From positions 775,828 through 839,827 of the forward strand of contig CP064994.1 of assembly GCA_016699975.1 (NCBI GenBank): DNA of 64,000 nt, given 5' to 3'. This document shows positions 1-64,000 of the stretch, one piece after another. The position numbers and the translations under genes are program-made. A model generated the notes under the pieces. The model did no database searches, was not told where the DNA came from, and saw nothing but the letters and a program-made list of their open reading frames with translations. This stretch comes from Candidatus Moraniibacteriota bacterium (GTDB lineage Bacteria > Patescibacteriota > Minisyncoccia > Moranbacterales > UBA1568). The stretch's first letter is position 1. Each line of letters opens with the position of its first letter.

Positions 1-340
1 AGAATTTGCCGACGCCATGCGCGACGACTTAAATACTCCACTCGCGCTCTCCGTCGCTCTTCGCTCTGCGCGCGCCATTCACCGCGCCCTTGATGAAGGG
101 AAACGACTCGATACGGAAGCGCTCCGTACTTTCGAGGGATTTCTCTTTGAATATTTCGGTCTCATCAAAAAGAACATGTTCAGCAACATTCCCGAATCGG
201 TTCGGACCCTCGCCGAACAGCGCCGCTGTGCACGAGAACAAAAAAACTATGCGGAGGCGGATTCGTTGCGCGAGAAAATAGGAAGCGCCGGCTTCCTCGT
301 GGAAGACACTGCGGACGGATTCGTGTTGGAGAAAAAGTAG
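1..340 (+). CDS. cysS: cysteinyl-tRNA synthetase, C-terminal part (partial, continues upstream of window)
   Basis: ORF 17..340 translation carries the CysRS C-terminal motif region (..DDLNTPLAL.. and DALR-like tail ..AEADSLREKIGSAGFLVEDT..); reading frame is open to position 1. Confidence 0.65.
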   Translation, partial: EFADAMRDDLNTPLALSVALRSARAIHRALDEGKRLDTEALRTFEGFLFEYFGLIKKNMFSNIPESVRTLAEQRRCAREQKNYAEADSLREKIGSAGFLVEDTADGFVLEKK

Positions 341-577
341 AAAAACGCTGCGACCGTCACCATTCAAAATATTCACAAGAGACGTTCTCTCGTTCTGCAG
401 TTTCGACGTCACAAAAAAGCGAGTGAAAATTTTCTCTTCCGGAGAAAGAGGGGAGGAAATGATTTTATAAATACGTTCCATTTTTGATGCCAGAAAATTC
501 TCCATTTCTCTCCGATCGGGCATGAGGCGAGAGGAGGTTCTTGTCAAGACTAACCGGCCTCGTTTTTTTAGGCTACA

Positions 578-1972
578 ATGACACTACTCAGTATTCTCCC
601 CTCTTTTCTCATGGCTTCAAAACACAAATCCCCTTCCGAAACAATGCGCATGCCGCCCCATTCCGAAGAGGCAGAGCAATCTGTCCTCGGCGCTCTCATG
701 CTCGACAAAGACGCGATCACCAAAATCGCGGACATTTTGAAATCGGAAGATTTCTATCGAGATGCACACGCAATGGTCTACGCCGCGATGCTCGAACTCT
801 ACGAGGCTCGCGAGCCGATCGACGTCCTCTCGGTCGCAAACCGTCTCGAAGAAAAAGGTGAAATCGAGACAGTGGGCGGAGCGGCGGCGCTCGCCTCCCT
901 CGTCAATGCCGTTCCCACCGCAACAAACATCGCGCATTATGCGAAGCTCGTTCAACGCAAAGCCACACTGCGGCGCCTCATCGGCGCAGGATCGGACATC
1001 GCCGAAATGGGCTACGACGAGAGTGAAGATGTTGAGAAACGCCTCGACGAAGCGGAACAACGACTCTTCAAAGTCTCTCAAAAATTTATCAAACAGGATT
1101 TTGTTCCTATTAAGCCAATACTCGAAACGGCATTCGAACGAATCGATCAGCTGCACAAAAGCGACCACACCTTCCGCGGAGTTCCCACGGGCTTCCCCGA
1201 TCTCGATACCCTCCTTTCCGGACTTCAGAAATCCGATCTCATCATTCTTGCGGCACGACCATCGATCGGAAAAACGACTTTCGCTCTCGATATCGCCCGC
1301 CAAGTGGGAGTCACCGCCAAAATTCCCGTCGGCATTTTCTCCCTCGAAATGGGATCCGATCAGCTCGTCGATCGCATGATCGCTTCCCATGCAAATGTCG
1401 ATCTCTGGCGCCTGAGAACGGGGAAACTCGAGGAAAACGACTTCGGTTCGATCGGAGAAGCAATCGGAGTATTGAGCGAAGCGCCCATTTTTATCGATGA
1501 TACGGGCTCAGTAAATATCATGGAGATGCGTACTATGGCGAGGCGCCTCCAGGCGGAGCACAAACTCGGCCTTATCATTATCGACTACTTGCAGCTCATG
1601 GAAGGGCGCGCGAGTCGAAGCGGAGATAACCGCGTTCAAGAAATCTCCGAAATTTCCCGTGGTCTCAAACAACTCGCTCGCGAATTGAATATTCCGGTTC
1701 TCGCCCTCTCACAGCTCTCCCGTGCCGTCGAGGCGCGTCCAGATCAAATTCCGAAGCTCTCAGATCTTCGCGAGTCAGGATCAATCGAACAAGATGCGGA
1801 TGTTGTTCTCTTTCTCTATCGTGAAGACCGAGCGAAACCGGACACGCCAAACAAAAATATCGTAGACGTCATCGTGGCAAAACATCGAAACGGTCCAGTC
1901 GGTCGCATTCAACTCTACTTTCACGAAAACGCGGCGACTTTCAAATCACTCGAACGATTCCATGCCGAATAG
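578..1972 (+). CDS. dnaB: replicative DNA helicase DnaB
   Basis: 464-aa ORF; N-terminus PPHSEEAEQSVLGALMLD, Walker A GARPSIGKTTFALD, conserved DnaB C-terminal motifs; true start may be the ATG at 644 (MRMPPHS). Confidence 0.9.
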   Translation: MTLLSILPSFLMASKHKSPSETMRMPPHSEEAEQSVLGALMLDKDAITKIADILKSEDFYRDAHAMVYAAMLELYEAREPIDVLSVANRLEEKGEIETVGGAAALASLVNAVPTATNIAHYAKLVQRKATLRRLIGAGSDIAEMGYDESEDVEKRLDEAEQRLFKVSQKFIKQDFVPIKPILETAFERIDQLHKSDHTFRGVPTGFPDLDTLLSGLQKSDLIILAARPSIGKTTFALDIARQVGVTAKIPVGIFSLEMGSDQLVDRMIASHANVDLWRLRTGKLEENDFGSIGEAIGVLSEAPIFIDDTGSVNIMEMRTMARRLQAEHKLGLIIIDYLQLMEGRASRSGDNRVQEISEISRGLKQLARELNIPVLALSQLSRAVEARPDQIPKLSDLRESGSIEQDADVVLFLYREDRAKPDTPNKNIVDVIVAKHRNGPVGRIQLYFHENAATFKSLERFHAE

Positions 1973-2237
1973 CCCGGATTCTCTTTCTCAGATATTTCTT
2001 TCGGCGCTCCTCTCAACGTTTTATTTCCCTGAAAAATTCCGAAATTGGACCACCTCGTACTTCAAGTGCCACATGAAAAGAAAGGTTTCATAAACGTTCT
2101 TGTTGCCTCCGATTTCCTTCGTTCCTTTTCCTTTTGCTGTGCTCGTGAATAAGAAGACTCGGAATTTGTCTTTTTTCGATATCAAGTTCTGTTCGATTTC
2201 ATTTAATTCTTTCCATTTTTTCTTTTACTTCACGCCC

Positions 2238-2834
2238 GTGTACCCTCAATCTTTTCAAAAATTAATTGATCACTTCTCGTCGCTTCCTTCCGTCGGCCCA
2301 AAAATGGCAGAACGGCTGACACTCCACCTTTTCAAGGCTTCGAATGAAACGCTGGACGACTTTTCGGAAAGTCTTCAAGCTTTGATGCATCTTCGAAGTT
2401 GCTCGCATTGTTTCCATATTGCCGAACATGACCTCTGCGGCATCTGCGCCGACTCACGTCGCGATCCGACTCTCCTCTGCGTCGTCGAAGAACCAATGGA
2501 CGTCATCGCCATTGAACGCTCTGGAACGTATTCAGGTCGTTATCATGTCTTAGGGGGTACGCTCGACGTCTCACCCAAAAAACATGAGAAAAGTTCCCTG
2601 CATCTCGATGAACTCTTCGCACGCGTCGAGACAGAATCATTTTTGGAAATCATTCTCGCCCTCAACCCAACGACCGAAGGCGACCTCACTGCACTTTATT
2701 TAAAGCGAAAACTCTCTTCCTCGAACATAAGAGTGACCCGCCTCGGTCGAGGCCTTTCAACCGGCGGCGATATCGAGTACGCAGACGAGCTCACCCTCTC
2801 TTCCGCGCTCATACACCGTCAAGAGATGAAGTAA
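2238..2834 (+). CDS. recR: recombination protein RecR
   Basis: HhH (LPSVGPKMAERL), C4 zinc finger (CSHCFHIAEHDLCGIC) and Toprim (VVEEPMDVIAIERSG) motifs; the ORF finder reports an upstream ATG at 2100, but homology supports a GTG start at 2238. Confidence 0.85.
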   Translation: MYPQSFQKLIDHFSSLPSVGPKMAERLTLHLFKASNETLDDFSESLQALMHLRSCSHCFHIAEHDLCGICADSRRDPTLLCVVEEPMDVIAIERSGTYSGRYHVLGGTLDVSPKKHEKSSLHLDELFARVETESFLEIILALNPTTEGDLTALYLKRKLSSSNIRVTRLGRGLSTGGDIEYADELTLSSALIHRQEMK

Positions 2835-2959
2835 CATGGGGAATTCACACCGCGTGCGCTTCAAAAAAGAATCGTAAGAGACGCGAAATCGATATATTCG
2901 ACCAGAATGAAATCAGAAAAACCGCCCAGGACATTCGGACGGTTTCTTTTTTTTGAGTC

Positions 2960-4189
2960 TTATTTCCTCGCGCCACAGTGCTCACATACCGGGAGATCTT
3001 TGAAGCGATCTTTCCCGCATGAGCCGCAGACCTCCCGAAGAACATGGGAACATTTGGGACAAAATCGCATTGTTCGATGAATAGAGAATGAACATCCCGG
3101 ACATTTTCTATCCTTGAGACGCCGTACCGCAATAACGGACGGATCGAAAACTTTTTTCTGGATGTAGTAAACGATGCCTCCAAAAAGGAGAATGACAAGA
3201 AAGACCGACCCGTAATACAAGACGTACCGCAAGAAGGCAAATTGCCGGAAGAAGTCGAAGAAAATTTCTATGAGGCGGTACGGGATAATCTCCGCCAGAA
3301 ATCGAAAGACAATTTCGAGAAACAATATCGCCGAAGCAATAAAAACCGCGCCCGCAATAACCGCGTACGGACTATTCTTCCGTTTGTTTTTCAAATAGAA
3401 AGAAAGGCTCATCAGAAAGAACGGGAGTACGAAAAAGAGTGACAAGACAAATACTTTCACGCTATACCATGCGTGATCCACTTTCCGGAGCGAGAGCATC
3501 GATTCATAGCGGCTCGAAAAATCCGGAATAAGTGCGCGAAGCGAAGCAAGTGCCGCTTCGCGCTTTCCTTCTTCCACCTCTCGAGAAGCCTGCAACGCCG
3601 AAAAATCAGTCGTTGCATTCAGGAAATCATTCGCTGTACTATCTTCGTTTTTCTGAACCGAAGGTGGGAGACCGGCCTGTTTTTCTTGGAGACGAATGTC
3701 GTACTCTTTCGTGGTACGATCGAAGCGCTTCTTGGAAGCATTCAGCTCTTCATCAAGATCCTCAATCGCGTCTGTTGATCGCTTATATTCGGTGACAAGT
3801 TCCGCCATTCTCGGAAAATGTTTTACTATTCCCGCTTCCACTTCGTAGGAAGAGGCGACACAATTTTTTGCGGAAGAGGAATCTTCTCCGTCTTCCATTT
3901 CCCAGGAAACCGAAGACATATCCGCTTCCAACTTCCGGTATCGCAGGAGATCCGATTCGTCGCTCACGGCATCGCGAAATCGAGTGGTGCACGCAGAAAT
4001 CTTTTCGGACTTTTTTGGAATCGTCGAGAGATCTTCAAAAACTTTTTGTCCGATCGTCACGATAAATATCACCATCAGAATGAGAAGAAGATATCCCACT
4101 CCTGTCGTCCGCTTCTCGCCCACTTCTTCATAGGGAGCAGTTCCCGACTTTTCACCCGCTTGTTTTTTATCATGAAACCAAGTGCGCAT
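2960..4189 (-). CDS. hypothetical membrane protein with C-terminal double zinc-ribbon (CPGC..CPKC / CGSC..CEHC)
   Basis: Long ORF 2960..4372; predicted TM helix near N-terminus, three TM helices before a C-terminal Cys4+Cys4 ribbon; start placed at internal Met (MRTWFHDKK). Confidence 0.5.
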   Translation of the reverse strand: MRTWFHDKKQAGEKSGTAPYEEVGEKRTTGVGYLLLILMVIFIVTIGQKVFEDLSTIPKKSEKISACTTRFRDAVSDESDLLRYRKLEADMSSVSWEMEDGEDSSSAKNCVASSYEVEAGIVKHFPRMAELVTEYKRSTDAIEDLDEELNASKKRFDRTTKEYDIRLQEKQAGLPPSVQKNEDSTANDFLNATTDFSALQASREVEEGKREAALASLRALIPDFSSRYESMLSLRKVDHAWYSVKVFVLSLFFVLPFFLMSLSFYLKNKRKNSPYAVIAGAVFIASAILFLEIVFRFLAEIIPYRLIEIFFDFFRQFAFLRYVLYYGSVFLVILLFGGIVYYIQKKVFDPSVIAVRRLKDRKCPGCSFSIHRTMRFCPKCSHVLREVCGSCGKDRFKDLPVCEHCGARK

Positions 4190-4303
4190 AGTGTTCGTTG
4201 AAAAAGTAAAGAGGAGCGATTCAACTTTGTAACTGTACAAATGCCCGGGTTCCAAATTTTCTCTCTGGTCTATTATACGAGCATTCTCCAGAAAGAGAAA
4301 ATT

Positions 4304-4328
4304 CCGGCCCCGCTTTGTGCGGGGCCGG
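4304..4328 (-). terminator. rho-independent terminator downstream of khpA-like gene
   Basis: 10-bp GC stem ccggccccgc/gcggggccgg with 5-nt loop, T-rich tract on minus strand. Confidence 0.5.
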
Positions 4329-4433
4329 AAGCAAACAGGTGAATGAAAGACTCTCTTCCTTCCTTGTAACAACAGGTAAAGATCCCGGAAGACATCCTCC
4401 GAAGAAGTGCCCTGTCCCAGAGAAAAACTGAAA

Positions 4434-4805
4434 CTAAATTCTGATTTCGTCCATCACTTCGTCGAGGCTCCGTTTCTCCGGCTGGGCAGTCGATTCGTCA
4501 GATGGTTCCGTCTTGGATCGCACAGAAGCATCTCGGTGACCACGCGTCGAGCCTTCCGGCTCATTGATTTTAAGATTCACACGAGCATTGTTGCGAGCAC
4601 CGATCACGCGAAGCAGTGTACGAAGTGCCTTCGCCGTCACTCCTTCGCGACCAATCACCATACCCATGTCTTCGGAGTTGACATCGAGCGTCACGAGCAC
4701 TCCCATTTCATCGATCTTTCGTTCTACCTTGACGTCTTCCGGATGATCCACCAGCATCTTCACCACATACTCGACAAACTCTCGATCCTTTGCATGCTCC
4801 GTCAT
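4434..4805 (-). CDS. KH-domain RNA-binding protein (KhpA/YlqC-like, UPF0109) with C-terminal extension
   Basis: ..VTLDVNSEDMGMVIGREGVTAKALRTLLRV.. matches the KhpA KH fold/GXXG motif. Confidence 0.7.
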   Translation of the reverse strand: MTEHAKDREFVEYVVKMLVDHPEDVKVERKIDEMGVLVTLDVNSEDMGMVIGREGVTAKALRTLLRVIGARNNARVNLKINEPEGSTRGHRDASVRSKTEPSDESTAQPEKRSLDEVMDEIRI

Positions 4806-4911
4806 ACGCGTACAGAAAAAGGTTACGGCTTACGAGCTTTTTATTTTTGTGCTCCAGCTTCATTATACGGTACGCCCCTCAAGTCAACAAGTATCAATTT
4901 TCCGAGAGAAC

Positions 4912-6228
4912 TCATTCTTTCTCAGGAAGAAAGGGGGTTCGTTTCCAATCGGGAGACTGTCGACAGACACGTGCCAAAAGCATTTCTTTTTCCGATTCGG
5001 AGAGAATTTTTTCTACCGCTTTTTCGAGTCGCATCCCCTGCGACCCTTTGACGAGAACCGTATCGCCTTTTTCGAGAAATCGAACGAGCTCCTCGCCAAG
5101 CTGATCTGGATTTTCGAAGAAGGAAATATGGTCCGAAGGAAATCCCTTTTTGAGAAGTGCTTCTTGTGCAGCACGCATTTCTTTTCCCAAGAGAAACGCG
5201 TGAGATACCCCGCTCTCGAAAATCATGCGAGCAACATCCTGATGCGCCGAAAGGGATTCTCCGCCGAGCTCGAGCATATCGCCGAGTGCGACGATGCGCC
5301 GACCCGACACCGGGAAATGTTGAAGCGTCGAAAAAGCCGCTTCCAGAGAACGAGGAGAAGCATTGTAGCTATCATCAAGAATGAACGATTCCTTCGCGCC
5401 CCTCAAAAGGCGGAGTCGACTGGGAAGCGGTTCGAACTTTGGAGCGCCGCCCTCACATCCAAAAGACTCATTTTCAAAAAGATACCGACCGCGCCCGCCG
5501 CGAGCGCCGCGAGGATATGGTGCTCCGCGAGTACGCCAGGGAGACGAACAGGAATGCTCTTCCCCGCATACTCGAGTTTAAAAGTGAGGCCGAGAGGAAC
5601 GGTGTCGCCATCCGAAAAAAGTCGGGTGTGTTCCTCGAATGTCCGCTTCTTTTTTGAAGCCGTACGAGAGAATCGATGCTCGTGTTTTTCTGAAAACGCG
5701 ATCACGCGCGGGTCATCGGCATTCAAAACGCCGAGACCATCTTCCGGAAGAGAGCGAATGAGTTTTCCCTTCTCGCGCGCCACAATCGAAATCGACTTAA
5801 AAAAATTCCACATGGCTTGTCGAGATGGCAGTGAGGACCCCAATTTTCGGATGGAGAAATTCGAGGAGATAGTCCATATCGCCGATTCGATCAATACCGA
5901 GTTCGAGAACAAGTATCTCGGGATAGAGGCGAGTCGGAATACAAAATGTATGAAGGAATCGAAAGGGAACCGGGAGCCACCTAAGAAAAGATCCGCCTCC
6001 GCCAGAACTTCCGAGAATCGTGAGTGGCACTCCGATTTCGTTATTGAGGTTCCCGAGATTTGAGCGCACTCGAAATGCGGATCCAAGCACAACTCGGATC
6101 GCTTCTTTGGTTGAGCTCTTCCCCACCGAGCCTGTAATCGCAAGCACAAGCGGCCGATGACGGCGAAGAATGGCACGCGCCATGAATCGAAGCGTTCGTT
6201 CCAAAATTTTGATATGCCATGATTTCAT
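4912..6228 (-). CDS. murF: UDP-N-acetylmuramoyl-tripeptide--D-alanyl-D-alanine ligase MurF, interrupted by two apparent frameshifts
   Basis: Three ORF fragments in two frames (5797..6228 N-domain ITGSVGKSSTKE/NNEIGVPLT; 5403..6176 middle VLNADD..; 4912..5406 C-domain DDSYNASP/LGDMLELG); frame breaks at an A7 run near 5800 and at c4/a4 runs near 5403. Confidence 0.8.
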
Positions 6229-6281
6229 ACAACTTGAAAGTCAATCATCGTCTGAAGAAGGAGAGAAAGAAACAAGAGGCT

Positions 6282-8039
6282 TCACCCTTTTCGCTCCGAC
6301 TCGGTGCGCGGAATACCGGAAGACTCGAGCAAAAATTTCATCACCTTTCCGAAGGTCGGGGCCGCACTCGACTCGGCCCATACGACATCTTTCGGATTAT
6401 CTATTTTTACCAAAACAACGAATTCCGGATTCTCAAGTGGAGCATAGCCCACAAACGATCCGATATTCATTCCTTCTTCGTAGCCTTTCTCGCCGCGCTT
6501 CGCGACCTGCGCGGTGCCAGTTTTCCCGACGACGCTATACCCGGGAACATCGGCGCGTTTTCCGTGGCCGTTTACTACCACATTGCGCAGCATCCCGCCA
6601 ATCTCGCGAGCGGTCGATTCGCTCACCACGGATCGGATTTCCTCGGGAGGCACTTCTTCACTCCTCCCATCGGAGAACAAGAGTCGCTCCACGATACGAG
6701 GTTTCATGAGAATACCTCGATTCGCAAGTGCCGCATAGGCATTCGCAATCTGAAGCGGTGTCACCGTTATCCCCTGGCCGAAGGAAGCGGTAAAAAACTC
6801 GATAGAGCGATTCGTATTTTTGAGATTCTGCATATTTCCGCTCGCCTCAGCCGGAAGGCGAACCCCTGTCTCCTGTCCAAACCCGAATCGTTCCAGATAA
6901 TTTCGAAAGCGGCTATTCCCGACCGAGCGCTCCACAAAAATAACACCCGTGTTGATGGATTCCTCAAGCACCTTCATCATCGTGACGCGGCCATATACTT
7001 TTTCTTCCGCGTTTCGAATCGCGTACCCTCCTTCTTTCACGACACCCGTATCCACATACTCCGTACCGGCGTGCACCTTCCCTTCTTCGATGCCGATCGC
7101 CATCGTAATCGGCTTCATGATCGAACCTGGCTCATACGTAAGACTCACCGCTGGATTGAGAAACGCTTCAACATTCTCTGCCTTCGCGTATTCGTTCGGA
7201 TTAAAGTTTGGGAGAGAAGCGAGCGCGCGGATACTTCCCGTCTTCGGCTCAAGAACCACAATCGTTCCGCCGTCTGCATGAAATTCATTAACCGCCTCAC
7301 GAAGAATTTTCTCTACTTCATACTGGAGAACCCGCTCCACGGTGAGAACAATATTCGCTCCATGAATTGGCGCTTCAAAGGTTCGTCCCGCAAGCGGAAT
7401 CCACCGGCCAGCCGCATCACGTTCGTTCGACACGGCGCCCCCGCTCCCGCGAAGCACTTCTTCAAAAGATGCTTCCACACCGTATTGGCCAACTGATTCA
7501 TCTTCCTTCATGCCCACAAAGCCGAGGGTTTGAGAAAGGAGTTCGTCCGCGGGATAGTAGCGGTAGACTTCGGGAAGGAGCCCTATTCCAGGAAGAGCAA
7601 GTGCTCGGATTCGCTCCGCTTCCTCGTCAGAGACGCGACGCTTTACTACTTCGAAGGGATCATTGGTTTTTGAAAATTTTTCTTCAAGGGTTGCTTCTGG
7701 CACGCCGACAATTTCCGAGAGGCGTCTTGCTGTTTCCTTTCCCTCTCCGATATGGGGTGGTACCGCATACACCAGGGAATATCGTCGGTTGACCGCGACC
7801 GGAGAAAGCCCACCGGCATCGCGCAAAAATATTTCTCCGCGATTTGAGGGAAGCACTTTTGTGACCGTTCGTTGTTCTTCGGCGGCGGCTCCATATTCAT
7901 CACTCCGAAGAATTTGAAGGACAAAAAGTCTGCCCGCCAAAACGGAAAAAAGTAGAAAGAGAAAAAGCACGAGAGAAAAAATTCTCCCATGCCTTTCCTT
8001 GTTTTCTCCGCGTCTTCGTTGTGGAACCGTTTTCCTCAT
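6282..8039 (-). CDS. ftsI: peptidoglycan D,D-transpeptidase (PBP2/FtsI class B penicillin-binding protein)
   Basis: 585 aa; N-terminal TM, dimerisation domain, transpeptidase motifs SIMKP(SxxK) and KTGTA. Confidence 0.85.
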   Translation of the reverse strand: MRKTVPQRRRGENKERHGRIFSLVLFLFLLFSVLAGRLFVLQILRSDEYGAAAEEQRTVTKVLPSNRGEIFLRDAGGLSPVAVNRRYSLVYAVPPHIGEGKETARRLSEIVGVPEATLEEKFSKTNDPFEVVKRRVSDEEAERIRALALPGIGLLPEVYRYYPADELLSQTLGFVGMKEDESVGQYGVEASFEEVLRGSGGAVSNERDAAGRWIPLAGRTFEAPIHGANIVLTVERVLQYEVEKILREAVNEFHADGGTIVVLEPKTGSIRALASLPNFNPNEYAKAENVEAFLNPAVSLTYEPGSIMKPITMAIGIEEGKVHAGTEYVDTGVVKEGGYAIRNAEEKVYGRVTMMKVLEESINTGVIFVERSVGNSRFRNYLERFGFGQETGVRLPAEASGNMQNLKNTNRSIEFFTASFGQGITVTPLQIANAYAALANRGILMKPRIVERLLFSDGRSEEVPPEEIRSVVSESTAREIGGMLRNVVVNGHGKRADVPGYSVVGKTGTAQVAKRGEKGYEEGMNIGSFVGYAPLENPEFVVLVKIDNPKDVVWAESSAAPTFGKVMKFLLESSGIPRTESERKG

Positions 8040-8077
8040 GGATTTCTTCCGACATCCTTTCTGCCATTTGGTATCCT

Positions 8078-8446
8078 TTAACGCCCTTTCCCGCCGTAAG
8101 CAATGGGGCCCGGTTCATCGACAGAGGTCGACTCCGTAATAGGCACCATATCAAGTCGAGCACTCGCCTCCTCGAGGCCGTAGAGGGAGCGAAGCTCTGC
8201 CTCTCGTATACGAAGTTTTTGCGATTCATCAGAAAGCTCTGCCATATTTTTTTCCGCCAGTCGCATCGAATATCCCGATACCGCATTTCGATTTACGGAA
8301 AAGAGATAGCCTCCCAAGGAAAGCGCAACAAAAATGGCAGAAAAAACAAGTGATCGATGAAACGAAGATCGAAAATGACTTCCCTTCGTTTCATCTTCCG
8401 AACACACACGATTTCGGTAGAGATTTTTTCTCCTCTTCATAGCCAA
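8078..8446 (-). CDS. ftsL: cell division protein FtsL-like (small bitopic membrane protein)
   Basis: 122 aa, single TM helix plus coiled-coil segment, located between rsmH and ftsI as in dcw clusters. Confidence 0.5.
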   Translation of the reverse strand: MAMKRRKNLYRNRVCSEDETKGSHFRSSFHRSLVFSAIFVALSLGGYLFSVNRNAVSGYSMRLAEKNMAELSDESQKLRIREAELRSLYGLEEASARLDMVPITESTSVDEPGPIAYGGKGR

Positions 8447-8491
8447 TTTTTCTTTGTATTTTTGTGATCGTTCCTGCGAACTTCGCGCGTT

Positions 8492-9448
8492 TCAGGAAAC
8501 CTTTTCTGCGGTGCGAAGTTTTGCGCTCCGGGCCCGCGGGTTTTCAAGGCATTCCGTTTCGCTTGGAACCATTGCTCGCTTCGTCACCAATTGAAGCCGC
8601 GCCCTCTTTCCGCACCGGCAGACGGGAAAATCCCTGGGACAAACGCATCCCCTGGCGTTCTCCAGAAATATCCGCTTCACGAGACGCTCCTCGCCGGAGT
8701 GGAATGAAAGTACCGCTATTCTCCCTTTCGGACGAAGCATTTCGATCGCTTCGTATAAAAATTTCTCCAGCACTTCACGTTCCCGATTGACCGCGATACG
8801 AAGCGCCTGAAACACTTTGGTCGCTGGGTGAATCGAAGCTTTTCGATCCCGCGTATGCGATTTCACGAATTCAGCAAGCTGTATCGTCGTTTCAAAAGAC
8901 GTTTCTTTTCGCGAAAAGGCGATCGCTCTTGCGAGCTCCCTCGCTCCTCGAACTTCCCCAAAATCGGACAGGATGCGAGCGAGTTCCCCCTCATCAACCG
9001 TGCGAAGCAGTTCCTCTGCCGTCACTCCTTTCGACGGATCAAGTCGCATGTCAAGCGGCCCGTCCCGAAGAAACGAAAAGCCACGCGATGCTTCTTCAAG
9101 TTGATCCGAGGAAAATCCGAGATCAGCCACAATTGCCGAGACATCCGACATCCCGTGCGCCCGAAGCGTTTCTTTGAGTTCCGAAAAAGAAGCGTGAACG
9201 AGAATGATATGGCCACTCTCGAGCGCACTACGGTATCGGTCATCACGCTCCAAGCGCTCCCGGAATCGTTGCAGAGCCTCCTGGTCGGCATCAAATCCGA
9301 GAAGCGTTCCTTCCGGAAGAATTTTTTCAAGAACGAGGAGCGCGTGCCCGCCTCCCCCCACGGTGGCGTCCACAACGATATCTCCCCTCATCACCCGAAG
9401 CGCCTCGAGAACTTCCCGCGGCATCACAGGAACATGCAGTGTCGGCAT
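8492..9448 (-). CDS. rsmH: 16S rRNA (cytosine1402-N4)-methyltransferase RsmH (MraW)
   Basis: HVPVM..DATVGGGGHA SAM-binding motif; 318 aa. Confidence 0.9.
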   Translation of the reverse strand: MPTLHVPVMPREVLEALRVMRGDIVVDATVGGGGHALLVLEKILPEGTLLGFDADQEALQRFRERLERDDRYRSALESGHIILVHASFSELKETLRAHGMSDVSAIVADLGFSSDQLEEASRGFSFLRDGPLDMRLDPSKGVTAEELLRTVDEGELARILSDFGEVRGARELARAIAFSRKETSFETTIQLAEFVKSHTRDRKASIHPATKVFQALRIAVNREREVLEKFLYEAIEMLRPKGRIAVLSFHSGEERLVKRIFLENARGCVCPRDFPVCRCGKRARLQLVTKRAMVPSETECLENPRARSAKLRTAEKVS

Positions 9449-9457
9449 AGCAAAAAA

Positions 9458-9892
9458 TCAGTATGCTCCTATCTTGCCCAGCTCTTCCGCGATACGCTCG
9501 GAATTTTCTTCCGCCGCTTTCTGGTATCCTTTCCAACTTTGTTCGTCCCATACCTCGAGGCGATTCCACAATCCCACGACGATCACATCTTTCGAGAGTC
9601 CAGCATACGATTTGAGTGATTCAGGAATGAGGATTCGGCCTTGACTGTCAACTTCCGTATCGAATGCGCCCGCAAGGAGAAGCCGCACAAAACTTCGTGT
9701 TCCCCCTTCCCCAATTGGCATTGATCCCAATTTTTCGGCGAGCGTTTCCCATGTTTTGATGGGATACACAAACAAACACCGGTCAAGCCCGCGCGTCACC
9801 ACGACCCGCTCTCCGAGTTCACTCCGAACTTTGGAAGGCAAAGCGAGTCGTTTTTTCGCATCAATGCTGTGAGTGTATTCACCAATGAACAT
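9458..9892 (-). CDS. mraZ: transcriptional regulator MraZ
   Basis: MFIGEYTHSIDAKKRLALP.. duplicated MraZ domains, 144 aa. Confidence 0.9.
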   Translation of the reverse strand: MFIGEYTHSIDAKKRLALPSKVRSELGERVVVTRGLDRCLFVYPIKTWETLAEKLGSMPIGEGGTRSFVRLLLAGAFDTEVDSQGRILIPESLKSYAGLSKDVIVVGLWNRLEVWDEQSWKGYQKAAEENSERIAEELGKIGAY

Positions 9893-9938
9893 AGCGGCCG
9901 AGAACGAGACGGCTTTTTAAAAAGTTCCTCCAGAATTT

Positions 9939-9953
9939 CCCACTTTTCCCCAC
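9939..9953 (-). promoter_or_regulatory. putative MraZ-binding direct repeats (GTGGG-N5-GTGGG) in mraZ leader
   Basis: minus-strand AGTGGGGAAAAGTGGGAAAT directly downstream of the predicted -10; MraZ is known to bind TGGGN direct repeats with 10-bp periodicity. Confidence 0.4.
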
Positions 9954-9961
9954 TTTTATTT

Positions 9962-9990
9962 CATTCTATGCCACTCGTCTCCCTACTGTC
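9962..9990 (-). promoter_or_regulatory. sigma70-type promoter for mraZ operon (-35 TTGACA, 18-nt spacer, -10 TAGAAT)
   Basis: read on minus strand: TTGACAgtagggagacgagtggcaTAGAAT, about 70 nt upstream of the mraZ start. Confidence 0.5.
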
Positions 9991-10141
9991 AAATAGAATT
10001 GTATCTTGAGCCTTTCTATCCTCTCTTTTCGCGAAGGATTTCTTGAAAGTCTCTTCCAAATCAAAGCTGAATACATATTCCACCGGGACCAAAGTTACGG
10101 AGTTTACTCACTTTCCCCCTCCCCCAAAAAATCCAAGAATG

Positions 10142-10170
10142 TTGACAAAACAATCAGTTTCCATTACAAT
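10142..10170 (+). promoter_or_regulatory. sigma70-type promoter for GGDEF gene (-35 TTGACA, 17-nt spacer, -10 TACAAT)
   Basis: TTGACAaaacaatcagtttccatTACAAT; about 90 nt upstream of the ATG at 10261, which has a GAGGAAAG SD. Confidence 0.55.
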
Positions 10171-10260
10171 CGAAAGCTCTCTTTGAAAACCCAACGAGAG
10201 TTATGCAGTACCTGAACAACCCAAAAATCCATTCATTTTTTCTAAGATGAGGAAAGAAAA

Positions 10261-10995
10261 ATGCTTTTTGACAATGCCTCTGGAGCCAACGGGTTCAATT
10301 TTTTCTGGATAGTCCTTTTTCTCAGCTCCCTCCTCCTCATATTCATTTCTGTATGGTCTCAAATAGAGATACAAAAACTCCAGGAACGGGTAAAGGAGCT
10401 TGAGGATGAAAGAGAAACCGACCCGTTCACTGGGCTACTGAATTATCGCGGTTTCCAATCAGCTCTTCTCCGAACCGTATATCCCGACTTAGACCGGGCT
10501 TGTGACAAGGGTCGTTCACCGAATGCATTCTTGTTCTTCATTGATATGGATAATCTCAAAGCTCTCAATGATACACTCGGACATGAGGCAGCAGATAAGG
10601 TAATTCTTCTTCTCGCTTCACTCCTCGAGAGCTCTCTGCGCGACAATGATATCGTAGCGAGACGAAGCGGCGATGAATTTCTCATTGTTTTGATGGATAT
10701 GTCTCTTCTTCAGTCAATAGAAATTCTTCGCAGAATTTCTAGAGATTTCCAAGAGAGATCTCGGTCTATTCTGGAAAATTCTTCAAATGGAGAAAAACTG
10801 ACGGCAAGTTTTTCAGCAGGAGGAGTATCTCTTAACGATGAAAAACTATCCTTTTCATTTAGCAGAGATCAACGTCAAACATTGAGAACAGAAGATATGA
10901 TAAACAAAATCAATACTTCAGATATGCTTTCTCAACAAGCAAAACGTGCAGGGAAGAAGAGGCTCCGTATTAAAAACAAAGAATACGAACTCTAA
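10261..10995 (+). CDS. GGDEF-domain protein (putative diguanylate cyclase) with N-terminal TM and coiled coil
   Basis: LTGLLNYRGF..FLFFIDMDNLKALNDTLGHEAAD..RRSGDEFLIVL (degenerate GGDEF as RSGDEF) fold motifs. Confidence 0.8.
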   Translation: MLFDNASGANGFNFFWIVLFLSSLLLIFISVWSQIEIQKLQERVKELEDERETDPFTGLLNYRGFQSALLRTVYPDLDRACDKGRSPNAFLFFIDMDNLKALNDTLGHEAADKVILLLASLLESSLRDNDIVARRSGDEFLIVLMDMSLLQSIEILRRISRDFQERSRSILENSSNGEKLTASFSAGGVSLNDEKLSFSFSRDQRQTLRTEDMINKINTSDMLSQQAKRAGKKRLRIKNKEYEL

Positions 10996-11002
10996 ATTCG
11001 AA

Positions 11003-11026
11003 AAAGGGCAACCGCAGTTGCCCTTT
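11003..11026. terminator. bidirectional intrinsic terminator between GGDEF gene and pepA
   Basis: aaagggcaac-cgca-gttgcccttt hairpin flanked by A-run upstream and T-run downstream. Confidence 0.55.
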
Positions 11027-11055
11027 TCATTTTGAAAATTTTCGTGGGATATAAA

Positions 11056-12473
11056 TCAATAAGCCTCCGCAATTTTCAGCAGCAAGCGAACCGGCGCGCC
11101 TGCCGCTCCTTTCGCAAGGTATTCCCCTTCGACGGCAGTCATCCGCGGAGCCATATCGATATGCACCCATCGATACCCGATCGCAAATTGCGCAAGAAAC
11201 GCCGCGGCCGTAATCGCCCCTCCCCATTTTGTTCGACCAATATTCGCAACATCGCCAAACGTACCACGAATTTCCTCGTCATATTCTTCCCAGAGAGGGA
11301 GGGGCCACACAAAGTCTCCGGAAAGTTCTCCGAGCTCACGAATACCTTTTTCGAGTTCAGCATCTCTCGTAAAAATTGCCGAGGCTCGCTCGCCGAGGGC
11401 AACGAGCGCTGCTCCCGTTAACGTTGCCACATCAACGACGAGTCTCGGATGGTATCGCTTCGCATAGTGCAGTGCGTCTGCGAGGATAATTCTTCCTTCG
11501 GCATCGGTATTGAGCACCTCTATCGTTTTCCCACTCATCGAGCGAAGCACGTCTCCGGGTCGATAACTCGAACCGGATGGCATATTCTCAACCGCCGGAA
11601 TAAGTGCCACCAAATTCTTCCGCACACCAAGTCGCGCCGAAAGCGAGAGCGCGTGAAGTACAGCGGCGCCGCCCGACATATCCATATTCATTCCAAGAAT
11701 TGCATCCGACGGCTTCAAATTAATACCTCCGGTATCGAAGGTCACTCCCTTCCCCACAAAGACAATGGGCGATTCGCGAACATCTTTTGCTCCCCGATAC
11801 TCGAGAAGAATGAGTTTCGGTGGAATCGCCGATCCCTTCCTACGCCCACGATTCCGCCCATGCCACACTTTCGCATTTCTCGCTCTTCGAGAATTTTGAC
11901 GCGCATACCTCTTTGCGCGGCGATACGTTTCGCTTCGAAAGCAAGTGTTTCAGGCGTCACCTCCCCTCCCGGAAGATTTGCAAGACGCCGACACGCATTC
12001 ACTTCTTCTCCGATTGTCGCTCCGCGTTTGCATCCTTTTTGAAAGCGAGAAGAAGCGCCTGTAAAAATAATGTCCCCAACAAAAGGAAATCCTTCTGGTG
12101 GTTCGGTCAAAAATTCTACAAACTGAAAATTGGCCATTTCACTCTGCGTTGAAATGATTTCTCCATACTCCTCATCGGACAAAGTGAGGGATGGAAAGCA
12201 AAACTCATGAGTTTCCAGAAGACAGCGCCGAATACGATTCGATTTGGCAAGCGCAATCATTCTCCGAAGAAGAAGTATATATTTTCGGCGCGTCATGGCA
12301 TTGGCATCCGGAACCGAAAGGAGAATTTCCGTTTCCCCTGTTTCATTTCGCGTGACTTCGTCCGCCGCCGAAGAGACAATACGAATCCGAGCACTCTTTC
12401 CTTCCGCACGGTTCTTCACTTGCGAAAAACGATATCGAATCGTATGAGGGAGCATAGGAGAAAAAAACAGCAA
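11056..12473 (-). CDS. pepA: leucyl aminopeptidase (M17 family), interrupted by one apparent frameshift
   Basis: N-terminal fragment 11742..12473 (..NLPGGEVTPETLAFEAKRIA..GMGGIVGVGR) and C-terminal fragment 11056..11868 (PKLILLEY..VGKGVTFDTGGINLK..NTDAEGRIILADAL) are in different frames; junction about 11860-11870. Confidence 0.8.
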
Positions 12474-12635
12474 GTAATTTCGGTAAATTGCTTTTCCGGT
12501 TCAGCTTTTTATTACTGATCCGAAACATCCATCGAGACCGTCAAAATGAATCTTACACTGTCTCTTCTTCTTAAATCAAGGAAAGTACTTTCCCTTCTCT
12601 TCCGGAAGCACGAAGAGAGCCTCTTCGAATTAGAC

Positions 12636-12662
12636 AAAAACCCCTCGTCACAGGACGAGGGG
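12636..12662 (-). terminator. rho-independent terminator after rpsI
   Basis: cccctcgt-cacagg-acgagggg hairpin followed (minus strand) by TTTTTG. Confidence 0.6.
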
Positions 12663-12697
12663 TTCCATTCTCATTCTTATTTCCAACCGGATTGACT

Positions 12698-13192
12698 CTA
12701 GCGCTTCGACCACTGAGGGGCCCGACGGGCTTTCTTGAGACCCGGCTTCTTTCGTTCCACTTTTCGAGAGTCCCTCGAAAGAAACTTCCCGGATTTAAGA
12801 AGGGAGCGATGCTCTGCATTCAGAGTAACGAGCGCTCGCGAAAGAGCAAGGCTGGTTGCGGAGGCCTGACCCACAGGGCCGCCTCCTCTCACATGAACGG
12901 AAATGCGGAATCGATTTTCAAGACCGAGGAGTTGAAGTGGGGCCAAAAAGATCTGCCGCAAACTCGCAGTCGGAAAATAAACGTCTCCTGGCTTTTCATT
13001 GATGAGAATCGTCGCCTGACTTTCTTCAGATACCGCAAAGAGGCGGGCACGAGAAACCGCTGTTTTCCGACGACCCACACCGGCAAAATAGACCGAAGAA
13101 GGATCGGGACGCTGTTCCTTTTTTGAATCCTTTTCACGAGGCTTTGCCTCCTCCTTCTCCTCTTTTTCCTGAATTGTATCCTTCATTGCCAT
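12698..13192 (-). CDS. rpsI: 30S ribosomal protein S9 (with N-terminal acidic/lysine-rich extension)
   Basis: C-terminus ..KKPGLKKARRAPQWSKR is the S9 signature; start placed at MAMKD. Confidence 0.9.
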   Translation of the reverse strand: MAMKDTIQEKEEKEEAKPREKDSKKEQRPDPSSVYFAGVGRRKTAVSRARLFAVSEESQATILINEKPGDVYFPTASLRQIFLAPLQLLGLENRFRISVHVRGGGPVGQASATSLALSRALVTLNAEHRSLLKSGKFLSRDSRKVERKKPGLKKARRAPQWSKR

Positions 13193-13205
13193 AAATATCG
13201 TACCG

Positions 13206-13604
13206 TTAGAGAGTGACCAATGGAGCAGTATGCGCATGCTTCTCGTCCTTATAGAGAAGAAGGCGCTTCATCATGAGATCTCGAAGTTTGTTCTTGGGAA
13301 GCATTCCGAAAACGGCCGACTCGATGATTTTTCGGGAATCCTTTTTTCTTTGATCTTTGAGGCTGATTGAAGTGATGCCGCCCGGATATCCGCTGAATCG
13401 ATGATATATCTTTTGCTCATTCTTCTTTCCGGTTACCACGACGCCATCCGTATTGAGTACGATCACAAAATCGCCGCCGTCAATATGTGGAGCGAAATCA
13501 ATTTTTCGCTTTCCGGAAAGCGCCTCCGCAACCTGAGTCGCGAGGCGACCCAGTATTTTTCCTTGAGCGTCGATAACGAAATATTTTCGATTCATACGAT
13601 ACAT
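13206..13604 (-). CDS. rplM: 50S ribosomal protein L13
   Basis: MNRKYFVIDAQGKILGRLAT.. typical L13 N-terminus. Confidence 0.9.
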   Translation of the reverse strand: MYRMNRKYFVIDAQGKILGRLATQVAEALSGKRKIDFAPHIDGGDFVIVLNTDGVVVTGKKNEQKIYHRFSGYPGGITSISLKDQRKKDSRKIIESAVFGMLPKNKLRDLMMKRLLLYKDEKHAHTAPLVTL

Positions 13605-13987
13605 TAGTCCACGAATTCAAGCACCGCCACTCGAGCTCCATCCGATCGGCGAGGCGGCATTTTTATAACCCGCGCATATCCGCTCTGCCGAGAAGAAAAA
13701 CGCGACACAAAATCTCGGTCAGAAAGACGGTGAAGCGTTACCGAAGAAACGCGTTTCTTAAGAAGACGAAGAATGGCAACACGTCGCGACGAATCGGTAT
13801 CCGATACTGACCCTGCTTCTTTCGCAAAATTGAGAAGGCGATCAACACGAGATTTTATCTCTTTCGCTCGCGCTTCCGTCGTCGTGATTCTGCCGTGCAC
13901 CACAAGGCTTTCGACCAGACCTCGCACGAGGGCTCGCCGTCCATTTCGATTTCGTTCGAGTTTTCGACCTGCATGTACGTGCTTCAT
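13604..13987 (-). CDS. rplQ: 50S ribosomal protein L17
   Basis: MKHVHAGRKLERNRNGRRALVRGLV..HGRITTTEARAKE.. L17 signature. Confidence 0.9.
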   Translation of the reverse strand: MKHVHAGRKLERNRNGRRALVRGLVESLVVHGRITTTEARAKEIKSRVDRLLNFAKEAGSVSDTDSSRRVAILRLLKKRVSSVTLHRLSDRDFVSRFSSRQSGYARVIKMPPRRSDGARVAVLEFVD

Positions 13988-14037
13988 AGGAAACTTTCAG
14001 CAAAAATTCTCAGGTGTATTGAAGGAAAAGCTTCAGT

Positions 14038-14982
14038 TCAAATTTTCTCTTCTTCTTTGAAAGCGAGTCCGGCACTCCGAAGAGCATCTCGTATTTCCTC
14101 CATACCTTTCTCTCCGAGTCCTGAGAAGTTCTGCACTTCTTCTTCAGAAAGAGCGGCAAGACCTTGAAGAGAGACAACCTCATAGGCTTCCAACACTTTT
14201 TTCGTTCGAACCGAGAGTTCTCCAAAAGATTCATCCCCGTTCGTTTCTGTAAGTACATCCGTCTTCCCAAAGAGCGCAGAAAACTGTTCTATGAGAATCG
14301 AGGTGGCTCGTCGAAAAGCTTCTTCAGGCGTAATACTTCCATCGGTCAACACTTCAAGTGTGATCCGATCAAAATCCGTTCGTTTCCCGACACGCATATT
14401 CTCGATCGTATAGTTCACCCGTTCGATAGGAGTATAGATCGCATCGATGGCAATTACCCCAATTTCTTTTTCTTTTCGTTCCTGATGTTCAACAGGCACA
14501 TAGCCGAGTCCTCGCTCGACGGTCAGTTCCATTTCGAGTTCGGCTTTTTTATCGGTCAGCGTCGCAATAAGCTGCTTCTCGTTCACGACTTCGAGAGAAG
14601 ATGGGGTGTGAAGAGCTCCGGAAAAAACTTCTCCTTCTCCCTTCGCCTTGAGTGTCACTTTAACCGGTTCATCCCCATGCATACGGAAACGAACTTTCTT
14701 TAAATTGAGAAGAATACGAACCATGTCTTCCATCACTCCCGGAAGCGTCGAGAATTCATGAGAGACACCCGCTATCTTGACGGAAGTAATCGCTGCCCCA
14801 TCAAGAGAAGAGAGGAGGACGCGACGAAGGGCGTTTCCCAAGGTCGCTCCATAGCCTGGATAGCAGCCGTCGATTTCGAATTTTCCGAAATTGGTTCCAA
14901 GTTCGGTATATCGTGGAACTTCCGGAAGAGAAATATTGCGCATACCGTTTTCCATTCCTCCCGAGACAACCCTTCGCGACAC
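14038..14982 (-). CDS. rpoA: DNA-directed RNA polymerase subunit alpha
   Basis: 314 aa; N-terminal dimerisation domain and alpha-CTD (..EEVQNFSGLGEKGMEEIRDALRSAGL..). Confidence 0.9.
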   Translation of the reverse strand: MSRRVVSGGMENGMRNISLPEVPRYTELGTNFGKFEIDGCYPGYGATLGNALRRVLLSSLDGAAITSVKIAGVSHEFSTLPGVMEDMVRILLNLKKVRFRMHGDEPVKVTLKAKGEGEVFSGALHTPSSLEVVNEKQLIATLTDKKAELEMELTVERGLGYVPVEHQERKEKEIGVIAIDAIYTPIERVNYTIENMRVGKRTDFDRITLEVLTDGSITPEEAFRRATSILIEQFSALFGKTDVLTETNGDESFGELSVRTKKVLEAYEVVSLQGLAALSEEEVQNFSGLGEKGMEEIRDALRSAGLAFKEEEKI

Positions 14983-15074
14983 CTGGCTCTTCTCCTCTTT
15001 TAAGGGAGAAAACGGTTTCGGAAGACCTGTCGGAAAGCGGGTTAAAAATAGCTTGGCTCTTCATGCTTACTCAT

Positions 15075-15127
15075 GCGACACCATACCCCACTTTTTCGTA
15101 TTTCACGAAAGAAGAAAATGGTGTCGC
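15075..15127 (-). promoter_or_regulatory. 10-bp inverted repeat (gcgacaccat ... atggtgtcgc, 33-nt loop) in the unusually long (250 nt) rpsD-rpoA spacer; possible regulatory RNA structure
   Basis: seen directly in sequence; function inferred only. Confidence 0.25.
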
Positions 15128-15229
15128 CCGAGAAGCGCTCGCTTGCAGAGTGAAAACAAAAAATAAAGAAAGCTTTGTAACTGAACTGATCGGTTTCGGG
15201 AATGTCCCTTTCGCAAAAACCTTCTTTTT

Positions 15230-15859
15230 TTATTTCGAATAATACTCGACTACGGACTGCGGATCAACGGAAACGCCGATATCATTGCGGGTAGGAAGTC
15301 CAATCACCTTTCCTTCGAATTTATCTCCACGAGCTTCCAGCCATCCGGGGATATTTTTCTGAGCCGAAAGCTGGGTCTTCTTGTGAAGAAAATAATTTTT
15401 CTCTGCTTTGGTGCTTGCAAGCGTTACCACATCTCCCACCTTGATCTCGGCAGAAGGGATGGAAAGCGGCTTACCGTTCACAAGAAAAGCGCGATGAGAG
15501 ACAAGTTGTCTCGCGAGCGCTCTCGACGAAGCAAAACCCAAACGATATACAACGCTGTCGAGACGCATCTCGAGACGAGCAAGTAAAAGGTCTCCAGTAA
15601 CCCCCTTTCGACGGCGCACATCTTCGTAATGCTTGCGGAACTGCTTTTCGAGAATACCGTAAATGCGCTTGATGCGTTGTTTCATGGCAAGCTGCTTTCC
15701 GTATTCACTCTGACTTCGCGAAACGGTTTTCCCGTGGACTCCCGGAGCATATGCCTTCCGTGTAAGGGCACATTTTGGACTAAAACAACGCTCCCCTTTC
15801 AAGAAGAGTTTCTCTCCAGCTCGTCGGCACAGTCTGCATTTATCGAGATTTCTCGCCAT
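15230..15859 (-). CDS. rpsD: 30S ribosomal protein S4
   Basis: MARNLDKCRLCRRAGEKLFLKGERC..S4 zinc-ribbon-like N-terminus and S4 domain. Confidence 0.9.
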   Translation of the reverse strand: MARNLDKCRLCRRAGEKLFLKGERCFSPKCALTRKAYAPGVHGKTVSRSQSEYGKQLAMKQRIKRIYGILEKQFRKHYEDVRRRKGVTGDLLLARLEMRLDSVVYRLGFASSRALARQLVSHRAFLVNGKPLSIPSAEIKVGDVVTLASTKAEKNYFLHKKTQLSAQKNIPGWLEARGDKFEGKVIGLPTRNDIGVSVDPQSVVEYYSK

Positions 15860-15903
15860 AAACAATTGAGTAGAACACAAACAAAACTTTCAAAATGAAA
15901 ACG

Positions 15904-16428
15904 TTAGACACGGCGGGGTTTCCGAGGTCGACATCCTCCATGTGGCAGCGGGGTAATATCGCGAATAGAAAGCAGTATGAGTCCGTTGTTCGCAAGAGCG
16001 CGAACCGCTGCCTCTCGCCCGCTTCCCACCCCTTTTATAAACACTTCTACTTCTTGGAGACCGAATTTACGAACTTTTTCTACCACTTCGCTTACGACCT
16101 GAGTCGCCGCATAGGGCGTCGATTTCTTCGCTCCCTTAAACCCAAGATGTCCAGAGCTTGACCACGCAAGCGTCGCTCCGTTCATATCGGTAAGCGTTAC
16201 AATCGTATTGTTATAGCTGCATTGAATACTTGCGCGACCACGAGCCACTTGATTTTTCCATTTCTTCTTTTTCTTCGCCAGAGCACCGGCCGAGTCAAGA
16301 GCAGAATTTTCCGAAGAAACAGTTTCTTCGGTTGACTCTTGTTCTTCTGATTTTTCTTTACTTCCGTTGCGGTCATAATTTGAAAATTCACAAACACTGT
16401 TCTTTTCTGGAAAGAGTGAAACCCTCAT
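15904..16428 (-). CDS. rpsK: 30S ribosomal protein S11 (with about 50-aa acidic N-terminal extension)
   Basis: ..GRASIQCSYNNTIVTLTDMNGATLAWSSSGHLGFKGAKKSTPYAA.. S11 core. Confidence 0.9.
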   Translation of the reverse strand: MRVSLFPEKNSVCEFSNYDRNGSKEKSEEQESTEETVSSENSALDSAGALAKKKKKWKNQVARGRASIQCSYNNTIVTLTDMNGATLAWSSSGHLGFKGAKKSTPYAATQVVSEVVEKVRKFGLQEVEVFIKGVGSGREAAVRALANNGLILLSIRDITPLPHGGCRPRKPRRV

Positions 16429-16448
16429 TCACACCTCCACAACGTTTT

Positions 16449-16838
16449 TTAGGTCTTATCCGCTGCCTTCTTTCGTCCGCTTCCCATAGTCTTGCGAACG
16501 TTACCACGAACAGTTCGAGTATTCGTTTTCGTTCTTTGGCCGCGAGCCGGAAGATTCTTCTGGTGGCGCCCCCCTCGGTAACACCCGATATCCTTGAGTC
16601 GCTTGATATTCGTTTTTACCGCGTGACGAAGTTCACCTTCTACACGATGCTTTTTCTCGATCACTTCTCGCAGACGACTCGCATCATCAAGCGAAAGATC
16701 TCGAGAGCGTGTGTTCGGATCAATGGAAAGTTCATGCAGAATTTTTTGACTTGTAGTAAGGCCGATGCCATAGACATACGTGAGCGCGATTTCGATCCGC
16801 TTCTCATCAGGAATGTTGATACCGGCGATACGAACCAT
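16449..16838 (-). CDS. rpsM: 30S ribosomal protein S13
   Basis: MVRIAGINIPDEKRIEIALTYVYGIG.. S13 signature. Confidence 0.9.
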   Translation of the reverse strand: MVRIAGINIPDEKRIEIALTYVYGIGLTTSQKILHELSIDPNTRSRDLSLDDASRLREVIEKKHRVEGELRHAVKTNIKRLKDIGCYRGGRHQKNLPARGQRTKTNTRTVRGNVRKTMGSGRKKAADKT

Positions 16839-16886
16839 ACAAGAAAACTGAGATATTATGAAAACAGTGCAGGAGTTGGGATGAAG

Positions 16887-17000
16887 TTAGCCTTGTCGTT
16901 GCTTGTGTTTCTTGACAGAACAAATCACATACAGATTCCCTCTGCGTTTTACCACCTTACAATGGGCGCAAATTTTTTTAACTGAAGCCCTGACTTTCAT
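16887..17000 (-). CDS. rpmJ: 50S ribosomal protein L36
   Basis: Hand-translated minus strand: [37 protein letters not shown] (37 aa, C-x2-C..C-x..H zinc ribbon); below the ORF-track size cut-off. Confidence 0.85.
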
Positions 17001-17039
17001 AAAAATAGGCCCTAGAAGGAAAAGACTCGCTTGTTCCAA

Positions 17040-17291
17040 TTACTTCATTCTTTGAACGATGCGCCCTCGATTCAAATCGTACGGGCTCATCTCGAGAATA
17101 ACGCGATCTCCCGGCAGAAGACGAATATAATTCACTCGCATTCTTCCAGAAATATGCGCGAGCACTTCGTGTCCGTTATCGAGACGAACTCGAAATGACG
17201 TACTGGGAAGCGATTCTATCACTTCTCCTTCAACACGAATGACTTCTTTATCTTTATTCAAACCCATAGAAAGCTCGGGGGCGTTTGACAC
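17040..17291 (-). CDS. infA: translation initiation factor IF-1
   Basis: ..[44 protein letters not shown].. S1-like OB fold of IF-1. Confidence 0.9.
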
Positions 17292-17374
17292 AAACCAATG
17301 CTTTCTCTATCCGTCATTCCTCTTGCGCAAAACCCCTACTAAAAATGAAGAGAAAAAAACGGAGTAACAAAGAA

Positions 17375-17395
17375 TCGGCGGTTGCCTCCCGCCGA
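17375..17395 (-). terminator. putative intrinsic terminator between pgk and infA
   Basis: tcggcgg-ttgcctc-ccgccga hairpin followed on the minus strand by a T-rich run. Confidence 0.35.
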
Positions 17396-17554
17396 CGACG
17401 AAAAACGAAGGAATCGGGAGTCGGGAAAAATCAATCCTCGTTCCGGCGTCTCTTCCGCGTCGATCCGAACTTTTCCAAATGCCGTTCAAATTTTTTGAGA
17501 ACAAAGGCATTCTAGCGAAGGATGCTTTTCTTGTCAACACGACTCTCCGGAAGC

Positions 17555-18634
17555 TCAGGAAGCCGTACCGGAGATGCCCTCCGAAAGCGCCGAAAGTCCG
17601 GGAAGAGAGACGCCACTCAGGAATTCAAGCATTGCTCCTCCTCCAGTTGAAACAAATGAGATTTTCTTCATAACGCCCGCCGCCTCAAGGGCAATGATCG
17701 TTTCCCCACCACCCACCACCGAGAACGCTCCCGACTCAAGAATTGCATTGAGAACACGACGCGTTCCTTCCGCATATGCCGGATCTTCGAATTTTCCGAG
17801 AGGCCCATTCCACACTACCGTTTTCGCCGAGAGAACAGCCGCGCGGAATCGCTCAGTTGTTTTGGGACCGATATCGAACCGATTGGGAGCATAGTCTTCG
17901 GGAAGCACCACTCGGTCAGAGAAAGCAATGTGCTCGTCCTCTGCTTCGCACGCGACCCTTCCTCCCACCAGCACTTGATCGTAGCGCTCTTCAAACATAC
18001 GAATGACCGGGAGTTTCGTTTCAATCTTCGCGCCCCCGATAATCGCAACCGCAGGAAGAGTGGGTCTTTCACGAACGAGCGTAAGGTGCTCTACCTCTTG
18101 AAGAAGGTGCGCTCCCGCGTAACTCGGCAAAAATTTCGTTACGCCTGTGACACTTGCCTGATCGCGATGGCACACACTAAAGGCATCATTCACAAAGAGC
18201 TCGAAGGGGCAGGCAAGCTCTTTCGCAAATGCTTCGTCGTTCGACTCATCGCCGGGGGAAAATCGCACGTTTTCAAGAAGGAGCACTTCGTCGGAAGCAA
18301 GCGACTTAAGGCCTTCTTTCACTCCTTCCCCGGTCACAAAGGGAATAAAACGAATGCGCTTCCCGAGAATCCGTTCCGCGTCGTCAGCGATATAACGAAC
18401 CGAAAACCGATCGTCCGGCTTCCCGTCGGGACGACCAAGATGCGTGAGAAGTCCCACCTTCGCCCCGGCAGAGAGCAGAAAATGAACCGTCTCCTTCGCT
18501 GCTTCCACTTTGTAACGTTCCTTCACATCGCGCTTTTCATCGAGTTCGACATTGAAGTCAACTCGGACGAGCACTCGTTTTCCCGAAACATTCACCCCCT
18601 CGAGACGGCGAAGCGACCTATGCATATGATTCAA
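17555..18634 (-). CDS. pgk: phosphoglycerate kinase
   Basis: RVDFNV.. N-domain, ..VVGGGETIIALEAAG..STGGGAMLEFL.. C-domain; 359 aa (compact). Confidence 0.9.
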   Translation of the reverse strand: MNHMHRSLRRLEGVNVSGKRVLVRVDFNVELDEKRDVKERYKVEAAKETVHFLLSAGAKVGLLTHLGRPDGKPDDRFSVRYIADDAERILGKRIRFIPFVTGEGVKEGLKSLASDEVLLLENVRFSPGDESNDEAFAKELACPFELFVNDAFSVCHRDQASVTGVTKFLPSYAGAHLLQEVEHLTLVRERPTLPAVAIIGGAKIETKLPVIRMFEERYDQVLVGGRVACEAEDEHIAFSDRVVLPEDYAPNRFDIGPKTTERFRAAVLSAKTVVWNGPLGKFEDPAYAEGTRRVLNAILESGAFSVVGGGETIIALEAAGVMKKISFVSTGGGAMLEFLSGVSLPGLSALSEGISGTAS

Positions 18635-18696
18635 AAAAAGAATAAAAATTTTCCGGTTCCGTCAAAACTTCTTGAGTGCGCACCTGAATCATATTA

Positions 18697-19801
18697 TTAG
18701 TGGTACCGTCCCATCCCGAGTATGGTAATGATTGTACCGATCATGGAAGTAATGATAGTAAATATCCAAGCACGCATCACCACTTTCGGTTCGGGCCAAC
18801 CGATCGCTTCGAAATGATGGTGAAGCGGTGCGGCGAGAAACACTTTCCGTTTCAAAAATTTCTTACTAAAAAGTTGTATCGCCACACTCCCCGATTCGAG
18901 CACATAGAGAAACGCGATCACAAAAAGAGACAAGGCGGAGTTTGTGAGCAGAGAAACGACGCCCAACGTCAAACCGAGCGACACTGCTCCCGTATCTCCC
19001 ATAAAAAAACGCGCCGGGTAAATATTGAACCAGAGAAAGGCAAGGAGGGCTCCAGAAATCGCCGCGCAAAACGCCGCGAGATCCATCTTGTTCTGAAAAA
19101 AAGCGATGAGCGTAAACGACGCAAACGCACAGAAGAGGACGCCTCCATTCAGTCCATCGAGTCCATCGGTTTCATTCGAGGATATCGCGGCAAAAGAATG
19201 ACAAATATGAAAAGTGGAATATACCACCATCCGATCGAGAAATCGCCCACCGCCGGCACATGGATGCGGTCCCAACCGAGTTTCGCATAGAACCACCATG
19301 CTCCCGTTCCCGCAATTGCAAAGAGCCACCAAAATCGAAGGAGGAACCGCATACCTCCTCCTTTATTCGTTCCGAAACCGCGCACGCTCATCCAGTCATC
19401 GAAAAGTCCGAGGATGCCGCCCGCAACAAGCGCCGACAGCGGAAGCCACACCTGCGGCCGACTCAAAAAATCGAGTCGTGCAATGAAGTTCGTTGATGTA
19501 AACTCGGCAAGTGCCGGAAAAACAAAATGCGAATAGAGCGCGAGAACGAGAACCGGAAACCACAAAAGCACGCCACCCATTGTGGGAGTTCCCGCTTTTT
19601 GGCATGAAGGCTATTCACGAACGTAAGCGGATCTCCCGAGACCCCGCGATCTTTAATGCGAATCCCAATTTTCTTCACGTACAAAATGTGCGTCCACACG
19701 GGCGTCAAATAGAAAGCGAGACAGAAGGAAAGAAATCCCGTCACCAAAACCTTGAGAGCATTCACGACTTCTGGAATGGTTTCGATATTCGCAAATTGCA
19801 T
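18697..19801 (-). CDS. mraY: phospho-N-acetylmuramoyl-pentapeptide transferase MraY, interrupted by two apparent frameshifts
   Basis: Fragments 19463..19801 (N-terminus), 19149..19580 (..MGGVLLW..LGLFDDW..) and 18697..19332 (NETDGLDGL.., PARFFMGDTGA..) lie in three frames; junctions at a t5 run near 19590 and near 19150-19200. Confidence 0.8.
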
Positions 19802-20175
19802 AAGAAAAATTCAGTGCTGCATATCATGATGTCGACTTACAAGGATCGGCTTCTTTCACTTCTTCATACCACACTCATTCGTCATACTCTTCCAAAATAT
19901 TGACTGCCACATTTCACGAGTGTGATTCACATCCGAATATGCCCTAGCGGATCCAGGGAGAGGTCATTCTCTTTAATATACACTCTTCCCGCTCAAAAAT
20001 CTTCGCTCTCGATTCACGCGTATGTCTGATTGCGACATGATATTCACTCAAAAAAGAAATAAAGAGAAACAAGAATGCCATTCAAAAATCAGTCCAAAAA
20101 TATCATCTCCTTTCCACCCTTCCCTTTGCCACGACAAAAGCCTCTCTTTCTTTCTCCCTGACGATTCCGAATGCT

Positions 20176-21279
20176 CTATCGCCAGTAGTGCGACTCAAAA
20201 GCCCACGCGAACATTCTCTTGACGCTCGACCAACGTTCAGGATCGTTCAAGACAACGGAGACGACACGGTGTTCTCGTGTCGGATCAAAAGAAACCGCGA
20301 GAAGCGAATAGCCGGCAAGCGGCGTAAACCCGGTCTTTGCGCCAACCAAATCAGGAAACGTTCCAAGAAGCTGATCGGTATTGAAAATCTCGTGGGCATA
20401 TCGACCGTCAACCGAAGAGATGGTTTCTTTCGGTGTGCGGGCAAGTTCCCACAGAATATCATACTGAAGCGCCCTTGAAGCAATGCGTGCCACATCGAAG
20501 GCAGAGGAGTAGCACTCCGCTTCTCGCCCTTCCGGTTCCAGTCCCGAAGGGGTGCAGAAGTTCGTATTTTGGAGGCCGATCGATCGAGCACGCGCATTCA
20601 TGATTTCTACAAACGCTTCGGGAGAACCAGCCACATGCTTCGCGAGGGCAAGTGCAGCATCGTTTGCGCTGTTCATAAGCGCGGCCTTCAAGAGATTTCG
20701 CACCGTGATATGCTCTCCTTCTTGGAGCCGGACCCCATTACAAAAGCCGGAACGCGGACACCCGACGCGCGTCCCCGCTGTCCTCATAACTTCCCCGTCA
20801 ATCGTCACTGGCTGGTCCAAATCGGAAATGCGCTCAACCGTAATCATAGCGGTCATGAGTTTGGTGAGCGAAGCAATTTGTCGGCGAGTGTGCGCCTGCT
20901 TTTCTTGAAGAACGATGCCTGACTCAGCATCCATCACGATACTCGCATGAGCCGACGGCACTTCGAGATCAGAAATTCCTTCTTTGCGAAGGGGACGAAA
21001 TTCGGTCGCGTGTTCCCGAGACTCAAACGAAAGAGGAGATGCGGGGGGCAATTCCTCCGGTGATTCGGAGTTTTCTTCCACGCTCTTGCCCTTCGACGTC
21101 GATGATTCTGATTCTCCAGAACGACCTCCCGGATCCGGAGACTCGCGCACGATTTTTTCTTCCCGCGCAAACACATGAGACCACTCGGTGCGAAACGGTG
21201 CCTCGCGAGAAAAGACAGTGAAGAAAAATATTCCTCCCGCTCCAAAAAATCCCAGGATAAAAAAGAAAGGTCGCTTCAT
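20176..21279 (-). CDS. D-alanyl-D-alanine carboxypeptidase (S11 peptidase, PBP5/6-like), secreted
   Basis: signal/TM N-terminus, SxxK (ASLTKLMT), SxN (NSANDAA) motifs. Confidence 0.8.
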   Translation of the reverse strand: MKRPFFFILGFFGAGGIFFFTVFSREAPFRTEWSHVFAREEKIVRESPDPGGRSGESESSTSKGKSVEENSESPEELPPASPLSFESREHATEFRPLRKEGISDLEVPSAHASIVMDAESGIVLQEKQAHTRRQIASLTKLMTAMITVERISDLDQPVTIDGEVMRTAGTRVGCPRSGFCNGVRLQEGEHITVRNLLKAALMNSANDAALALAKHVAGSPEAFVEIMNARARSIGLQNTNFCTPSGLEPEGREAECYSSAFDVARIASRALQYDILWELARTPKETISSVDGRYAHEIFNTDQLLGTFPDLVGAKTGFTPLAGYSLLAVSFDPTREHRVVSVVLNDPERWSSVKRMFAWAFESHYWR

Positions 21280-21926
21280 ACGCCGCGTTCGGAAGGTGAA
21301 GATTCAGCTGTCGATTCTGCGGAAACATCCGCTTCTCCCGTCATATCAAAAGCAGTTTCTTTTGGTGTTGCCGAAGTATCATCTTCGAGAAGAGCTGTGT
21401 CTATTCTCGCGTCTTTCGACAGCTCCTCATATCGAGGAAGTTCGGAAAGGCGAGTGAGTCCGAGAGTTTCCAAAAACGAAAATGATACGGAGTACACGTA
21501 TCCGCGAGCATCGCCGGGATTTTCTTCGCGTTCGACAAGTCCCCTGAGAAGGAGCGTACGAAGAGAAAGAGAAGAATTGACACCGCGTATTGATTCGATG
21601 TGCGCATGAGAAACCGGTCCGCGATAGGCCACGATGGAGAGCGTCTCGAGCGCCGCTCGAGACAAAGCGCCGTCTCGCTCCAAACGAAAGAAGCGCTCCA
21701 CCGATTCGGCTTTTTCGGGCGCGGTCTCAAGAAGCAGACTGCCATCCTTTTCAAGGAGCGAAAGCCCACTCGACGGCGCAGCGTATTTTTGAGCGAGAAG
21801 AGCAATTGCTGTGGTGAAACTTTCTTCATCGGCCTCAACAAATTTCCGAAGTCGTGCGATCGAGACTGGATCGCCCGAGACGAAGAGAATAGCTTCGACA
21901 GTAGCAGCAAGCGCTTCAACCTTCAT
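21276..21926 (-). CDS. scpB: segregation and condensation protein B
   Basis: ..VEAILFVSGDPVSIARL.. and duplicated winged-helix pattern typical of ScpB. Confidence 0.85.
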   Translation of the reverse strand: MKVEALAATVEAILFVSGDPVSIARLRKFVEADEESFTTAIALLAQKYAAPSSGLSLLEKDGSLLLETAPEKAESVERFFRLERDGALSRAALETLSIVAYRGPVSHAHIESIRGVNSSLSLRTLLLRGLVEREENPGDARGYVYSVSFSFLETLGLTRLSELPRYEELSKDARIDTALLEDDTSATPKETAFDMTGEADVSAESTAESSPSERGV

Positions 21927-22621
21927 ACGATTCGACGAAAACGAATTTCACCAAAGATGTTTTCTTGTTCTGCCGAGACGCTCTTTCGACGAACAAGCTC
22001 AAGGAGCGCGAGAAAAGAGACGACTTTTTCCGCGACATCCTTGGACTCGGCGAGTATGTCGGAAAAAGCCGCTTCCGATTTCGCACGAATGCGCGCTTCA
22101 AGAAACGCGATACGTTCTTCGAGCGTCACCGTCTCTTCCACGACTCGTTCTTCAAGAAGAAGACGAGATGGAAGACGAGCAATTATTTGCGAAAACGTTT
22201 CTTCGAGACGAGCAACGGTTACCGAAGGCGGAGGTGAAAAAGAAGGACCGAAAACCAGAGACGGCGGACGACGAAACGACTTCGATGCTCGCAGGAAGAG
22301 CTCCTCAAGTCCAAGCGCCGCTTCTTTGTAGCGCTGATACTCGCGAAGACGCGATTCGAGATCATGAACCGCTTCCTCTTCTTCTTCAGTGAGCGTCAGA
22401 AATGGAAGAAGCGCGCGAGATTTGAGGAGGAGGAGCTGTGCTGCAACAGAGAGAAACTCCGCAAGATTTGGAAGAGAAGACCCTTCGCGAGCAATATGTG
22501 CCAAATACTGGTCAGTCACTTCCGCCAAAGCAAGCCGCGTAATGTCGAGCTTTTCTTTCTCGATGAGCGAAAAGAGAAGCGGAAAAGGACCCTCGAATTG
22601 TGGGAGGCGCACATGATACAT
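21923..22621 (-). CDS. scpA: segregation and condensation protein A
   Basis: MYHVRLPQFEGPFPLLFSLIEKEKLDITRLALAEVTDQYL.. ScpA N-terminus. Confidence 0.85.
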   Translation of the reverse strand: MYHVRLPQFEGPFPLLFSLIEKEKLDITRLALAEVTDQYLAHIAREGSSLPNLAEFLSVAAQLLLLKSRALLPFLTLTEEEEEAVHDLESRLREYQRYKEAALGLEELFLRASKSFRRPPSLVFGPSFSPPPSVTVARLEETFSQIIARLPSRLLLEERVVEETVTLEERIAFLEARIRAKSEAAFSDILAESKDVAEKVVSFLALLELVRRKSVSAEQENIFGEIRFRRIV

Positions 22622-22875
22622 ATCGCCGGATCGTCTCGGAAATTCTGAGGAGCTTTATTCGTCATTGTAGCATATATTCGGTTTCAAAGAAGCAAAAGAA
22701 ACACGCGAAACATTATACGTAAAAGGCTTCTCTCATTTTCCTATCACAAAAAGAGTGCCGAGAAGAGAGAATGAATGTATGGAAACTGGAAAGCCAATTC
22801 TCTGGTAACCGTACCCTGAACTCCCTCTCCCTCAACACGGACACACTGATTTTGTGATGGAGTATACCGTTTCTC

Positions 22876-24684
22876 TTACTCGTTTTTTGAGAAATGAAAA
22901 ATGGTTGTTTCGTGCATCTTCTCTGTGCGAGCGCCCGGAAAAATTTCTCCAAGCATTTTTTCGAGAAATGGGAAGCGCCCAGTCATCTCCGAAGGAATGC
23001 GTATGCCATCAACGTCTTCGTGAGCATCAAAGCGCCTGTCCAGAAAGTATTGTCTCACGATTTCCTGGTGTTCTTGGATCGAAAGAGACGGGTCGAGAAA
23101 GAGATCTTCCAAAAAGACATAATCCTCACTGTCTTCTTGGGCGAGGTAATCAGCAGCCAGAATGTACCCGACTTGACGATCGTCTCTCATGATAATCGCA
23201 CTGTAATTGTCAGGAAAATTCATTCCTCCCTCTCCGTCGTCTTCCCCTTTTCCGATCTTCTGGAGAATCCTTCGAATATGCTCTTCCTGATCATTTCGAG
23301 CTGTTGTATCGGGAAATGTTTCCCCAAGGAATGAGCGCAGGCGCGAATGCTTCCAGCTGTCGATTGAGAGCCCATAGTAGCGCTGCGTCTTCTCTGTGCT
23401 TTCGGAGTCATAGTAGACGTACTCGATGGAATGATGGAACCAGTCGGAGTACTCCATATCCCCGTGGAGAGGCTTCGCCGTGACCCGTTCAAGCTCGCAC
23501 TCGCCCGTCACAAGTCCTCCGTCATCATTGTAACTCGTCCCTATAACAATTTTGAGCCGTTTTCCCTTTGCGGAGTACGTATCGATAAGGTGCTGTTTGA
23601 GCTGTTGGTATGCCTGAGCGATCATAACGTTTTCTCCTTTTTGAACGGCTCTGTTGGCGATTTCAATGTTGTCGATAGCCACGGTAATCATGTTTTCATC
23701 TTCGCAGTAGACCAAAACCGACTGCGCGATAATATCCTCTTCTCCGGTTGTGTCTTTCTTGGAAACGAGGAAATAGGACATATCTTCTCGCACAATATAC
23801 TCACGGTTTTTGGAAGAAGTAAATGGCATGCAGCAGTCGGTATAGTCGCCGCATACCCATCCTCTGGGATCGGATTTTTTGGCGATTTCCAAACCGAGCG
23901 CTCTCGTTTCAACTTTTCCCGACAGAGATTCATACAGAGCGCGCACTTGTTTTTCATCTTCTTCCCTGAGAACAATCTTTCCTTTGAGGTACGCGGTAAG
24001 TGTGTCTTTCTCTGCGGCGCGTTCCGCTTCTTTTTCATACCACTGTTGGGAACTCTTCCCATTCACAATCGCGCTCATTGCATTGTGCGTTTTTTTGCTC
24101 AGCTCCAGGCGATTGCGGTTATTGAGCGCCAGGAACAGAAAAAATTCTACGAATTCTCTTTTCTGAACATCTTCGTGCGCAAAAACGTTCTCAATCGCTT
24201 GGGACGCGCATGCTTCCAAAAACAGCGCCTGGGTTTTTCGGTCACCGTCTACGGGGAAATCTCCTTTTTTCGATTCGACGACCGCGTCAAAAGCATCTTG
24301 AAGCAACGTGACGTTTTCGGCAAAAAAGTGCGCTTGCATTTCCACAAAGAGCGCCGCCGTTTCTCGGCCCGAACGACTCATGACAGACGAAAGAGCCCGT
24401 GTCATATGAGTGCGAAACATTCCACTGTCGGGATCCGAAAAAGCGTTCCGAAGGTGCGTGAAGAGTTCGTCCCACTCCTCGGGCGAGAATGCGTCTTTCC
24501 ACGACTCTCTGTTTTCTATGTTCAGCGAAGAAGGCGTTTGCCTGTCAAAAGCGAGCATTCTCCTGTTTTTTACCGCCTTGTTGAATTCGCTGTCGAACCT
24601 CCCCGCTTTCTCGGGATAGCTCTCTTTGTCTTGGTCTCGCTTCTTTTTGAGCTCTTCTACCGTGCGGACATCACGCTCGCGCAT
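22876..24684 (-). CDS. hypothetical protein, 602 aa, largely alpha-helical N-half and a C-half with Cys-rich motif GWVCGDYTDCCMPF
   Basis: long uninterrupted ORF with host-like codon usage; no family recognised by eye. Confidence 0.5.
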   Translation of the reverse strand: MRERDVRTVEELKKKRDQDKESYPEKAGRFDSEFNKAVKNRRMLAFDRQTPSSLNIENRESWKDAFSPEEWDELFTHLRNAFSDPDSGMFRTHMTRALSSVMSRSGRETAALFVEMQAHFFAENVTLLQDAFDAVVESKKGDFPVDGDRKTQALFLEACASQAIENVFAHEDVQKREFVEFFLFLALNNRNRLELSKKTHNAMSAIVNGKSSQQWYEKEAERAAEKDTLTAYLKGKIVLREEDEKQVRALYESLSGKVETRALGLEIAKKSDPRGWVCGDYTDCCMPFTSSKNREYIVREDMSYFLVSKKDTTGEEDIIAQSVLVYCEDENMITVAIDNIEIANRAVQKGENVMIAQAYQQLKQHLIDTYSAKGKRLKIVIGTSYNDDGGLVTGECELERVTAKPLHGDMEYSDWFHHSIEYVYYDSESTEKTQRYYGLSIDSWKHSRLRSFLGETFPDTTARNDQEEHIRRILQKIGKGEDDGEGGMNFPDNYSAIIMRDDRQVGYILAADYLAQEDSEDYVFLEDLFLDPSLSIQEHQEIVRQYFLDRRFDAHEDVDGIRIPSEMTGRFPFLEKMLGEIFPGARTEKMHETTIFHFSKNE

Positions 24685-24751
24685 ATGCTCGGTAAGGACG
24701 CGAAGTTGAGGTGTGTTTTTGAGACTTTCAAAGAGTTTGGGAGATTGTTCG

Positions 24752-25975
24752 TTAAATCCGTGAACGCGCAGAGCATAACTTTGTGCATGGGATCGAATGC
24801 GATTTCCTTTTCCCAGGGACGAATGAGCTGACGCTCGTCGATGGTATCCCGCCCTTCGATAATACGGATGAGGGTTTGGGAGAACAGTTTATTTGATTCT
24901 TCATCGTATTCATCATAGTGATTGTCATCATACTCATTGTCGTACTCATCGTATTCATTCCCATTCTGTTCATCTGTGTTGTGTTCACTTTGTGCATTTC
25001 CGCTTTTGATGTTTTGTCGATTCGTCCCCCCTGCGCAATCGCTTCATACTCCGTTATCATGCTCCGTAAGAAAGAAACGTCCACGCCCGGCGCGAGCACA
25101 AGCTGTCGCACAGCTTCCTTGAAAGCATCGCTCGCATCTTCCGGAATACGAATGTTGAATTTCTGCATATTCGCCTCCCGCTCGAGCTCTTTCATCGTTC
25201 GAAAGGGGGTGCCGGAGCGTTCTCGGACATAGATGGTCGGATCAAAGGAACCCAGGAGAGGATTGAGACTCTCGAGATCAACTCCCGGAACAAGAAGCGG
25301 TTCGAAAACAAGACGCGTGATATATTCCCGGTCTTGAGGAGATCGGGAACGAAATGTGTTCATGAACAGAAGGTGATCGTGAGGATTCTCCCAAAAGTCC
25401 GAAAGAGAAAGAAGAAGCCTTTTTGTTCGCGCATCGCCCAGAATACGCTCCAGAGTTTCGAAGTTTTCTTTCACTTCGAGATCTCTGGCGCCGATCTGTT
25501 CTTTTTGTTCTGAATACGCTTGATTGATTTCTTCACCGGAAATGACTTCGGAACAAAAAGGGTAGAGGAGTACAACCAACCGAGTATTATCTTTGACGGA
25601 TTCGTAGACGGAGCGTTGGATCATCCGAAACGAAGTGAGTATTTTCCCGGCCCTATCCATCATTCCACGTTCCAAAAAATATATCACTCTTTTCTTCGCC
25701 GCTTCACGGATTTCGGGGTCTTGCGGGGAGAGGTTGAAGCGTTCGAGGATTTCCTGGGCGCCATCGATCTTTCTGCGTTTCAAGTAATCCATCGTCCTTT
25801 CCTTCGCCGCTTCATGAACGTGGGGATCAAAACACAGATCTTTATTTTTTTTGAAGAAAGTATCAATGGTGTCCGAGTTTTTCTCTTGCAGCACTCGGAC
25901 AGCCTCTTCCCTAAGTTTTGCTGCTTCTTGCGGGGGGTCAGAAACCTCGGCAAGAGAAGAAATATTTTCTCGCAT
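24752..25975 (-). CDS. hypothetical helical-repeat protein, 407 aa, with Met/Thr/Asn-rich low-complexity C-terminal tail
   Basis: long ORF; tail NTTQMNRMGMNTMSTTMSMMTITMMNTMKNQ encoded by imperfect tcatNNN repeats at about 24900-24990. Confidence 0.5.
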   Translation of the reverse strand: MRENISSLAEVSDPPQEAAKLREEAVRVLQEKNSDTIDTFFKKNKDLCFDPHVHEAAKERTMDYLKRRKIDGAQEILERFNLSPQDPEIREAAKKRVIYFLERGMMDRAGKILTSFRMIQRSVYESVKDNTRLVVLLYPFCSEVISGEEINQAYSEQKEQIGARDLEVKENFETLERILGDARTKRLLLSLSDFWENPHDHLLFMNTFRSRSPQDREYITRLVFEPLLVPGVDLESLNPLLGSFDPTIYVRERSGTPFRTMKELEREANMQKFNIRIPEDASDAFKEAVRQLVLAPGVDVSFLRSMITEYEAIAQGGRIDKTSKAEMHKVNTTQMNRMGMNTMSTTMSMMTITMMNTMKNQINCSPKPSSVLSKGGIPSTSVSSFVPGKRKSHSIPCTKLCSARSRI

Positions 25976-26064
25976 ACACTCCTTTTAAAAGGTGAGGAGG
26001 AAAAAGAAGGAGAAACAAAAGAATTTCTCCGGCAAAGGCTTCAGAGAACAACGACGGAAAAATG

Positions 26065-27376
26065 TTATGGCACTACCGTGGTCGCACGAACAATCTCAAG
26101 GGCTTTGTCGAGCTGAGGATCGCGTTTCGCATCATAATCCTCGTTCGAAAGTTCTACTTCGATATCCGGAAATATTCCTTCTTTATCAATGAGCTTTCCC
26201 TTCGGCGTCAGCCAATGTGCAACCGTCACCTTGAGCGATGTCTCTCTCGTCACCGAAAGGAGCTCCTGAACGGAACCTTTTCCGAAAGATTTTTTCCGAC
26301 GAGACGAATATCGTCTCGGTTTTCACGAAGCGCCGCCGCGAGAATCTCGGAGGCACTCGCCGACCCCTCATTGATAAGAATAACCGTCGGGAGATTCCCA
26401 ATGAGCGTCTTTCCCGAGGTCAGGCGCTCGCTCTTTTTTCGATCACTGTCTTCTTCGATCACCACCACTTTCCCTTTCGGGAGAAGCGCGCTCGCCATGT
26501 CGATCGCAGCGTCGAGCCGGCCCCCGGGATTATCGCGCAGGTCAAGAATCAGGCCGCGCGCCTTTCGAGACGCCACCTCTTTCACCGCATTCGAAAATTC
26601 TCTCGCCGTATCATCTCCAAACGTATTCACTTTAAGAAGTGCGATCCCATCGTCTCGTATCGTGAGTTTCACACTTTTCACATTAATAACATCTCGACGA
26701 ACAGTGATGTCGCGCGTCTCGCGATCCCCCTCTCGAAATACGGTGAGCTTCACTTCGGTTCCCTTTTTCCCACGCATTTTGTCCCGCGCTTCCTCGACAC
26801 TCATGCCGGACGTTTCTTCGTCGTTTATCTTGAGAACTTTATCGCCGGATCGAAGTCCCGCTCGCTCCGCGGGCATTCCCTCAAGCGGTGCCACAATCGT
26901 CAAAATTTTGTCCTTGATGCCGATTTCCGCGCCGATTCCTTCAAAAGTTCCCGACAAATCTTCTTCGAAAATTTTGTTCTCCTCGGGGTCGAAGAATGTC
27001 GTATAGGGGTCGTCGGTCGCGGCAAGCATTCCTTTGATCGCACCATACACAAGCTTCGTTGAATCAAGTTCATTGGCGGAAAAAATTTCACATGAAGCAG
27101 ATCCCACGTTTTCCAAAAAGTGGAGAGGTCGGGGCGAGTTTTTTCCGCTCGAGTCGAGAGAATTCCAGAGAACGATTCCCCACTTCCTGTTTTCTCAGAA
27201 AGAAATTTCCCGCGCTCCACACCAAGAAAATATGCGCCCAGAAGAAGGAGCGCAAAGAAGAAAATGCGAAGAAGTGGAGAAGACTTCGATCGCCGAGGCG
27301 TGGGGTGAGAAGAGAGGTGCGACTGAGGAGGCGCCACCCTCTCTCGCTCTTCGGAAGACATCGGGTCATCACTCAT
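26065..27376 (-). CDS. ctpA: carboxyl-terminal processing protease (S41, PDZ-containing), interrupted by two apparent frameshifts
   Basis: Fragments 26900..27376 (TM N-terminus), 26250..27116 (LVYGAIKGMLAATDDPYTTFFDPEE.., PDZ GLRSGDKVLKIND, ..LDLRDNPGG..) and 26065..26253 (..LKVTVAHWLTPKG..) in three frames; breaks at a6 near 27075 and t6 near 26290. Confidence 0.8.
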
Positions 27377-27421
27377 ACAGCATGATACACATCAATTCAT
27401 TTCACTCATCCCTCCTTTCGC

Positions 27422-28633
27422 TCACGGAATTTTTCGAAAAAGTTCGTGAATTCGATCGTAATTGTTGCCCTTTGGAAGCAGAATGTAACCTGCGGCACCG
27501 GTATTCTCCGGCGCATACAAAAGTCCGTTTTCGGAATTATCGATCACAAAGTCCTGTGAAATTTTGACATCTTTGTTCTCGAGATAGAGATCGAAAAATC
27601 GCTTCATTTCCCAGCCTTCCATATCCGTCCGCGCATTGTCTCCGAGGCTCCCGAGAATGGCATTCACTTTCGAAAAATCCGAGAGCGTGCCAAGACTCAG
27701 GAGTTTCGCGCGAAGCGCCTCGAGAATCATATGTTGGCGCTTCGCGCGCTCGAAGTCGTTCGAGGTCACACGTGCGCGCGCAAAGCAGAGCGCTTTCTCA
27801 CCATTTAAGACGCTCGTTCCGGCCGGCAAATTAAATACACCGCCACACTCCACATCCTTATTGTAGCAAAGCGGATACGACTTCACGATGCGCCGGCGTC
27901 CGCTCTTCGTCGTCACATACTTGTGTTCGTACTGGAGCGGCGTCGTGGGGACGGTAAAGACATTCGCATCGCATACGTGCGACTCGCGAAATTGCATCGG
28001 TTCGGTAAAGGGTGCGTCCAAAGTAATCGAAACACCACCCACGGCATCAATCAATTCCTCGAAACCTTTGAAGTCAATCGACGCCACATAGTGAATCGGG
28101 ACGCCCGTTACGTCGGTCAGAATCGTTTTCATGGCAGCAAGCCCCTGCCCCGCCCCTTTCTCTTCACCATAAAAATGCACGGCGTTTATTTTTTGTTTGT
28201 CCGATGTTCCCGGAACCGTCACGTAGAGATCGCGTGGAATGGAAACAAGGGCCGCCTTCGGACGATCACCCTCGCCCTTCCCCTGTGGATGGAACGAGAG
28301 AATCATAATCGTATCGGCAAGGAGTCCGCCGCCCTCAACACCTTTTCCGCGCATTCCCAAAAGAGCCACATTGATGCGTCCTTCTTTTTCTCCGGCAAGG
28401 GTGTTCTCGACACCAGGCAAAGACTTTACGATATTCGAAAGAATATTTCCCTTGGGAGCGATGCGCCCCAAAATGGCATTTGCTTTCCAAAAAAGAACGC
28501 CTCCCACGAACGCACCCAGGAGAAGAATGCCGATCCCCCACTTCTTCCACGAACGCTTTTTCGGAGGGGTGTTTCCTGCCCTCGATCCTTGTGAAGAAGA
28601 AAACTTTGATGGTGAAAAAGAAGGAAAAGCCAT
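27422..28633 (-). CDS. LytR-CpsA-Psr (LCP) family cell-envelope phosphotransferase
   Basis: N-terminal TM; LCP core ..INVALLGMRGKGVEGGGLLADTIMILSFHP..ALVSIPRDLYVTVPG.. Confidence 0.85.
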   Translation of the reverse strand: MAFPSFSPSKFSSSQGSRAGNTPPKKRSWKKWGIGILLLGAFVGGVLFWKANAILGRIAPKGNILSNIVKSLPGVENTLAGEKEGRINVALLGMRGKGVEGGGLLADTIMILSFHPQGKGEGDRPKAALVSIPRDLYVTVPGTSDKQKINAVHFYGEEKGAGQGLAAMKTILTDVTGVPIHYVASIDFKGFEELIDAVGGVSITLDAPFTEPMQFRESHVCDANVFTVPTTPLQYEHKYVTTKSGRRRIVKSYPLCYNKDVECGGVFNLPAGTSVLNGEKALCFARARVTSNDFERAKRQHMILEALRAKLLSLGTLSDFSKVNAILGSLGDNARTDMEGWEMKRFFDLYLENKDVKISQDFVIDNSENGLLYAPENTGAAGYILLPKGNNYDRIHELFRKIP

Positions 28634-28891
28634 AGCAATAGTACACTAAGAATTCATACGAAAGAGTTTCGTAACCTTGAGGAATGGTTCACAAAAATTT
28701 TTGTTCGCCAGAAATTGCATTCAGAATGAGGATGACCCATGAAATTCCTGTTCTTTTCATTCTTTTCACGGAGAAATATGGAGGCGCTTTCTTTCGAAAA
28801 AGCTTTTTTATTCACCGCACCATCACGCCTGTTCTTTACAAAATGCGACCCTGCTCATTCTCTTCAGTCGCACAAAGACACTGCGAAAATT

Positions 28892-30070
28892 TCAGTCGTC
28901 GATTTTCCCATCAAAACATATTTTGCGATAGCCCGCAAGAATTTTCCGCGCGCTTTTTTCCCAGGAAAATTTCGCAAGCTCGACGCGCGCCTTCTCTTGA
29001 TATGCTTCCCTCTCTGATTGTAACAGCGCCTTCTCGAGAAGCGACGCGAACGCGCGCGTATCAAGAGGAGAGGCAAAAAGAACTGCTCCACCCCCCACTT
29101 CGCGAAGCGGGGGAATATCAGAAGCAACAACCGGCACACCCTGACTCATCGCCTCGAGAATCGGGATACCAAATCCCTCATATCGCGAGGGGAACGCGAA
29201 CACGCGAGCCAGACGAAAAAGCGTTGGCATATCTTCTTCCGCGACGAATCCAGGGAAGAGCACGGCGTCCTGAAGAGCACGTCGGGCAATCGTCTCGTCT
29301 ATCTGTGGATCCGTGTGATGTCCCGATCGATTCCCGACGATGACGAGTGCAATATGAGGATACTTCCCTCTAAGAAGAGAAAATGCTTCGAGAAGAAAGG
29401 GCAAATTTTTTCTCGGTTGAAGCGTGCCAACGGACAGAATGAACGTTTCCGGGAGCGCATATTTTTTTCGAGTTGCCGCTTCCTCGGCATCCGATACGGG
29501 GAGCGCGCTCCCACGTTCAAATTCCGGCGCGAGCGCATTTGTCGCAACCATTATAGTGTCTTCGGCAATATCGTAATATTTGAGCAGCTCTCGCTTCGTA
29601 AATTCCGAAGGAGACACAATGAGCTTCGCCTTTCGAAGACTTCTCGGAATGAGAAGGTCAAGAAAAAATCGATCGATAGGCGCAATATATTCGGGATATA
29701 CCCTGAAAGAGATATCGTGAATATGGGTCACTACGGCTGTCCTCTTCGGGACAAAAAACGGCGTAATGTACTGCGTGTGGTAGATCGAGACATCGCTCTT
29801 TCGCAAGAATCGCGGCACATACCAGGCGTTCCAGTCGAATTTATTGCGCGCGGGAAGCGAAATGATGCGCGCATTTTGTTTGCCAGAAAGCCCGAGCCGA
29901 GAAGCGATGACATTGATTTCTTCCGGTGTGCGACGATCAAGCAGCAAGAGGTATTCGTTCTCGGAATCGATTCTTACCATTTCCCGAGCGAGGTTCAGAA
30001 AGACGACTTCGTCGCCGGTTCGTTTTTTTTCCGATCGTGCGAATGTCGATTGCAATGACCATAGAAACAC
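28892..30070 (-). CDS. glycosyltransferase family 4 (GT-B, GT1 domain)
   Basis: C-domain motif [28 protein letters not shown]. Confidence 0.8.
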   Translation of the reverse strand: MFLWSLQSTFARSEKKRTGDEVVFLNLAREMVRIDSENEYLLLLDRRTPEEINVIASRLGLSGKQNARIISLPARNKFDWNAWYVPRFLRKSDVSIYHTQYITPFFVPKRTAVVTHIHDISFRVYPEYIAPIDRFFLDLLIPRSLRKAKLIVSPSEFTKRELLKYYDIAEDTIMVATNALAPEFERGSALPVSDAEEAATRKKYALPETFILSVGTLQPRKNLPFLLEAFSLLRGKYPHIALVIVGNRSGHHTDPQIDETIARRALQDAVLFPGFVAEEDMPTLFRLARVFAFPSRYEGFGIPILEAMSQGVPVVASDIPPLREVGGGAVLFASPLDTRAFASLLEKALLQSEREAYQEKARVELAKFSWEKSARKILAGYRKICFDGKIDD

Positions 30071-30163
30071 AAAATATCGAGCTGTCTATTGAGAGCCACA
30101 AACAAGGGGGAACGGGAAGCGCGTATGGTTGTCGCGTGTGGAGTTCACTGCGCTTCCTTACTC

Positions 30164-31090
30164 TCAACCCTCATTGGGCAGATTTTTTTCACCACCGAGC
30201 ATCCCGATCCCGCCAAGCCACACCCACAAAAACCCAAGCAGAATACCAGAGTTAAAGAGATTGAAAAAAGAAAGACCGACCCACGACACGAGAAAGAATG
30301 TGGCCACTGCCTTTCTGAGCGCATCATCCTCTTCCTCGCTTTTTCTTCCGAACAAAGCGCACAGCGCTCGGTACGGAATCAAAAACCACAGACAGGAGAA
30401 AGCGAGGAGCCCAAGAAGCCCACCGCCCGCCAAGACTTCAAGAAACACGTTGCTCGCATTCAGGGTCGCGCCGCGATCGTCAGTGCCCAGCACGCTCCCA
30501 AGACCACCCCAGCCCATGCCGAAGAGCCAGTGTTCTCGGAGCGAAGAGATGGTTTTCTCTCGAATTCTTTTCCGCGCCTCAATACTTGGATCCGGACGCT
30601 CAACCGTACGAATACTTCTGCCGAGCGATGCTTCCGCGTCGATCGATTCGAGGCGGATATGCCTGCATCCATACGAAGCGAGCTCGGCTGTCTCAGTGAT
30701 CTTTTCCGGAAGCGAACTCTCGCGAACACAGGATACCGTAATTGTCTGCCATCCGGAAGAAACGCTCGCTGCCCGATCGGCGAGAGAAAAATTCGTGAGC
30801 GAACACCCGCGCACAAAAAGGAGTGCCGCAATCGCACAGACGAAAACAAAAAGGGATGAACGAAGAACCGGCATCCATCTTTTGTGAGAGAGAAATCTTG
30901 CCTCCGTCTTATGTGAAGCAACAAAGAGCACAAAGAACGCGCCAAGAGAAAGGAGCGCTCCTGCCCACGCACTCCGCGCAACAGTAAGAATGAGCGCGGA
31001 AAAAGTTGCCGTCAAAACGAGACCGTATCCCAGAGCTATCCCCAGAGATTTCGCAGAGTTCCAAACGCTCGTGCACCACTGGACTGACAA
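30164..31090 (-). CDS. O-antigen ligase/Wzy_C-like membrane protein (C-terminal part; may be fused with 31114..31899)
   Basis: ..LTVARSAWAGALLSLGAFFVL.. resembles the Wzy_C signature loop; multiple TM helices. Confidence 0.5.
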   Translation of the reverse strand: MSVQWCTSVWNSAKSLGIALGYGLVLTATFSALILTVARSAWAGALLSLGAFFVLFVASHKTEARFLSHKRWMPVLRSSLFVFVCAIAALLFVRGCSLTNFSLADRAASVSSGWQTITVSCVRESSLPEKITETAELASYGCRHIRLESIDAEASLGRSIRTVERPDPSIEARKRIREKTISSLREHWLFGMGWGGLGSVLGTDDRGATLNASNVFLEVLAGGGLLGLLAFSCLWFLIPYRALCALFGRKSEEEDDALRKAVATFFLVSWVGLSFFNLFNSGILLGFLWVWLGGIGMLGGEKNLPNEG

Positions 31091-31113
31091 GAAAGAATGA
31101 GGAGGGACGGCAT

Positions 31114-31899
31114 TTAGTCCGTCTTCCTCCTCCGTTCCCCCTTCCGAGAACGCATTTCACGAAACTGAAGTGCTGAGAGAAGCGCGCTTATTCCGACAAT
31201 GAGATACATGCCGAGCCAATCCGGCTCCGGAAAAAACGCATTCGGTCTCCCCGGCATTGCTTCGAATGAAAAGAAGCCGCGCGAAAAAAGAATGCTTTGA
31301 AGAATCGCCACTGCAGACGTGACGAGAATCGAAAGGAGGAGAAACGGGAAAATACGTCTCGCATCTTCGGGACGCTTTAAAAACTGTCGCGAAAGAAAGA
31401 AGAGAGCGACAAAAAAAAGGACGATAAATGACTGCCGCACAAACATGTCGTGCGGCTCCGAAGCGAAAGCGGAACCAAAAACACCGATCGAAAAAAGAAC
31501 GGGAAGCGCATCGGAAGACTCAACTCTCGAGAATGGAAATGAGAATCGACGAACGAGAAACCGCAGAAAAAGCGCCAACATAAGCGCAATCGCCGCCAGC
31601 TGAAAGGGACGAATCGCAAACGAAGACTGAAGAGGCGAAAGCGAAATCGTTTCAAAAGGAAGAATCGCGAGAAGAAGAAGGAATATCCACCCCGGTCGAT
31701 AGAGGGCCGCCAAAAAGAGCAGCGTTGTGAGAAACAGAAAATCGAACCGATCAAGAAGCGGCGTCTGAAAAACTCCCAGCAGAGAGAGAATGAGACTTAC
31801 AAAGAGCGCCGCTCCCCACAAGACTCGAAGAAAAATGTGCGTCATACCGAAAGATCTCCCGTCAGAATATGGAGGAGCTTCCGGGAAAAGTGCTCCCAC
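31114..31899 (-). CDS. polytopic membrane protein, probably the N-terminal part of the Wzy/O-antigen-ligase-like gene
   Basis: 7-8 predicted TM helices; ends 24 nt before the next ORF in a different frame. Confidence 0.45.
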   Translation of the reverse strand: MGALFPEAPPYSDGRSFGMTHIFLRVLWGAALFVSLILSLLGVFQTPLLDRFDFLFLTTLLFLAALYRPGWIFLLLLAILPFETISLSPLQSSFAIRPFQLAAIALMLALFLRFLVRRFSFPFSRVESSDALPVLFSIGVFGSAFASEPHDMFVRQSFIVLFFVALFFLSRQFLKRPEDARRIFPFLLLSILVTSAVAILQSILFSRGFFSFEAMPGRPNAFFPEPDWLGMYLIVGISALLSALQFREMRSRKGERRRKTD

Positions 31900-33055
31900 G
31901 AAAACTGCGCCGCGCGCGCATGCCCCCGACGAACGAGCGTGTCCTGAAGCGTGTCGCTCAGAAGGAGGGAGCGGAGTGTCCGCGCCATATCATCAATATC
32001 ATCCGGATGACAGTAGAGCGCGGCGTCGCGCGCCACTTCGGGGAGGGACGACATTTTGGAAGTGAGTACCGGCGCCCCCATATTCATCGCCTCAAGAATC
32101 GGGAGGCCAAACCCTTCGTATCGCGACGGAAAGAAAAATAACTTCGCATTTCGGTAGAGCGCGGGCAGATCTTCTTGGGGCACAAAACCAAGAATGCGCA
32201 CAAACGGTGAGAGGTTGAGCTCGCGAACAAGTCGCTCCACGTCCGTCACAAGGGGTGCGAGGTGCGGAAGAAGCTTCCCCGAGAGAACGAGAGGCGGCAC
32301 GGGAGGCATTGTATGATCGGCCTTCCGGAAATCAAGAAGGCGTTTGTAGGCACGCAAGACCCTTCTGCATTCTTGCGCACTTCGAGCCCTCCTCCGAAGT
32401 AAAGAAAGCCGGGCGACAAATGATACCTTCTCAGAACCTGCGCCGATCGTTCGTCCGTCACCGGACGCTTGAAGATCGGGTTCACATCAATATGATTGAC
32501 AGAGATAATGCCAGCCTGAATTCTCAGGTGACGTATCAAATCCTTCTCCGTCCGCGACGACACCGTCACAAGACGATCGGCGCCGCGTATTCCTCGCTCA
32601 ATCGCTCTCCATACAAACCGCTTTCGGGCATTGTTTAGATATTCGGGAAATAATTTTGGAATAATGTCATGGACAAGCATCACATGGCGAATCGACGAGG
32701 GAAAGATACTCGAGGATTGATACAAACTCAAAAAGACATCGCATTCATCCCGCGAGGCTGCTTGCGGAAGCGAATACCGCTCCCACCAAAATTGCCGCAC
32801 GAGGTCGTCCCGCTTCCAGAGGGGGAGAAAATTTCTCTGAACAAAATGCGAAGGAAGAGAAATTGCGGGATCAAGAGGCTCTTCGGTATAGAGCACGTAT
32901 TCGACCCGATCGCTCTCTGGAATACTGCGCAAGAAGTGAAGAGTCACTTGCCCGATCCCGGTAAAGGGCTTCCGCAAAAAGGAAGCATTGATGCCGACAC
33001 GCATACGAAAAGCAAATAGCGACGGACTCTTGTTTGTCTGTACGTATTGTATCAC
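31842..33055 (-). CDS. glycosyltransferase family 4, interrupted by one apparent frameshift
   Basis: N-domain ORF 32246..33055 and C-domain ORF 31842..32357 (..[24 protein letters not shown]..) in different frames; break about 32340-32360. Confidence 0.75.
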
Positions 33056-33131
33056 GAAATTCCTTCTCCTCCCGCCCGAAGAAATCGCACTGAAGAAAGT
33101 GAAACATGAAAAGGAAGATCAAAAGAAAAAA

Positions 33132-33155
33132 ACCGCCCTTCAAAAATGAAGGGCG
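33132..33155 (-). terminator. strong intrinsic terminator downstream of the foreign-composition island
   Basis: ccgccctt-caaaaatg-aagggcgg hairpin with A8 before and T-run after (works on minus strand: hairpin then TTTTTTTCTTTT). Confidence 0.55.
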
Positions 33156-33431
33156 GGAATTTTCTGTTTTGGGTGCGGACAGACATCGTTGGCGCGACGT
33201 ATCCCGTTTCCACGAAGGAAACCAGGAAGAAACATCCGATGGTCGACGAGCGTTCGAGGAGAGAGTCCCGCTCCCAAAAGAGAGGCGGGATTGTTCCCTT
33301 CGTTCGCCTGAAGCGTTCGAGGGGAATTCGCTCGACCGAACCGTCGAACACTTTCCATCCGCACCCAAAACAAAAAACTCGGATAAAGCGGGGGGGTTTT
33401 CAACCATGAATACCCCTCCCCTTTGTAACCT

Positions 33432-34079
33432 TTAGGTAATCCTTGCCTCAAGCTCCTCTCCTACTTCCTGGTATTTCCACCCAGGAATGGTTTTTTCCTC
33501 CTCTTCTTGCTTTCTCCTATTTACTTCATCAGGGTGTTCCAGACCACATTCATACCACTCTGCGTCCGTGCGAAGTGAATCGTACATTACAACTTCAAGG
33601 GGTTCCATCCCCCTATACCTCATTGCCAATCCGGGAATTCCATGCCGAGCAGAGCTTATGTAGAGGACATCCATGTCCCTTTTATGAATCACTACTACAG
33701 CGTTGCCTGAGCAGGCAACGTAAGTCTCAGCCAACACTACCGGGTTTTTACCCCTAGTAATATAGGCCGTGTACCCAGCTCCAATGCTAAACTCCGCAGG
33801 GCGCGGCGGATTTCCTGCAAAGAAATTCGTTATTTTTTCCCCACAACTTACGAAGTGGGAAAAAAGGTCGGAGACGACCACGCTCAGCCACTGCTCTCGA
33901 ATAACTTTTTCTCCATCCCCATAGGAAAACTGCCTTGGTCCTTCCTGGGTAAGTCGAAATTCACCCAGGTTTTTTCCGTTACAAGAGTTACACGGGCGCC
34001 GGTAAAACTCATTACGCGTATCTTCTTCGGCGGCGACTGGATCTACGGAAATCGGGGAAAACTTTGCAATGTACTTCAC
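33432..34079 (-). CDS. hypothetical protein (215 aa) in CpG-depleted, AGG-codon-rich island; GTG start with GGAGGGGAG SD
   Basis: longest ORF in region, good RBS, codon usage unlike flanking genes. Confidence 0.5.
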   Translation of the reverse strand: MKYIAKFSPISVDPVAAEEDTRNEFYRRPCNSCNGKNLGEFRLTQEGPRQFSYGDGEKVIREQWLSVVVSDLFSHFVSCGEKITNFFAGNPPRPAEFSIGAGYTAYITRGKNPVVLAETYVACSGNAVVVIHKRDMDVLYISSARHGIPGLAMRYRGMEPLEVVMYDSLRTDAEWYECGLEHPDEVNRRKQEEEEKTIPGWKYQEVGEELEARIT

Positions 34080-34341
34080 TCTCTACTCCCCTCCACAATT
34101 GAACCCCGGAGGTAAGGGTGCTACCATAAGCCACTTGTGACTATTGAGTTTTCGCACCGATACTGCCGAGTGCGTTTCTGTTCGCGCTTTTCACGCGCAA
34201 CACGAATCAGAAATGCACCCGGCAATTCAAGCCGAAAACTCTTTACCAAATTTTCAAAGAACTTTTCTCCTCTGTGGAAACCGCTTACCAAAACGATCTC
34301 CATTGAGGAGGAATTGCGTAAAACCTTGCAATCCCTCTTTT

Positions 34342-34378
34342 GTTCCGCGCAGTACCACCTGCGCGGAACACCTTTTTT
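34342..34378 (+). terminator. plus-strand intrinsic terminator (11-bp perfect stem gttccgcgcag/ctgcgcggaac + TTTTTT) lying antisense between two minus-strand island genes
   Basis: seen directly; T-tract only on plus side. Confidence 0.55.
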
Positions 34379-34421
34379 GCTCACTCTCTCTTTCCCGCCG
34401 AGTGAGCCTGGCGGTTCATGA

Positions 34422-34877
34422 TCAGGCCACGAATTCTATTTCGAATGGCCCTGCCAACTGAAAGATCCTCCCTTCTAAAGAAGGGTGTTCCACACCCAGC
34501 AATTTGAAACTTCCTCCCAATAAGGAACATACTTCCCTGTTGTCCCTTCCTTGGAGGGTAAAGTCCCCATAGGGGACGAGGAATGCCCCATCCATGGGAA
34601 CCTCCTCGATGGGGAGCCCCTCGATGAGGGTGAAGTTGTCAATTTCACCCCAGTCAACCCGGACCACCCGGGCAGCGTGAGGCTCTAGCCTCACGAATGC
34701 TTCTTCCCTATAGCTCCGTAAGGAGGAGCTCAGGGAAAAAATTATTACAACATGCCACTCCGTGGCACATTCTTCATCCCTGACATGTTTCTTCAGGGCT
34801 CCCTCCTTGGGAGTCCTGGTTAACCTCCAGTCCTCGAAAGAGAACTGGAGATCTTGAACATATGAAAATATTGTCAT
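34422..34877 (-). CDS. hypothetical protein (about 150 aa) of foreign-composition island; AAGGAG SD before internal Met
   Basis: ORF 34422..34919; arginine encoded almost only by AGG, unlike host CGN usage. Confidence 0.45.
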   Translation of the reverse strand: MTIFSYVQDLQFSFEDWRLTRTPKEGALKKHVRDEECATEWHVVIIFSLSSSLRSYREEAFVRLEPHAARVVRVDWGEIDNFTLIEGLPIEEVPMDGAFLVPYGDFTLQGRDNREVCSLLGGSFKLLGVEHPSLEGRIFQLAGPFEIEFVA

Positions 34878-36072
34878 GTCTTTCTCCTTTTCAGAGAACC
34901 TCGTCCATTCCGCACCCATGACAGCGCAGCGAGGCGGCCGGAGGCCTTGGGAAAATGTGGGGCAGCGTTTTTGAGGCGCCTGTCGACAGCAATGGAAACT
35001 GCCGACCCCCGATTTGAAAAGATTGAAAAGAACTTTTGCCTCCGATTTCCGAAGACATTCCTCGCGACGAAAGCTGGTTAGACTTCATCGCGAGACGATG
35101 TCTTGAGAAAGACTCAAAGAATCGTTCGAATCGTGGCGTCTTTGGGAGAGAGGGGCCCTTCCGATTCTTCCGGAAAGACACCGTCATACTCCGTATCGAA
35201 CAGCTCTTCTTCCGCACCTTCTCCCCGAAGGGGAAGAGCGAGCTTTCGCCCGATTCATGGGGACGGGAGACGTGGGAATGAGCACTTTCTTTTTTTGCTC
35301 CATCCTCTCTCCTCGCAAGATCAAGAATGAATTCGAGCGCTCGTTCTCACACGATACTCCCAAAGAACTTGTCTTTTCGGGGCACTTCTCTTCGCCAGAC
35401 TTTTCGGCGTTTGTAGAGAAAAAAGCAGGACAACTTCTTTCCCAATATTCTTTCGAGAATCGCATCCAAAAAGACAAGTTCTTTTCGACTTCAAAGGTAC
35501 TCTCCCGTCGACATTGCGGCGAGAATGATGAGGGGCGAAATATATACCAGTCTCCTCCAAAAATGAGACGGTCCCTCCTCATCATTCTCACGACAAAATA
35601 CTTCTGAAAGAGCGGAGTCCTTTCTCTTCCATTCCTCACTCTTTCTTTGAGAGACGGGCAGATCAATCATGGACAGATCGTGGAGCGAAGCGCGCTCTTT
35701 ATTATTTTATTATTCCTCCCTGTAACAGGAAACAAAAACGGCGCCACTTTCCGAAACGATTCCCCATTCTCTGCAAAGAGGAGTCGTGGAAAAGGGCGCC
35801 GATCATACTCACAAAAAGAATATGAAGACACTGCCATATGCCATACTTTTCCTCTCTCCTCTTCCCAAGACCGATTGCCACATCGGATCCGGAACATTTC
35901 CTTCTCAATTTCTCAATGAGCTTTCAATCGTTAACGCTGGAGTATAGCATGGAGGAAGCCCTTTGTCAATATTTCTCAGGAAAACTCGCCAAAAATCCCC
36001 GAGAGAAAGCCTAATCTTTCATCTCCAAACAAGTAAATCCCACTCGTTGGAGTGGGTTTCAAAATGAATAAA

Positions 36073-36144
36073 TAGCCTCAACGGAAGTCGAACCCGTGTT
36101 ACCAAAATGAGAACCTGGTGTCCTGACCGCTAAACGATGAGACC
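36073..36144 (-). tRNA. tRNA-Glu(CUC)-like, with unusually many G-U pairs (possible pseudo-tRNA)
   Basis: GGTCTCATCGTTTAGCGGTCAGGACACCAGGTTCTCATTTTGGTAACACGGGTTCGACTTCCGTTGAGGCT: tRNA-Glu-like D and T arms, anticodon loop TTCTCAT; G53-U61, two GU in anticodon stem. Confidence 0.45.
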
Positions 36145-36167
36145 AGAAGTATCGAGCAATACTCTTT

Positions 36168-36238
36168 GCAGGAGCGGAAGGAATCGAACCCTCGCCGCCG
36201 GTTTTGGAGACCGGCATTCTACCATTAAACTACGCTCC
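36168..36238 (-). tRNA. tRNA-Trp(CCA)
   Basis: GGGAGCGTAGTTTAATGGTAGAATGCCGGTCTCCAAAACCGGCGGCGAGGGTTCGATTCCTTCCGCTCCTG; anticodon loop CTCCAAA. Confidence 0.85.
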
Positions 36239-36525
36239 CGAGCAGTTAACCAGCGCTTCTTTCGAGAATATGCGAAGAAAAATAAGGGGGTGTTTGAGCA
36301 AAAAGGGGAAAGGTTTAAGAGAGAATCGCGGCTCTCTGCCGATCTGACAGAGCATATTTCGAAGGTCGAACATCGAGTCATGCACGAGTCGCAAGAGGTA
36401 TGGAACGCGTGCCGCCTTCTGGGTGTGGCTCACAAGAAGCGATCTCCTCCAAGACACCCGAACATCTTCCTCGAGAACACGCAAAGATCGGCCACCCACA
36501 AACCGTGCAAAAGAACACTCGAAGA

Positions 36526-36687
36526 CTATTTCGACTCCGACTGAAGCGTGTGCTTCCGGCATGATTTACAATACTTTTTGAGTGACAACTTCTCCTTCAC
36601 CTTCTTCTTATTGCGCTTTGTATGTCCAACGATCGTCTTACAATCGCTACACCGGAGCTTCACGAGATTTTCCTTGATAATGCCCAT
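36526..36687 (-). CDS. rpmG: 50S ribosomal protein L33
   Basis: Hand-translated: MGIIKENLVKLRCSDCKTIVGHTKRNKKKVKEKLSLKKYCKSCRKHTLQSESK (C-x2-C...C-x2-C ribbon, KKYC..C.KHT signature). Confidence 0.85.
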   Translation of the reverse strand: MGIIKENLVKLRCSDCKTIVGHTKRNKKKVKEKLSLKKYCKSCRKHTLQSESK

Positions 36688-36859
36688 ACACCATGCTTAA
36701 AAATGATTTGCTCAAAACTCAATACCAAAATTGTTTTCCTAGACCACTCCCCTTCGACGCACCACACACAGAGAGGACACCCCCCTTTCGTTCTCTCGAG
36801 ACAACTGACGAAACGAAGAGAGATATTTTCGAAATACTGACTTCTCCGAATTCTCTCGG

Positions 36860-36932
36860 AGCCGTTGACCGGAATCGGACCGGTGACCTTCTCCTTACCA
36901 TGGAGATGCTCTACCAACTGAGCTACAACGGC
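36860..36932 (-). tRNA. tRNA-Thr(GGU)
   Basis: GCCGTTGTAGCTCAGTTGGTAGAGCATCTCCATGGTAAGGAGAAGGTCACCGGTCCGATTCCGGTCAACGGCT. Confidence 0.85.
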
Positions 36933-36941
36933 ACATATCCG

Positions 36942-37024
36942 TGGGCAGGGAGGGATTCGAACCCCCGTAGACCGAAGTCGCCTGATTTACAGTCAGGTGC
37001 GATTGACCACTCCGCCACCTACCC
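36942..37024 (-). tRNA. tRNA-Tyr(GUA) with long variable arm
   Basis: GGGTAGGTGGCGGAGTGGTCAATCGCACCTGACTGTAAATCAGGCGACTTCGGTCTACGGGGGTTCGAATCCCTCCCTGCCCA. Confidence 0.85.
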
Positions 37025-37048
37025 AAGGTTTTTCTCCAAACGAGAAAG

Positions 37049-37121
37049 AGCCACCCGTCGGATTCGAACCGACGACCCACAGTTTACAAAACTGTTGCTC
37101 TACCAACTGAGCTAGGGTGGC
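37049..37121 (-). tRNA. tRNA-Thr(UGU)
   Basis: GCCACCCTAGCTCAGTTGGTAGAGCAACAGTTTTGTAAACTGTGGGTCGTCGGTTCGAATCCGACGGGTGGCT. Confidence 0.85.
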
Positions 37122-37423
37122 GTTGGGAACAAAACCGATACGTCTCTTTCTTGTAATCGCCTTTCCTTCCTTTTTTGAGAGGATCTGCCGAAACACTTTC
37201 CCTTCTCATCTTTTCTTGTCTTGAGTGCGCCTCCTCCTGAGAAGACTCAACACCCTCCTCTTGTCGAAGCCTTTCTCAAAAAGCGCGCGCATTGTGGGAC
37301 AATGATACGAAAAGCGACTTCGAGAAACTTTTTCGCCTTCGAGTCGGAATCGCAGCTTTTCTTATTTTGTGAGAAGACGCGCCAACAAAATATCGCTCTC
37401 GAAAGAAAGCATTTCAAACTCTA

Positions 37424-38407
37424 TCACGCACTTCGCTCTTTTTCAAGGAGTCGTTCGAGCCGCCGAATTTTTATTTTTACCAACCGGTAGGCCGGGCTTA
37501 ATTTCAGAACCTGCCGATAGCATTCCTTCGCATCCGAGAGATTTCCTTGTTCGAGATAGTAATCTCCAAGTCGCTCGTATGCCTCAATATCCCGAGGATT
37601 CATGGAGATCCGCTCGACCAAAATGTCTTCGAGTTGCTCTTTCCTCGGCTGCTTGATTACAACATCTGTCCCCACAACTCCTCGGTATCGAGTGGAACGA
37701 AGCTTCCCTACTGCACCGCCCATTTTCCGCCCAATATCGGCAGCGCGTGTATACATCCCCTTCTTGGGAGCCGCCTCTCCAAACTCGGGAAGCGTCACTT
37801 TCACTTTCGTCTCGGAGCTTTCTCTCTCCTCCGAGGAAGGAAGAGGCGCACTTATCGGGAGTTTCGGAGAGCCACTTATGAGAGGAGCATCCTCCTTTCG
37901 AAACCAGCGGCGAAGGGACGAATCTCGGCTGGCATGGGTATTCTTGGACAAAACGTCTTCCGACATGTTCTGCGAGGAAGCGTCTTCCATGGTCATTGTT
38001 TCTGTTACTCTTTCAGGCTTCTCTTCTGAAAGCAGCTCCTTTCCTTCGAAAGAAATATGTTCCAGAGGAAGAGGGTCGGCAGACACAACTTGTTTCTCGA
38101 CACGGTATTTTTTTCGTTCAGAAAGACGCTCGGCAATGCGAAGTCGTCCTTCGCGAGCTCGAGAAGCAAGAGCGCTCAAATCATTATGAACGCGTAAAAA
38201 AAGAAACTTAAAGAATCGAGCAAGGCGCTCAATGAGCGACAAAGATATTCGTTTGACGCGATCTCCGATCGAAAAAAGCGTGGTAGAAGAAACCCCCGAC
38301 GAGACGCGGGCACGAGCCTCCACTTCGGGGAGACGCCGAAAAAAAAGGTAGAAGAGCGCCGCAAGCGCCAGGACGACCGCAATCGGCAGAAGAATGAGCG
38401 CCGTCAT
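37424..38407 (-). CDS. hypothetical membrane-anchored protein with C-terminal TPR-like helices
   Basis: 327-aa ORF; N-terminal TM (LILLPIAVVLALAALFYLFF), low-complexity middle, C-terminal ..AYERLGDYYLEQGNLSDAKECYRQVLKLSP.. Confidence 0.5.
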   Translation of the reverse strand: MTALILLPIAVVLALAALFYLFFRRLPEVEARARVSSGVSSTTLFSIGDRVKRISLSLIERLARFFKFLFLRVHNDLSALASRAREGRLRIAERLSERKKYRVEKQVVSADPLPLEHISFEGKELLSEEKPERVTETMTMEDASSQNMSEDVLSKNTHASRDSSLRRWFRKEDAPLISGSPKLPISAPLPSSEERESSETKVKVTLPEFGEAAPKKGMYTRAADIGRKMGGAVGKLRSTRYRGVVGTDVVIKQPRKEQLEDILVERISMNPRDIEAYERLGDYYLEQGNLSDAKECYRQVLKLSPAYRLVKIKIRRLERLLEKERSA

Positions 38408-38483
38408 AACACAATCCCGAAAAAATTCACACTCGTTTCAGAATACCAGGAAAGCGCCTCTTTCCGCAAAAACCGCCTCAACT

Positions 38484-39074
38484 CTAGAGTTCGAATCGAA
38501 CAAAGCCGCCCACTCGGATATTCTCCCCCATTTTGGCAACCGATTCCGCGATATGCTGGGCCACTGTTTTCGACGGATCCTTGACGAAGGCCTGTGTGAG
38601 CAGCGCCGATTCCTCACGAAATTTTTTCTCTTTTCCCGCGAGAATATTCGCATGAAGAGACACTGGCTTCTTCTCTTCGGCAAGGCGCTCTTCCCAGAGG
38701 CGCCTTTCAGACTGCACTTCTTCTTCCGGCACTTCTTCCGGAGAGACGACACGCGGAGAGAGGGCGGCGATATGCATCGCGAGATCTTTGCCAAGCGAAA
38801 CGAAATCATCATTCCTCGCCACAAAGTCTGTCTCGCAGAGAAGTTTGACAAGCACGCCAATCTTTCCGTTCGAATGAATATAGGAAGCAATCAGGCCTTC
38901 TTTTGCCTCTCGATCGGATTTCTTGAGCGCCTTTGCTTGCCCGCGCTTCTTGAGGATCTCGAGAGCGAGCGCCTCATCCTGAGACGATTCTTCTAGGGCT
39001 TTCTTGACATCGACGACTCCTGCGCCCGTCATTTCCCGAATTCGCTTCACTGTTTCAAGAGAAAAAGTTCCCAT
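38484..39074 (-). CDS. tsf: translation elongation factor Ts (short form)
   Basis: UBA-like N-terminus ..VKRIREMTGAGVVDVKKALEE.. and EF-Ts core. Confidence 0.9.
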   Translation of the reverse strand: MGTFSLETVKRIREMTGAGVVDVKKALEESSQDEALALEILKKRGQAKALKKSDREAKEGLIASYIHSNGKIGVLVKLLCETDFVARNDDFVSLGKDLAMHIAALSPRVVSPEEVPEEEVQSERRLWEERLAEEKKPVSLHANILAGKEKKFREESALLTQAFVKDPSKTVAQHIAESVAKMGENIRVGGFVRFEL

Positions 39075-39338
39075 AAAAATGCCGTTATCACTTATCGGTT
39101 TTCACGTTGGTCAATGATTGCCGAAAGATCAAGATCTCACAGAAATGTCAAGGAGACACCTCTCTTTATTAAGTTATTAAGAGATCCGCGTCGACACCCA
39201 AATAAACTCGGAAGAAAATTTGCCTCTCCTCGCTTTCGAAAATCGAAAAAGAAAAAATCAAAAAACTTTCATACATACATAAATGAAGAAAGACACTCCA
39301 ATACCGCGCTTCCCTTCACTCTCACGTGTCCCACTCTT

Positions 39339-40232
39339 TTATTTGGAAACGGCGGTATCGGAGGAAGAAACGGGAGCCGCTGAGTGAGGAGCCGACTCGA
39401 TCGCCTTCGCGAGCACACTCAGCAAAAAGCGAAGTGAAGAAATGGCATCGTCATTCCCCGGAATCGGGTAGTCGATCGCTGAGGGATCAGCATTCGTATC
39501 GACAATCCCAACGAGCGGAATTCCTGCTCGGCGCGCCTCACGAATGACAATCGCGCTCTCCTTGACGTCTGCGATCAAAACCGCACCCGGAAGTTCGGTC
39601 ATGTTCTTTATCCCGCCCATTCGCCGCTCCAATTTTTCGAGCTCCTCGGTGATTTTCATGCGCTCAAATTTCGTATACTTCTTGAACTCTCCGCGCTCCA
39701 ATTTCTCCGACGTTTCGCGCAGGTATTTGGTGCGCGTCTTCATGACTGAGAAATTCGTAAAGGTGCCCCCAAGCCAGCGGTCCACCACAAATGGAAGTTC
39801 CAGCCGCTTCGCGAATGAACGCACAAGGTCGTGTGTCTGCTTCTTGGTGCCGACACAGAGAATACGCTTGCCGCTTTTCTTCACGGAAGCAAGAAACGCT
39901 GCGGCTTCTTCGAGTTTCTCGGCCGTTTTTTTGAGATCGATGATACCAAGTCCATTTCGAGTCGTATAGGTAAACGGGGCCATTTTCGGGTGTCGACGAG
40001 AACTGGTATGTCCAAAATGAACTCCCGCTTTGAGAAGCGCTTCAAGAGAAACAGCAATCCCACTCAAATCTTTCCCCGCAAAAAAGTCGCTTTCGAGCGC
40101 CTTTTCCTCCACCCCTTTCAAGGATTCAGTCGTTTCGAGAGGAGGCGTCTTCTTTTCCGTCCCCTCTTCTTTTTTCTGGTGTTTCTCGGGATTTTCGTTC
40201 GTCTCTTCTTCCGTCATCGTTCTTTTCGTCAT
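39339..40232 (-). CDS. rpsB: 30S ribosomal protein S2 (with about 60-aa acidic N-terminal extension)
   Basis: ..LLKAGVHFGHTSSRRHPKMAPFTYTTRNGLGIIDLKKT.. S2 signature. Confidence 0.9.
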   Translation of the reverse strand: MTKRTMTEEETNENPEKHQKKEEGTEKKTPPLETTESLKGVEEKALESDFFAGKDLSGIAVSLEALLKAGVHFGHTSSRRHPKMAPFTYTTRNGLGIIDLKKTAEKLEEAAAFLASVKKSGKRILCVGTKKQTHDLVRSFAKRLELPFVVDRWLGGTFTNFSVMKTRTKYLRETSEKLERGEFKKYTKFERMKITEELEKLERRMGGIKNMTELPGAVLIADVKESAIVIREARRAGIPLVGIVDTNADPSAIDYPIPGNDDAISSLRFLLSVLAKAIESAPHSAAPVSSSDTAVSK

Positions 40233-40550
40233 AATTCACTCACTATTATAAATTTATCCTTATCTTCCCTTTTGTTTCTCCGCCGCAATCCCATGACCCC
40301 TCCCTCCATACGATGAACCTACGAAGGAAAGGAAAGGGATTCCGGCATTGACCCGAGCGTTCCGAAAAAAGATCCGAAACGAGGAAGGGTCAAGTGAAAT
40401 CACTGTTCAAAGAGAAACATGAATGATAAACCCCGACGTCCATCGGGGAAAATATACCACTCGGAGTCTACCGCTGAAGACCCCTCTTGTCAATTCTCCT
40501 CTCACATGCTAGTCTTTTCGAGAACTCAATCCCTTTCATTTTCTTGTCTT

Positions 40551-40853
40551 ATGAAGAGCGGTATTCATCCGTCCTATACGGAAAGAGCAACCATTACCTG
40601 CGGCTGCGGAGCCGTCATTACGACCGGTTCTACGAGAAGCGAGATGAATATCGACGTCTGCGCCAATTGCCATCCTTTCTATACCGGGAAAAAGAAGCGC
40701 ATTGATGCAACGGGCCGCGTCGATCGATTCGAAAAACTCTCGAAAAAATCGGAGGGTCTTCGTCCGACGACCCGATCGAAGCGCGAAAAACTCGCCGAGA
40801 AGTCGAAGAAAAAAGCCGAGAAAACCGCTACCCCTTCTTCGCTCAAAAAGTAG
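40551..40853 (+). CDS. rpmE: 50S ribosomal protein L31 (with lysine-rich C-terminal extension)
   Basis: [49 protein letters not shown].. L31 signature incl. CxxC..CxxC; ORF finder start 40419 is upstream of the conserved MKSGIHP start. Confidence 0.85.
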
Positions 40854-40867
40854 CGATTCCTGGATGC

Positions 40868-40904
40868 AAAACGACGCCCGTGCTTTGTGCGCGACGTCGT
40901 TTTT
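40868..40904 (+). terminator. intrinsic terminator after rpmE
   Basis: aaaacgacg ... cgtcgtttt 9-bp stem followed by TTTTT. Confidence 0.5.
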
Positions 40905-41481
40905 CATTTCCGTTTTCTTCCGATTTTGGTATCCTAAACGAGATAAGAGAGTTCTTTAGTTCGGAAAGAAGGCAGTACAACGAAGCTGGTCCATATTGTT
41001 GCCGAAAAGGAAATAAGCGTAAAGAAAGAGCAGAAATTCGCTCAATGAGAACACGAATCCGAAGCGAAGGTCGCAGAGAAAAAACAGGATCGTATCAGGA
41101 AGGATTTTTGAAATGAAGAAGAAATGGTACAAAAAGCGATTCTCCTCCTCAATACAGACAGGAAAGGAGTAATGCGCGCGAAGAGAAAGAGAAACCTCAA
41201 TGGAAGCGTCGTGTATAAGAAAAAAACGGAGAAAAATCAGCATTCGTCACGTAACCTTTGATTGATCGTGCAGTAAATCTGCACCGAGGAAAAAGAAAAC
41301 CTCATTCAAAATTCAAATTGGTAACACCAATTTCTTAGCAGAAGAGTCGAGCGCGCGGCGAGAAAAATACCAATCCCGCAAAATCAAAAACACATTCTTT
41401 ATAGCTGCTTTGTTGACAGAATAACCATTCGAACCATGACGAGAGACGTCAACTTCCCAGGCTTCTCTCGCAAAAATACGT

Positions 41482-42591
41482 ATGCATCCCCTTCTTCCCT
41501 CTCTTCAAGAAGAATTCAATCAAATAGAAATGGAGCTCTCGCATCCGAGCGTTCAATCGGACCAAAAAAGCCTGACTCGTCTTGCAAGACGGCGTGCGGA
41601 ACTCTCTGAGATTCTCGAGAAATCGCAAGATATAGAACGGCTCGAGCATGCAATGCGAGAGAACGCCGAACTCTTGAATACCGATCAGGAAGACGAGCTC
41701 AAACTGCTCGCGCTCGAAGAAAATACCGTGCTCTCGCGAGAAAAAGATGAGCTCGAAAAAGCATTCGAGCGACTGCTCGTGCCCAAAGATCCTCGCGATG
41801 CGCGCGACGTCATCGTGGAAATTCGTGCGGGCGCAGGAGGAGACGAGTCTGCCCTCTTTGCGGGAGATCTCTTTCGCATGTACGTTCGCGCGGCCGAAAA
41901 GGCAGGATGGAAAACCACACTGCTTCATACAAACGAGACTTGGATCGGCGGCTTTAAAGAAATCGTCTTTGAAATCACGAAAGGTTCTGGTCCTGACGTT
42001 TTCCGACTTATGAAGTACGAGTCGGGCGTTCACCGCGTCCAACGCATACCAGAAACTGAGAAATCGGGGCGCATTCACACCTCGACAGGAACGGTGGCCG
42101 TGTTGCCACAAGCGGAAGAAGTAGACCTTCTCATACAACCGAACGACCTTCGTATCGATACCTATTGTTCTTCGGGACCAGGGGGACAATCGGTCAACAC
42201 CACCAAAAGTGCAATTCGCATTACCCACCTCCCAACCGGCCTGGTCGTTACATGCCAAGACGAAAAGTCGCAGCACAAGAATAAAGACAAAGCACTCAAG
42301 GTTTTGCGCTCGCGCCTCCTCGAAGCCGAGGAAGAACGCCTCGCAAAAGAGCGGGGGGACGCGCGGCGAAGCCAAATCGGAACTGGAGACCGAAGCGAAA
42401 AAATCCGCACCTACAATGTCCCGCAGGATCGCGTGACGGACCACCGCATCAAGGTTTCATGGAGCGGCATCGAAAGAATTCTTGCGGGAGAAATTGCAGA
42501 CATCTTTACTCGACTCGAAGCAGAGGATATGGAGCGCCGCCTGAATAAGGAAACGCAAAAAGAAAACGATTCTTCCAACGAACCTTCCTAA
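41482..42591 (+). CDS. prfA: peptide chain release factor 1
   Basis: GGQ motif ([11 protein letters not shown]), PxT-type tripeptide region ([14 protein letters not shown]) indicating RF1. Confidence 0.9.
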
Positions 42592-42716
42592 AGACTCTTC
42601 TTTTTTGAGAATAAGAAGTAATCGAAAGGTGTCGCGGCAACTCAAAAGCCCTAAATCTCTTCCAAAAAAACTGAAAGAATGGGAAGAGAAAATTTTATCA
42701 TTCTACAAGAAACAAA

Positions 42717-43340
42717 ATGCATCCCAATCCACACAAAGGGAGAGAAGAGAGCCGCCGAGCCCTGAGCCCGAGCGGCATGATGACCAAAATTGGTATTATC
42801 ATTTTTTCGATCGCTATTCTTGCCGGACCGTTCTACAGCGTCCCGGAATATCGCCTTGTCAGCAATACGATAAGCGAGCTTGGAGCACAACAAACGCCCC
42901 ACAACTTTTTCGCAATTTTCGGATTTCTTGCCTTCGGGCTCGGGATTGTACTCGACTGGGTACGACAACCGTCACGACAGACCCTCCCCTTCATGCTCTT
43001 CGGGTTGTCGATGATGATCGCCGGAATTTTTCCACACAAGCCACTCGGGATTGATACGCCCTACAATGAGGTCGTTGATTCGATACACTCCGGGGCCGCG
43101 ACACTTGGCGGGCTTTTCATCACCCTAGGATTTCTGACAGAGAGTGTGCGCACCACTTCAAACAAACGCCGTGTGATCACACTCGCACTTGCCACCCTTT
43201 GCTTCTTTCTTCCGCTCGGAATGTTTTCCCTTCCAAATCTCCAAGGCATTCTTCAGCGAATAATGTTCGCTTCGGTGTTTCTGTGGTTCTGGTTCTTTTT
43301 CCCAGAACAATTCTCCTCCACGAGAAGCACGCGACCATGA
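42717..43340 (+). CDS. hypothetical polytopic membrane protein (DUF998-like)
   Basis: about 6 predicted TM helices; 4-nt overlap (ATGA) with prmC start suggests co-translation. Confidence 0.5.
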   Translation: MHPNPHKGREESRRALSPSGMMTKIGIIIFSIAILAGPFYSVPEYRLVSNTISELGAQQTPHNFFAIFGFLAFGLGIVLDWVRQPSRQTLPFMLFGLSMMIAGIFPHKPLGIDTPYNEVVDSIHSGAATLGGLFITLGFLTESVRTTSNKRRVITLALATLCFFLPLGMFSLPNLQGILQRIMFASVFLWFWFFFPEQFSSTRSTRP

Positions 43341-44284
43341 AAACGATCCGCGATTTACTGAATGACTCCGACGCAATCATCCTCCCGAGAGAAGAGTGTG
43401 AACTTCTCATTGCCCTGGTTCTGAAAAAAGATCGCGTCTTTGTGCTTGCACATCCCGAAGCGACACTCACGTCCCGACAAGAAAAAAGAGTGAAGCGATA
43501 TTTCACACGACGGATTGCGCACGAACCGTTAGCACTCATTGCGAAGAACAAAGAGTTTTTCGGAAGAAATTTTTGGATCAACAAGCATACCCTCGTCCCA
43601 CGGCCAGAGACTGAATTGCTCGTCGAAAAAACATGGGAATACATTCTTTCGACCCTGAAATTTTTGGAGCCATCACACGCTTCACAAAGCGCTCATGCAT
43701 CTTTTGACGGCCATGTTCTTCTGATTGATGTCGGGACTGGATCCGGAAATATTCTCATCACCCTCGCTCGGGAAATGGAAGAAAAAAATATTTCCCAAAA
43801 AAATGTAGAGTTGGTCGGGGTCGACATCTCGCTTGGCGCTCTTCGTGTTGCACGGAAGAACGCAAGAAAAATTTTATCAAATACATCACCACGATTTTTT
43901 CATTCGGATCTTCTGAGCGCTCTTCCTCGAACGCTTTTCCAGAGAACAAAGAGGTTGATTCTGACTGCCAACCTTCCGTACCTTTCGCGCCTCCGCTACG
44001 AGAATGCCCCAAAGGATGTCCGGCAGTATGAGCCCAAATCCGCACTCGTGAGCGGCGCTGATGGATTCTCTCACTACCGCACACTCTTTGAGACACTCTT
44101 CGAGATAGAACAGAAAAACATTCTCCCGCACTCCGTTACGCTCTTTCTTGAAATCGATCCGCAGCAGAGAGCACTTCTCCGAGAAGCGGTCTCCCGATAT
44201 TTCCCGCGCGCATCCCTTCTCTTTTTCCAAGACCTTGCTCATCGTTTCCGAATTGCACGCATCGAAATCGAAAAACTTCCGTGA
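43337..44284 (+). CDS. prmC: release factor glutamine N5-methyltransferase PrmC (HemK)
   Basis: SAM motif LIDVGTGSGNILI, catalytic NLPY (NPPY-type) motif, located right after prfA as usual. Confidence 0.85.
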   Translation: MKTIRDLLNDSDAIILPREECELLIALVLKKDRVFVLAHPEATLTSRQEKRVKRYFTRRIAHEPLALIAKNKEFFGRNFWINKHTLVPRPETELLVEKTWEYILSTLKFLEPSHASQSAHASFDGHVLLIDVGTGSGNILITLAREMEEKNISQKNVELVGVDISLGALRVARKNARKILSNTSPRFFHSDLLSALPRTLFQRTKRLILTANLPYLSRLRYENAPKDVRQYEPKSALVSGADGFSHYRTLFETLFEIEQKNILPHSVTLFLEIDPQQRALLREAVSRYFPRASLLFFQDLAHRFRIARIEIEKLP

Positions 44285-44294
44285 ACCAAAAACA

Positions 44295-44322
44295 AAAACG
44301 CCCCGATCACTCGGAGCGTTTT
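44295..44322. terminator. bidirectional intrinsic terminator between prmC and minus-strand mini-ORF
   Basis: aaaacgc-cccgatcactcggag-gcgtttt with A-run before and T-run after. Confidence 0.5.
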
Positions 44323-44346
44323 CAAATCGGACTACAATCAAAGAAA

Positions 44347-44418
44347 CTATTTCTTTTTCTTCTTTGCACCCGCCTTCTTCTTGGGAGTGGCCTTTTTCAC
44401 CTTTTTCTTGGCTGCCAT
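44347..44418 (-). CDS. 23-aa lysine-rich mini-protein MAAKKKVKKATPKKKAGAKKKKK with canonical SD (AGGAGGTGA-7nt-ATG)
   Basis: hand-translated; below ORF-track cut-off; strong RBS and flanking terminator argue for a real gene. Confidence 0.4.
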   Translation of the reverse strand: MAAKKKVKKATPKKKAGAKKKKK

Positions 44419-45207
44419 ATTCCAATCACCTCCTTTCGTTTTATTTTTATTTTTGGAGAATATTTTCTCTATCAGAAATATACATCATATTTTTTTCTCG
44501 CACAAGAGGAAAATGAAAATTGAAAAACATTTTTGAAAAAATTTGGAATACATTATCACTCCCTTTGCGCACAGAAAAATATCGTGCAGAAAAAACTTCA
44601 CCGTTTCCAAAAATTTTGGAGTTGGAAAAGAAAAAAGTGACAGAAAATTTTTTCTTCTTCGAAATAATTTTTTTGACATCAAAAACCTCGAATTTTGAAC
44701 TATCAAAAAACAAGGGCATTCCCTGTGTTTCAAAAAAAGAATGCGCCTCTTCCAAAAATCTTCTGAGCACAGAAGAGCAAGTCGCTCCTCGAGAAAACGT
44801 GATCCTCTGGAGGCGCATTGAGAAATTTTCGGCTTCGGCATCGCATCCATTTTTCTGTACGGAAGTATCACAAACGCCGAAGATACCATTTTTGCAAAAA
44901 TCATGTCTGAAGAGTTCCAGAAAATTTTCGGGGCACTCATGTCGAAACGAAAGCGAAGAAAAATATTTCCACAAAATCTGGAACAGCACTCATCGTCGAG
45001 CCATATATATATATGAATCTTCAACACAGAAAAAGAGCCGAAGAGATCTTTGGAGATCTTTGGACGATGTGCTACAAAACGAACAATTTGTCCAGTTGAC
45101 GCCGAAAGAGAGCCCCTCTAGAATAAAAACGAGGTCGACCGAGCTTCAACGAAAGCCCTTGAATCATTTTCATACCCTGTAAAACTGGAAAGGAAGGTGA
45201 ATACCTT

Positions 45208-45846
45208 ATGCGACATGATGAGCAGATGGACCTGGAAGAAGACCGCGAAAACGAAGGTGGATTTAAAGCTTGGCTTGAGGATAACCTTCGGATTATTTTG
45301 AGCATTCTCGTGGTTCTCGCGATCGCGGGCGGTATCTATTCGTACTCGCAACGCTCAGAAGCCCCAGCGATTAGCGAAGAGACTTCCTCAGAAGAAGTGA
45401 CAGAGCCAGGAGCCACAGCGGAAGAAGCCAAACCGGAGAGTGAAAACGAAGTCGCTCCCGCGCCAACCACAGAAGAAACGACGCCTGTCAAAGAAGAAGT
45501 GAAACCAACGCCTGTCACCGAAACTGCTTCGGCAGGAGAAAGCAAGGAGACTGAAACTTCTTTCATAGAAGCAGCGGGAAAGGGTGAAGGTGCAACCCAC
45601 CTCGCGCGACGAGCCCTTGCAAACTATCTCGAGAAAAATCCGGATGCAGCGCTTTCCGCCGAACACAAAATCTATATCGAAGATTACCTTCGAAAGAATG
45701 TGTCGTACGGAAAAGTACAGCCTGGAACCAGCTTGGAATTCTCAAAGAGTCTCATTCAAGACTCGATCGGGAAATCAAAACAACTGAGCGATCATCAACT
45801 CTCCAATCTCAAGAAATACACGGAGCGAGTTCCCTCTCTTCGCTAA
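45208..45846 (+). CDS. hypothetical single-pass membrane protein with E/T/P-rich linker and C-terminal globular domain
   Basis: 212-aa ORF with AAGGAAGG SD; TM ILSILVVLAIAGGIY. Confidence 0.5.
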   Translation: MRHDEQMDLEEDRENEGGFKAWLEDNLRIILSILVVLAIAGGIYSYSQRSEAPAISEETSSEEVTEPGATAEEAKPESENEVAPAPTTEETTPVKEEVKPTPVTETASAGESKETETSFIEAAGKGEGATHLARRALANYLEKNPDAALSAEHKIYIEDYLRKNVSYGKVQPGTSLEFSKSLIQDSIGKSKQLSDHQLSNLKKYTERVPSLR

Positions 45847-46046
45847 AATCTCTGTTATGAGATTCGAAAACAAAGCATTCTTGCTTTGAGCGAGTTTTGA
45901 GGACGATTGGTTCGAGAAGAAGTGAAAAGAAACGTGAAGCGTTCTCATTTCTGATCAAACGAAAACGAAAGAGTAAGGATGACTGAATGAATGAAAGAGA
46001 AAAAGAAACATCTCTTCAATTGTTTTTTGATTTTCCGTTCTTTGTT

Positions 46047-46084
46047 GGTACATAAAACCCCGCAACGGCGGGGTTTTATGTACC
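46047..46084. terminator. bidirectional intrinsic terminator: perfect 17-bp palindrome ggtacataaaaccccgc/gcggggttttatgtacc
   Basis: seen directly; convergent genes end on both sides. Confidence 0.6.
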
Positions 46085-46283
46085 TCAAATAAAGTTCCCT
46101 TTACTAACATCGCAAGAAAGAAGCATAGAGAAAGAGCTCTCCCAGAGACATTGGAAAAACCAAGGATTTAGAAGACCATGTCAGACTTTCTCCCTGGGCT
46201 CAATCTTGGTATTTTAAGACTTCGGATATTCCACATATTGCGTAAAGAGAGCACTCTCCTCGGATTTTATTGAAAATATCTCT

Positions 46284-46754
46284 TCAAAATCCATTTTGAG
46301 AGGAGGAAAAAAGAGACACGGAAACTGTTTGGCCAACTTTTATCCCAAGCCCCCGAGAAAGTCCGGCGTTTATCTCGAGTACGGAATCAGCTGGCTCGCT
46401 CGGAGCATAGATTCGTTTTTGATCCTTGAAGTCCACCTCTTCCTCAATGTGAACGATCTTTCCTTCACGAATCCAGAGGATATCGATCGGAAATCGCATA
46501 TCTTTCATCCAAAATCGATACACATTTTTTTCTGGAAAGACAAAAAGCATGCCGCACTCGCGACACAAAGTATCTCTCTTCCCGAGACCTCGATCCTGTT
46601 CCTCTTTGGTTCTCGCGACCTCCACGGAAAACGCATGTTTTCCAATCGTAACAAAGGGTGGGCGGAGCTCTTCCTGGGCTGATCTTTTAAAAAAGAAGAA
46701 TGTTGCTCCAGCGAGAACCACAAATACGACAAGTACCGCGTATTTTTTATTCAT
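46284..46754 (-). CDS. DUF192 family protein (COG1430), secreted/membrane-anchored
   Basis: ..GMLFVFPEKNVYRFWMKDMRFPIDILWIREGKIVHIEEEV.. DUF192 signature; start at MNKKY. Confidence 0.7.
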   Translation of the reverse strand: MNKKYAVLVVFVVLAGATFFFFKRSAQEELRPPFVTIGKHAFSVEVARTKEEQDRGLGKRDTLCRECGMLFVFPEKNVYRFWMKDMRFPIDILWIREGKIVHIEEEVDFKDQKRIYAPSEPADSVLEINAGLSRGLGIKVGQTVSVSLFSSSQNGF

Positions 46755-46783
46755 ATGATGAGCATTCGAAGAGTAACCAAGTA

Positions 46784-47896
46784 TCACTTCCCTTCAAGTT
46801 CACGAAGCGATTCGAGAAGTTTTCGTTCCTCCCGTGAGAGATACTTCGGAATGCTGACAAGAACCGTGACAAGGTGATCTCCTCGACTCCATCGACTCCC
46901 CAGCGTAGGAATTCCTTTTCCTCGAAGTCGAAATACCTCTCCGGATTGCGTCCCGGCGGGAATTTTTATCACCGTCTCGCCGTCGAGCGTCTTCACAGAA
47001 ACCGAGTCTCCTAAGGAGGCGCGAGTTGCGGAGATGGACGCACAAGAGAAGACATCGCTCCCGCCCCGCTCAAAATTCGGTTGTTTTCGTATATGAACCA
47101 CCAACATGATATCACCGGGCGGCCCTCCTCGCTCTCCTGCTTCTCCTTCACGCGACAGAGACAGGGCTTGTCCATCTTCAATACCCTCGGGAATATCAAG
47201 AGAAAATTCTCTTGTCTCTTTCTTCTGTCCCGAGCCGCGGCAACTTGAACAGGGGTCCCGAAATGTTTTTCCGCGTCCCCCGCATGCTTCACACGAAACT
47301 ACTTGCTGCACTACTCCCAAAAAACTCCGCACGGACTGTCGCACTCTTCCTGCCCCACCGCACACCGAGCACGTCGTCTCGGACGAACCCTTTTTTCCAC
47401 CTGTCCCCGAACATGATTCGCAACGTCCCGTCCTTCGAACCGAAACTGACTTTTTTACCCCTTGCGCCATTTCCTCGAAGGAAATCTCCACATCAACACG
47501 AATATCGGCGCCCCGGCGCAGAGATGTTCGTTCCCCGCCAAAGCCGCCACCAAAAATGTTCGAGAAAATATCCTCGAAACCCGAACCTTCAAAACGAAAA
47601 TCGCCTTGGGAAAATCCTTCAAATCCCCTTCCGAAATCAAAGCCACCAAATCCTCCGCCCCCGCCCGAGGATCCAGCCCCCATATTTGAAAAGTTTTCCC
47701 CGAAACGGTCGTATTGCGCACGCTTGTCCGCATTCGAGAGGACTTGATAGGCTTCGTTTATCTCTTTAAATTTGGCTTCGTCCCCCCCTTTTTTGTCGGG
47801 ATGATACCGATGGGCGAGTTTTCGATATGCCTTTTTGATTTCGTCCGCCGAAGCCGATTTTGAAACACCGAGTGTTGCATAGAAATCCTTTGCCAT
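46784..47896 (-). CDS. dnaJ: molecular chaperone DnaJ
   Basis: J-domain with HPD (RYHPDKK), G/F-rich linker, four CxxCxGxG zinc-finger repeats. Confidence 0.9.
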   Translation of the reverse strand: MAKDFYATLGVSKSASADEIKKAYRKLAHRYHPDKKGGDEAKFKEINEAYQVLSNADKRAQYDRFGENFSNMGAGSSGGGGGFGGFDFGRGFEGFSQGDFRFEGSGFEDIFSNIFGGGFGGERTSLRRGADIRVDVEISFEEMAQGVKKSVSVRRTGRCESCSGTGGKKGSSETTCSVCGGAGRVRQSVRSFLGVVQQVVSCEACGGRGKTFRDPCSSCRGSGQKKETREFSLDIPEGIEDGQALSLSREGEAGERGGPPGDIMLVVHIRKQPNFERGGSDVFSCASISATRASLGDSVSVKTLDGETVIKIPAGTQSGEVFRLRGKGIPTLGSRWSRGDHLVTVLVSIPKYLSREERKLLESLRELEGK

Positions 47897-47956
47897 AGGA
47901 AGAGAAAAACTGGGTATGAAAAATATACGATCCCAGTCTACTCGAAAGAAAGAAAA

Positions 47957-47983
47957 TTAGCAATTAAAGTGTCAGAGTGCTAA
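47957..47983 (-). promoter_or_regulatory. CIRCE element (HrcA operator) upstream of dnaJ: TTAGCAATT-N9-GAGTGCTAA
   Basis: matches consensus TTAGCACTC-N9-GAGTGCTAA at 16/18 arm positions with exact 9-nt spacer. Confidence 0.6.
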
Positions 47984-48097
47984 TTTTGACCGTTCCTGTA
48001 CTTTTTCCTCCCAGAAAAAACTTGTCTTTCTCCCCCACTACAAAAACCCTGTATAAGAAAAAGAAGAAAAATACACTTCCTCCTCACTGAAAACTTT

Positions 48098-48126
48098 TTG
48101 ACATTCTCTCAGAATCGGTTTAGAGT
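48098..48126 (+). promoter_or_regulatory. sigma70-type promoter (-35 TTGACA, 17 nt, -10 TAGAGT) for membrane protein gene at 48288
   Basis: TTGACAttctctcagaatcggttTAGAGT. Confidence 0.45.
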
Positions 48127-48287
48127 GAGAAGTCGGCTCAATCCGTGAAAAAGCCGACGGAGTTCAAAGTTCTTTCCCAACTGATGCGAAAAAAGAGAAT
48201 CCTACAATCGGCCAGATCGACGTTTCCCCTCAAAACTTCCGTGCAGCCGATCATGGCAAAACCCTCAAAACAAACCGGAGAACAGCA

Positions 48288-48965
48288 ATGCAATCTGAAT
48301 ATATCTACGGAACTTTTGCAGCCTCTCTTGTCATAGTTGGAGCAATGCCTTTCTTTATGGGGTTAGATCACTACAGAGTGTGGAGTTTATCTGAGCTTTA
48401 CGTCTGGATAATATTGCCGTACTACCACCGATTGCTTTTCCTTTGCTTCCTCCTCTTCCGTTTGAGACGAAATGCCTCTCAATCCAATCGATTGGCCGTG
48501 TGCTCTTTTCTCGTCGTGCAAGCCGGCTATATAAGAATCTTCATCGCTCCCCTCGCGGCAGAGATACGCCCTGCATGGATTTTTATCGTAAGCGGAGTTC
48601 TTACTCTGGGATTTCTTCTGGGAGCGAAAAAATTCGCTCACACAGGGAAATTTGAAGATACTTGTTTGGCCGTGTCCACTGTGTCCGCAACGACGATAGA
48701 AGCTATTCTTATTCTTATCATAGCTCTTCTTGCGTTTATTTTTATCGAGTTTAGAGAAATGCTTCATTATTTCTTGTTTCAAGGGATATTGTTCCTTTTC
48801 TCTTTCCTCGTGACATACATCATATCCCTCTGTTTTTACAAGATTGAAGTGTTGCTCACGGAAAAGAGTGACGGTTTCCAATTATTCCAATTAACGGAAG
48901 GGTTGTATATCTCGACTCTTGTTCTCATGGGATGTCTCACCCTTCTTCTTCTATCATTTCTCTAA
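48288..48965 (+). CDS. hypothetical polytopic membrane protein
   Basis: 225-aa ORF, about 6 TM helices, GGAGAA SD. Confidence 0.5.
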   Translation: MQSEYIYGTFAASLVIVGAMPFFMGLDHYRVWSLSELYVWIILPYYHRLLFLCFLLFRLRRNASQSNRLAVCSFLVVQAGYIRIFIAPLAAEIRPAWIFIVSGVLTLGFLLGAKKFAHTGKFEDTCLAVSTVSATTIEAILILIIALLAFIFIEFREMLHYFLFQGILFLFSFLVTYIISLCFYKIEVLLTEKSDGFQLFQLTEGLYISTLVLMGCLTLLLLSFL

Positions 48966-48989
48966 AAAAAATGAGAGAACTTCCATCGT

Positions 48990-49020
48990 ACCCCGACTTC
49001 TTCACGAATCGGGGTTTTTT
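48990..49020 (+). terminator. intrinsic terminator after membrane protein gene
   Basis: ccccga-12nt-tcgggg followed by TTTTTTCTTTC. Confidence 0.5.
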
Positions 49021-49026
49021 CTTTCT

Positions 49027-50066
49027 TTAAAGGCCGTTCTTCACTTTATTGTGTTTGTGTTCCTCGAAGGTCACGGCAAAAAATGTCTCGCCTGTTTTTG
49101 GATTATTGAGGAAAAAATAGTACGGATTCGACAGAGGAAAAAGTGTCGCTCGCAGAGAAGCGAGTCCCGGATTCGATATTGGTCCGGGCGGAAGACCGCG
49201 GTATCGATACGTGTTGTATGGTGAGTCGAAACGCGTCTCTTCGATCGAGTGTTGCACTTTGGATTCGCCGCGCGCATATTCGAGCGTTGCATCGCTTTCG
49301 AGTGCATGGTTGTCACGAAGGCGCCTCCAAAAAAGATCACTCACCATTCTTCGATCACGCTCAATCGCTTCGGCAGACTGATTCGCGTTTCCAATTTCGC
49401 GCTCGAGAATGCTGGCAAAAGTTACCGTTTCAAAGACAGTTTTCCCTTGTTGATCGGCTTCTTTCCGCAAATCATCCGAAAAACGACGAGAAAAATTCCC
49501 AAGCATTTTCTCAAGAATACTCCCTGGCGACTCTCGAATCGCAAACGTATAGGTATCTGGAAACAAAAATCCTTCAAGGGAGGCATTTTCAGGAGAGAAG
49601 CAAGTATCGGATACGCTTCCCGCCATTCGGGGAGCGGATTCCTTGCGAGTTCCACAAATTTGTCGCCGTCAAACTCATTTGCGGAAAGTCTCGATGCCAT
49701 TTTTTCAATCGTCCATCCTTCCGGAAAGGTGAGCGTTACTTCCTCAGGCTTTCCAGATTTTTGAAGCAGTGTCGCGACCACTTCGGGCGCCGTCAAGTTT
49801 CCGGAAATAACGATACTCCCAGAAGGCACTTTCCCACGAAGATTCCCTCGAAACGCACTCCACAAAAAATACCATCGGGAAGAAACAAGCCGATCCGCCT
49901 CGAGTCTTTTGGCGACACTTTGAATATCCTCGCCCTCTGCTATACGAAAGACTCGTTCTCCACGGTATTCTCCGCGCAGCGTTTTTGCACGATACACAAA
50001 AAGACCGGCTGCAAGACCGGCCACCATTCCTCCAAGAAGACACAGTGAGAGAAACTTTTTCAGCAT
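49027..50066 (-). CDS. mltG: endolytic murein transglycosylase MltG (YceG-like), interrupted by one apparent frameshift
   Basis: N-terminal ORF 49422..50066 (TM + ..LTFPEGWTIEKMASRL..) and C-terminal ORF 49027..49626 (LEGFLFPDTY.., ..YRGLPPGPISNPG..) in different frames. Confidence 0.75.
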
Positions 50067-50085
50067 GAATTCCCTTCAAACGTTT

Positions 50086-50526
50086 TTATATTCCCATGAC
50101 CTGAATGATAACATCGCGCTTTCGCGCGCCGTCGAATTCGAGAGCGAAAATGCTCTGGATGGGTGAGAGAATAAGTTCCCCGCGTTCAACCAAAATCGTC
50201 TCGCTCGAACCAATGAGAAGCGCTTTGCAGTGAGAGTGTCCGTTGCTGCGACCATCGGAAGCGTGCTCTTTTCGAATTTCAAAGAGATCGTGCGAATAAT
50301 GGTCGTCAACGGGGGCCGCTTTATAGAGAACGCGCATGAAATCCTGAAGAAGAAGTGGTTCATTGTGATTAATAACAACGCCCATGGTGGTATGCGGCAC
50401 GAAAACCGTCACATTGCCTTGCCGAATGCCCGACGTCCGAACCGCTTCTCGAACGGATTCCGTAATATCGAGAAAGTCAATTTGTGTTCGACTCTCGAGC
50501 GGAAGAATTGTTTTGTGTATTCGCAT
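50086..50526 (-). CDS. YjbQ/UPF0047 family protein (secondary thiamine-phosphate synthase-like)
   Basis: ..VFVPHTTMGVVINHNEPLLLQD..GHSHCKALLIGSSETILVERGELILSPIQSIFALEFDGARKR.. Confidence 0.8.
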   Translation of the reverse strand: MRIHKTILPLESRTQIDFLDITESVREAVRTSGIRQGNVTVFVPHTTMGVVINHNEPLLLQDFMRVLYKAAPVDDHYSHDLFEIRKEHASDGRSNGHSHCKALLIGSSETILVERGELILSPIQSIFALEFDGARKRDVIIQVMGI

Positions 50527-50550
50527 ACCTCCTCAGGATACAAATCTATT

Positions 50551-50865
50551 CTATGCTTTTGCGAGTTCCCCTTTCAGGATATCTTTTTGTTGAACTCCCA
50601 TGAATTCTTTTACCACCTTTCCGCCCTTGAATATTTTAAGGCTCGGAATGGACATGATCCCATACTCGGCGGCTTTCTTTGGATTGTCGTCGACATCGAG
50701 CTTGCCGACTTTTGCTGTTCCCTGCACCTCTTCGGCAAGTTCGTCGATAACGGGTCCCATCATCTGGCAGGGACCGCACCAGGGAGCCCAAAAGTCGACC
50801 AAAACCGGCACTTCGCTCTTCAAAACTTCTTGTTCGAAATTCTCGTCGGTAAACGTGTGTGCCAT
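50551..50865 (-). CDS. trxA: thioredoxin
   Basis: WAPWCGPCQ active site. Confidence 0.9.
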
Positions 50866-50922
50866 AAAAGTATTTTTTAAAAGTATTTGCGAATGAAAAG
50901 CGGAAGCATTCTTAGTCCACCG

Positions 50923-51252
50923 CTAGTCGGCTTTCGAAAGAATATTTTCTCCCTTCCCTTCTCCTCCCAAAAAATTCGAGAGTTCGTGTGAAAAATGACT
51001 GTCTCGCTTTCCGATCCATGCAAGCAGCATCGCCGCATGCTCTTTCTCTTCGTCTCGATTATGTTCGAGAATAGCGCGCAGTTCGGTATCATTCGAAGCC
51101 TCCGCTCGCTGATTATACCAATCTATTGCTTCAAGCTCTTCCCGGAGCGAATCGATGGCGCGTTTCATATCGAGCACTTCATGACTGAGTTTCTCGCGTT
51201 CTTCATGCAACATACGCGCGTTCTTACGGATTATTTCTTTCTGCACCTTCAT
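50923..51252 (-). CDS. ferritin-like protein resembling encapsulated ferritin (EncFtn/Flp family)
   Basis: ..LREELEAIDWYNQRAEASNDTELRAILEHNRDEEKEHAAMLLAWI.. (ExxH di-iron ligand motif; pattern recalled from EncFtn proteins). Confidence 0.5.
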   Translation of the reverse strand: MKVQKEIIRKNARMLHEEREKLSHEVLDMKRAIDSLREELEAIDWYNQRAEASNDTELRAILEHNRDEEKEHAAMLLAWIGKRDSHFSHELSNFLGGEGKGENILSKAD

Positions 51253-51287
51253 TGTAACACAGGAATCATAGAGGGAGGAAACTTCTC

Positions 51288-53114
51288 CTATCCCTCTCCG
51301 CGACGCAGCACTTCCAGAAAGGCGGTCGGAGGAATCGTCACCCCTCCTACTTCACGCATTCGCTTCTTCCCCTTCTTTTGCTTTTCCAAAAGTTTTCGTT
51401 TGCGCGTCACATCTCCGCCATAGAGCTTTGCGGTCACATCTTTTCGGAATGCGGAAATGGTTTCGCGAGCAATGACCTTCCCGCCTACGGAGGCCTGGAT
51501 TGCAACGGCAAAGTTGTGCCGCGGAATAACTTCTTTGAGTTTTTCGACTGTCGCTTTTGCCTCGAGGAAAAGTCGCTTCTTCGGCACCATTCGAGAGAAC
51601 GCATCGACCCGTTCATTCGCAACCAAAATATCAAGCCGCTCCACATCGGACGGACGGTAGCCGATATACTCATAGTTCATCGAAGCGAACCCGGAAGAAA
51701 CGCTTTTCAATCGATCATGAAAACCCACAATCACATCCATAAGCGGCGCATCGAACGAGAGAAGCACGCGTTCTTCATCGAGGTACTCGGTATTCTTGTA
51801 TTCGGCACGAATCGACGACGATAAATCGAGAACCGATCCAAGAAACGATGCGGGCGCTACAATTTTAAGATCCACATACGGTTCGTGAATCATTTCGATG
51901 GAGGCGGGGTCGGGCATGTCGGAAGGCGAATACATGGGCACGCGGCCTGATACGTTTCGAAGCTCAATTTCATAGACGACTGACGGCGTGGTAATAGTGG
52001 GCGCGATGTCGAATTCTCGCTCAAGACGCGCCTGAATGATTTCGAGGTGAAGAAGACCGAGAAATCCACACCGAAATCCACGGCCCAATGCAATATTACT
52101 TTCCGGTTCGAACGTGAACGCCGCATCGTTTAACTTGAGTTTATCGAGTGCGTCACGCATGAGGGTATACTCATCACCTTCGACCGGGTAAAGACTCGCA
52201 TACACCATCGGCTTCACTTCCTTGTACCCGGGAAGTGCCTCCACTGGCTCGCTTTTCGCTGGTGAAGTACATGTGATCGTATCGCCAACGCGACAAAACG
52301 AAACATCTTTGAGGCCCGTTGCGATATACCCGATATCGCCCGCGGAAAGTTTGGGCGCGGGAGTAAGCGCGGGACACATGGTGCCCACTTCAATTGCGAG
52401 ACTCTCTCCTTCGGTCGCAAGCATGCGAAGCGAGCTCTCACGTTCAACTTCCCCGTCGACAATACGGACATAGGCAACGACACCTTTGTAACTGTCGTAT
52501 GCCGAGTCGAAAATGAGCGCACGAAGCGGCGAAGTTTCGTCCCCGCTGGGAGACGGCACCCGCTCCACGACTGCGGAAAGGATATCGGGAACCCCACGAC
52601 CCGTCTTCCCCGACGCGAGCAGTATATCCTCTTCGCGACATCCCAAAATGTGTCGCACTTCTTTTTTTGTCTTCTCAATATTAGCGGCTGGAAGATCGAT
52701 TTTGTTGATGACCGGAATGATTTCGAGCTCTTCTTCGATCGCAAGATACAAGTTGGCGAGGGTCTGCGCCTGAACGCCTTTGGTCGCATCGACTAAAAGA
52801 ATGGCGCCCTCGACCGCCGCGAGCGAGCGAGACACTTCATAATGAAAATCGACATGTCCCGGCGTGTCGATCAAATGAAAAAGATAGTCGCCTGTCTCGA
52901 CCGCCGTGCCTTCGTAGTGGTAACGCATGCGAACCGGCTGAAGTTTGATCGTGATACCACGCTCGCGTTCGAGATCCATTTGATCGAGCAGCTGCTCCTT
53001 CATTTTTCGCTTCTCAACTGTCCCCGTCGCCTCCAAAAGCCGATCTGCAAGCGTCGACTTCCCGTGATCGATATGAGCGATAATACAAAAATTTCGAATG
53101 AAGCGGCGGTCCAT
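51288..53114 (-). CDS. lepA: elongation factor 4 (LepA)
   Basis: G-domain AHIDHGKST.., 608 aa, characteristic LepA C-terminal domain. Confidence 0.9.
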   Translation of the reverse strand: MDRRFIRNFCIIAHIDHGKSTLADRLLEATGTVEKRKMKEQLLDQMDLERERGITIKLQPVRMRYHYEGTAVETGDYLFHLIDTPGHVDFHYEVSRSLAAVEGAILLVDATKGVQAQTLANLYLAIEEELEIIPVINKIDLPAANIEKTKKEVRHILGCREEDILLASGKTGRGVPDILSAVVERVPSPSGDETSPLRALIFDSAYDSYKGVVAYVRIVDGEVERESSLRMLATEGESLAIEVGTMCPALTPAPKLSAGDIGYIATGLKDVSFCRVGDTITCTSPAKSEPVEALPGYKEVKPMVYASLYPVEGDEYTLMRDALDKLKLNDAAFTFEPESNIALGRGFRCGFLGLLHLEIIQARLEREFDIAPTITTPSVVYEIELRNVSGRVPMYSPSDMPDPASIEMIHEPYVDLKIVAPASFLGSVLDLSSSIRAEYKNTEYLDEERVLLSFDAPLMDVIVGFHDRLKSVSSGFASMNYEYIGYRPSDVERLDILVANERVDAFSRMVPKKRLFLEAKATVEKLKEVIPRHNFAVAIQASVGGKVIARETISAFRKDVTAKLYGGDVTRKRKLLEKQKKGKKRMREVGGVTIPPTAFLEVLRRGEG

Positions 53115-53338
53115 AGAGGTACGAAAAAAATTCGCCGAAAGAAGCGAAGTGCTTTCTCTTTACCCTAGTATACATCCCATGAAAAGGCAAAGGAGTTCTC
53201 GTCTCTACTGAACACTCCATCGCCTTTGTATTCCTGGGGAAGCAGTGATAGTTAATCTTCACAGCAAAGGAAGGAAGCACTCTCAAAAATTTCGAGAGCC
53301 TTGTCAGCGCTCTTCTTTGAGTGGAGAAATGGTTCTCC

Positions 53339-54982
53339 TTAGACGGTGCCGCGATTCGATTCTTCTTCAGCTTCTTTGAGAACGCCAGGATTCCGCAAAA
53401 ATCGAGAAACAAGAAAAGATCGGACACTTTCCACTTCTTCAACCCGAAAGAGCGACGCGGCAATGAGAAATGCGAAGACACCGAGAAAGCCCGAGAAAAG
53501 GAGCTGGAGCAACACTTCTGCAAAGGTATCGAGCTCGACATTTCCGATCGCAAAAAAGAACTTTCCGGACTGCACCGCTCCCAAAGCAACAAGGGATGCG
53601 AGCGCCATTTTTAAAGTTGCAAAAAAGAACGCTCTCCCTCCCCATCCTTCCATCCGTCTTTTGAGCAGAAAGAAAAGAAGGAATGCATTTACGATACTCG
53701 CCACCGAAAACGAAATCGCAAGCGTGACAGGTCCCCAACTTCCCACAAAGAAAAACAAAACAGCGATATGCACCGCTTCGGAGACGAGCGCCACGAGAAG
53801 TGGTGTTTTGGTATCTTGCAAAGAGAAAAAAGCGCGCGCGAAAAGCGGAGTAAGACTCTGGGCGAAAAGACTTATCGAGAGTGCCCCCAAAATATCAAAC
53901 GTCGCACGCGTGTCTTCCCAATCGAATTCGCCAGTTCCCAAAATGATGCGGACGATTTGCGCGCGAAGCGCGAGCATCAAAACGCTTACCGGCACCACGA
54001 AAAAAAGAACCTGACGACATGTTTTTTCGAGGATCGCCGCAAATTCCACTCGTTTCTCCCGAGCCGCATAGGCAGAAAGAGTCGGAAACGCCGCGAGCGA
54101 GAACGCCACTCCGAAGAGCCCCAGGGGGACGCTCTGAATATTGTTTGCAAGCGTAAACGAAGCAAGCGTTCCCGATGCGAGCGCTGAGGCAAAGAACGTC
54201 ACTGCAACAAAACTGACCTGTCCCACGGCGACCCCCAGCGATCGAGGAATCATAAGGGAGACCACGCGCCACACATCGCGGCGCAGTTCGGCGCCATCAC
54301 GAACAAAAATCCGAAACCCTGCACTTCGGACGCTCGGATACTGAATCGCCGCATGAAGGAGCGTGCCAAAAACGACGCCAAAAGCGAGTCCCGCCGGCCC
54401 CCACAGTTTCGAGAAAAGGAGCACGCCCGTAATGATGCCAACATTATAGAAAACCGGAGCGAGCGAGAACACAAAAAAGTTTCGAAACGAGACAAGGACA
54501 CTTCCAAACACTGCACTCACTCCCAAAAAGACCGGGCCCAGGAGCATAATGCGCGTAAGCATAGTCGTCAGCGCCTGCTTTTCGGGAGAGAATCCCGGAA
54601 CCAACAAACGAACAAGCGACTCTGCAGCAAGAATGGCAAGAAGTGAAATTCCTCCGAGAATGAAAAGAACAAGAAAAAGAATGCCGCTCGACAGCTTCCA
54701 TGCCGCCTCGTCACCGCGCTTTTCGCGAACTTCCGTAAAGATGGGTACGAATGCTGCCGAGAGGGCGCCCGCGATAAGGAGTCCGTAGAGAAAATCGGGG
54801 ATACGAAAAGCGGCATAGTACGCGTCAAGCACATCGCCCGCACCAAACATGCCCGCCAACAGGCGGTCACGAATAAATCCGAGAAGTCGGCTCGCGACAC
54901 CAAAAACCGCGATTACCAAAGCCGCACCGGATACGGTATGATTTTCTTTTCCCCGAAAAATCGAATACAACCATCCCCCCAT
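53339..54982 (-). CDS. murJ: lipid II flippase MurJ (MviN)
   Basis: 14-TM MOP-family profile; N-terminus ..ALVIAVFGVASRLLGFIRDRLLAGMFGAG..; start placed at MGGWLY. Confidence 0.85.
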   Translation of the reverse strand: MGGWLYSIFRGKENHTVSGAALVIAVFGVASRLLGFIRDRLLAGMFGAGDVLDAYYAAFRIPDFLYGLLIAGALSAAFVPIFTEVREKRGDEAAWKLSSGILFLVLFILGGISLLAILAAESLVRLLVPGFSPEKQALTTMLTRIMLLGPVFLGVSAVFGSVLVSFRNFFVFSLAPVFYNVGIITGVLLFSKLWGPAGLAFGVVFGTLLHAAIQYPSVRSAGFRIFVRDGAELRRDVWRVVSLMIPRSLGVAVGQVSFVAVTFFASALASGTLASFTLANNIQSVPLGLFGVAFSLAAFPTLSAYAAREKRVEFAAILEKTCRQVLFFVVPVSVLMLALRAQIVRIILGTGEFDWEDTRATFDILGALSISLFAQSLTPLFARAFFSLQDTKTPLLVALVSEAVHIAVLFFFVGSWGPVTLAISFSVASIVNAFLLFFLLKRRMEGWGGRAFFFATLKMALASLVALGAVQSGKFFFAIGNVELDTFAEVLLQLLFSGFLGVFAFLIAASLFRVEEVESVRSFLVSRFLRNPGVLKEAEEESNRGTV

Positions 54983-54998
54983 AGACGCATTCAAAAAA

Positions 54999-56996
54999 TC
55001 ACAAGTCACGCTCGCCGAACACAACTCCCGAATATCGGTCATGTGTGAGTTTCGTCTCAAATCGAAGACCGCCGTCAAACGGTATCAGATTTTTTTCTGA
55101 TTGCCAAACGACCCTGAGACGTTTCGGAAAACGAAGTTCCGACAAAAGTTCGCTTCCCACCGATCCGGCTTGTTTCTGGAAAATAATGGAGTACGAACCG
55201 CACACGCGATCCGTCCCGCACTCAACACGAAACGGCAATCGGTATCGGTAGGTCACTTCGACCGATTCACCTGGACTCACATAGACCCAGTTCCCGAAGA
55301 CACTCTTTCCCGCATCTTCAGAGATTCGCGTTCCCGAAGCAGGATCAATTTTTGTAACAGCATTCTCCCGCTCGACATCCGGATCGCGAGAAAAACGCAA
55401 TCGATCGTAATCGAGAGGTGCTTCAACCGTCTCTCGTGTATACCCTTCGGCTGAAAGAAGCGTGGAGCCGAGCGGAACATATACACGAAGATAATCCGCA
55501 TTCACCCGATCCCACCACTCGAATCCCGTCTTGCCGCCGCGATGCGTTCGATGAACCGTAACGGTATCAATCACACTTCCATCGTCTTGAATCTGAGAAA
55601 CATGTCTGATGCGTTCGTCTATGACGCCGTCAGTTTTGTATCCGTTAATATTCGTGTGGATGACGCTCAGATAATCTTTTTTTGCAGGAAGCACTTCTCC
55701 CGACCAGCCCGCTTTCGAAATAAGCCGCTCTATGTCGCGATTTCTGCTGTAAAAGAGAATGTGCTTTTCCGCAAGTCCCGCCTCGATCGCAGAAAAGGCG
55801 CGGGCCTTCGTGGCAATATCTGCCTCCTTGCCGAAAATCCGCTCCACAAGAATCGGAGCTAAGTCCGCGAGAATTTCTTTGGGCTTATTTTCCTTTTTAT
55901 CGTACGCTACTTCCACCTGATGCTGAATGAGGGCAAGAAAATTTTTGTCATCGATAGTCACCCCGTACTTTTCCATCCGAATGGGCCCCGTGATCTCAAG
56001 AAACCGTCGCAGCACTTCCGGCGTACACGAAACAACGCCATCAACGGTGGGACCACCTGTCTTCTCGTAAAAATGAATGGCTTTTTCTGCGGATGTCGGA
56101 AAGTCTGGAAACCAGTTGCTGTCGTGAAGACTCCACCCCGCACTCACTTTTTGAAGCGGCATGGGAGGCACGATATCTTCATGAATTTGCCCGTCGGGGT
56201 TAAAAATTCCGTCGACGAAAAATTTGCGCACTCGTCCGTTTGCCATATCAAGAAATGCGTAACTCCCAATAAACCCGCCCGTCGCTCGCATTTCGTGATT
56301 GTTTTGAAAGAGAAAGAGAAAACTTCTTGGACCATTCCCGCCAAGCATATCGGAGAACACTTCGCTGTGATCCACAAAAACTCGCATGCCAGCGACCGCT
56401 TCCGGAAGTCGGTTTTTTAGTCTGAGGAACGTTTCACGTTTGTCTTCCGGAAGATCATTCACCGAAACTTTTTCAATACTCGACAGAGCGCGCGAGAGGA
56501 GTTCTTCCGTCGTGCGAAGATCTCCCTCGATCGAACGAAACACGTCGAGAAAAGATCGGTGAGAAGCGTCGAGCGGATTGTCGAGAGATGATATCGTCTT
56601 CCCGACGCGCGTCATGGATTCTCCGGCTGCCGCGATATCGCGAGCGGCCTCTACCAAGTTTTTCCCTGAAGAAATTTTCGAAAGGACCGGGAGAAATCGA
56701 GTGCCTTCGATGAGGGTCTCGTTCCACTGACCAAAGAGACTCGATGCTTCCGAAAAAGAAGCGAACGCATTCTGAAAGGACTGCCCCGAAGCAGAAAAAT
56801 CCCGCAGCTTCACATCTTCAATCGCACGGGAAAGTTCTCCGTATCCATCGGTTGCCGCGCCCAACACCTTCCCCTGAAATACGAATCCACTTCGAACAAC
56901 ACGAACTCCAAAAAATCCGAGAACCAGAAAAGAGAGAAGAAGAACAGTAATCGCGACCACTCGAGGATGTGAAAACAATATTCGTACTCGAGACAT
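54999..56996 (-). CDS. DUF4012 domain-containing protein (membrane-anchored, extracytoplasmic)
   Basis: ..LFLFQNNHEMRATGGFIGSYAFL.. DUF4012 core; start placed at MSRVRIL (TM follows); ORF extends to 57299 but upstream part is S/P-rich and probably untranslated. Confidence 0.65.
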   Translation of the reverse strand: MSRVRILFSHPRVVAITVLLLSFLVLGFFGVRVVRSGFVFQGKVLGAATDGYGELSRAIEDVKLRDFSASGQSFQNAFASFSEASSLFGQWNETLIEGTRFLPVLSKISSGKNLVEAARDIAAAGESMTRVGKTISSLDNPLDASHRSFLDVFRSIEGDLRTTEELLSRALSSIEKVSVNDLPEDKRETFLRLKNRLPEAVAGMRVFVDHSEVFSDMLGGNGPRSFLFLFQNNHEMRATGGFIGSYAFLDMANGRVRKFFVDGIFNPDGQIHEDIVPPMPLQKVSAGWSLHDSNWFPDFPTSAEKAIHFYEKTGGPTVDGVVSCTPEVLRRFLEITGPIRMEKYGVTIDDKNFLALIQHQVEVAYDKKENKPKEILADLAPILVERIFGKEADIATKARAFSAIEAGLAEKHILFYSRNRDIERLISKAGWSGEVLPAKKDYLSVIHTNINGYKTDGVIDERIRHVSQIQDDGSVIDTVTVHRTHRGGKTGFEWWDRVNADYLRVYVPLGSTLLSAEGYTRETVEAPLDYDRLRFSRDPDVERENAVTKIDPASGTRISEDAGKSVFGNWVYVSPGESVEVTYRYRLPFRVECGTDRVCGSYSIIFQKQAGSVGSELLSELRFPKRLRVVWQSEKNLIPFDGGLRFETKLTHDRYSGVVFGERDL

Positions 56997-57376
56997 TTTC
57001 GACGCACACGAAAACCACAAAGAGGTGAAATTACGACGAAATGCCGAAGATGATCCCGGCTTCTTTGGCACGGAGAAAGGAGGGCGAATGTCTGGTGGTC
57101 GAGACGATGGTGGCGCAACTATTTTTCGAGAAAGAGCAGGCACCGTTTCTCTGGAAGAAGATGCGCTTGGAAGAAAAGGGGTCGAGTGTGATTTCGGAGT
57201 TGACGAAGGCAATCGAACACCATCCAAGCGTCGCGACTTCCCGCGAATATCACTCATGCGCCGATTCGAAGAAGGAGAAGAAAATGTCGGTTCGAGCATA
57301 GAATTCGCAAAGAAGAACGTCAGTCAAAAACGAAAGCTTTTCTTGGAGGAAGCACGGGTTGCCCCTCTTCCCTTTG

Positions 57377-58573
57377 TCAGTCGCTGTGCCCGCTTTCCCC
57401 CAAAGGTTCTCGAGAAATCGATACCGCCGATTCGTATATCGGAAGTGTTTCACGCCCCATCCGTTCCCAGGAAAATTCCGCCGCACGTCGAAACCCATCG
57501 TGCCGAAGCGAGTGGCGAAGCGATTCGTCCTCCCAGAGCGTTTCGAGCGCAGATCGAAGATCGCTCTTTTGCTCCGGATCAAAAAAGAGAGCGGCACTCC
57601 CCAAAATTTCGGGAAAGGCGGCGGCACGTGCCGCAAGAACGGGCGAACCCTTCATCATCGCTTCAAGAGGCGGAAGACCGAACCCCTCGTAGCGGGAAGG
57701 AAAGACCGAGAGACGAGCCCTTTTGTAGAGACTGTCGAGTTCGTCGTCCGGCACAAACCCGGCAAAAATCACCGAGGAAAGATTCCGCTCTTTCGCGAAT
57801 CGCTTGAGTCGTTTATAGAAATAGTCGTCACGTCCAACGAGAATGAGTCGTACTTCCCGATCAGGAAAATTCGCAAATGCCTGGAGAAGAGATTCGAGAT
57901 TTTTATGGGGATAGGCATTTCCCACATACAGCGCATACGGACGTAGTATATCATGCGAGTTTGTGTTTGAAGGAGAGGAAAGGAGATCAAGTCGCGAAAA
58001 AAGTGCCTGCTCCCTTTCGGGCGAAAGCAAAAAACAAAACGGATGAGCCGCTTCATAGGTAACGGAAATTCGCTCAGGAGAAACCTCGTACCGGTCAAGA
58101 ATATCGCGCTTGGTATAGTTCGAGACAGTGATCACTCTTTTTGCCCGCAGAAGCGCACTTCGGATAACGATACGGTACGCATAAAATTTGAGTCGGTAAA
58201 AAAAAGGACTGAGCGTTGTTGATCGAAGCGTCGGAAACCGAAGAAGAATGAGATCGTGCACCGTCACAACAAACGGACGTCGGTACAAAAGTGGCACATT
58301 GAAGTGAGGGAAATGCACCACATCGCAGGCCTCTCGCCACAGGAGCCATGGGAAAAAAATTTGCTCCTCAAAAGAATACCACGAAAAATCCGCGATCACT
58401 TTTCGAAATCGTGGATTTTTTGGAATGTATTCGTGAAAATTTTCTTGACGAAGAAAGATGACGTACTCGTTTTTCGAGTCAATCGCTTCGAGCGACTGAA
58501 TGAGCTCCGCCGTATACCGACCAAGCCCTTTCCCGAGAGGTCCGTAGAATCGTGCGTCAATGCCGATCTTCAT
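57377..58573 (-). CDS. glycosyltransferase family 4
   Basis: ..[36 protein letters not shown]..; start at MKIGIDARFYG. Confidence 0.8.
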   Translation of the reverse strand: MKIGIDARFYGPLGKGLGRYTAELIQSLEAIDSKNEYVIFLRQENFHEYIPKNPRFRKVIADFSWYSFEEQIFFPWLLWREACDVVHFPHFNVPLLYRRPFVVTVHDLILLRFPTLRSTTLSPFFYRLKFYAYRIVIRSALLRAKRVITVSNYTKRDILDRYEVSPERISVTYEAAHPFCFLLSPEREQALFSRLDLLSSPSNTNSHDILRPYALYVGNAYPHKNLESLLQAFANFPDREVRLILVGRDDYFYKRLKRFAKERNLSSVIFAGFVPDDELDSLYKRARLSVFPSRYEGFGLPPLEAMMKGSPVLAARAAAFPEILGSAALFFDPEQKSDLRSALETLWEDESLRHSLRHDGFRRAAEFSWERMGRETLPIYESAVSISREPLGESGHSD

Positions 58574-58964
58574 ATCGTTTTCGGAAATACCGTACTCCTC
58601 TCCAAAAAGTAAGAACCGAATGCGAATTGGGAATCGTTTGGTTCCGAGATAAAATAAACTGAGCAATCCCCAACCACCAGAATCCCTTCCCCAGAAAAGC
58701 GAGTCGCTCTCTTTCATCCCGAACCAAGGAGAAAAGGCTTCGAAAAATATGTATCACGAAACTTCTTTCCTCTCGCCGATTTTCTTCGCGGCGCAGCGTG
58801 TGACACCAGGGAAAACGAAAAGAAAGCGAGCGCGGTATGAATATTCCCAACAAGCAACTCAAACATCATCATCGAAAAGCAAGGATGGGTTGCCCTTCGA
58901 GCAAGGAAGCTCCCAGCGACCAGAGAAGTCGGGAAAACATTCCTCCACCGAGAGCAGCGGGAAG

Positions 58965-60242
58965 TTATGGTCTTCCGGGATTCTGAATTGCAAGCAAGCG
59001 ATTGTACTTTGAAAGACGCTCTCCGCGGGAGAGTGACCCGGTTTTGATGCAGTCTGCCGACGCGCCCACGGCAAGGTCGGCAATGAAGTCATCATTCGTT
59101 TCTCCTGATCGGTGTGAGACCACTGTCTTCAATCCATGTGCTTTCGCAAGACACATCGTCTCGATCGTCTCGGAAAGCGTACCGATTTGATTTGGCTTGA
59201 TGAGAACGGCATTACAGGCGTTTCGATCAATCGCTTCACGCACTCGTTTCGAATTTGTCACCAAAAGATCATCTCCGATCAAGAGGATGTCCTTCCCTTT
59301 CCCGAATCGCTCGCAGTGAATCGTCCATCCTTCCCAATCTCCTTCAAAGAGCGCGTCTTCGATCGAAACAAGATGATATTTTTCGATCCATTCGGCATAC
59401 ACATTGAGGAGCTGCTCTCGAGAGAGTCGCACACCTTCTGGTTCGAGCGCATATACAGCATCGGAAGGAACATAAAAAGAATTTGCGGCGGCGTCGATAC
59501 CAAGAAAAATGTCTTTTCCAGCAACGTAGCCTGCCTTTTCGATCGCCGCGAGAAGCATTTCGAATGCCTGCACATGACTCTCAAGACGCGGCGCGAATCC
59601 GCCCTCGTCGCCAACTCCCACGCTGTATCCTGCTTTTGCCAAAATTCCCCGGAGCGCATGAAAAATTTCGCTTCCAGCACGAAGCTGATCGTCGTACTGC
59701 GAAATTCCTTTCGGAAAGAGCTTGAATTCCTGAACCGATAATCCAGAATCGCTGTGCTGACCGCCATTCAACACATTGAACATGGGGATCGGGAAAACCG
59801 AAGCAGTATCGAGCTGCGCCTCTTCTTCGAAAAGCGATCGAATATACAGAAAGAGCGGCACCTCGCGGCTCATCGAAGCCGCACGCGCAACAGCAAGTGA
59901 GATCCCGAGAATCGCATTCGCTCCGAGTCGAGATTTATTCTCGGTGCCATCAAGTTCGCACATCGCTTTATCGATATCGTTTTGCTCGAACACATCCATG
60001 CCAAGAAGTTTCTCGCGAAGCACACCATTCACATGGGACACCGCTTTCAAGACACCCTTCCCTCCATAGCGCGATTCGTCCCCATCCCGAAGCTCGACCG
60101 CTTCAAGTGACCCCGTCGAGGCGCCCGATGGGACTCCTGCAATCGCAACAATGCCATTATCGAGCGAGACCGCAACCTCCACGGTCGGATTTCCTCGAGA
60201 GTCGAGAATTTCTCGACCACGAATATCAGTAAGAGATGCCAT
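58965..60242 (-). CDS. eno: enolase (phosphopyruvate hydratase)
   Basis: MASLTDIRGREILDSRGNPTVEV.. 425 aa, full set of enolase motifs. Confidence 0.9.
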   Translation of the reverse strand: MASLTDIRGREILDSRGNPTVEVAVSLDNGIVAIAGVPSGASTGSLEAVELRDGDESRYGGKGVLKAVSHVNGVLREKLLGMDVFEQNDIDKAMCELDGTENKSRLGANAILGISLAVARAASMSREVPLFLYIRSLFEEEAQLDTASVFPIPMFNVLNGGQHSDSGLSVQEFKLFPKGISQYDDQLRAGSEIFHALRGILAKAGYSVGVGDEGGFAPRLESHVQAFEMLLAAIEKAGYVAGKDIFLGIDAAANSFYVPSDAVYALEPEGVRLSREQLLNVYAEWIEKYHLVSIEDALFEGDWEGWTIHCERFGKGKDILLIGDDLLVTNSKRVREAIDRNACNAVLIKPNQIGTLSETIETMCLAKAHGLKTVVSHRSGETNDDFIADLAVGASADCIKTGSLSRGERLSKYNRLLAIQNPGRP

Positions 60243-60519
60243 AGAAATACGTTATCTGAAAAATATTACCCTGCAAATTTTAAATGCTGCGTTTTCCGAA
60301 TCGAATTCCCAGTCTCGAACGAGAAACAAAAACCCCTGATCTTGATTTTCATTCACCCTTTCAAAAATTTCATTTGGGGAAGGAAACGATGAACCGCCTC
60401 TCCGAGATCTGTTTTAGAAATTCTTCCTCTCAAAATTTCGAATCGTCCCGAGAATTATTCGCTGAAATTCAAAGAACGGAAAAGTTTTCAGAAAATGAAA
60501 GAAAACTCCCCGAAATATT

Positions 60520-60897
60520 TTACGATGACGACTTCCTTGACGATTCCGGCAGTACTTCCAACTCCTCCAAAAATCCCCGATACAAACTGAGGACTCGAAC
60601 GGCCTCAGGACGATCAATCGAAAATTCAGATTTGGAACGAGACAGGAGCCGTGATTCAATCTCTTGCCACCGACGAAGAAGCACGCGTTCAGACGCAAAG
60701 GGCCGCTCTTTTGTCCCAAAGCGACCCTTCTTCATATCGGCACGAAAGGGGCGAAGAAAAAAGAGAAGTACGATATCGAGAAAGAGTACCAATGAGTAGA
60801 CCGCGAGAAAACCAAGGAGAAGCGAAAACGTCATGGACTGACGAATCGCTTTCCAGATTTCTGTCACCGTCGAAATAAAATCGCCGGAAGTTTCCAT
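60520..60897 (-). CDS. possible small membrane protein (single TM), hypothetical
   Basis: ORF 60520..60924 between gatA and eno, co-directional; TM MTFSLLLGFLAVYSLVLFLDIVLLFFL. Confidence 0.3.
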   Translation of the reverse strand: METSGDFISTVTEIWKAIRQSMTFSLLLGFLAVYSLVLFLDIVLLFFLRPFRADMKKGRFGTKERPFASERVLLRRWQEIESRLLSRSKSEFSIDRPEAVRVLSLYRGFLEELEVLPESSRKSSS

Positions 60898-60920
60898 GGT
60901 GGTAAACGGAGCATGAAAAA

Positions 60921-62400
60921 TCAAACAAGGCTTTGGTCGAGATCCGGATTCTGTCCGGCATTCGATCGTTCGAACGCGAAGGCGGCATTCAGTATTCCTT
61001 CCTCATCAAACCACTTTCCCATAAGTTGTCCCCCAATCGGAAGAGGCGTCCCGTCTTCTTCCATAGTCCCGATCGGAAACGAAATCGCGGGAATTCCCAC
61101 CAAATTTGCTGTCACGGTATAGATATCCGAAAGATACATAGCAAGTGGGTCCTCTGTTTTCTCGCCAAAGCGAAATGCCGCTTCCGGCGCCGTGGGAGAA
61201 AAAATAAAATCAACATCCAAAAAAGCTCGTTCAAATTGGTGCCGAAGAAGCGCGCACTTTTTGCGCTTTGAGATAAAACTTATCTGCGTACCCCGCAGAG
61301 AGCGCGTAGGTTCCGAGCATAATGCGGCGTTTTGCCTCAGATCCGAAACCATATTCTCGACTATCGAGATACGTTTCGAAAAGAGCGGAGGAATCGACTG
61401 AGGACGGCTCCTCATTGTCAACAGAAAGTCCGAAGCGAATACCATCTAAGCGTGCCAAATTCGAACTTACTTCCGCCGGCATGAGAATATAGTAGATGGG
61501 AAGCGCTGCCTCAAGAAACGAAAATGAAAGCGGTACGATATGCGCGCCGAGCGATTCGAAACGGTTGATTGCCGCTTGGGCAAGCGCGTACACGCGCTTA
61601 TCGAGCGTTTCGGTAAAATATTCTTTGGGAATGCCGATTCGCTTTCCCACAATATCGCCGGTCAAGAAATTTTCGAATCGTTTCCCGCCGCTTTCTGCGG
61701 TCGTTGCGTCCATCGGATCTTCTCCTGCAATACGAGAGAGCACGATCGCCGCATCTTGAACGCTCTTCGTGAGGGGCCCAATTTGGTCAAGGCTTGAGGC
61801 CATCGCCAAAAGTCCATGGCGAGAAACACGTCCATAGGTAGGTTTGAGTCCCACAATGCCGCAAAATGAAGCTGGCTGGCGAATCGATCCCCCAGTATCG
61901 GAGCCAAGAGCCCATACCGCAAGATCCCCCGCAACTGCTGCTGCCGAACCACCCGAAGAACCGCCCGGCACTCGCGACAGATCGTGAGGATTCCTCGTCG
62001 GATGATAGGCGCTCGACTCGGTGGAAGAGCCAAACGCAAATTCATCCATATTGGTCTTCCCCAAGAAAACCGCGCCCACGTCCCGCAGATCCTTCACCAC
62101 GGTCGCATCGTACGGCGCCACATAATTGTCGAGTATTTTTGAAGCGGCCGTCGTCCGCAGGCCTTTGACGCACAAGTTATCTTTGAGTGCTCCCGGGATA
62201 CCCGCCATAAGATCGACATTCTCCCCTCGTCGAATTCGCTCGTCCACTTCGTGCGAGGCGCGAAGGGCCTCTTCTTTCATGAGAGTAAGATACGCCCCAA
62301 TATCGGGATCTCGCTTTTCGATCGCCTCAAAATATGTCTCTGTCAAGCGTACAGAGGTCGTCTTACCGTTCGTCAGTTCTTGATGAAGATGCCGAATCAT
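60921..62400 (-). CDS. gatA: Asp-tRNA(Asn)/Glu-tRNA(Gln) amidotransferase subunit A, interrupted by one apparent frameshift
   Basis: N-terminal ORF 61231..62400 (amidase signature GGSSGGSAAAVA..GSDTGGSIRQPA) and C-terminal ORF 60921..61445 (..AMYLSDIYTVTANLVGIPAISFPIG..) in different frames; break at t5 run about 61250. Confidence 0.8.
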
Positions 62401-62403
62401 ATT

Positions 62404-62690
62404 TTAGAATACCGCTTTTACCAGAAGGTTCTCTCCCAAACGTGCCGGAAAGAGTGATACGATTCGTTCTCGTTCATCGGGATTGGAGAGGCGAACAACA
62501 TCTTCTCGAAGCGCGTTTGCTCTTCCAGGAAGAAGGTCGAACGCTTCGACATCGTCGGTCGGTATCTTTCGAGCGCCGAAAAAAGACTGAGGATCGAAGA
62601 AAGATCCCGGCGAAACTTTTCGATGTCTCGTTCTTTCATGCCGATTCTCGCAAGTCGCGCGATGTGAATGACTTCCTGATGAGAGAGCAT
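62404..62690 (-). CDS. gatC: Asp/Glu-tRNA amidotransferase subunit C, interrupted by one apparent frameshift
   Basis: N-half in ORF 62418..62690 (..EVIHIARLARIGMKERDIEKF..ILSLFSALE) and C-half in ORF 62404..62694 (KIPTDDVEAF..ALREDVV..); break = a3 where a4 is needed at about 62568. Confidence 0.7.
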
Positions 62691-63060
62691 ACATTTTCTC
62701 TGGTCAATGGTATTGATTAAGGCAGCAAGAGAATAAGCCGCGCCCTTTCGAAATTCTCTCCTGAAACTTCCCTTGGAAGCGATGTTTCTTTGTGAAAAAG
62801 AACCCTCTCGTTCTTTCGGACTCTCTCCGCCATCACATCAGTGATTTTTGGAAAAAGAAAGTTCCGAAGAAATGCGCCGCGGATACAATTTTAAAACACA
62901 CTTCTCATTGGTCATGTGCTGCAGCTCATTTTCGAAATACGCCTGCGAAGAAAGAATCTCAATGCTTTTGGAAACTTCTCTTTTCATGACCCCTCTTTGG
63001 AAAAGGAATGCCGCCAACGCTCACGCTGCCTCGACGAACATGAGGCGCGAGACAAACGGT

Positions 63061-64000
63061 TCACATTATCGAGAGAAGGGTGAGAAATTCCGACTCCGAG
63101 AGAATACGAACCCCAAGCCGAGTAGCCGTCGCGAACTTGGATCCGGGGTTTTCTCCGGCAATCACATATGCCGTCTTCTTCGTAACGGAAGAAGTCACAT
63201 GCCCTCCCGCTTTTCGTATCATATCCTTCGCCTCGTCACGTGTAAAGTTCCGCAGTTCTCCCGTCAAGACGACTGTTTTTCCTGAAAGTGCTGACGATGA
63301 CAAGGAAACATTCTGGCGCTCTTCTGAAAACGAAACCTGAACACCGAGGCGTTCCATCTTTTCCAAATGCTCGCGATTTTTTCGGATTCCCGAACCACAA
63401 CACAAGACTCTCGGCCGCTTTTTCGCCAATCCCTGGAATAGCTTTCCATGTTTCCGCGGCAATTTCCGGAAAAATCGACGAATATCGGGCAACACGTTTT
63501 CCTTATCTGAAAAGTGCTGAGAGGAGAGAAGCTCGGGAATATGCCGAGCGATGAGAAAAGCAGTCTCTTCACCGATATGACGAATGCCAAGAGCGAAAAG
63601 AAATTTCGGAAATTCGATGCGCCGACTTTTTCGAATAGATTCCGTCAGTTTGGAAGCGGACTTTTCCGCAAATCGCGAAAGCGGCTCGAGGTCGCCCTCG
63701 GTGAGTTCAAAGATATCCGAAATATCGGAGACCAGCCCTTCCTCAAAAAGCTGTGCCGACACCTTTTCTCCGAAGCCAGCAATATCGAATCCCTTGCGAC
63801 TCGTCGCGTGAATAATTTTTTCTCGCTCGCTCGCCGCGCACACGGGATTTGTACAATAGTGTAGAGCACTTTCCGACCAGTCGCTTTGGAGAGAACGATC
63901 CTGGTCGCCTCCTCCCTGCACATCCTGCTTTTTGGTTTTGCTGTTTCCCTTTGATCCCGTTTTCTCCCGCGCGACGGGTGCGCCGCATACGGGACACGAA
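63061..64000 (-). CDS. ligA: NAD-dependent DNA ligase LigA, C-terminal part (partial; continues beyond window end)
   Basis: frame stays open to 64000 (..CPVCGAPVAREKTG..Zn finger, HhH repeats, BRCT ..KTVVLTGELRNFTRDEAKDMIRKAGGHVTSSVTKKTAYVIAGENPG..). Confidence 0.85.
   Translation of the reverse strand, partial: SCPVCGAPVAREKTGSKGNSKTKKQDVQGGGDQDRSLQSDWSESALHYCTNPVCAASEREKIIHATSRKGFDIAGFGEKVSAQLFEEGLVSDISDIFELTEGDLEPLSRFAEKSASKLTESIRKSRRIEFPKFLFALGIRHIGEETAFLIARHIPELLSSQHFSDKENVLPDIRRFFRKLPRKHGKLFQGLAKKRPRVLCCGSGIRKNREHLEKMERLGVQVSFSEERQNVSLSSSALSGKTVVLTGELRNFTRDEAKDMIRKAGGHVTSSVTKKTAYVIAGENPGSKFATATRLGVRILSESEFLTLLSIM

Follow-up and report, generated by a model that had tools for sequence, protein, structure and literature searches.

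Why would a Moranbacterales (Patescibacteria/CPR) bacterium carry so many of its conserved genes in pieces? The question is raised by a 64,000-nt stretch of contig CP064994 (the window), part of a metagenome-assembled genome (MAG) from Danish activated sludge (wastewater), for which an initial annotation made from the sequence had listed nine genes as split by frameshifts, attributed the breaks to systematic homopolymer indel errors in the assembly, as from uncorrected long-read or 454 data, and judged massive gene decay unlikely. Our analysis supports that reading: the frameshifts are almost certainly consensus errors of an Oxford Nanopore metagenome assembly that was under-polished by short reads.

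Conserved genes are broken across reading frames

All nine genes (murF, pepA, mraY, ctpA, GT4, the Wzy-like gene, mltG, gatA and gatC) proved to be broken across reading frames, and at the places described, as judged by open reading frames (ORFs), abutting Pfam coordinates and ORFs of sister genomes (Table 1). The MraY_sig1 and Glycos_transf_4 (80-158) matches of mraY lie in two different frames, as do Glyco_transf_4 and Glycos_transf_1 of the GT4 gene (32249-33118 and 31845-32486). The Peptidase_S41 profile of CtpA runs from 2 to 120 in the ORF at 26253-27194 and resumes from 120 to 165 in the abutting match of the ORF at 26068-26322. The mltG fragments likewise cover YceG profile positions 1-94 and 102-273, and those of gatA cover Amidase positions 2-356 and 348-445. 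Two further genes, rpsK and ligA, are affected beyond the nine. The paired indels of ligA garble about 29 residues between them with no stop codon, and the HHH_2 Pfam match is shortened to 1-25/64. A codon-usage Viterbi segmentation served as a guide only, being too noisy alone for frameshift counts.

Table 1 Split genes and small indels in the window, with the run found and the run taken as true
Feature	Position	Strand	Lesion
murF	4912..6228	-	3 ORFs, four indels (bases on + strand)
murF indel 1	5799-5805		A7, true A6 (+ strand)
murF indel 2	5685-5689		T5, true T6 (+ strand)
murF indel 3	5615-5620		A6, true A8 (+ strand)
murF indel 4	5438-5440		T3, true T4 (+ strand)
pepA (Peptidase_M17)	11056..12455	-	1-nt deletion ~11839-11841, CC, true CCC (+ strand)
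rpsK (S11)	15904..16376	-	frameshift at ~codon 8; 1-nt deletion 16351-16355 (T5, true T6)
1-nt deletion	16445..16450	.	T6, true T7; run overlaps rpsM stop codon; no coding effect
mraY	18697..19801	-	3 ORFs; 1-nt deletions 19596-19600 (T5, true T6) and 19192-19195 (A4, true A5)
ctpA (PDZ + Peptidase_S41)	26065..27361	-	3 ORFs; 1-nt deletions 27080-27085 (A6, true A7) and 26290-26295 (T6, true T7)
Wzy_C / O-antigen-ligase-like membrane protein	30164..31845	-	-1 frameshift ~31137-31141 (C5, probably true C6)
GT4 glycosyltransferase	31842..33004	-	1-nt deletion 32360-32362 (C3, true C4)
mltG (YceG)	49027..50066	-	1-nt deletion ~49592-49594, GG, true GGG
Intergenic 1-nt deletion	50873..50878	.	T6, true T7
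gatA (Amidase)	60921..62400	-	2-nt deletion ~61252-61257 in GC repeat, (GC)3, true (GC)4
gatC	62404..62690	-	1-nt deletion 62567-62569 (T3, true T4)
Intergenic 1-nt deletion	62976..62979	.	true AAA on - strand; three independent contigs agree against window
ligA (partial, window end)	63061..64000	-	compensating pair: -1 at 63470-63475, +1 at ~63385 (extra C, - strand)

Indels follow homopolymer length

We placed 20 small indels in the window, 18 deletions and 2 insertions; about 17 are coding-region sites, in 11 unrelated genes, and 3 are intergenic. The runs singled out by the initial annotation were found where it had put them: the A7 of murF, the T6 and A6 of ctpA, the T5 of mraY and, in gatC, A3 instead of A4 at 62567-62569. 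Its description of the lesions as single-nucleotide holds for most of them, but two are 2-nt deletions, and its count of two breaks in murF falls short of the four indels there (5805 +1, 5690 -1, 5621 -2, 5441 -1). That the breaks sit at homopolymers is likewise true of 18 of the 20 indels; the gatA lesion is instead a contraction of a dinucleotide repeat, (GC)4 to (GC)3, and the insertion at ~63385 falls at a single C. These two lesions are unlike classical homopolymer errors.

Runs of at least 3 bases make up 21% of the bases of the window but contain 18/20 indels (binomial P ~1e-10). The error rate per run climbed from 0.03-0.04% for runs of 1-2 nt to 0.4% (3 nt), 0.9% (4 nt), 5% (6 nt), 29% (7 nt) and 50% (8 nt), with a gap at length 5, where none of 141 runs was in error. 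A/T runs of 5-8 bases account for most sites; several others fall in G/C runs of 2-5 bases or in the GC repeat. The spread along the window is uneven: murF has its four indels within 365 bp, a cluster that may reflect a local dip in coverage, and none occurs across the 5 kb at 19.7-24.7 kb, a gap compatible with Poisson expectation (P ~0.07).

Other assemblies of the same population carry intact genes

Assemblies of the same population (Logan SRR15021097, SRR12767646 and SRR32934939; ENA ERZ27239125, ERZ15185987 and ERZ28614324) cover about 25.7 kb of the window at 99.5-100% identity, and we infer that the Logan, MEGAHIT and SPAdes contigs derive from short reads. The covered sequence contains 14 of the 20 small indels, and at 14/14 the window stands alone. 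Sites covered by two or three samples are concordant among them, even in L004 and L106, which are more divergent contigs, and the intact state is seen in at least three other samples. The closest contigs differ from the window by as many indels as single-nucleotide polymorphisms (SNPs) or more: 3 indels and 2 SNPs in 7.9 kb against L001, and 4 indels, the murF four, with 0 SNPs over 3.5 kb against L003. In the directly compared regions the indels amount to about 55 per 100 kb.

In these contigs MurF, PepA, S11, YceG, GatA and GatC are each encoded by one unbroken gene whose Pfam domains are those expected. The murF gene is one 439-aa Mur_ligase_M/C gene in both L003 (Logan SRR15021097) and L004 (SRR12767646), L001 encodes PepA (466 aa) and S11 (157 aa), and L007 encodes YceG/MltG (346 aa). 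An intact GatA of 493 aa, containing ...KAQKVRALLRHQF..., is present in L106 and L107. Repairing gatA as a 1-nt deletion in the window or as A5->A7 was ruled out, as the independent contigs show a missing GC. The extra base of gatC is present in L105, L106 and L107 (3/3).

One-base additions to the suspected runs turned MraY, CtpA and GatC into exact full-length matches to proteins of the Logan and ENA assemblies: MraY (368 aa) and CtpA (432 aa) to Logan proteins P0001 and P0002, and GatC (95 aa) to proteins in both Logan and ENA. Exact look-ups of P0001 and P0002 in the contig index were negative, so the repair of mraY and ctpA is confirmed at the protein level only. The LCP protein, a 407-aa protein, pgk and enolase also had no exact match in the contig index, and the species-representative genome contigs held no close relative, the best reaching 76% identity at enolase without synteny on the needed side; the source MAG is thus apparently not part of that set.

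Sister genomes, which are not of the same population and were found through an LCP protein with 56-83% amino-acid identity, allowed the comparison of junctions that the initial annotation had proposed. In them CtpA, GT4, the Wzy-like protein and MltG are single ORFs, each matching the window in two or three frames. CtpA is a single ORF of 424-448 aa in seven sister genomes, MltG one of 361 aa, and the Wzy-like ORFs, of 539-566 aa, align to the window in two frames, with C6 at 31137-31141 as the probable exact repair site. The repaired GT4 protein aligns end to end with a 390-aa ORF in sister contig L097, and the junction peptide NAEGVLRAY is the same in both. Neither the repaired GT4 protein nor the repaired Wzy-like protein gave an exact match, whichever of several start codons was used, so the intact state of these two genes rests on the sister genomes.

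A low-coverage long-read assembly as the source

Five intact proteins of the window are NCBI entries QQS20712/19/22/45/50, labelled 'Candidatus Moranbacteria'. Supplementary Data 3 of Singleton et al. 2021 lists CP064994 as circular, 1,048,819 bp, with ilmcov 5.38 and npcov 10.93, and in that study Nanopore reads were assembled with CANU and the result was polished with Racon, medaka and, using Illumina data, Racon again. Such assemblies retain homopolymer indels that lead to frameshifts, and bins below 40x require Illumina polishing (Sereika et al. 2022, PMC9262707).

What is observed directly is where the indels lie and of which type they are, that other assemblies lack them, that the repaired proteins have exact matches, and how, and at what coverage, the MAG was assembled. 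The mechanism that we propose for the indels is that Nanopore basecalling miscounts runs of identical bases, mainly losing a base, and that Racon/medaka/Racon with coverage of about 11x (Nanopore) and 5x (Illumina) would leave a miscounted run about every 2-3 kb. Any such error within a gene would shift the frame, so that one gene would read as two or three ORFs; murF, mraY, gatCA, rpsK and the other affected genes would be intact in the actual organism. The attribution to uncorrected long reads is backed by three independent lines of evidence: the intact same-population assemblies, the exact repaired proteins and a source MAG covered 10.9x by Nanopore and 5.4x by Illumina reads. Nothing essential separates the pattern from known Nanopore R9.4.1 consensus errors (Sereika et al. 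2022, PMC9262707; Kastor, PMC12007338), which likewise concentrate in homopolymers at a rate that rises with run length, likewise leave adjacent ORFs in different frames and are worst at low coverage or with weak short-read polishing; the window adds two 2-nt deletions, one of them in a GC repeat, and one insertion outside a run.

Decay, slippage and recoding

Were the lesions real, the strain would be in reductive decay and would truly have lost murF, mraY, gatCA and others. In favour of this, the deposited sequence does contain the lesions, and CPR bacteria have reduced genomes and a presumed dependence on hosts (Singleton et al. 2021). The window shares with the pseudogene accumulation of reduced or host-restricted genomes its many frameshifted conserved genes in a small genome. 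Unlike in pseudogene accumulation, however, near-identical genomes lack the lesions: all tested genes are intact in those from at least three other samples, and MraY, CtpA and GatC, once repaired, match their intact counterparts at 100% identity from end to end, with no further or secondary damage. The excess of indels over, or parity with, SNPs in the closest contigs and its scaling with homopolymer length also speak against decay, as do targets that include S11 and the window's only gatCA, only ligA and only murF, single-copy genes. Of the affected genes, rpsK, murF, mraY, gatA, gatC and ligA are essential; the lesions thus do not favour dispensable ones. We consider decay very unlikely, and the same data bear out the initial annotation's doubts about it.

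The run lengths might instead be real, with expression rescued by programmed ribosomal frameshifting or by transcriptional slippage at poly(A/T), or, as a variant, the runs might be phase-variable tracts. Homopolymer-based expression rescue is known from insect endosymbionts, the genome is small and the majority of sites lie in A/T runs of 5-8 bases. As in the programmed +1/-1 frameshifting of prfB and dnaX, or in transcriptional slippage, the frame changes at a short run in a conserved gene. Unlike those cases, the shifts of the window number about 17 at coding sites, also occur between genes, where rescue would be needless (three events), and are kept by no orthologue: CtpA in its seven sister genomes, the sister GT4, Wzy-like and MltG ORFs and the same-population contigs are all in frame. 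The G/C runs of 2-5 bases and the GC repeat do not suit such a mechanism, and the low-coverage Nanopore origin accounts fully for the pattern. prfA is intact in the window. Rescue of real run lengths is in our judgement extremely improbable. The narrower proposal that some poly(A/T) run lengths are real in this strain and tolerated through slippage or phase variation deserves equally little credence; if true, it would make this CPR bacterium a second example of homopolymer-based rescue.

An alternative genetic code (UGA recoding), which would make intact genes look split under table 11 and comes to mind for a CPR bacterium, some CPR lineages using code 25, has a vanishingly small probability, as the fragments lie in different frames rather than in one frame with stop codons, ftsI, lepA, murJ and enolase read normally as long, uninterrupted table-11 ORFs in the window, and the split genes are single table-11 ORFs in other assemblies.

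Consequences for the public record

Under the preferred reading, consensus error, the split genes are an artefact, neither gene decay nor recoding, and hold nothing biologically new. Their value lies in what they say about data quality: a public 'high-quality, circular' CPR genome has about 11 of about 60 protein genes in the window broken. The fragments have already entered NCBI nr, with the N- and C-terminal pieces of MurF as 'hypothetical proteins' (QQS20699 and QQS20697), a 288-aa CtpA fragment as 'S41 family peptidase' (QQS20721) and a 270-aa PepA fragment as QQS20705. If the rate in the compared regions holds over the 1.05-Mb genome, several hundred wrong runs are possible. Such records could make CPR bacteria falsely seem, in metabolic reconstruction, to lack peptidoglycan synthesis (murF, mraY, mltG) or Gln/Asn-tRNA amidation (gatCA), and all ORF calls on the CP064994 contig are to be held provisional pending re-polishing.

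Separately from the small indels, a weaker form of the proposal of real strain differences concerns an in-frame deletion of 177 bp at ~60628, within a gene for a small membrane protein, which might be a true allele of the strain and not a collapse of the assembly.

Independent assemblies carry the split genes they cover intact

Exact-protein matching of intact neighbouring genes retrieved contigs 99.5–100% identical to the window from other metagenome assemblies: Logan runs SRR15021097 (L001, L003, L007 and L106), SRR12767646 (L004 and L107) and SRR32934939 (L006), which we infer to be short-read assemblies, together with ENA assembly ERZ27239125, with MEGAHIT-style contig names (L002, L005 and L105), and two further ENA assemblies (L008 and L009). 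These contigs cover ~25.7 kb of the window in total. Base-level alignment of the covered DNA revealed 14 small indels (four in murF, two in ligA, one each in pepA, rpsK, mltG, gatA and gatC, and three intergenic), and the window was the outlier at every one. Overlapping samples, two or three at a time, concur at the indel sites, even the SNP-richer L004 and L106. In the other contigs, one unbroken gene each encodes MurF (439 amino acids (aa)), PepA (466 aa), S11 (157 aa), YceG (346 aa), GatA (493 aa) and GatC (95 aa). Among the closest contigs, indels equal or outnumber substitutions (L003, no SNPs and four indels over 3.5 kb; L001, two SNPs and three indels over 7.9 kb), which is unlike natural variation in coding DNA.

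Real gene decay in this lineage, which the initial annotation had doubted, is contradicted by the intact genes of near-identical genomes and by the excess of indels over SNPs. The identity of the affected genes also argues against decay, as do the fragments themselves, which are undamaged apart from the frame breaks.

Fragments are consecutive pieces of single genes

Pfam profiles are divided between adjacent same-strand ORFs in different frames for Peptidase_S41 in ctpA (profile positions 2–120 and 120–165), YceG in mltG (1–94 and 102–273), Amidase in gatA (2–356 and 348–445), the two halves of the GT4 glycosyltransferase, and mraY (MraY_sig1, then Glycos_transf_4 80–158). Because the Pfam coordinates run consecutively across fragments, the adjacent ORFs represent consecutive pieces of one domain. 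Sister ORFs retrieved with the LCP protein as query (56–83% amino-acid identity) allowed the comparison with sister genomes that the initial annotation had proposed. CtpA (424–448 aa), GT4 (390 aa), the Wzy-like protein (539–566 aa) and MltG (361 aa) are single ORFs there, and their alignments to the window each break into two or three collinear segments that differ in frame. For the Wzy-like gene, comparison with sister genomes establishes the frame change and places it approximately at a C5 run. Programmed frameshifting or transcriptional slippage, in which the breaks would be functional, fails this conservation test, as no orthologue carries the shift, and leaves the intergenic and G/C-run events unexplained. 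Stop-codon recoding is excluded by the different frames that the fragments occupy.

Three-frame translations showed the exact runs proposed from sequence alone at each junction, with coordinates good to a few bases. From the junction sequences alone we deduced repairs adding one base per run: A5 to A6 and T4 to T5 in mraY (minus-strand bases), T6 to T7 and A6 to A7 in ctpA, and A3 to A4 in gatC. The repaired MraY (368 aa), CtpA (432 aa) and GatC (95 aa) exactly match full-length Logan/ENA proteins, demonstrating that the fragments bear no other damage and that intact versions of these genes occur in nature. Repaired GT4 and its sister-genome orthologue align over their whole length, and the junction peptide is conserved.

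The murF split was likewise confirmed. The count of two breaks was too low, however: murF contains four errors, and because a +1 and a −2 shift are equivalent in frame, no more than three ORFs can be seen. The frameshift in rpsK (S11), at about codon 8, was absent from the original list of split genes; a T5 run stands for a true T6, a further indel site lies beside the gene, and the rpsK ORF in the window extends to a spurious ATG further upstream, so that its N-terminus is wrong. In ligA, a compensating −1/+1 pair ~90 nt apart garbles ~29 residues and introduces no stop codon. This pair is invisible to ORF inspection alone and shows that even 'intact' ORFs of this contig can be wrong.

Error signature and sequencing origin

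Deletions in the window account for 18 of the 20 small indels and insertions, at 5799–5805 and about 63385, for two. Eighteen of the 20 also fall in runs of three or more bases, which make up 21% of window bases (binomial P about 1e-10). The proposed homopolymer pattern accounts for all except a GC unit lost from (GC)4 in gatA and the extra base in ligA. The error rate per run is about 0.03% for runs of 1–2 nt and climbs steeply, to 29% for runs of 7 nt and 50% for those of 8 nt; the sole gap in this trend is at length 5, with no errors among the 141 runs of that length.

Five intact window proteins are identical to NCBI QQS20712, QQS20719, QQS20722, QQS20745 and QQS20750, annotated 'MAG: ... 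Candidatus Moranbacteria bacterium' with IPL87_ locus tags. CP064994 is MAG Hirt_18-Q3-R61-65_MAXAC.378_cln (circular, 1,048,819 bp; order Moranbacterales, family UBA1568), with 5.38x Illumina and 10.93x Nanopore coverage (Singleton et al. 2021, PMC8012365, Supplementary Data 3). The MAG is from the Hirtshals sample; that paper cites BioProject PRJNA629478. Homopolymer indels persist in such Nanopore assemblies and cause frameshift errors in gene calling, and metagenomic bins require Illumina polishing when their coverage is under about 40x (Sereika et al. 2022, PMC9262707); coverage of 11x plus 5x is well within the regime of expected residual errors. The diagnosis of a sequencing artefact, made from sequence alone, was correct: the split genes are an ordinary, well-understood artefact.

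Consequences for gene calls

The window holds a typical Patescibacteria (CPR) gene set, predominantly on the minus strand: mraZ-rsmH-ftsL-ftsI-murF, a ribosomal protein and rpoA block, pgk, mraY, scpAB, ctpA, the LCP protein, glycosyltransferases, five tRNAs, tsf, rpsB, prfA, prmC, dnaJ, mltG, lepA, murJ, eno, gatCA and ligA. A KhpA-like KH-domain gene comes after murF, and mraY lies outside the mraZ–murF cluster, ~13 kb away and adjoining pgk. Of the roughly 60 protein genes, about 11 are miscalled, and frameshift fragments are already separate proteins in NCBI nr; the intact 439-aa MurF from Logan/ENA shares a 90% cluster with the MurF pieces.

Table. Window positions of genes, fragments and sites
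Feature	Position	Strand	Accession	Detail
mraZ-rsmH-ftsL-ftsI-murF region	4434-9892
Antisense ORF	4849-6063	+
MurF C-terminal piece	4915-5406		QQS20697	'hypothetical protein'
MurF N-terminal piece	5800-6228		QQS20699	'hypothetical protein'
PepA C-terminal piece	11059-11868		QQS20705	270 aa
rpsK	15904-16376			T5 at 16351-16355
Indel site beside rpsK	16445-16450
mraY	18697-19801
Gene next to 407-aa ORF	22876-24888	-
Antisense ORF	23431-24831	+
407-aa ORF	24752-25975	-
CtpA middle piece	26253-27116		QQS20721	288 aa; 'S41 family peptidase'
Wzy-like C5 run	31137-31141
GT4 break site	32360-32362
Candidate broken gene	34100-36000	-		ORFs 34422-34919, 34891-35217, 35184-35666, 35667-35897
Antisense ORF	41449-42444	-
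SNP cluster region, dnaJ	46900-47300
Membrane-protein gene	60520-60924	-		deletion site at about 60628, within 60600-60650
ligA error pair	63385-63475	-

A Pfam search found no matches along the stretch at 34.1–36.0 kb, which carries four same-strand ORFs that overlap and differ in frame; with a signature like that of the confirmed frameshifted genes, this may be one more broken gene, outside known families. An unusual tail rich in Met, Thr and Asn (...MNRMGMNTMSTTMSMMTITMMNTMK...) closes the 407-aa ORF, which shares about 130 nt with the open frame of the following gene. Its 3′ end (about 24.75–25.0 kb) may mark another frameshift, or one long gene may be split here; the NCBI MAG itself is the only recorded source of the identical 407-aa sequence. 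Long antisense ORFs (330–470 aa) face the real genes murF, a 602-aa gene and prfA, and gave no Pfam matches; such ORFs are easily miscalled, above all where the true gene is fragmented.

Possible strain differences

An in-frame stretch of 177 bp (59 codons) that L107 (2555–2732; SRR12767646) has in a small membrane-protein gene is missing from the window, leaving a 134-aa ORF versus 184 aa in L107. The site has ATCGG/ATTCGG microhomology with one mismatch, and either a real allele of this strain or a collapse in the assembly could explain the deletion. SRR15021097 contigs show no SNPs against the window over 3.5 kb at murF/ftsI and up to about 0.8% divergence per whole contig elsewhere (L007; L106 at 60.7–64 kb), and about 12 SNPs against L007 cluster within about 110 bp of dnaJ. 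This uneven divergence suggests co-existing strains or recombination in the population. L106 also carries a 5-bp tandem duplication, AATGA (2405–2409), in the ligA-gatC spacer (window about 62910); it is absent from the window and L107, and the aligned part of L105 there matches the window. Unlike the homopolymer errors, this duplication looks like a genuine strain indel.
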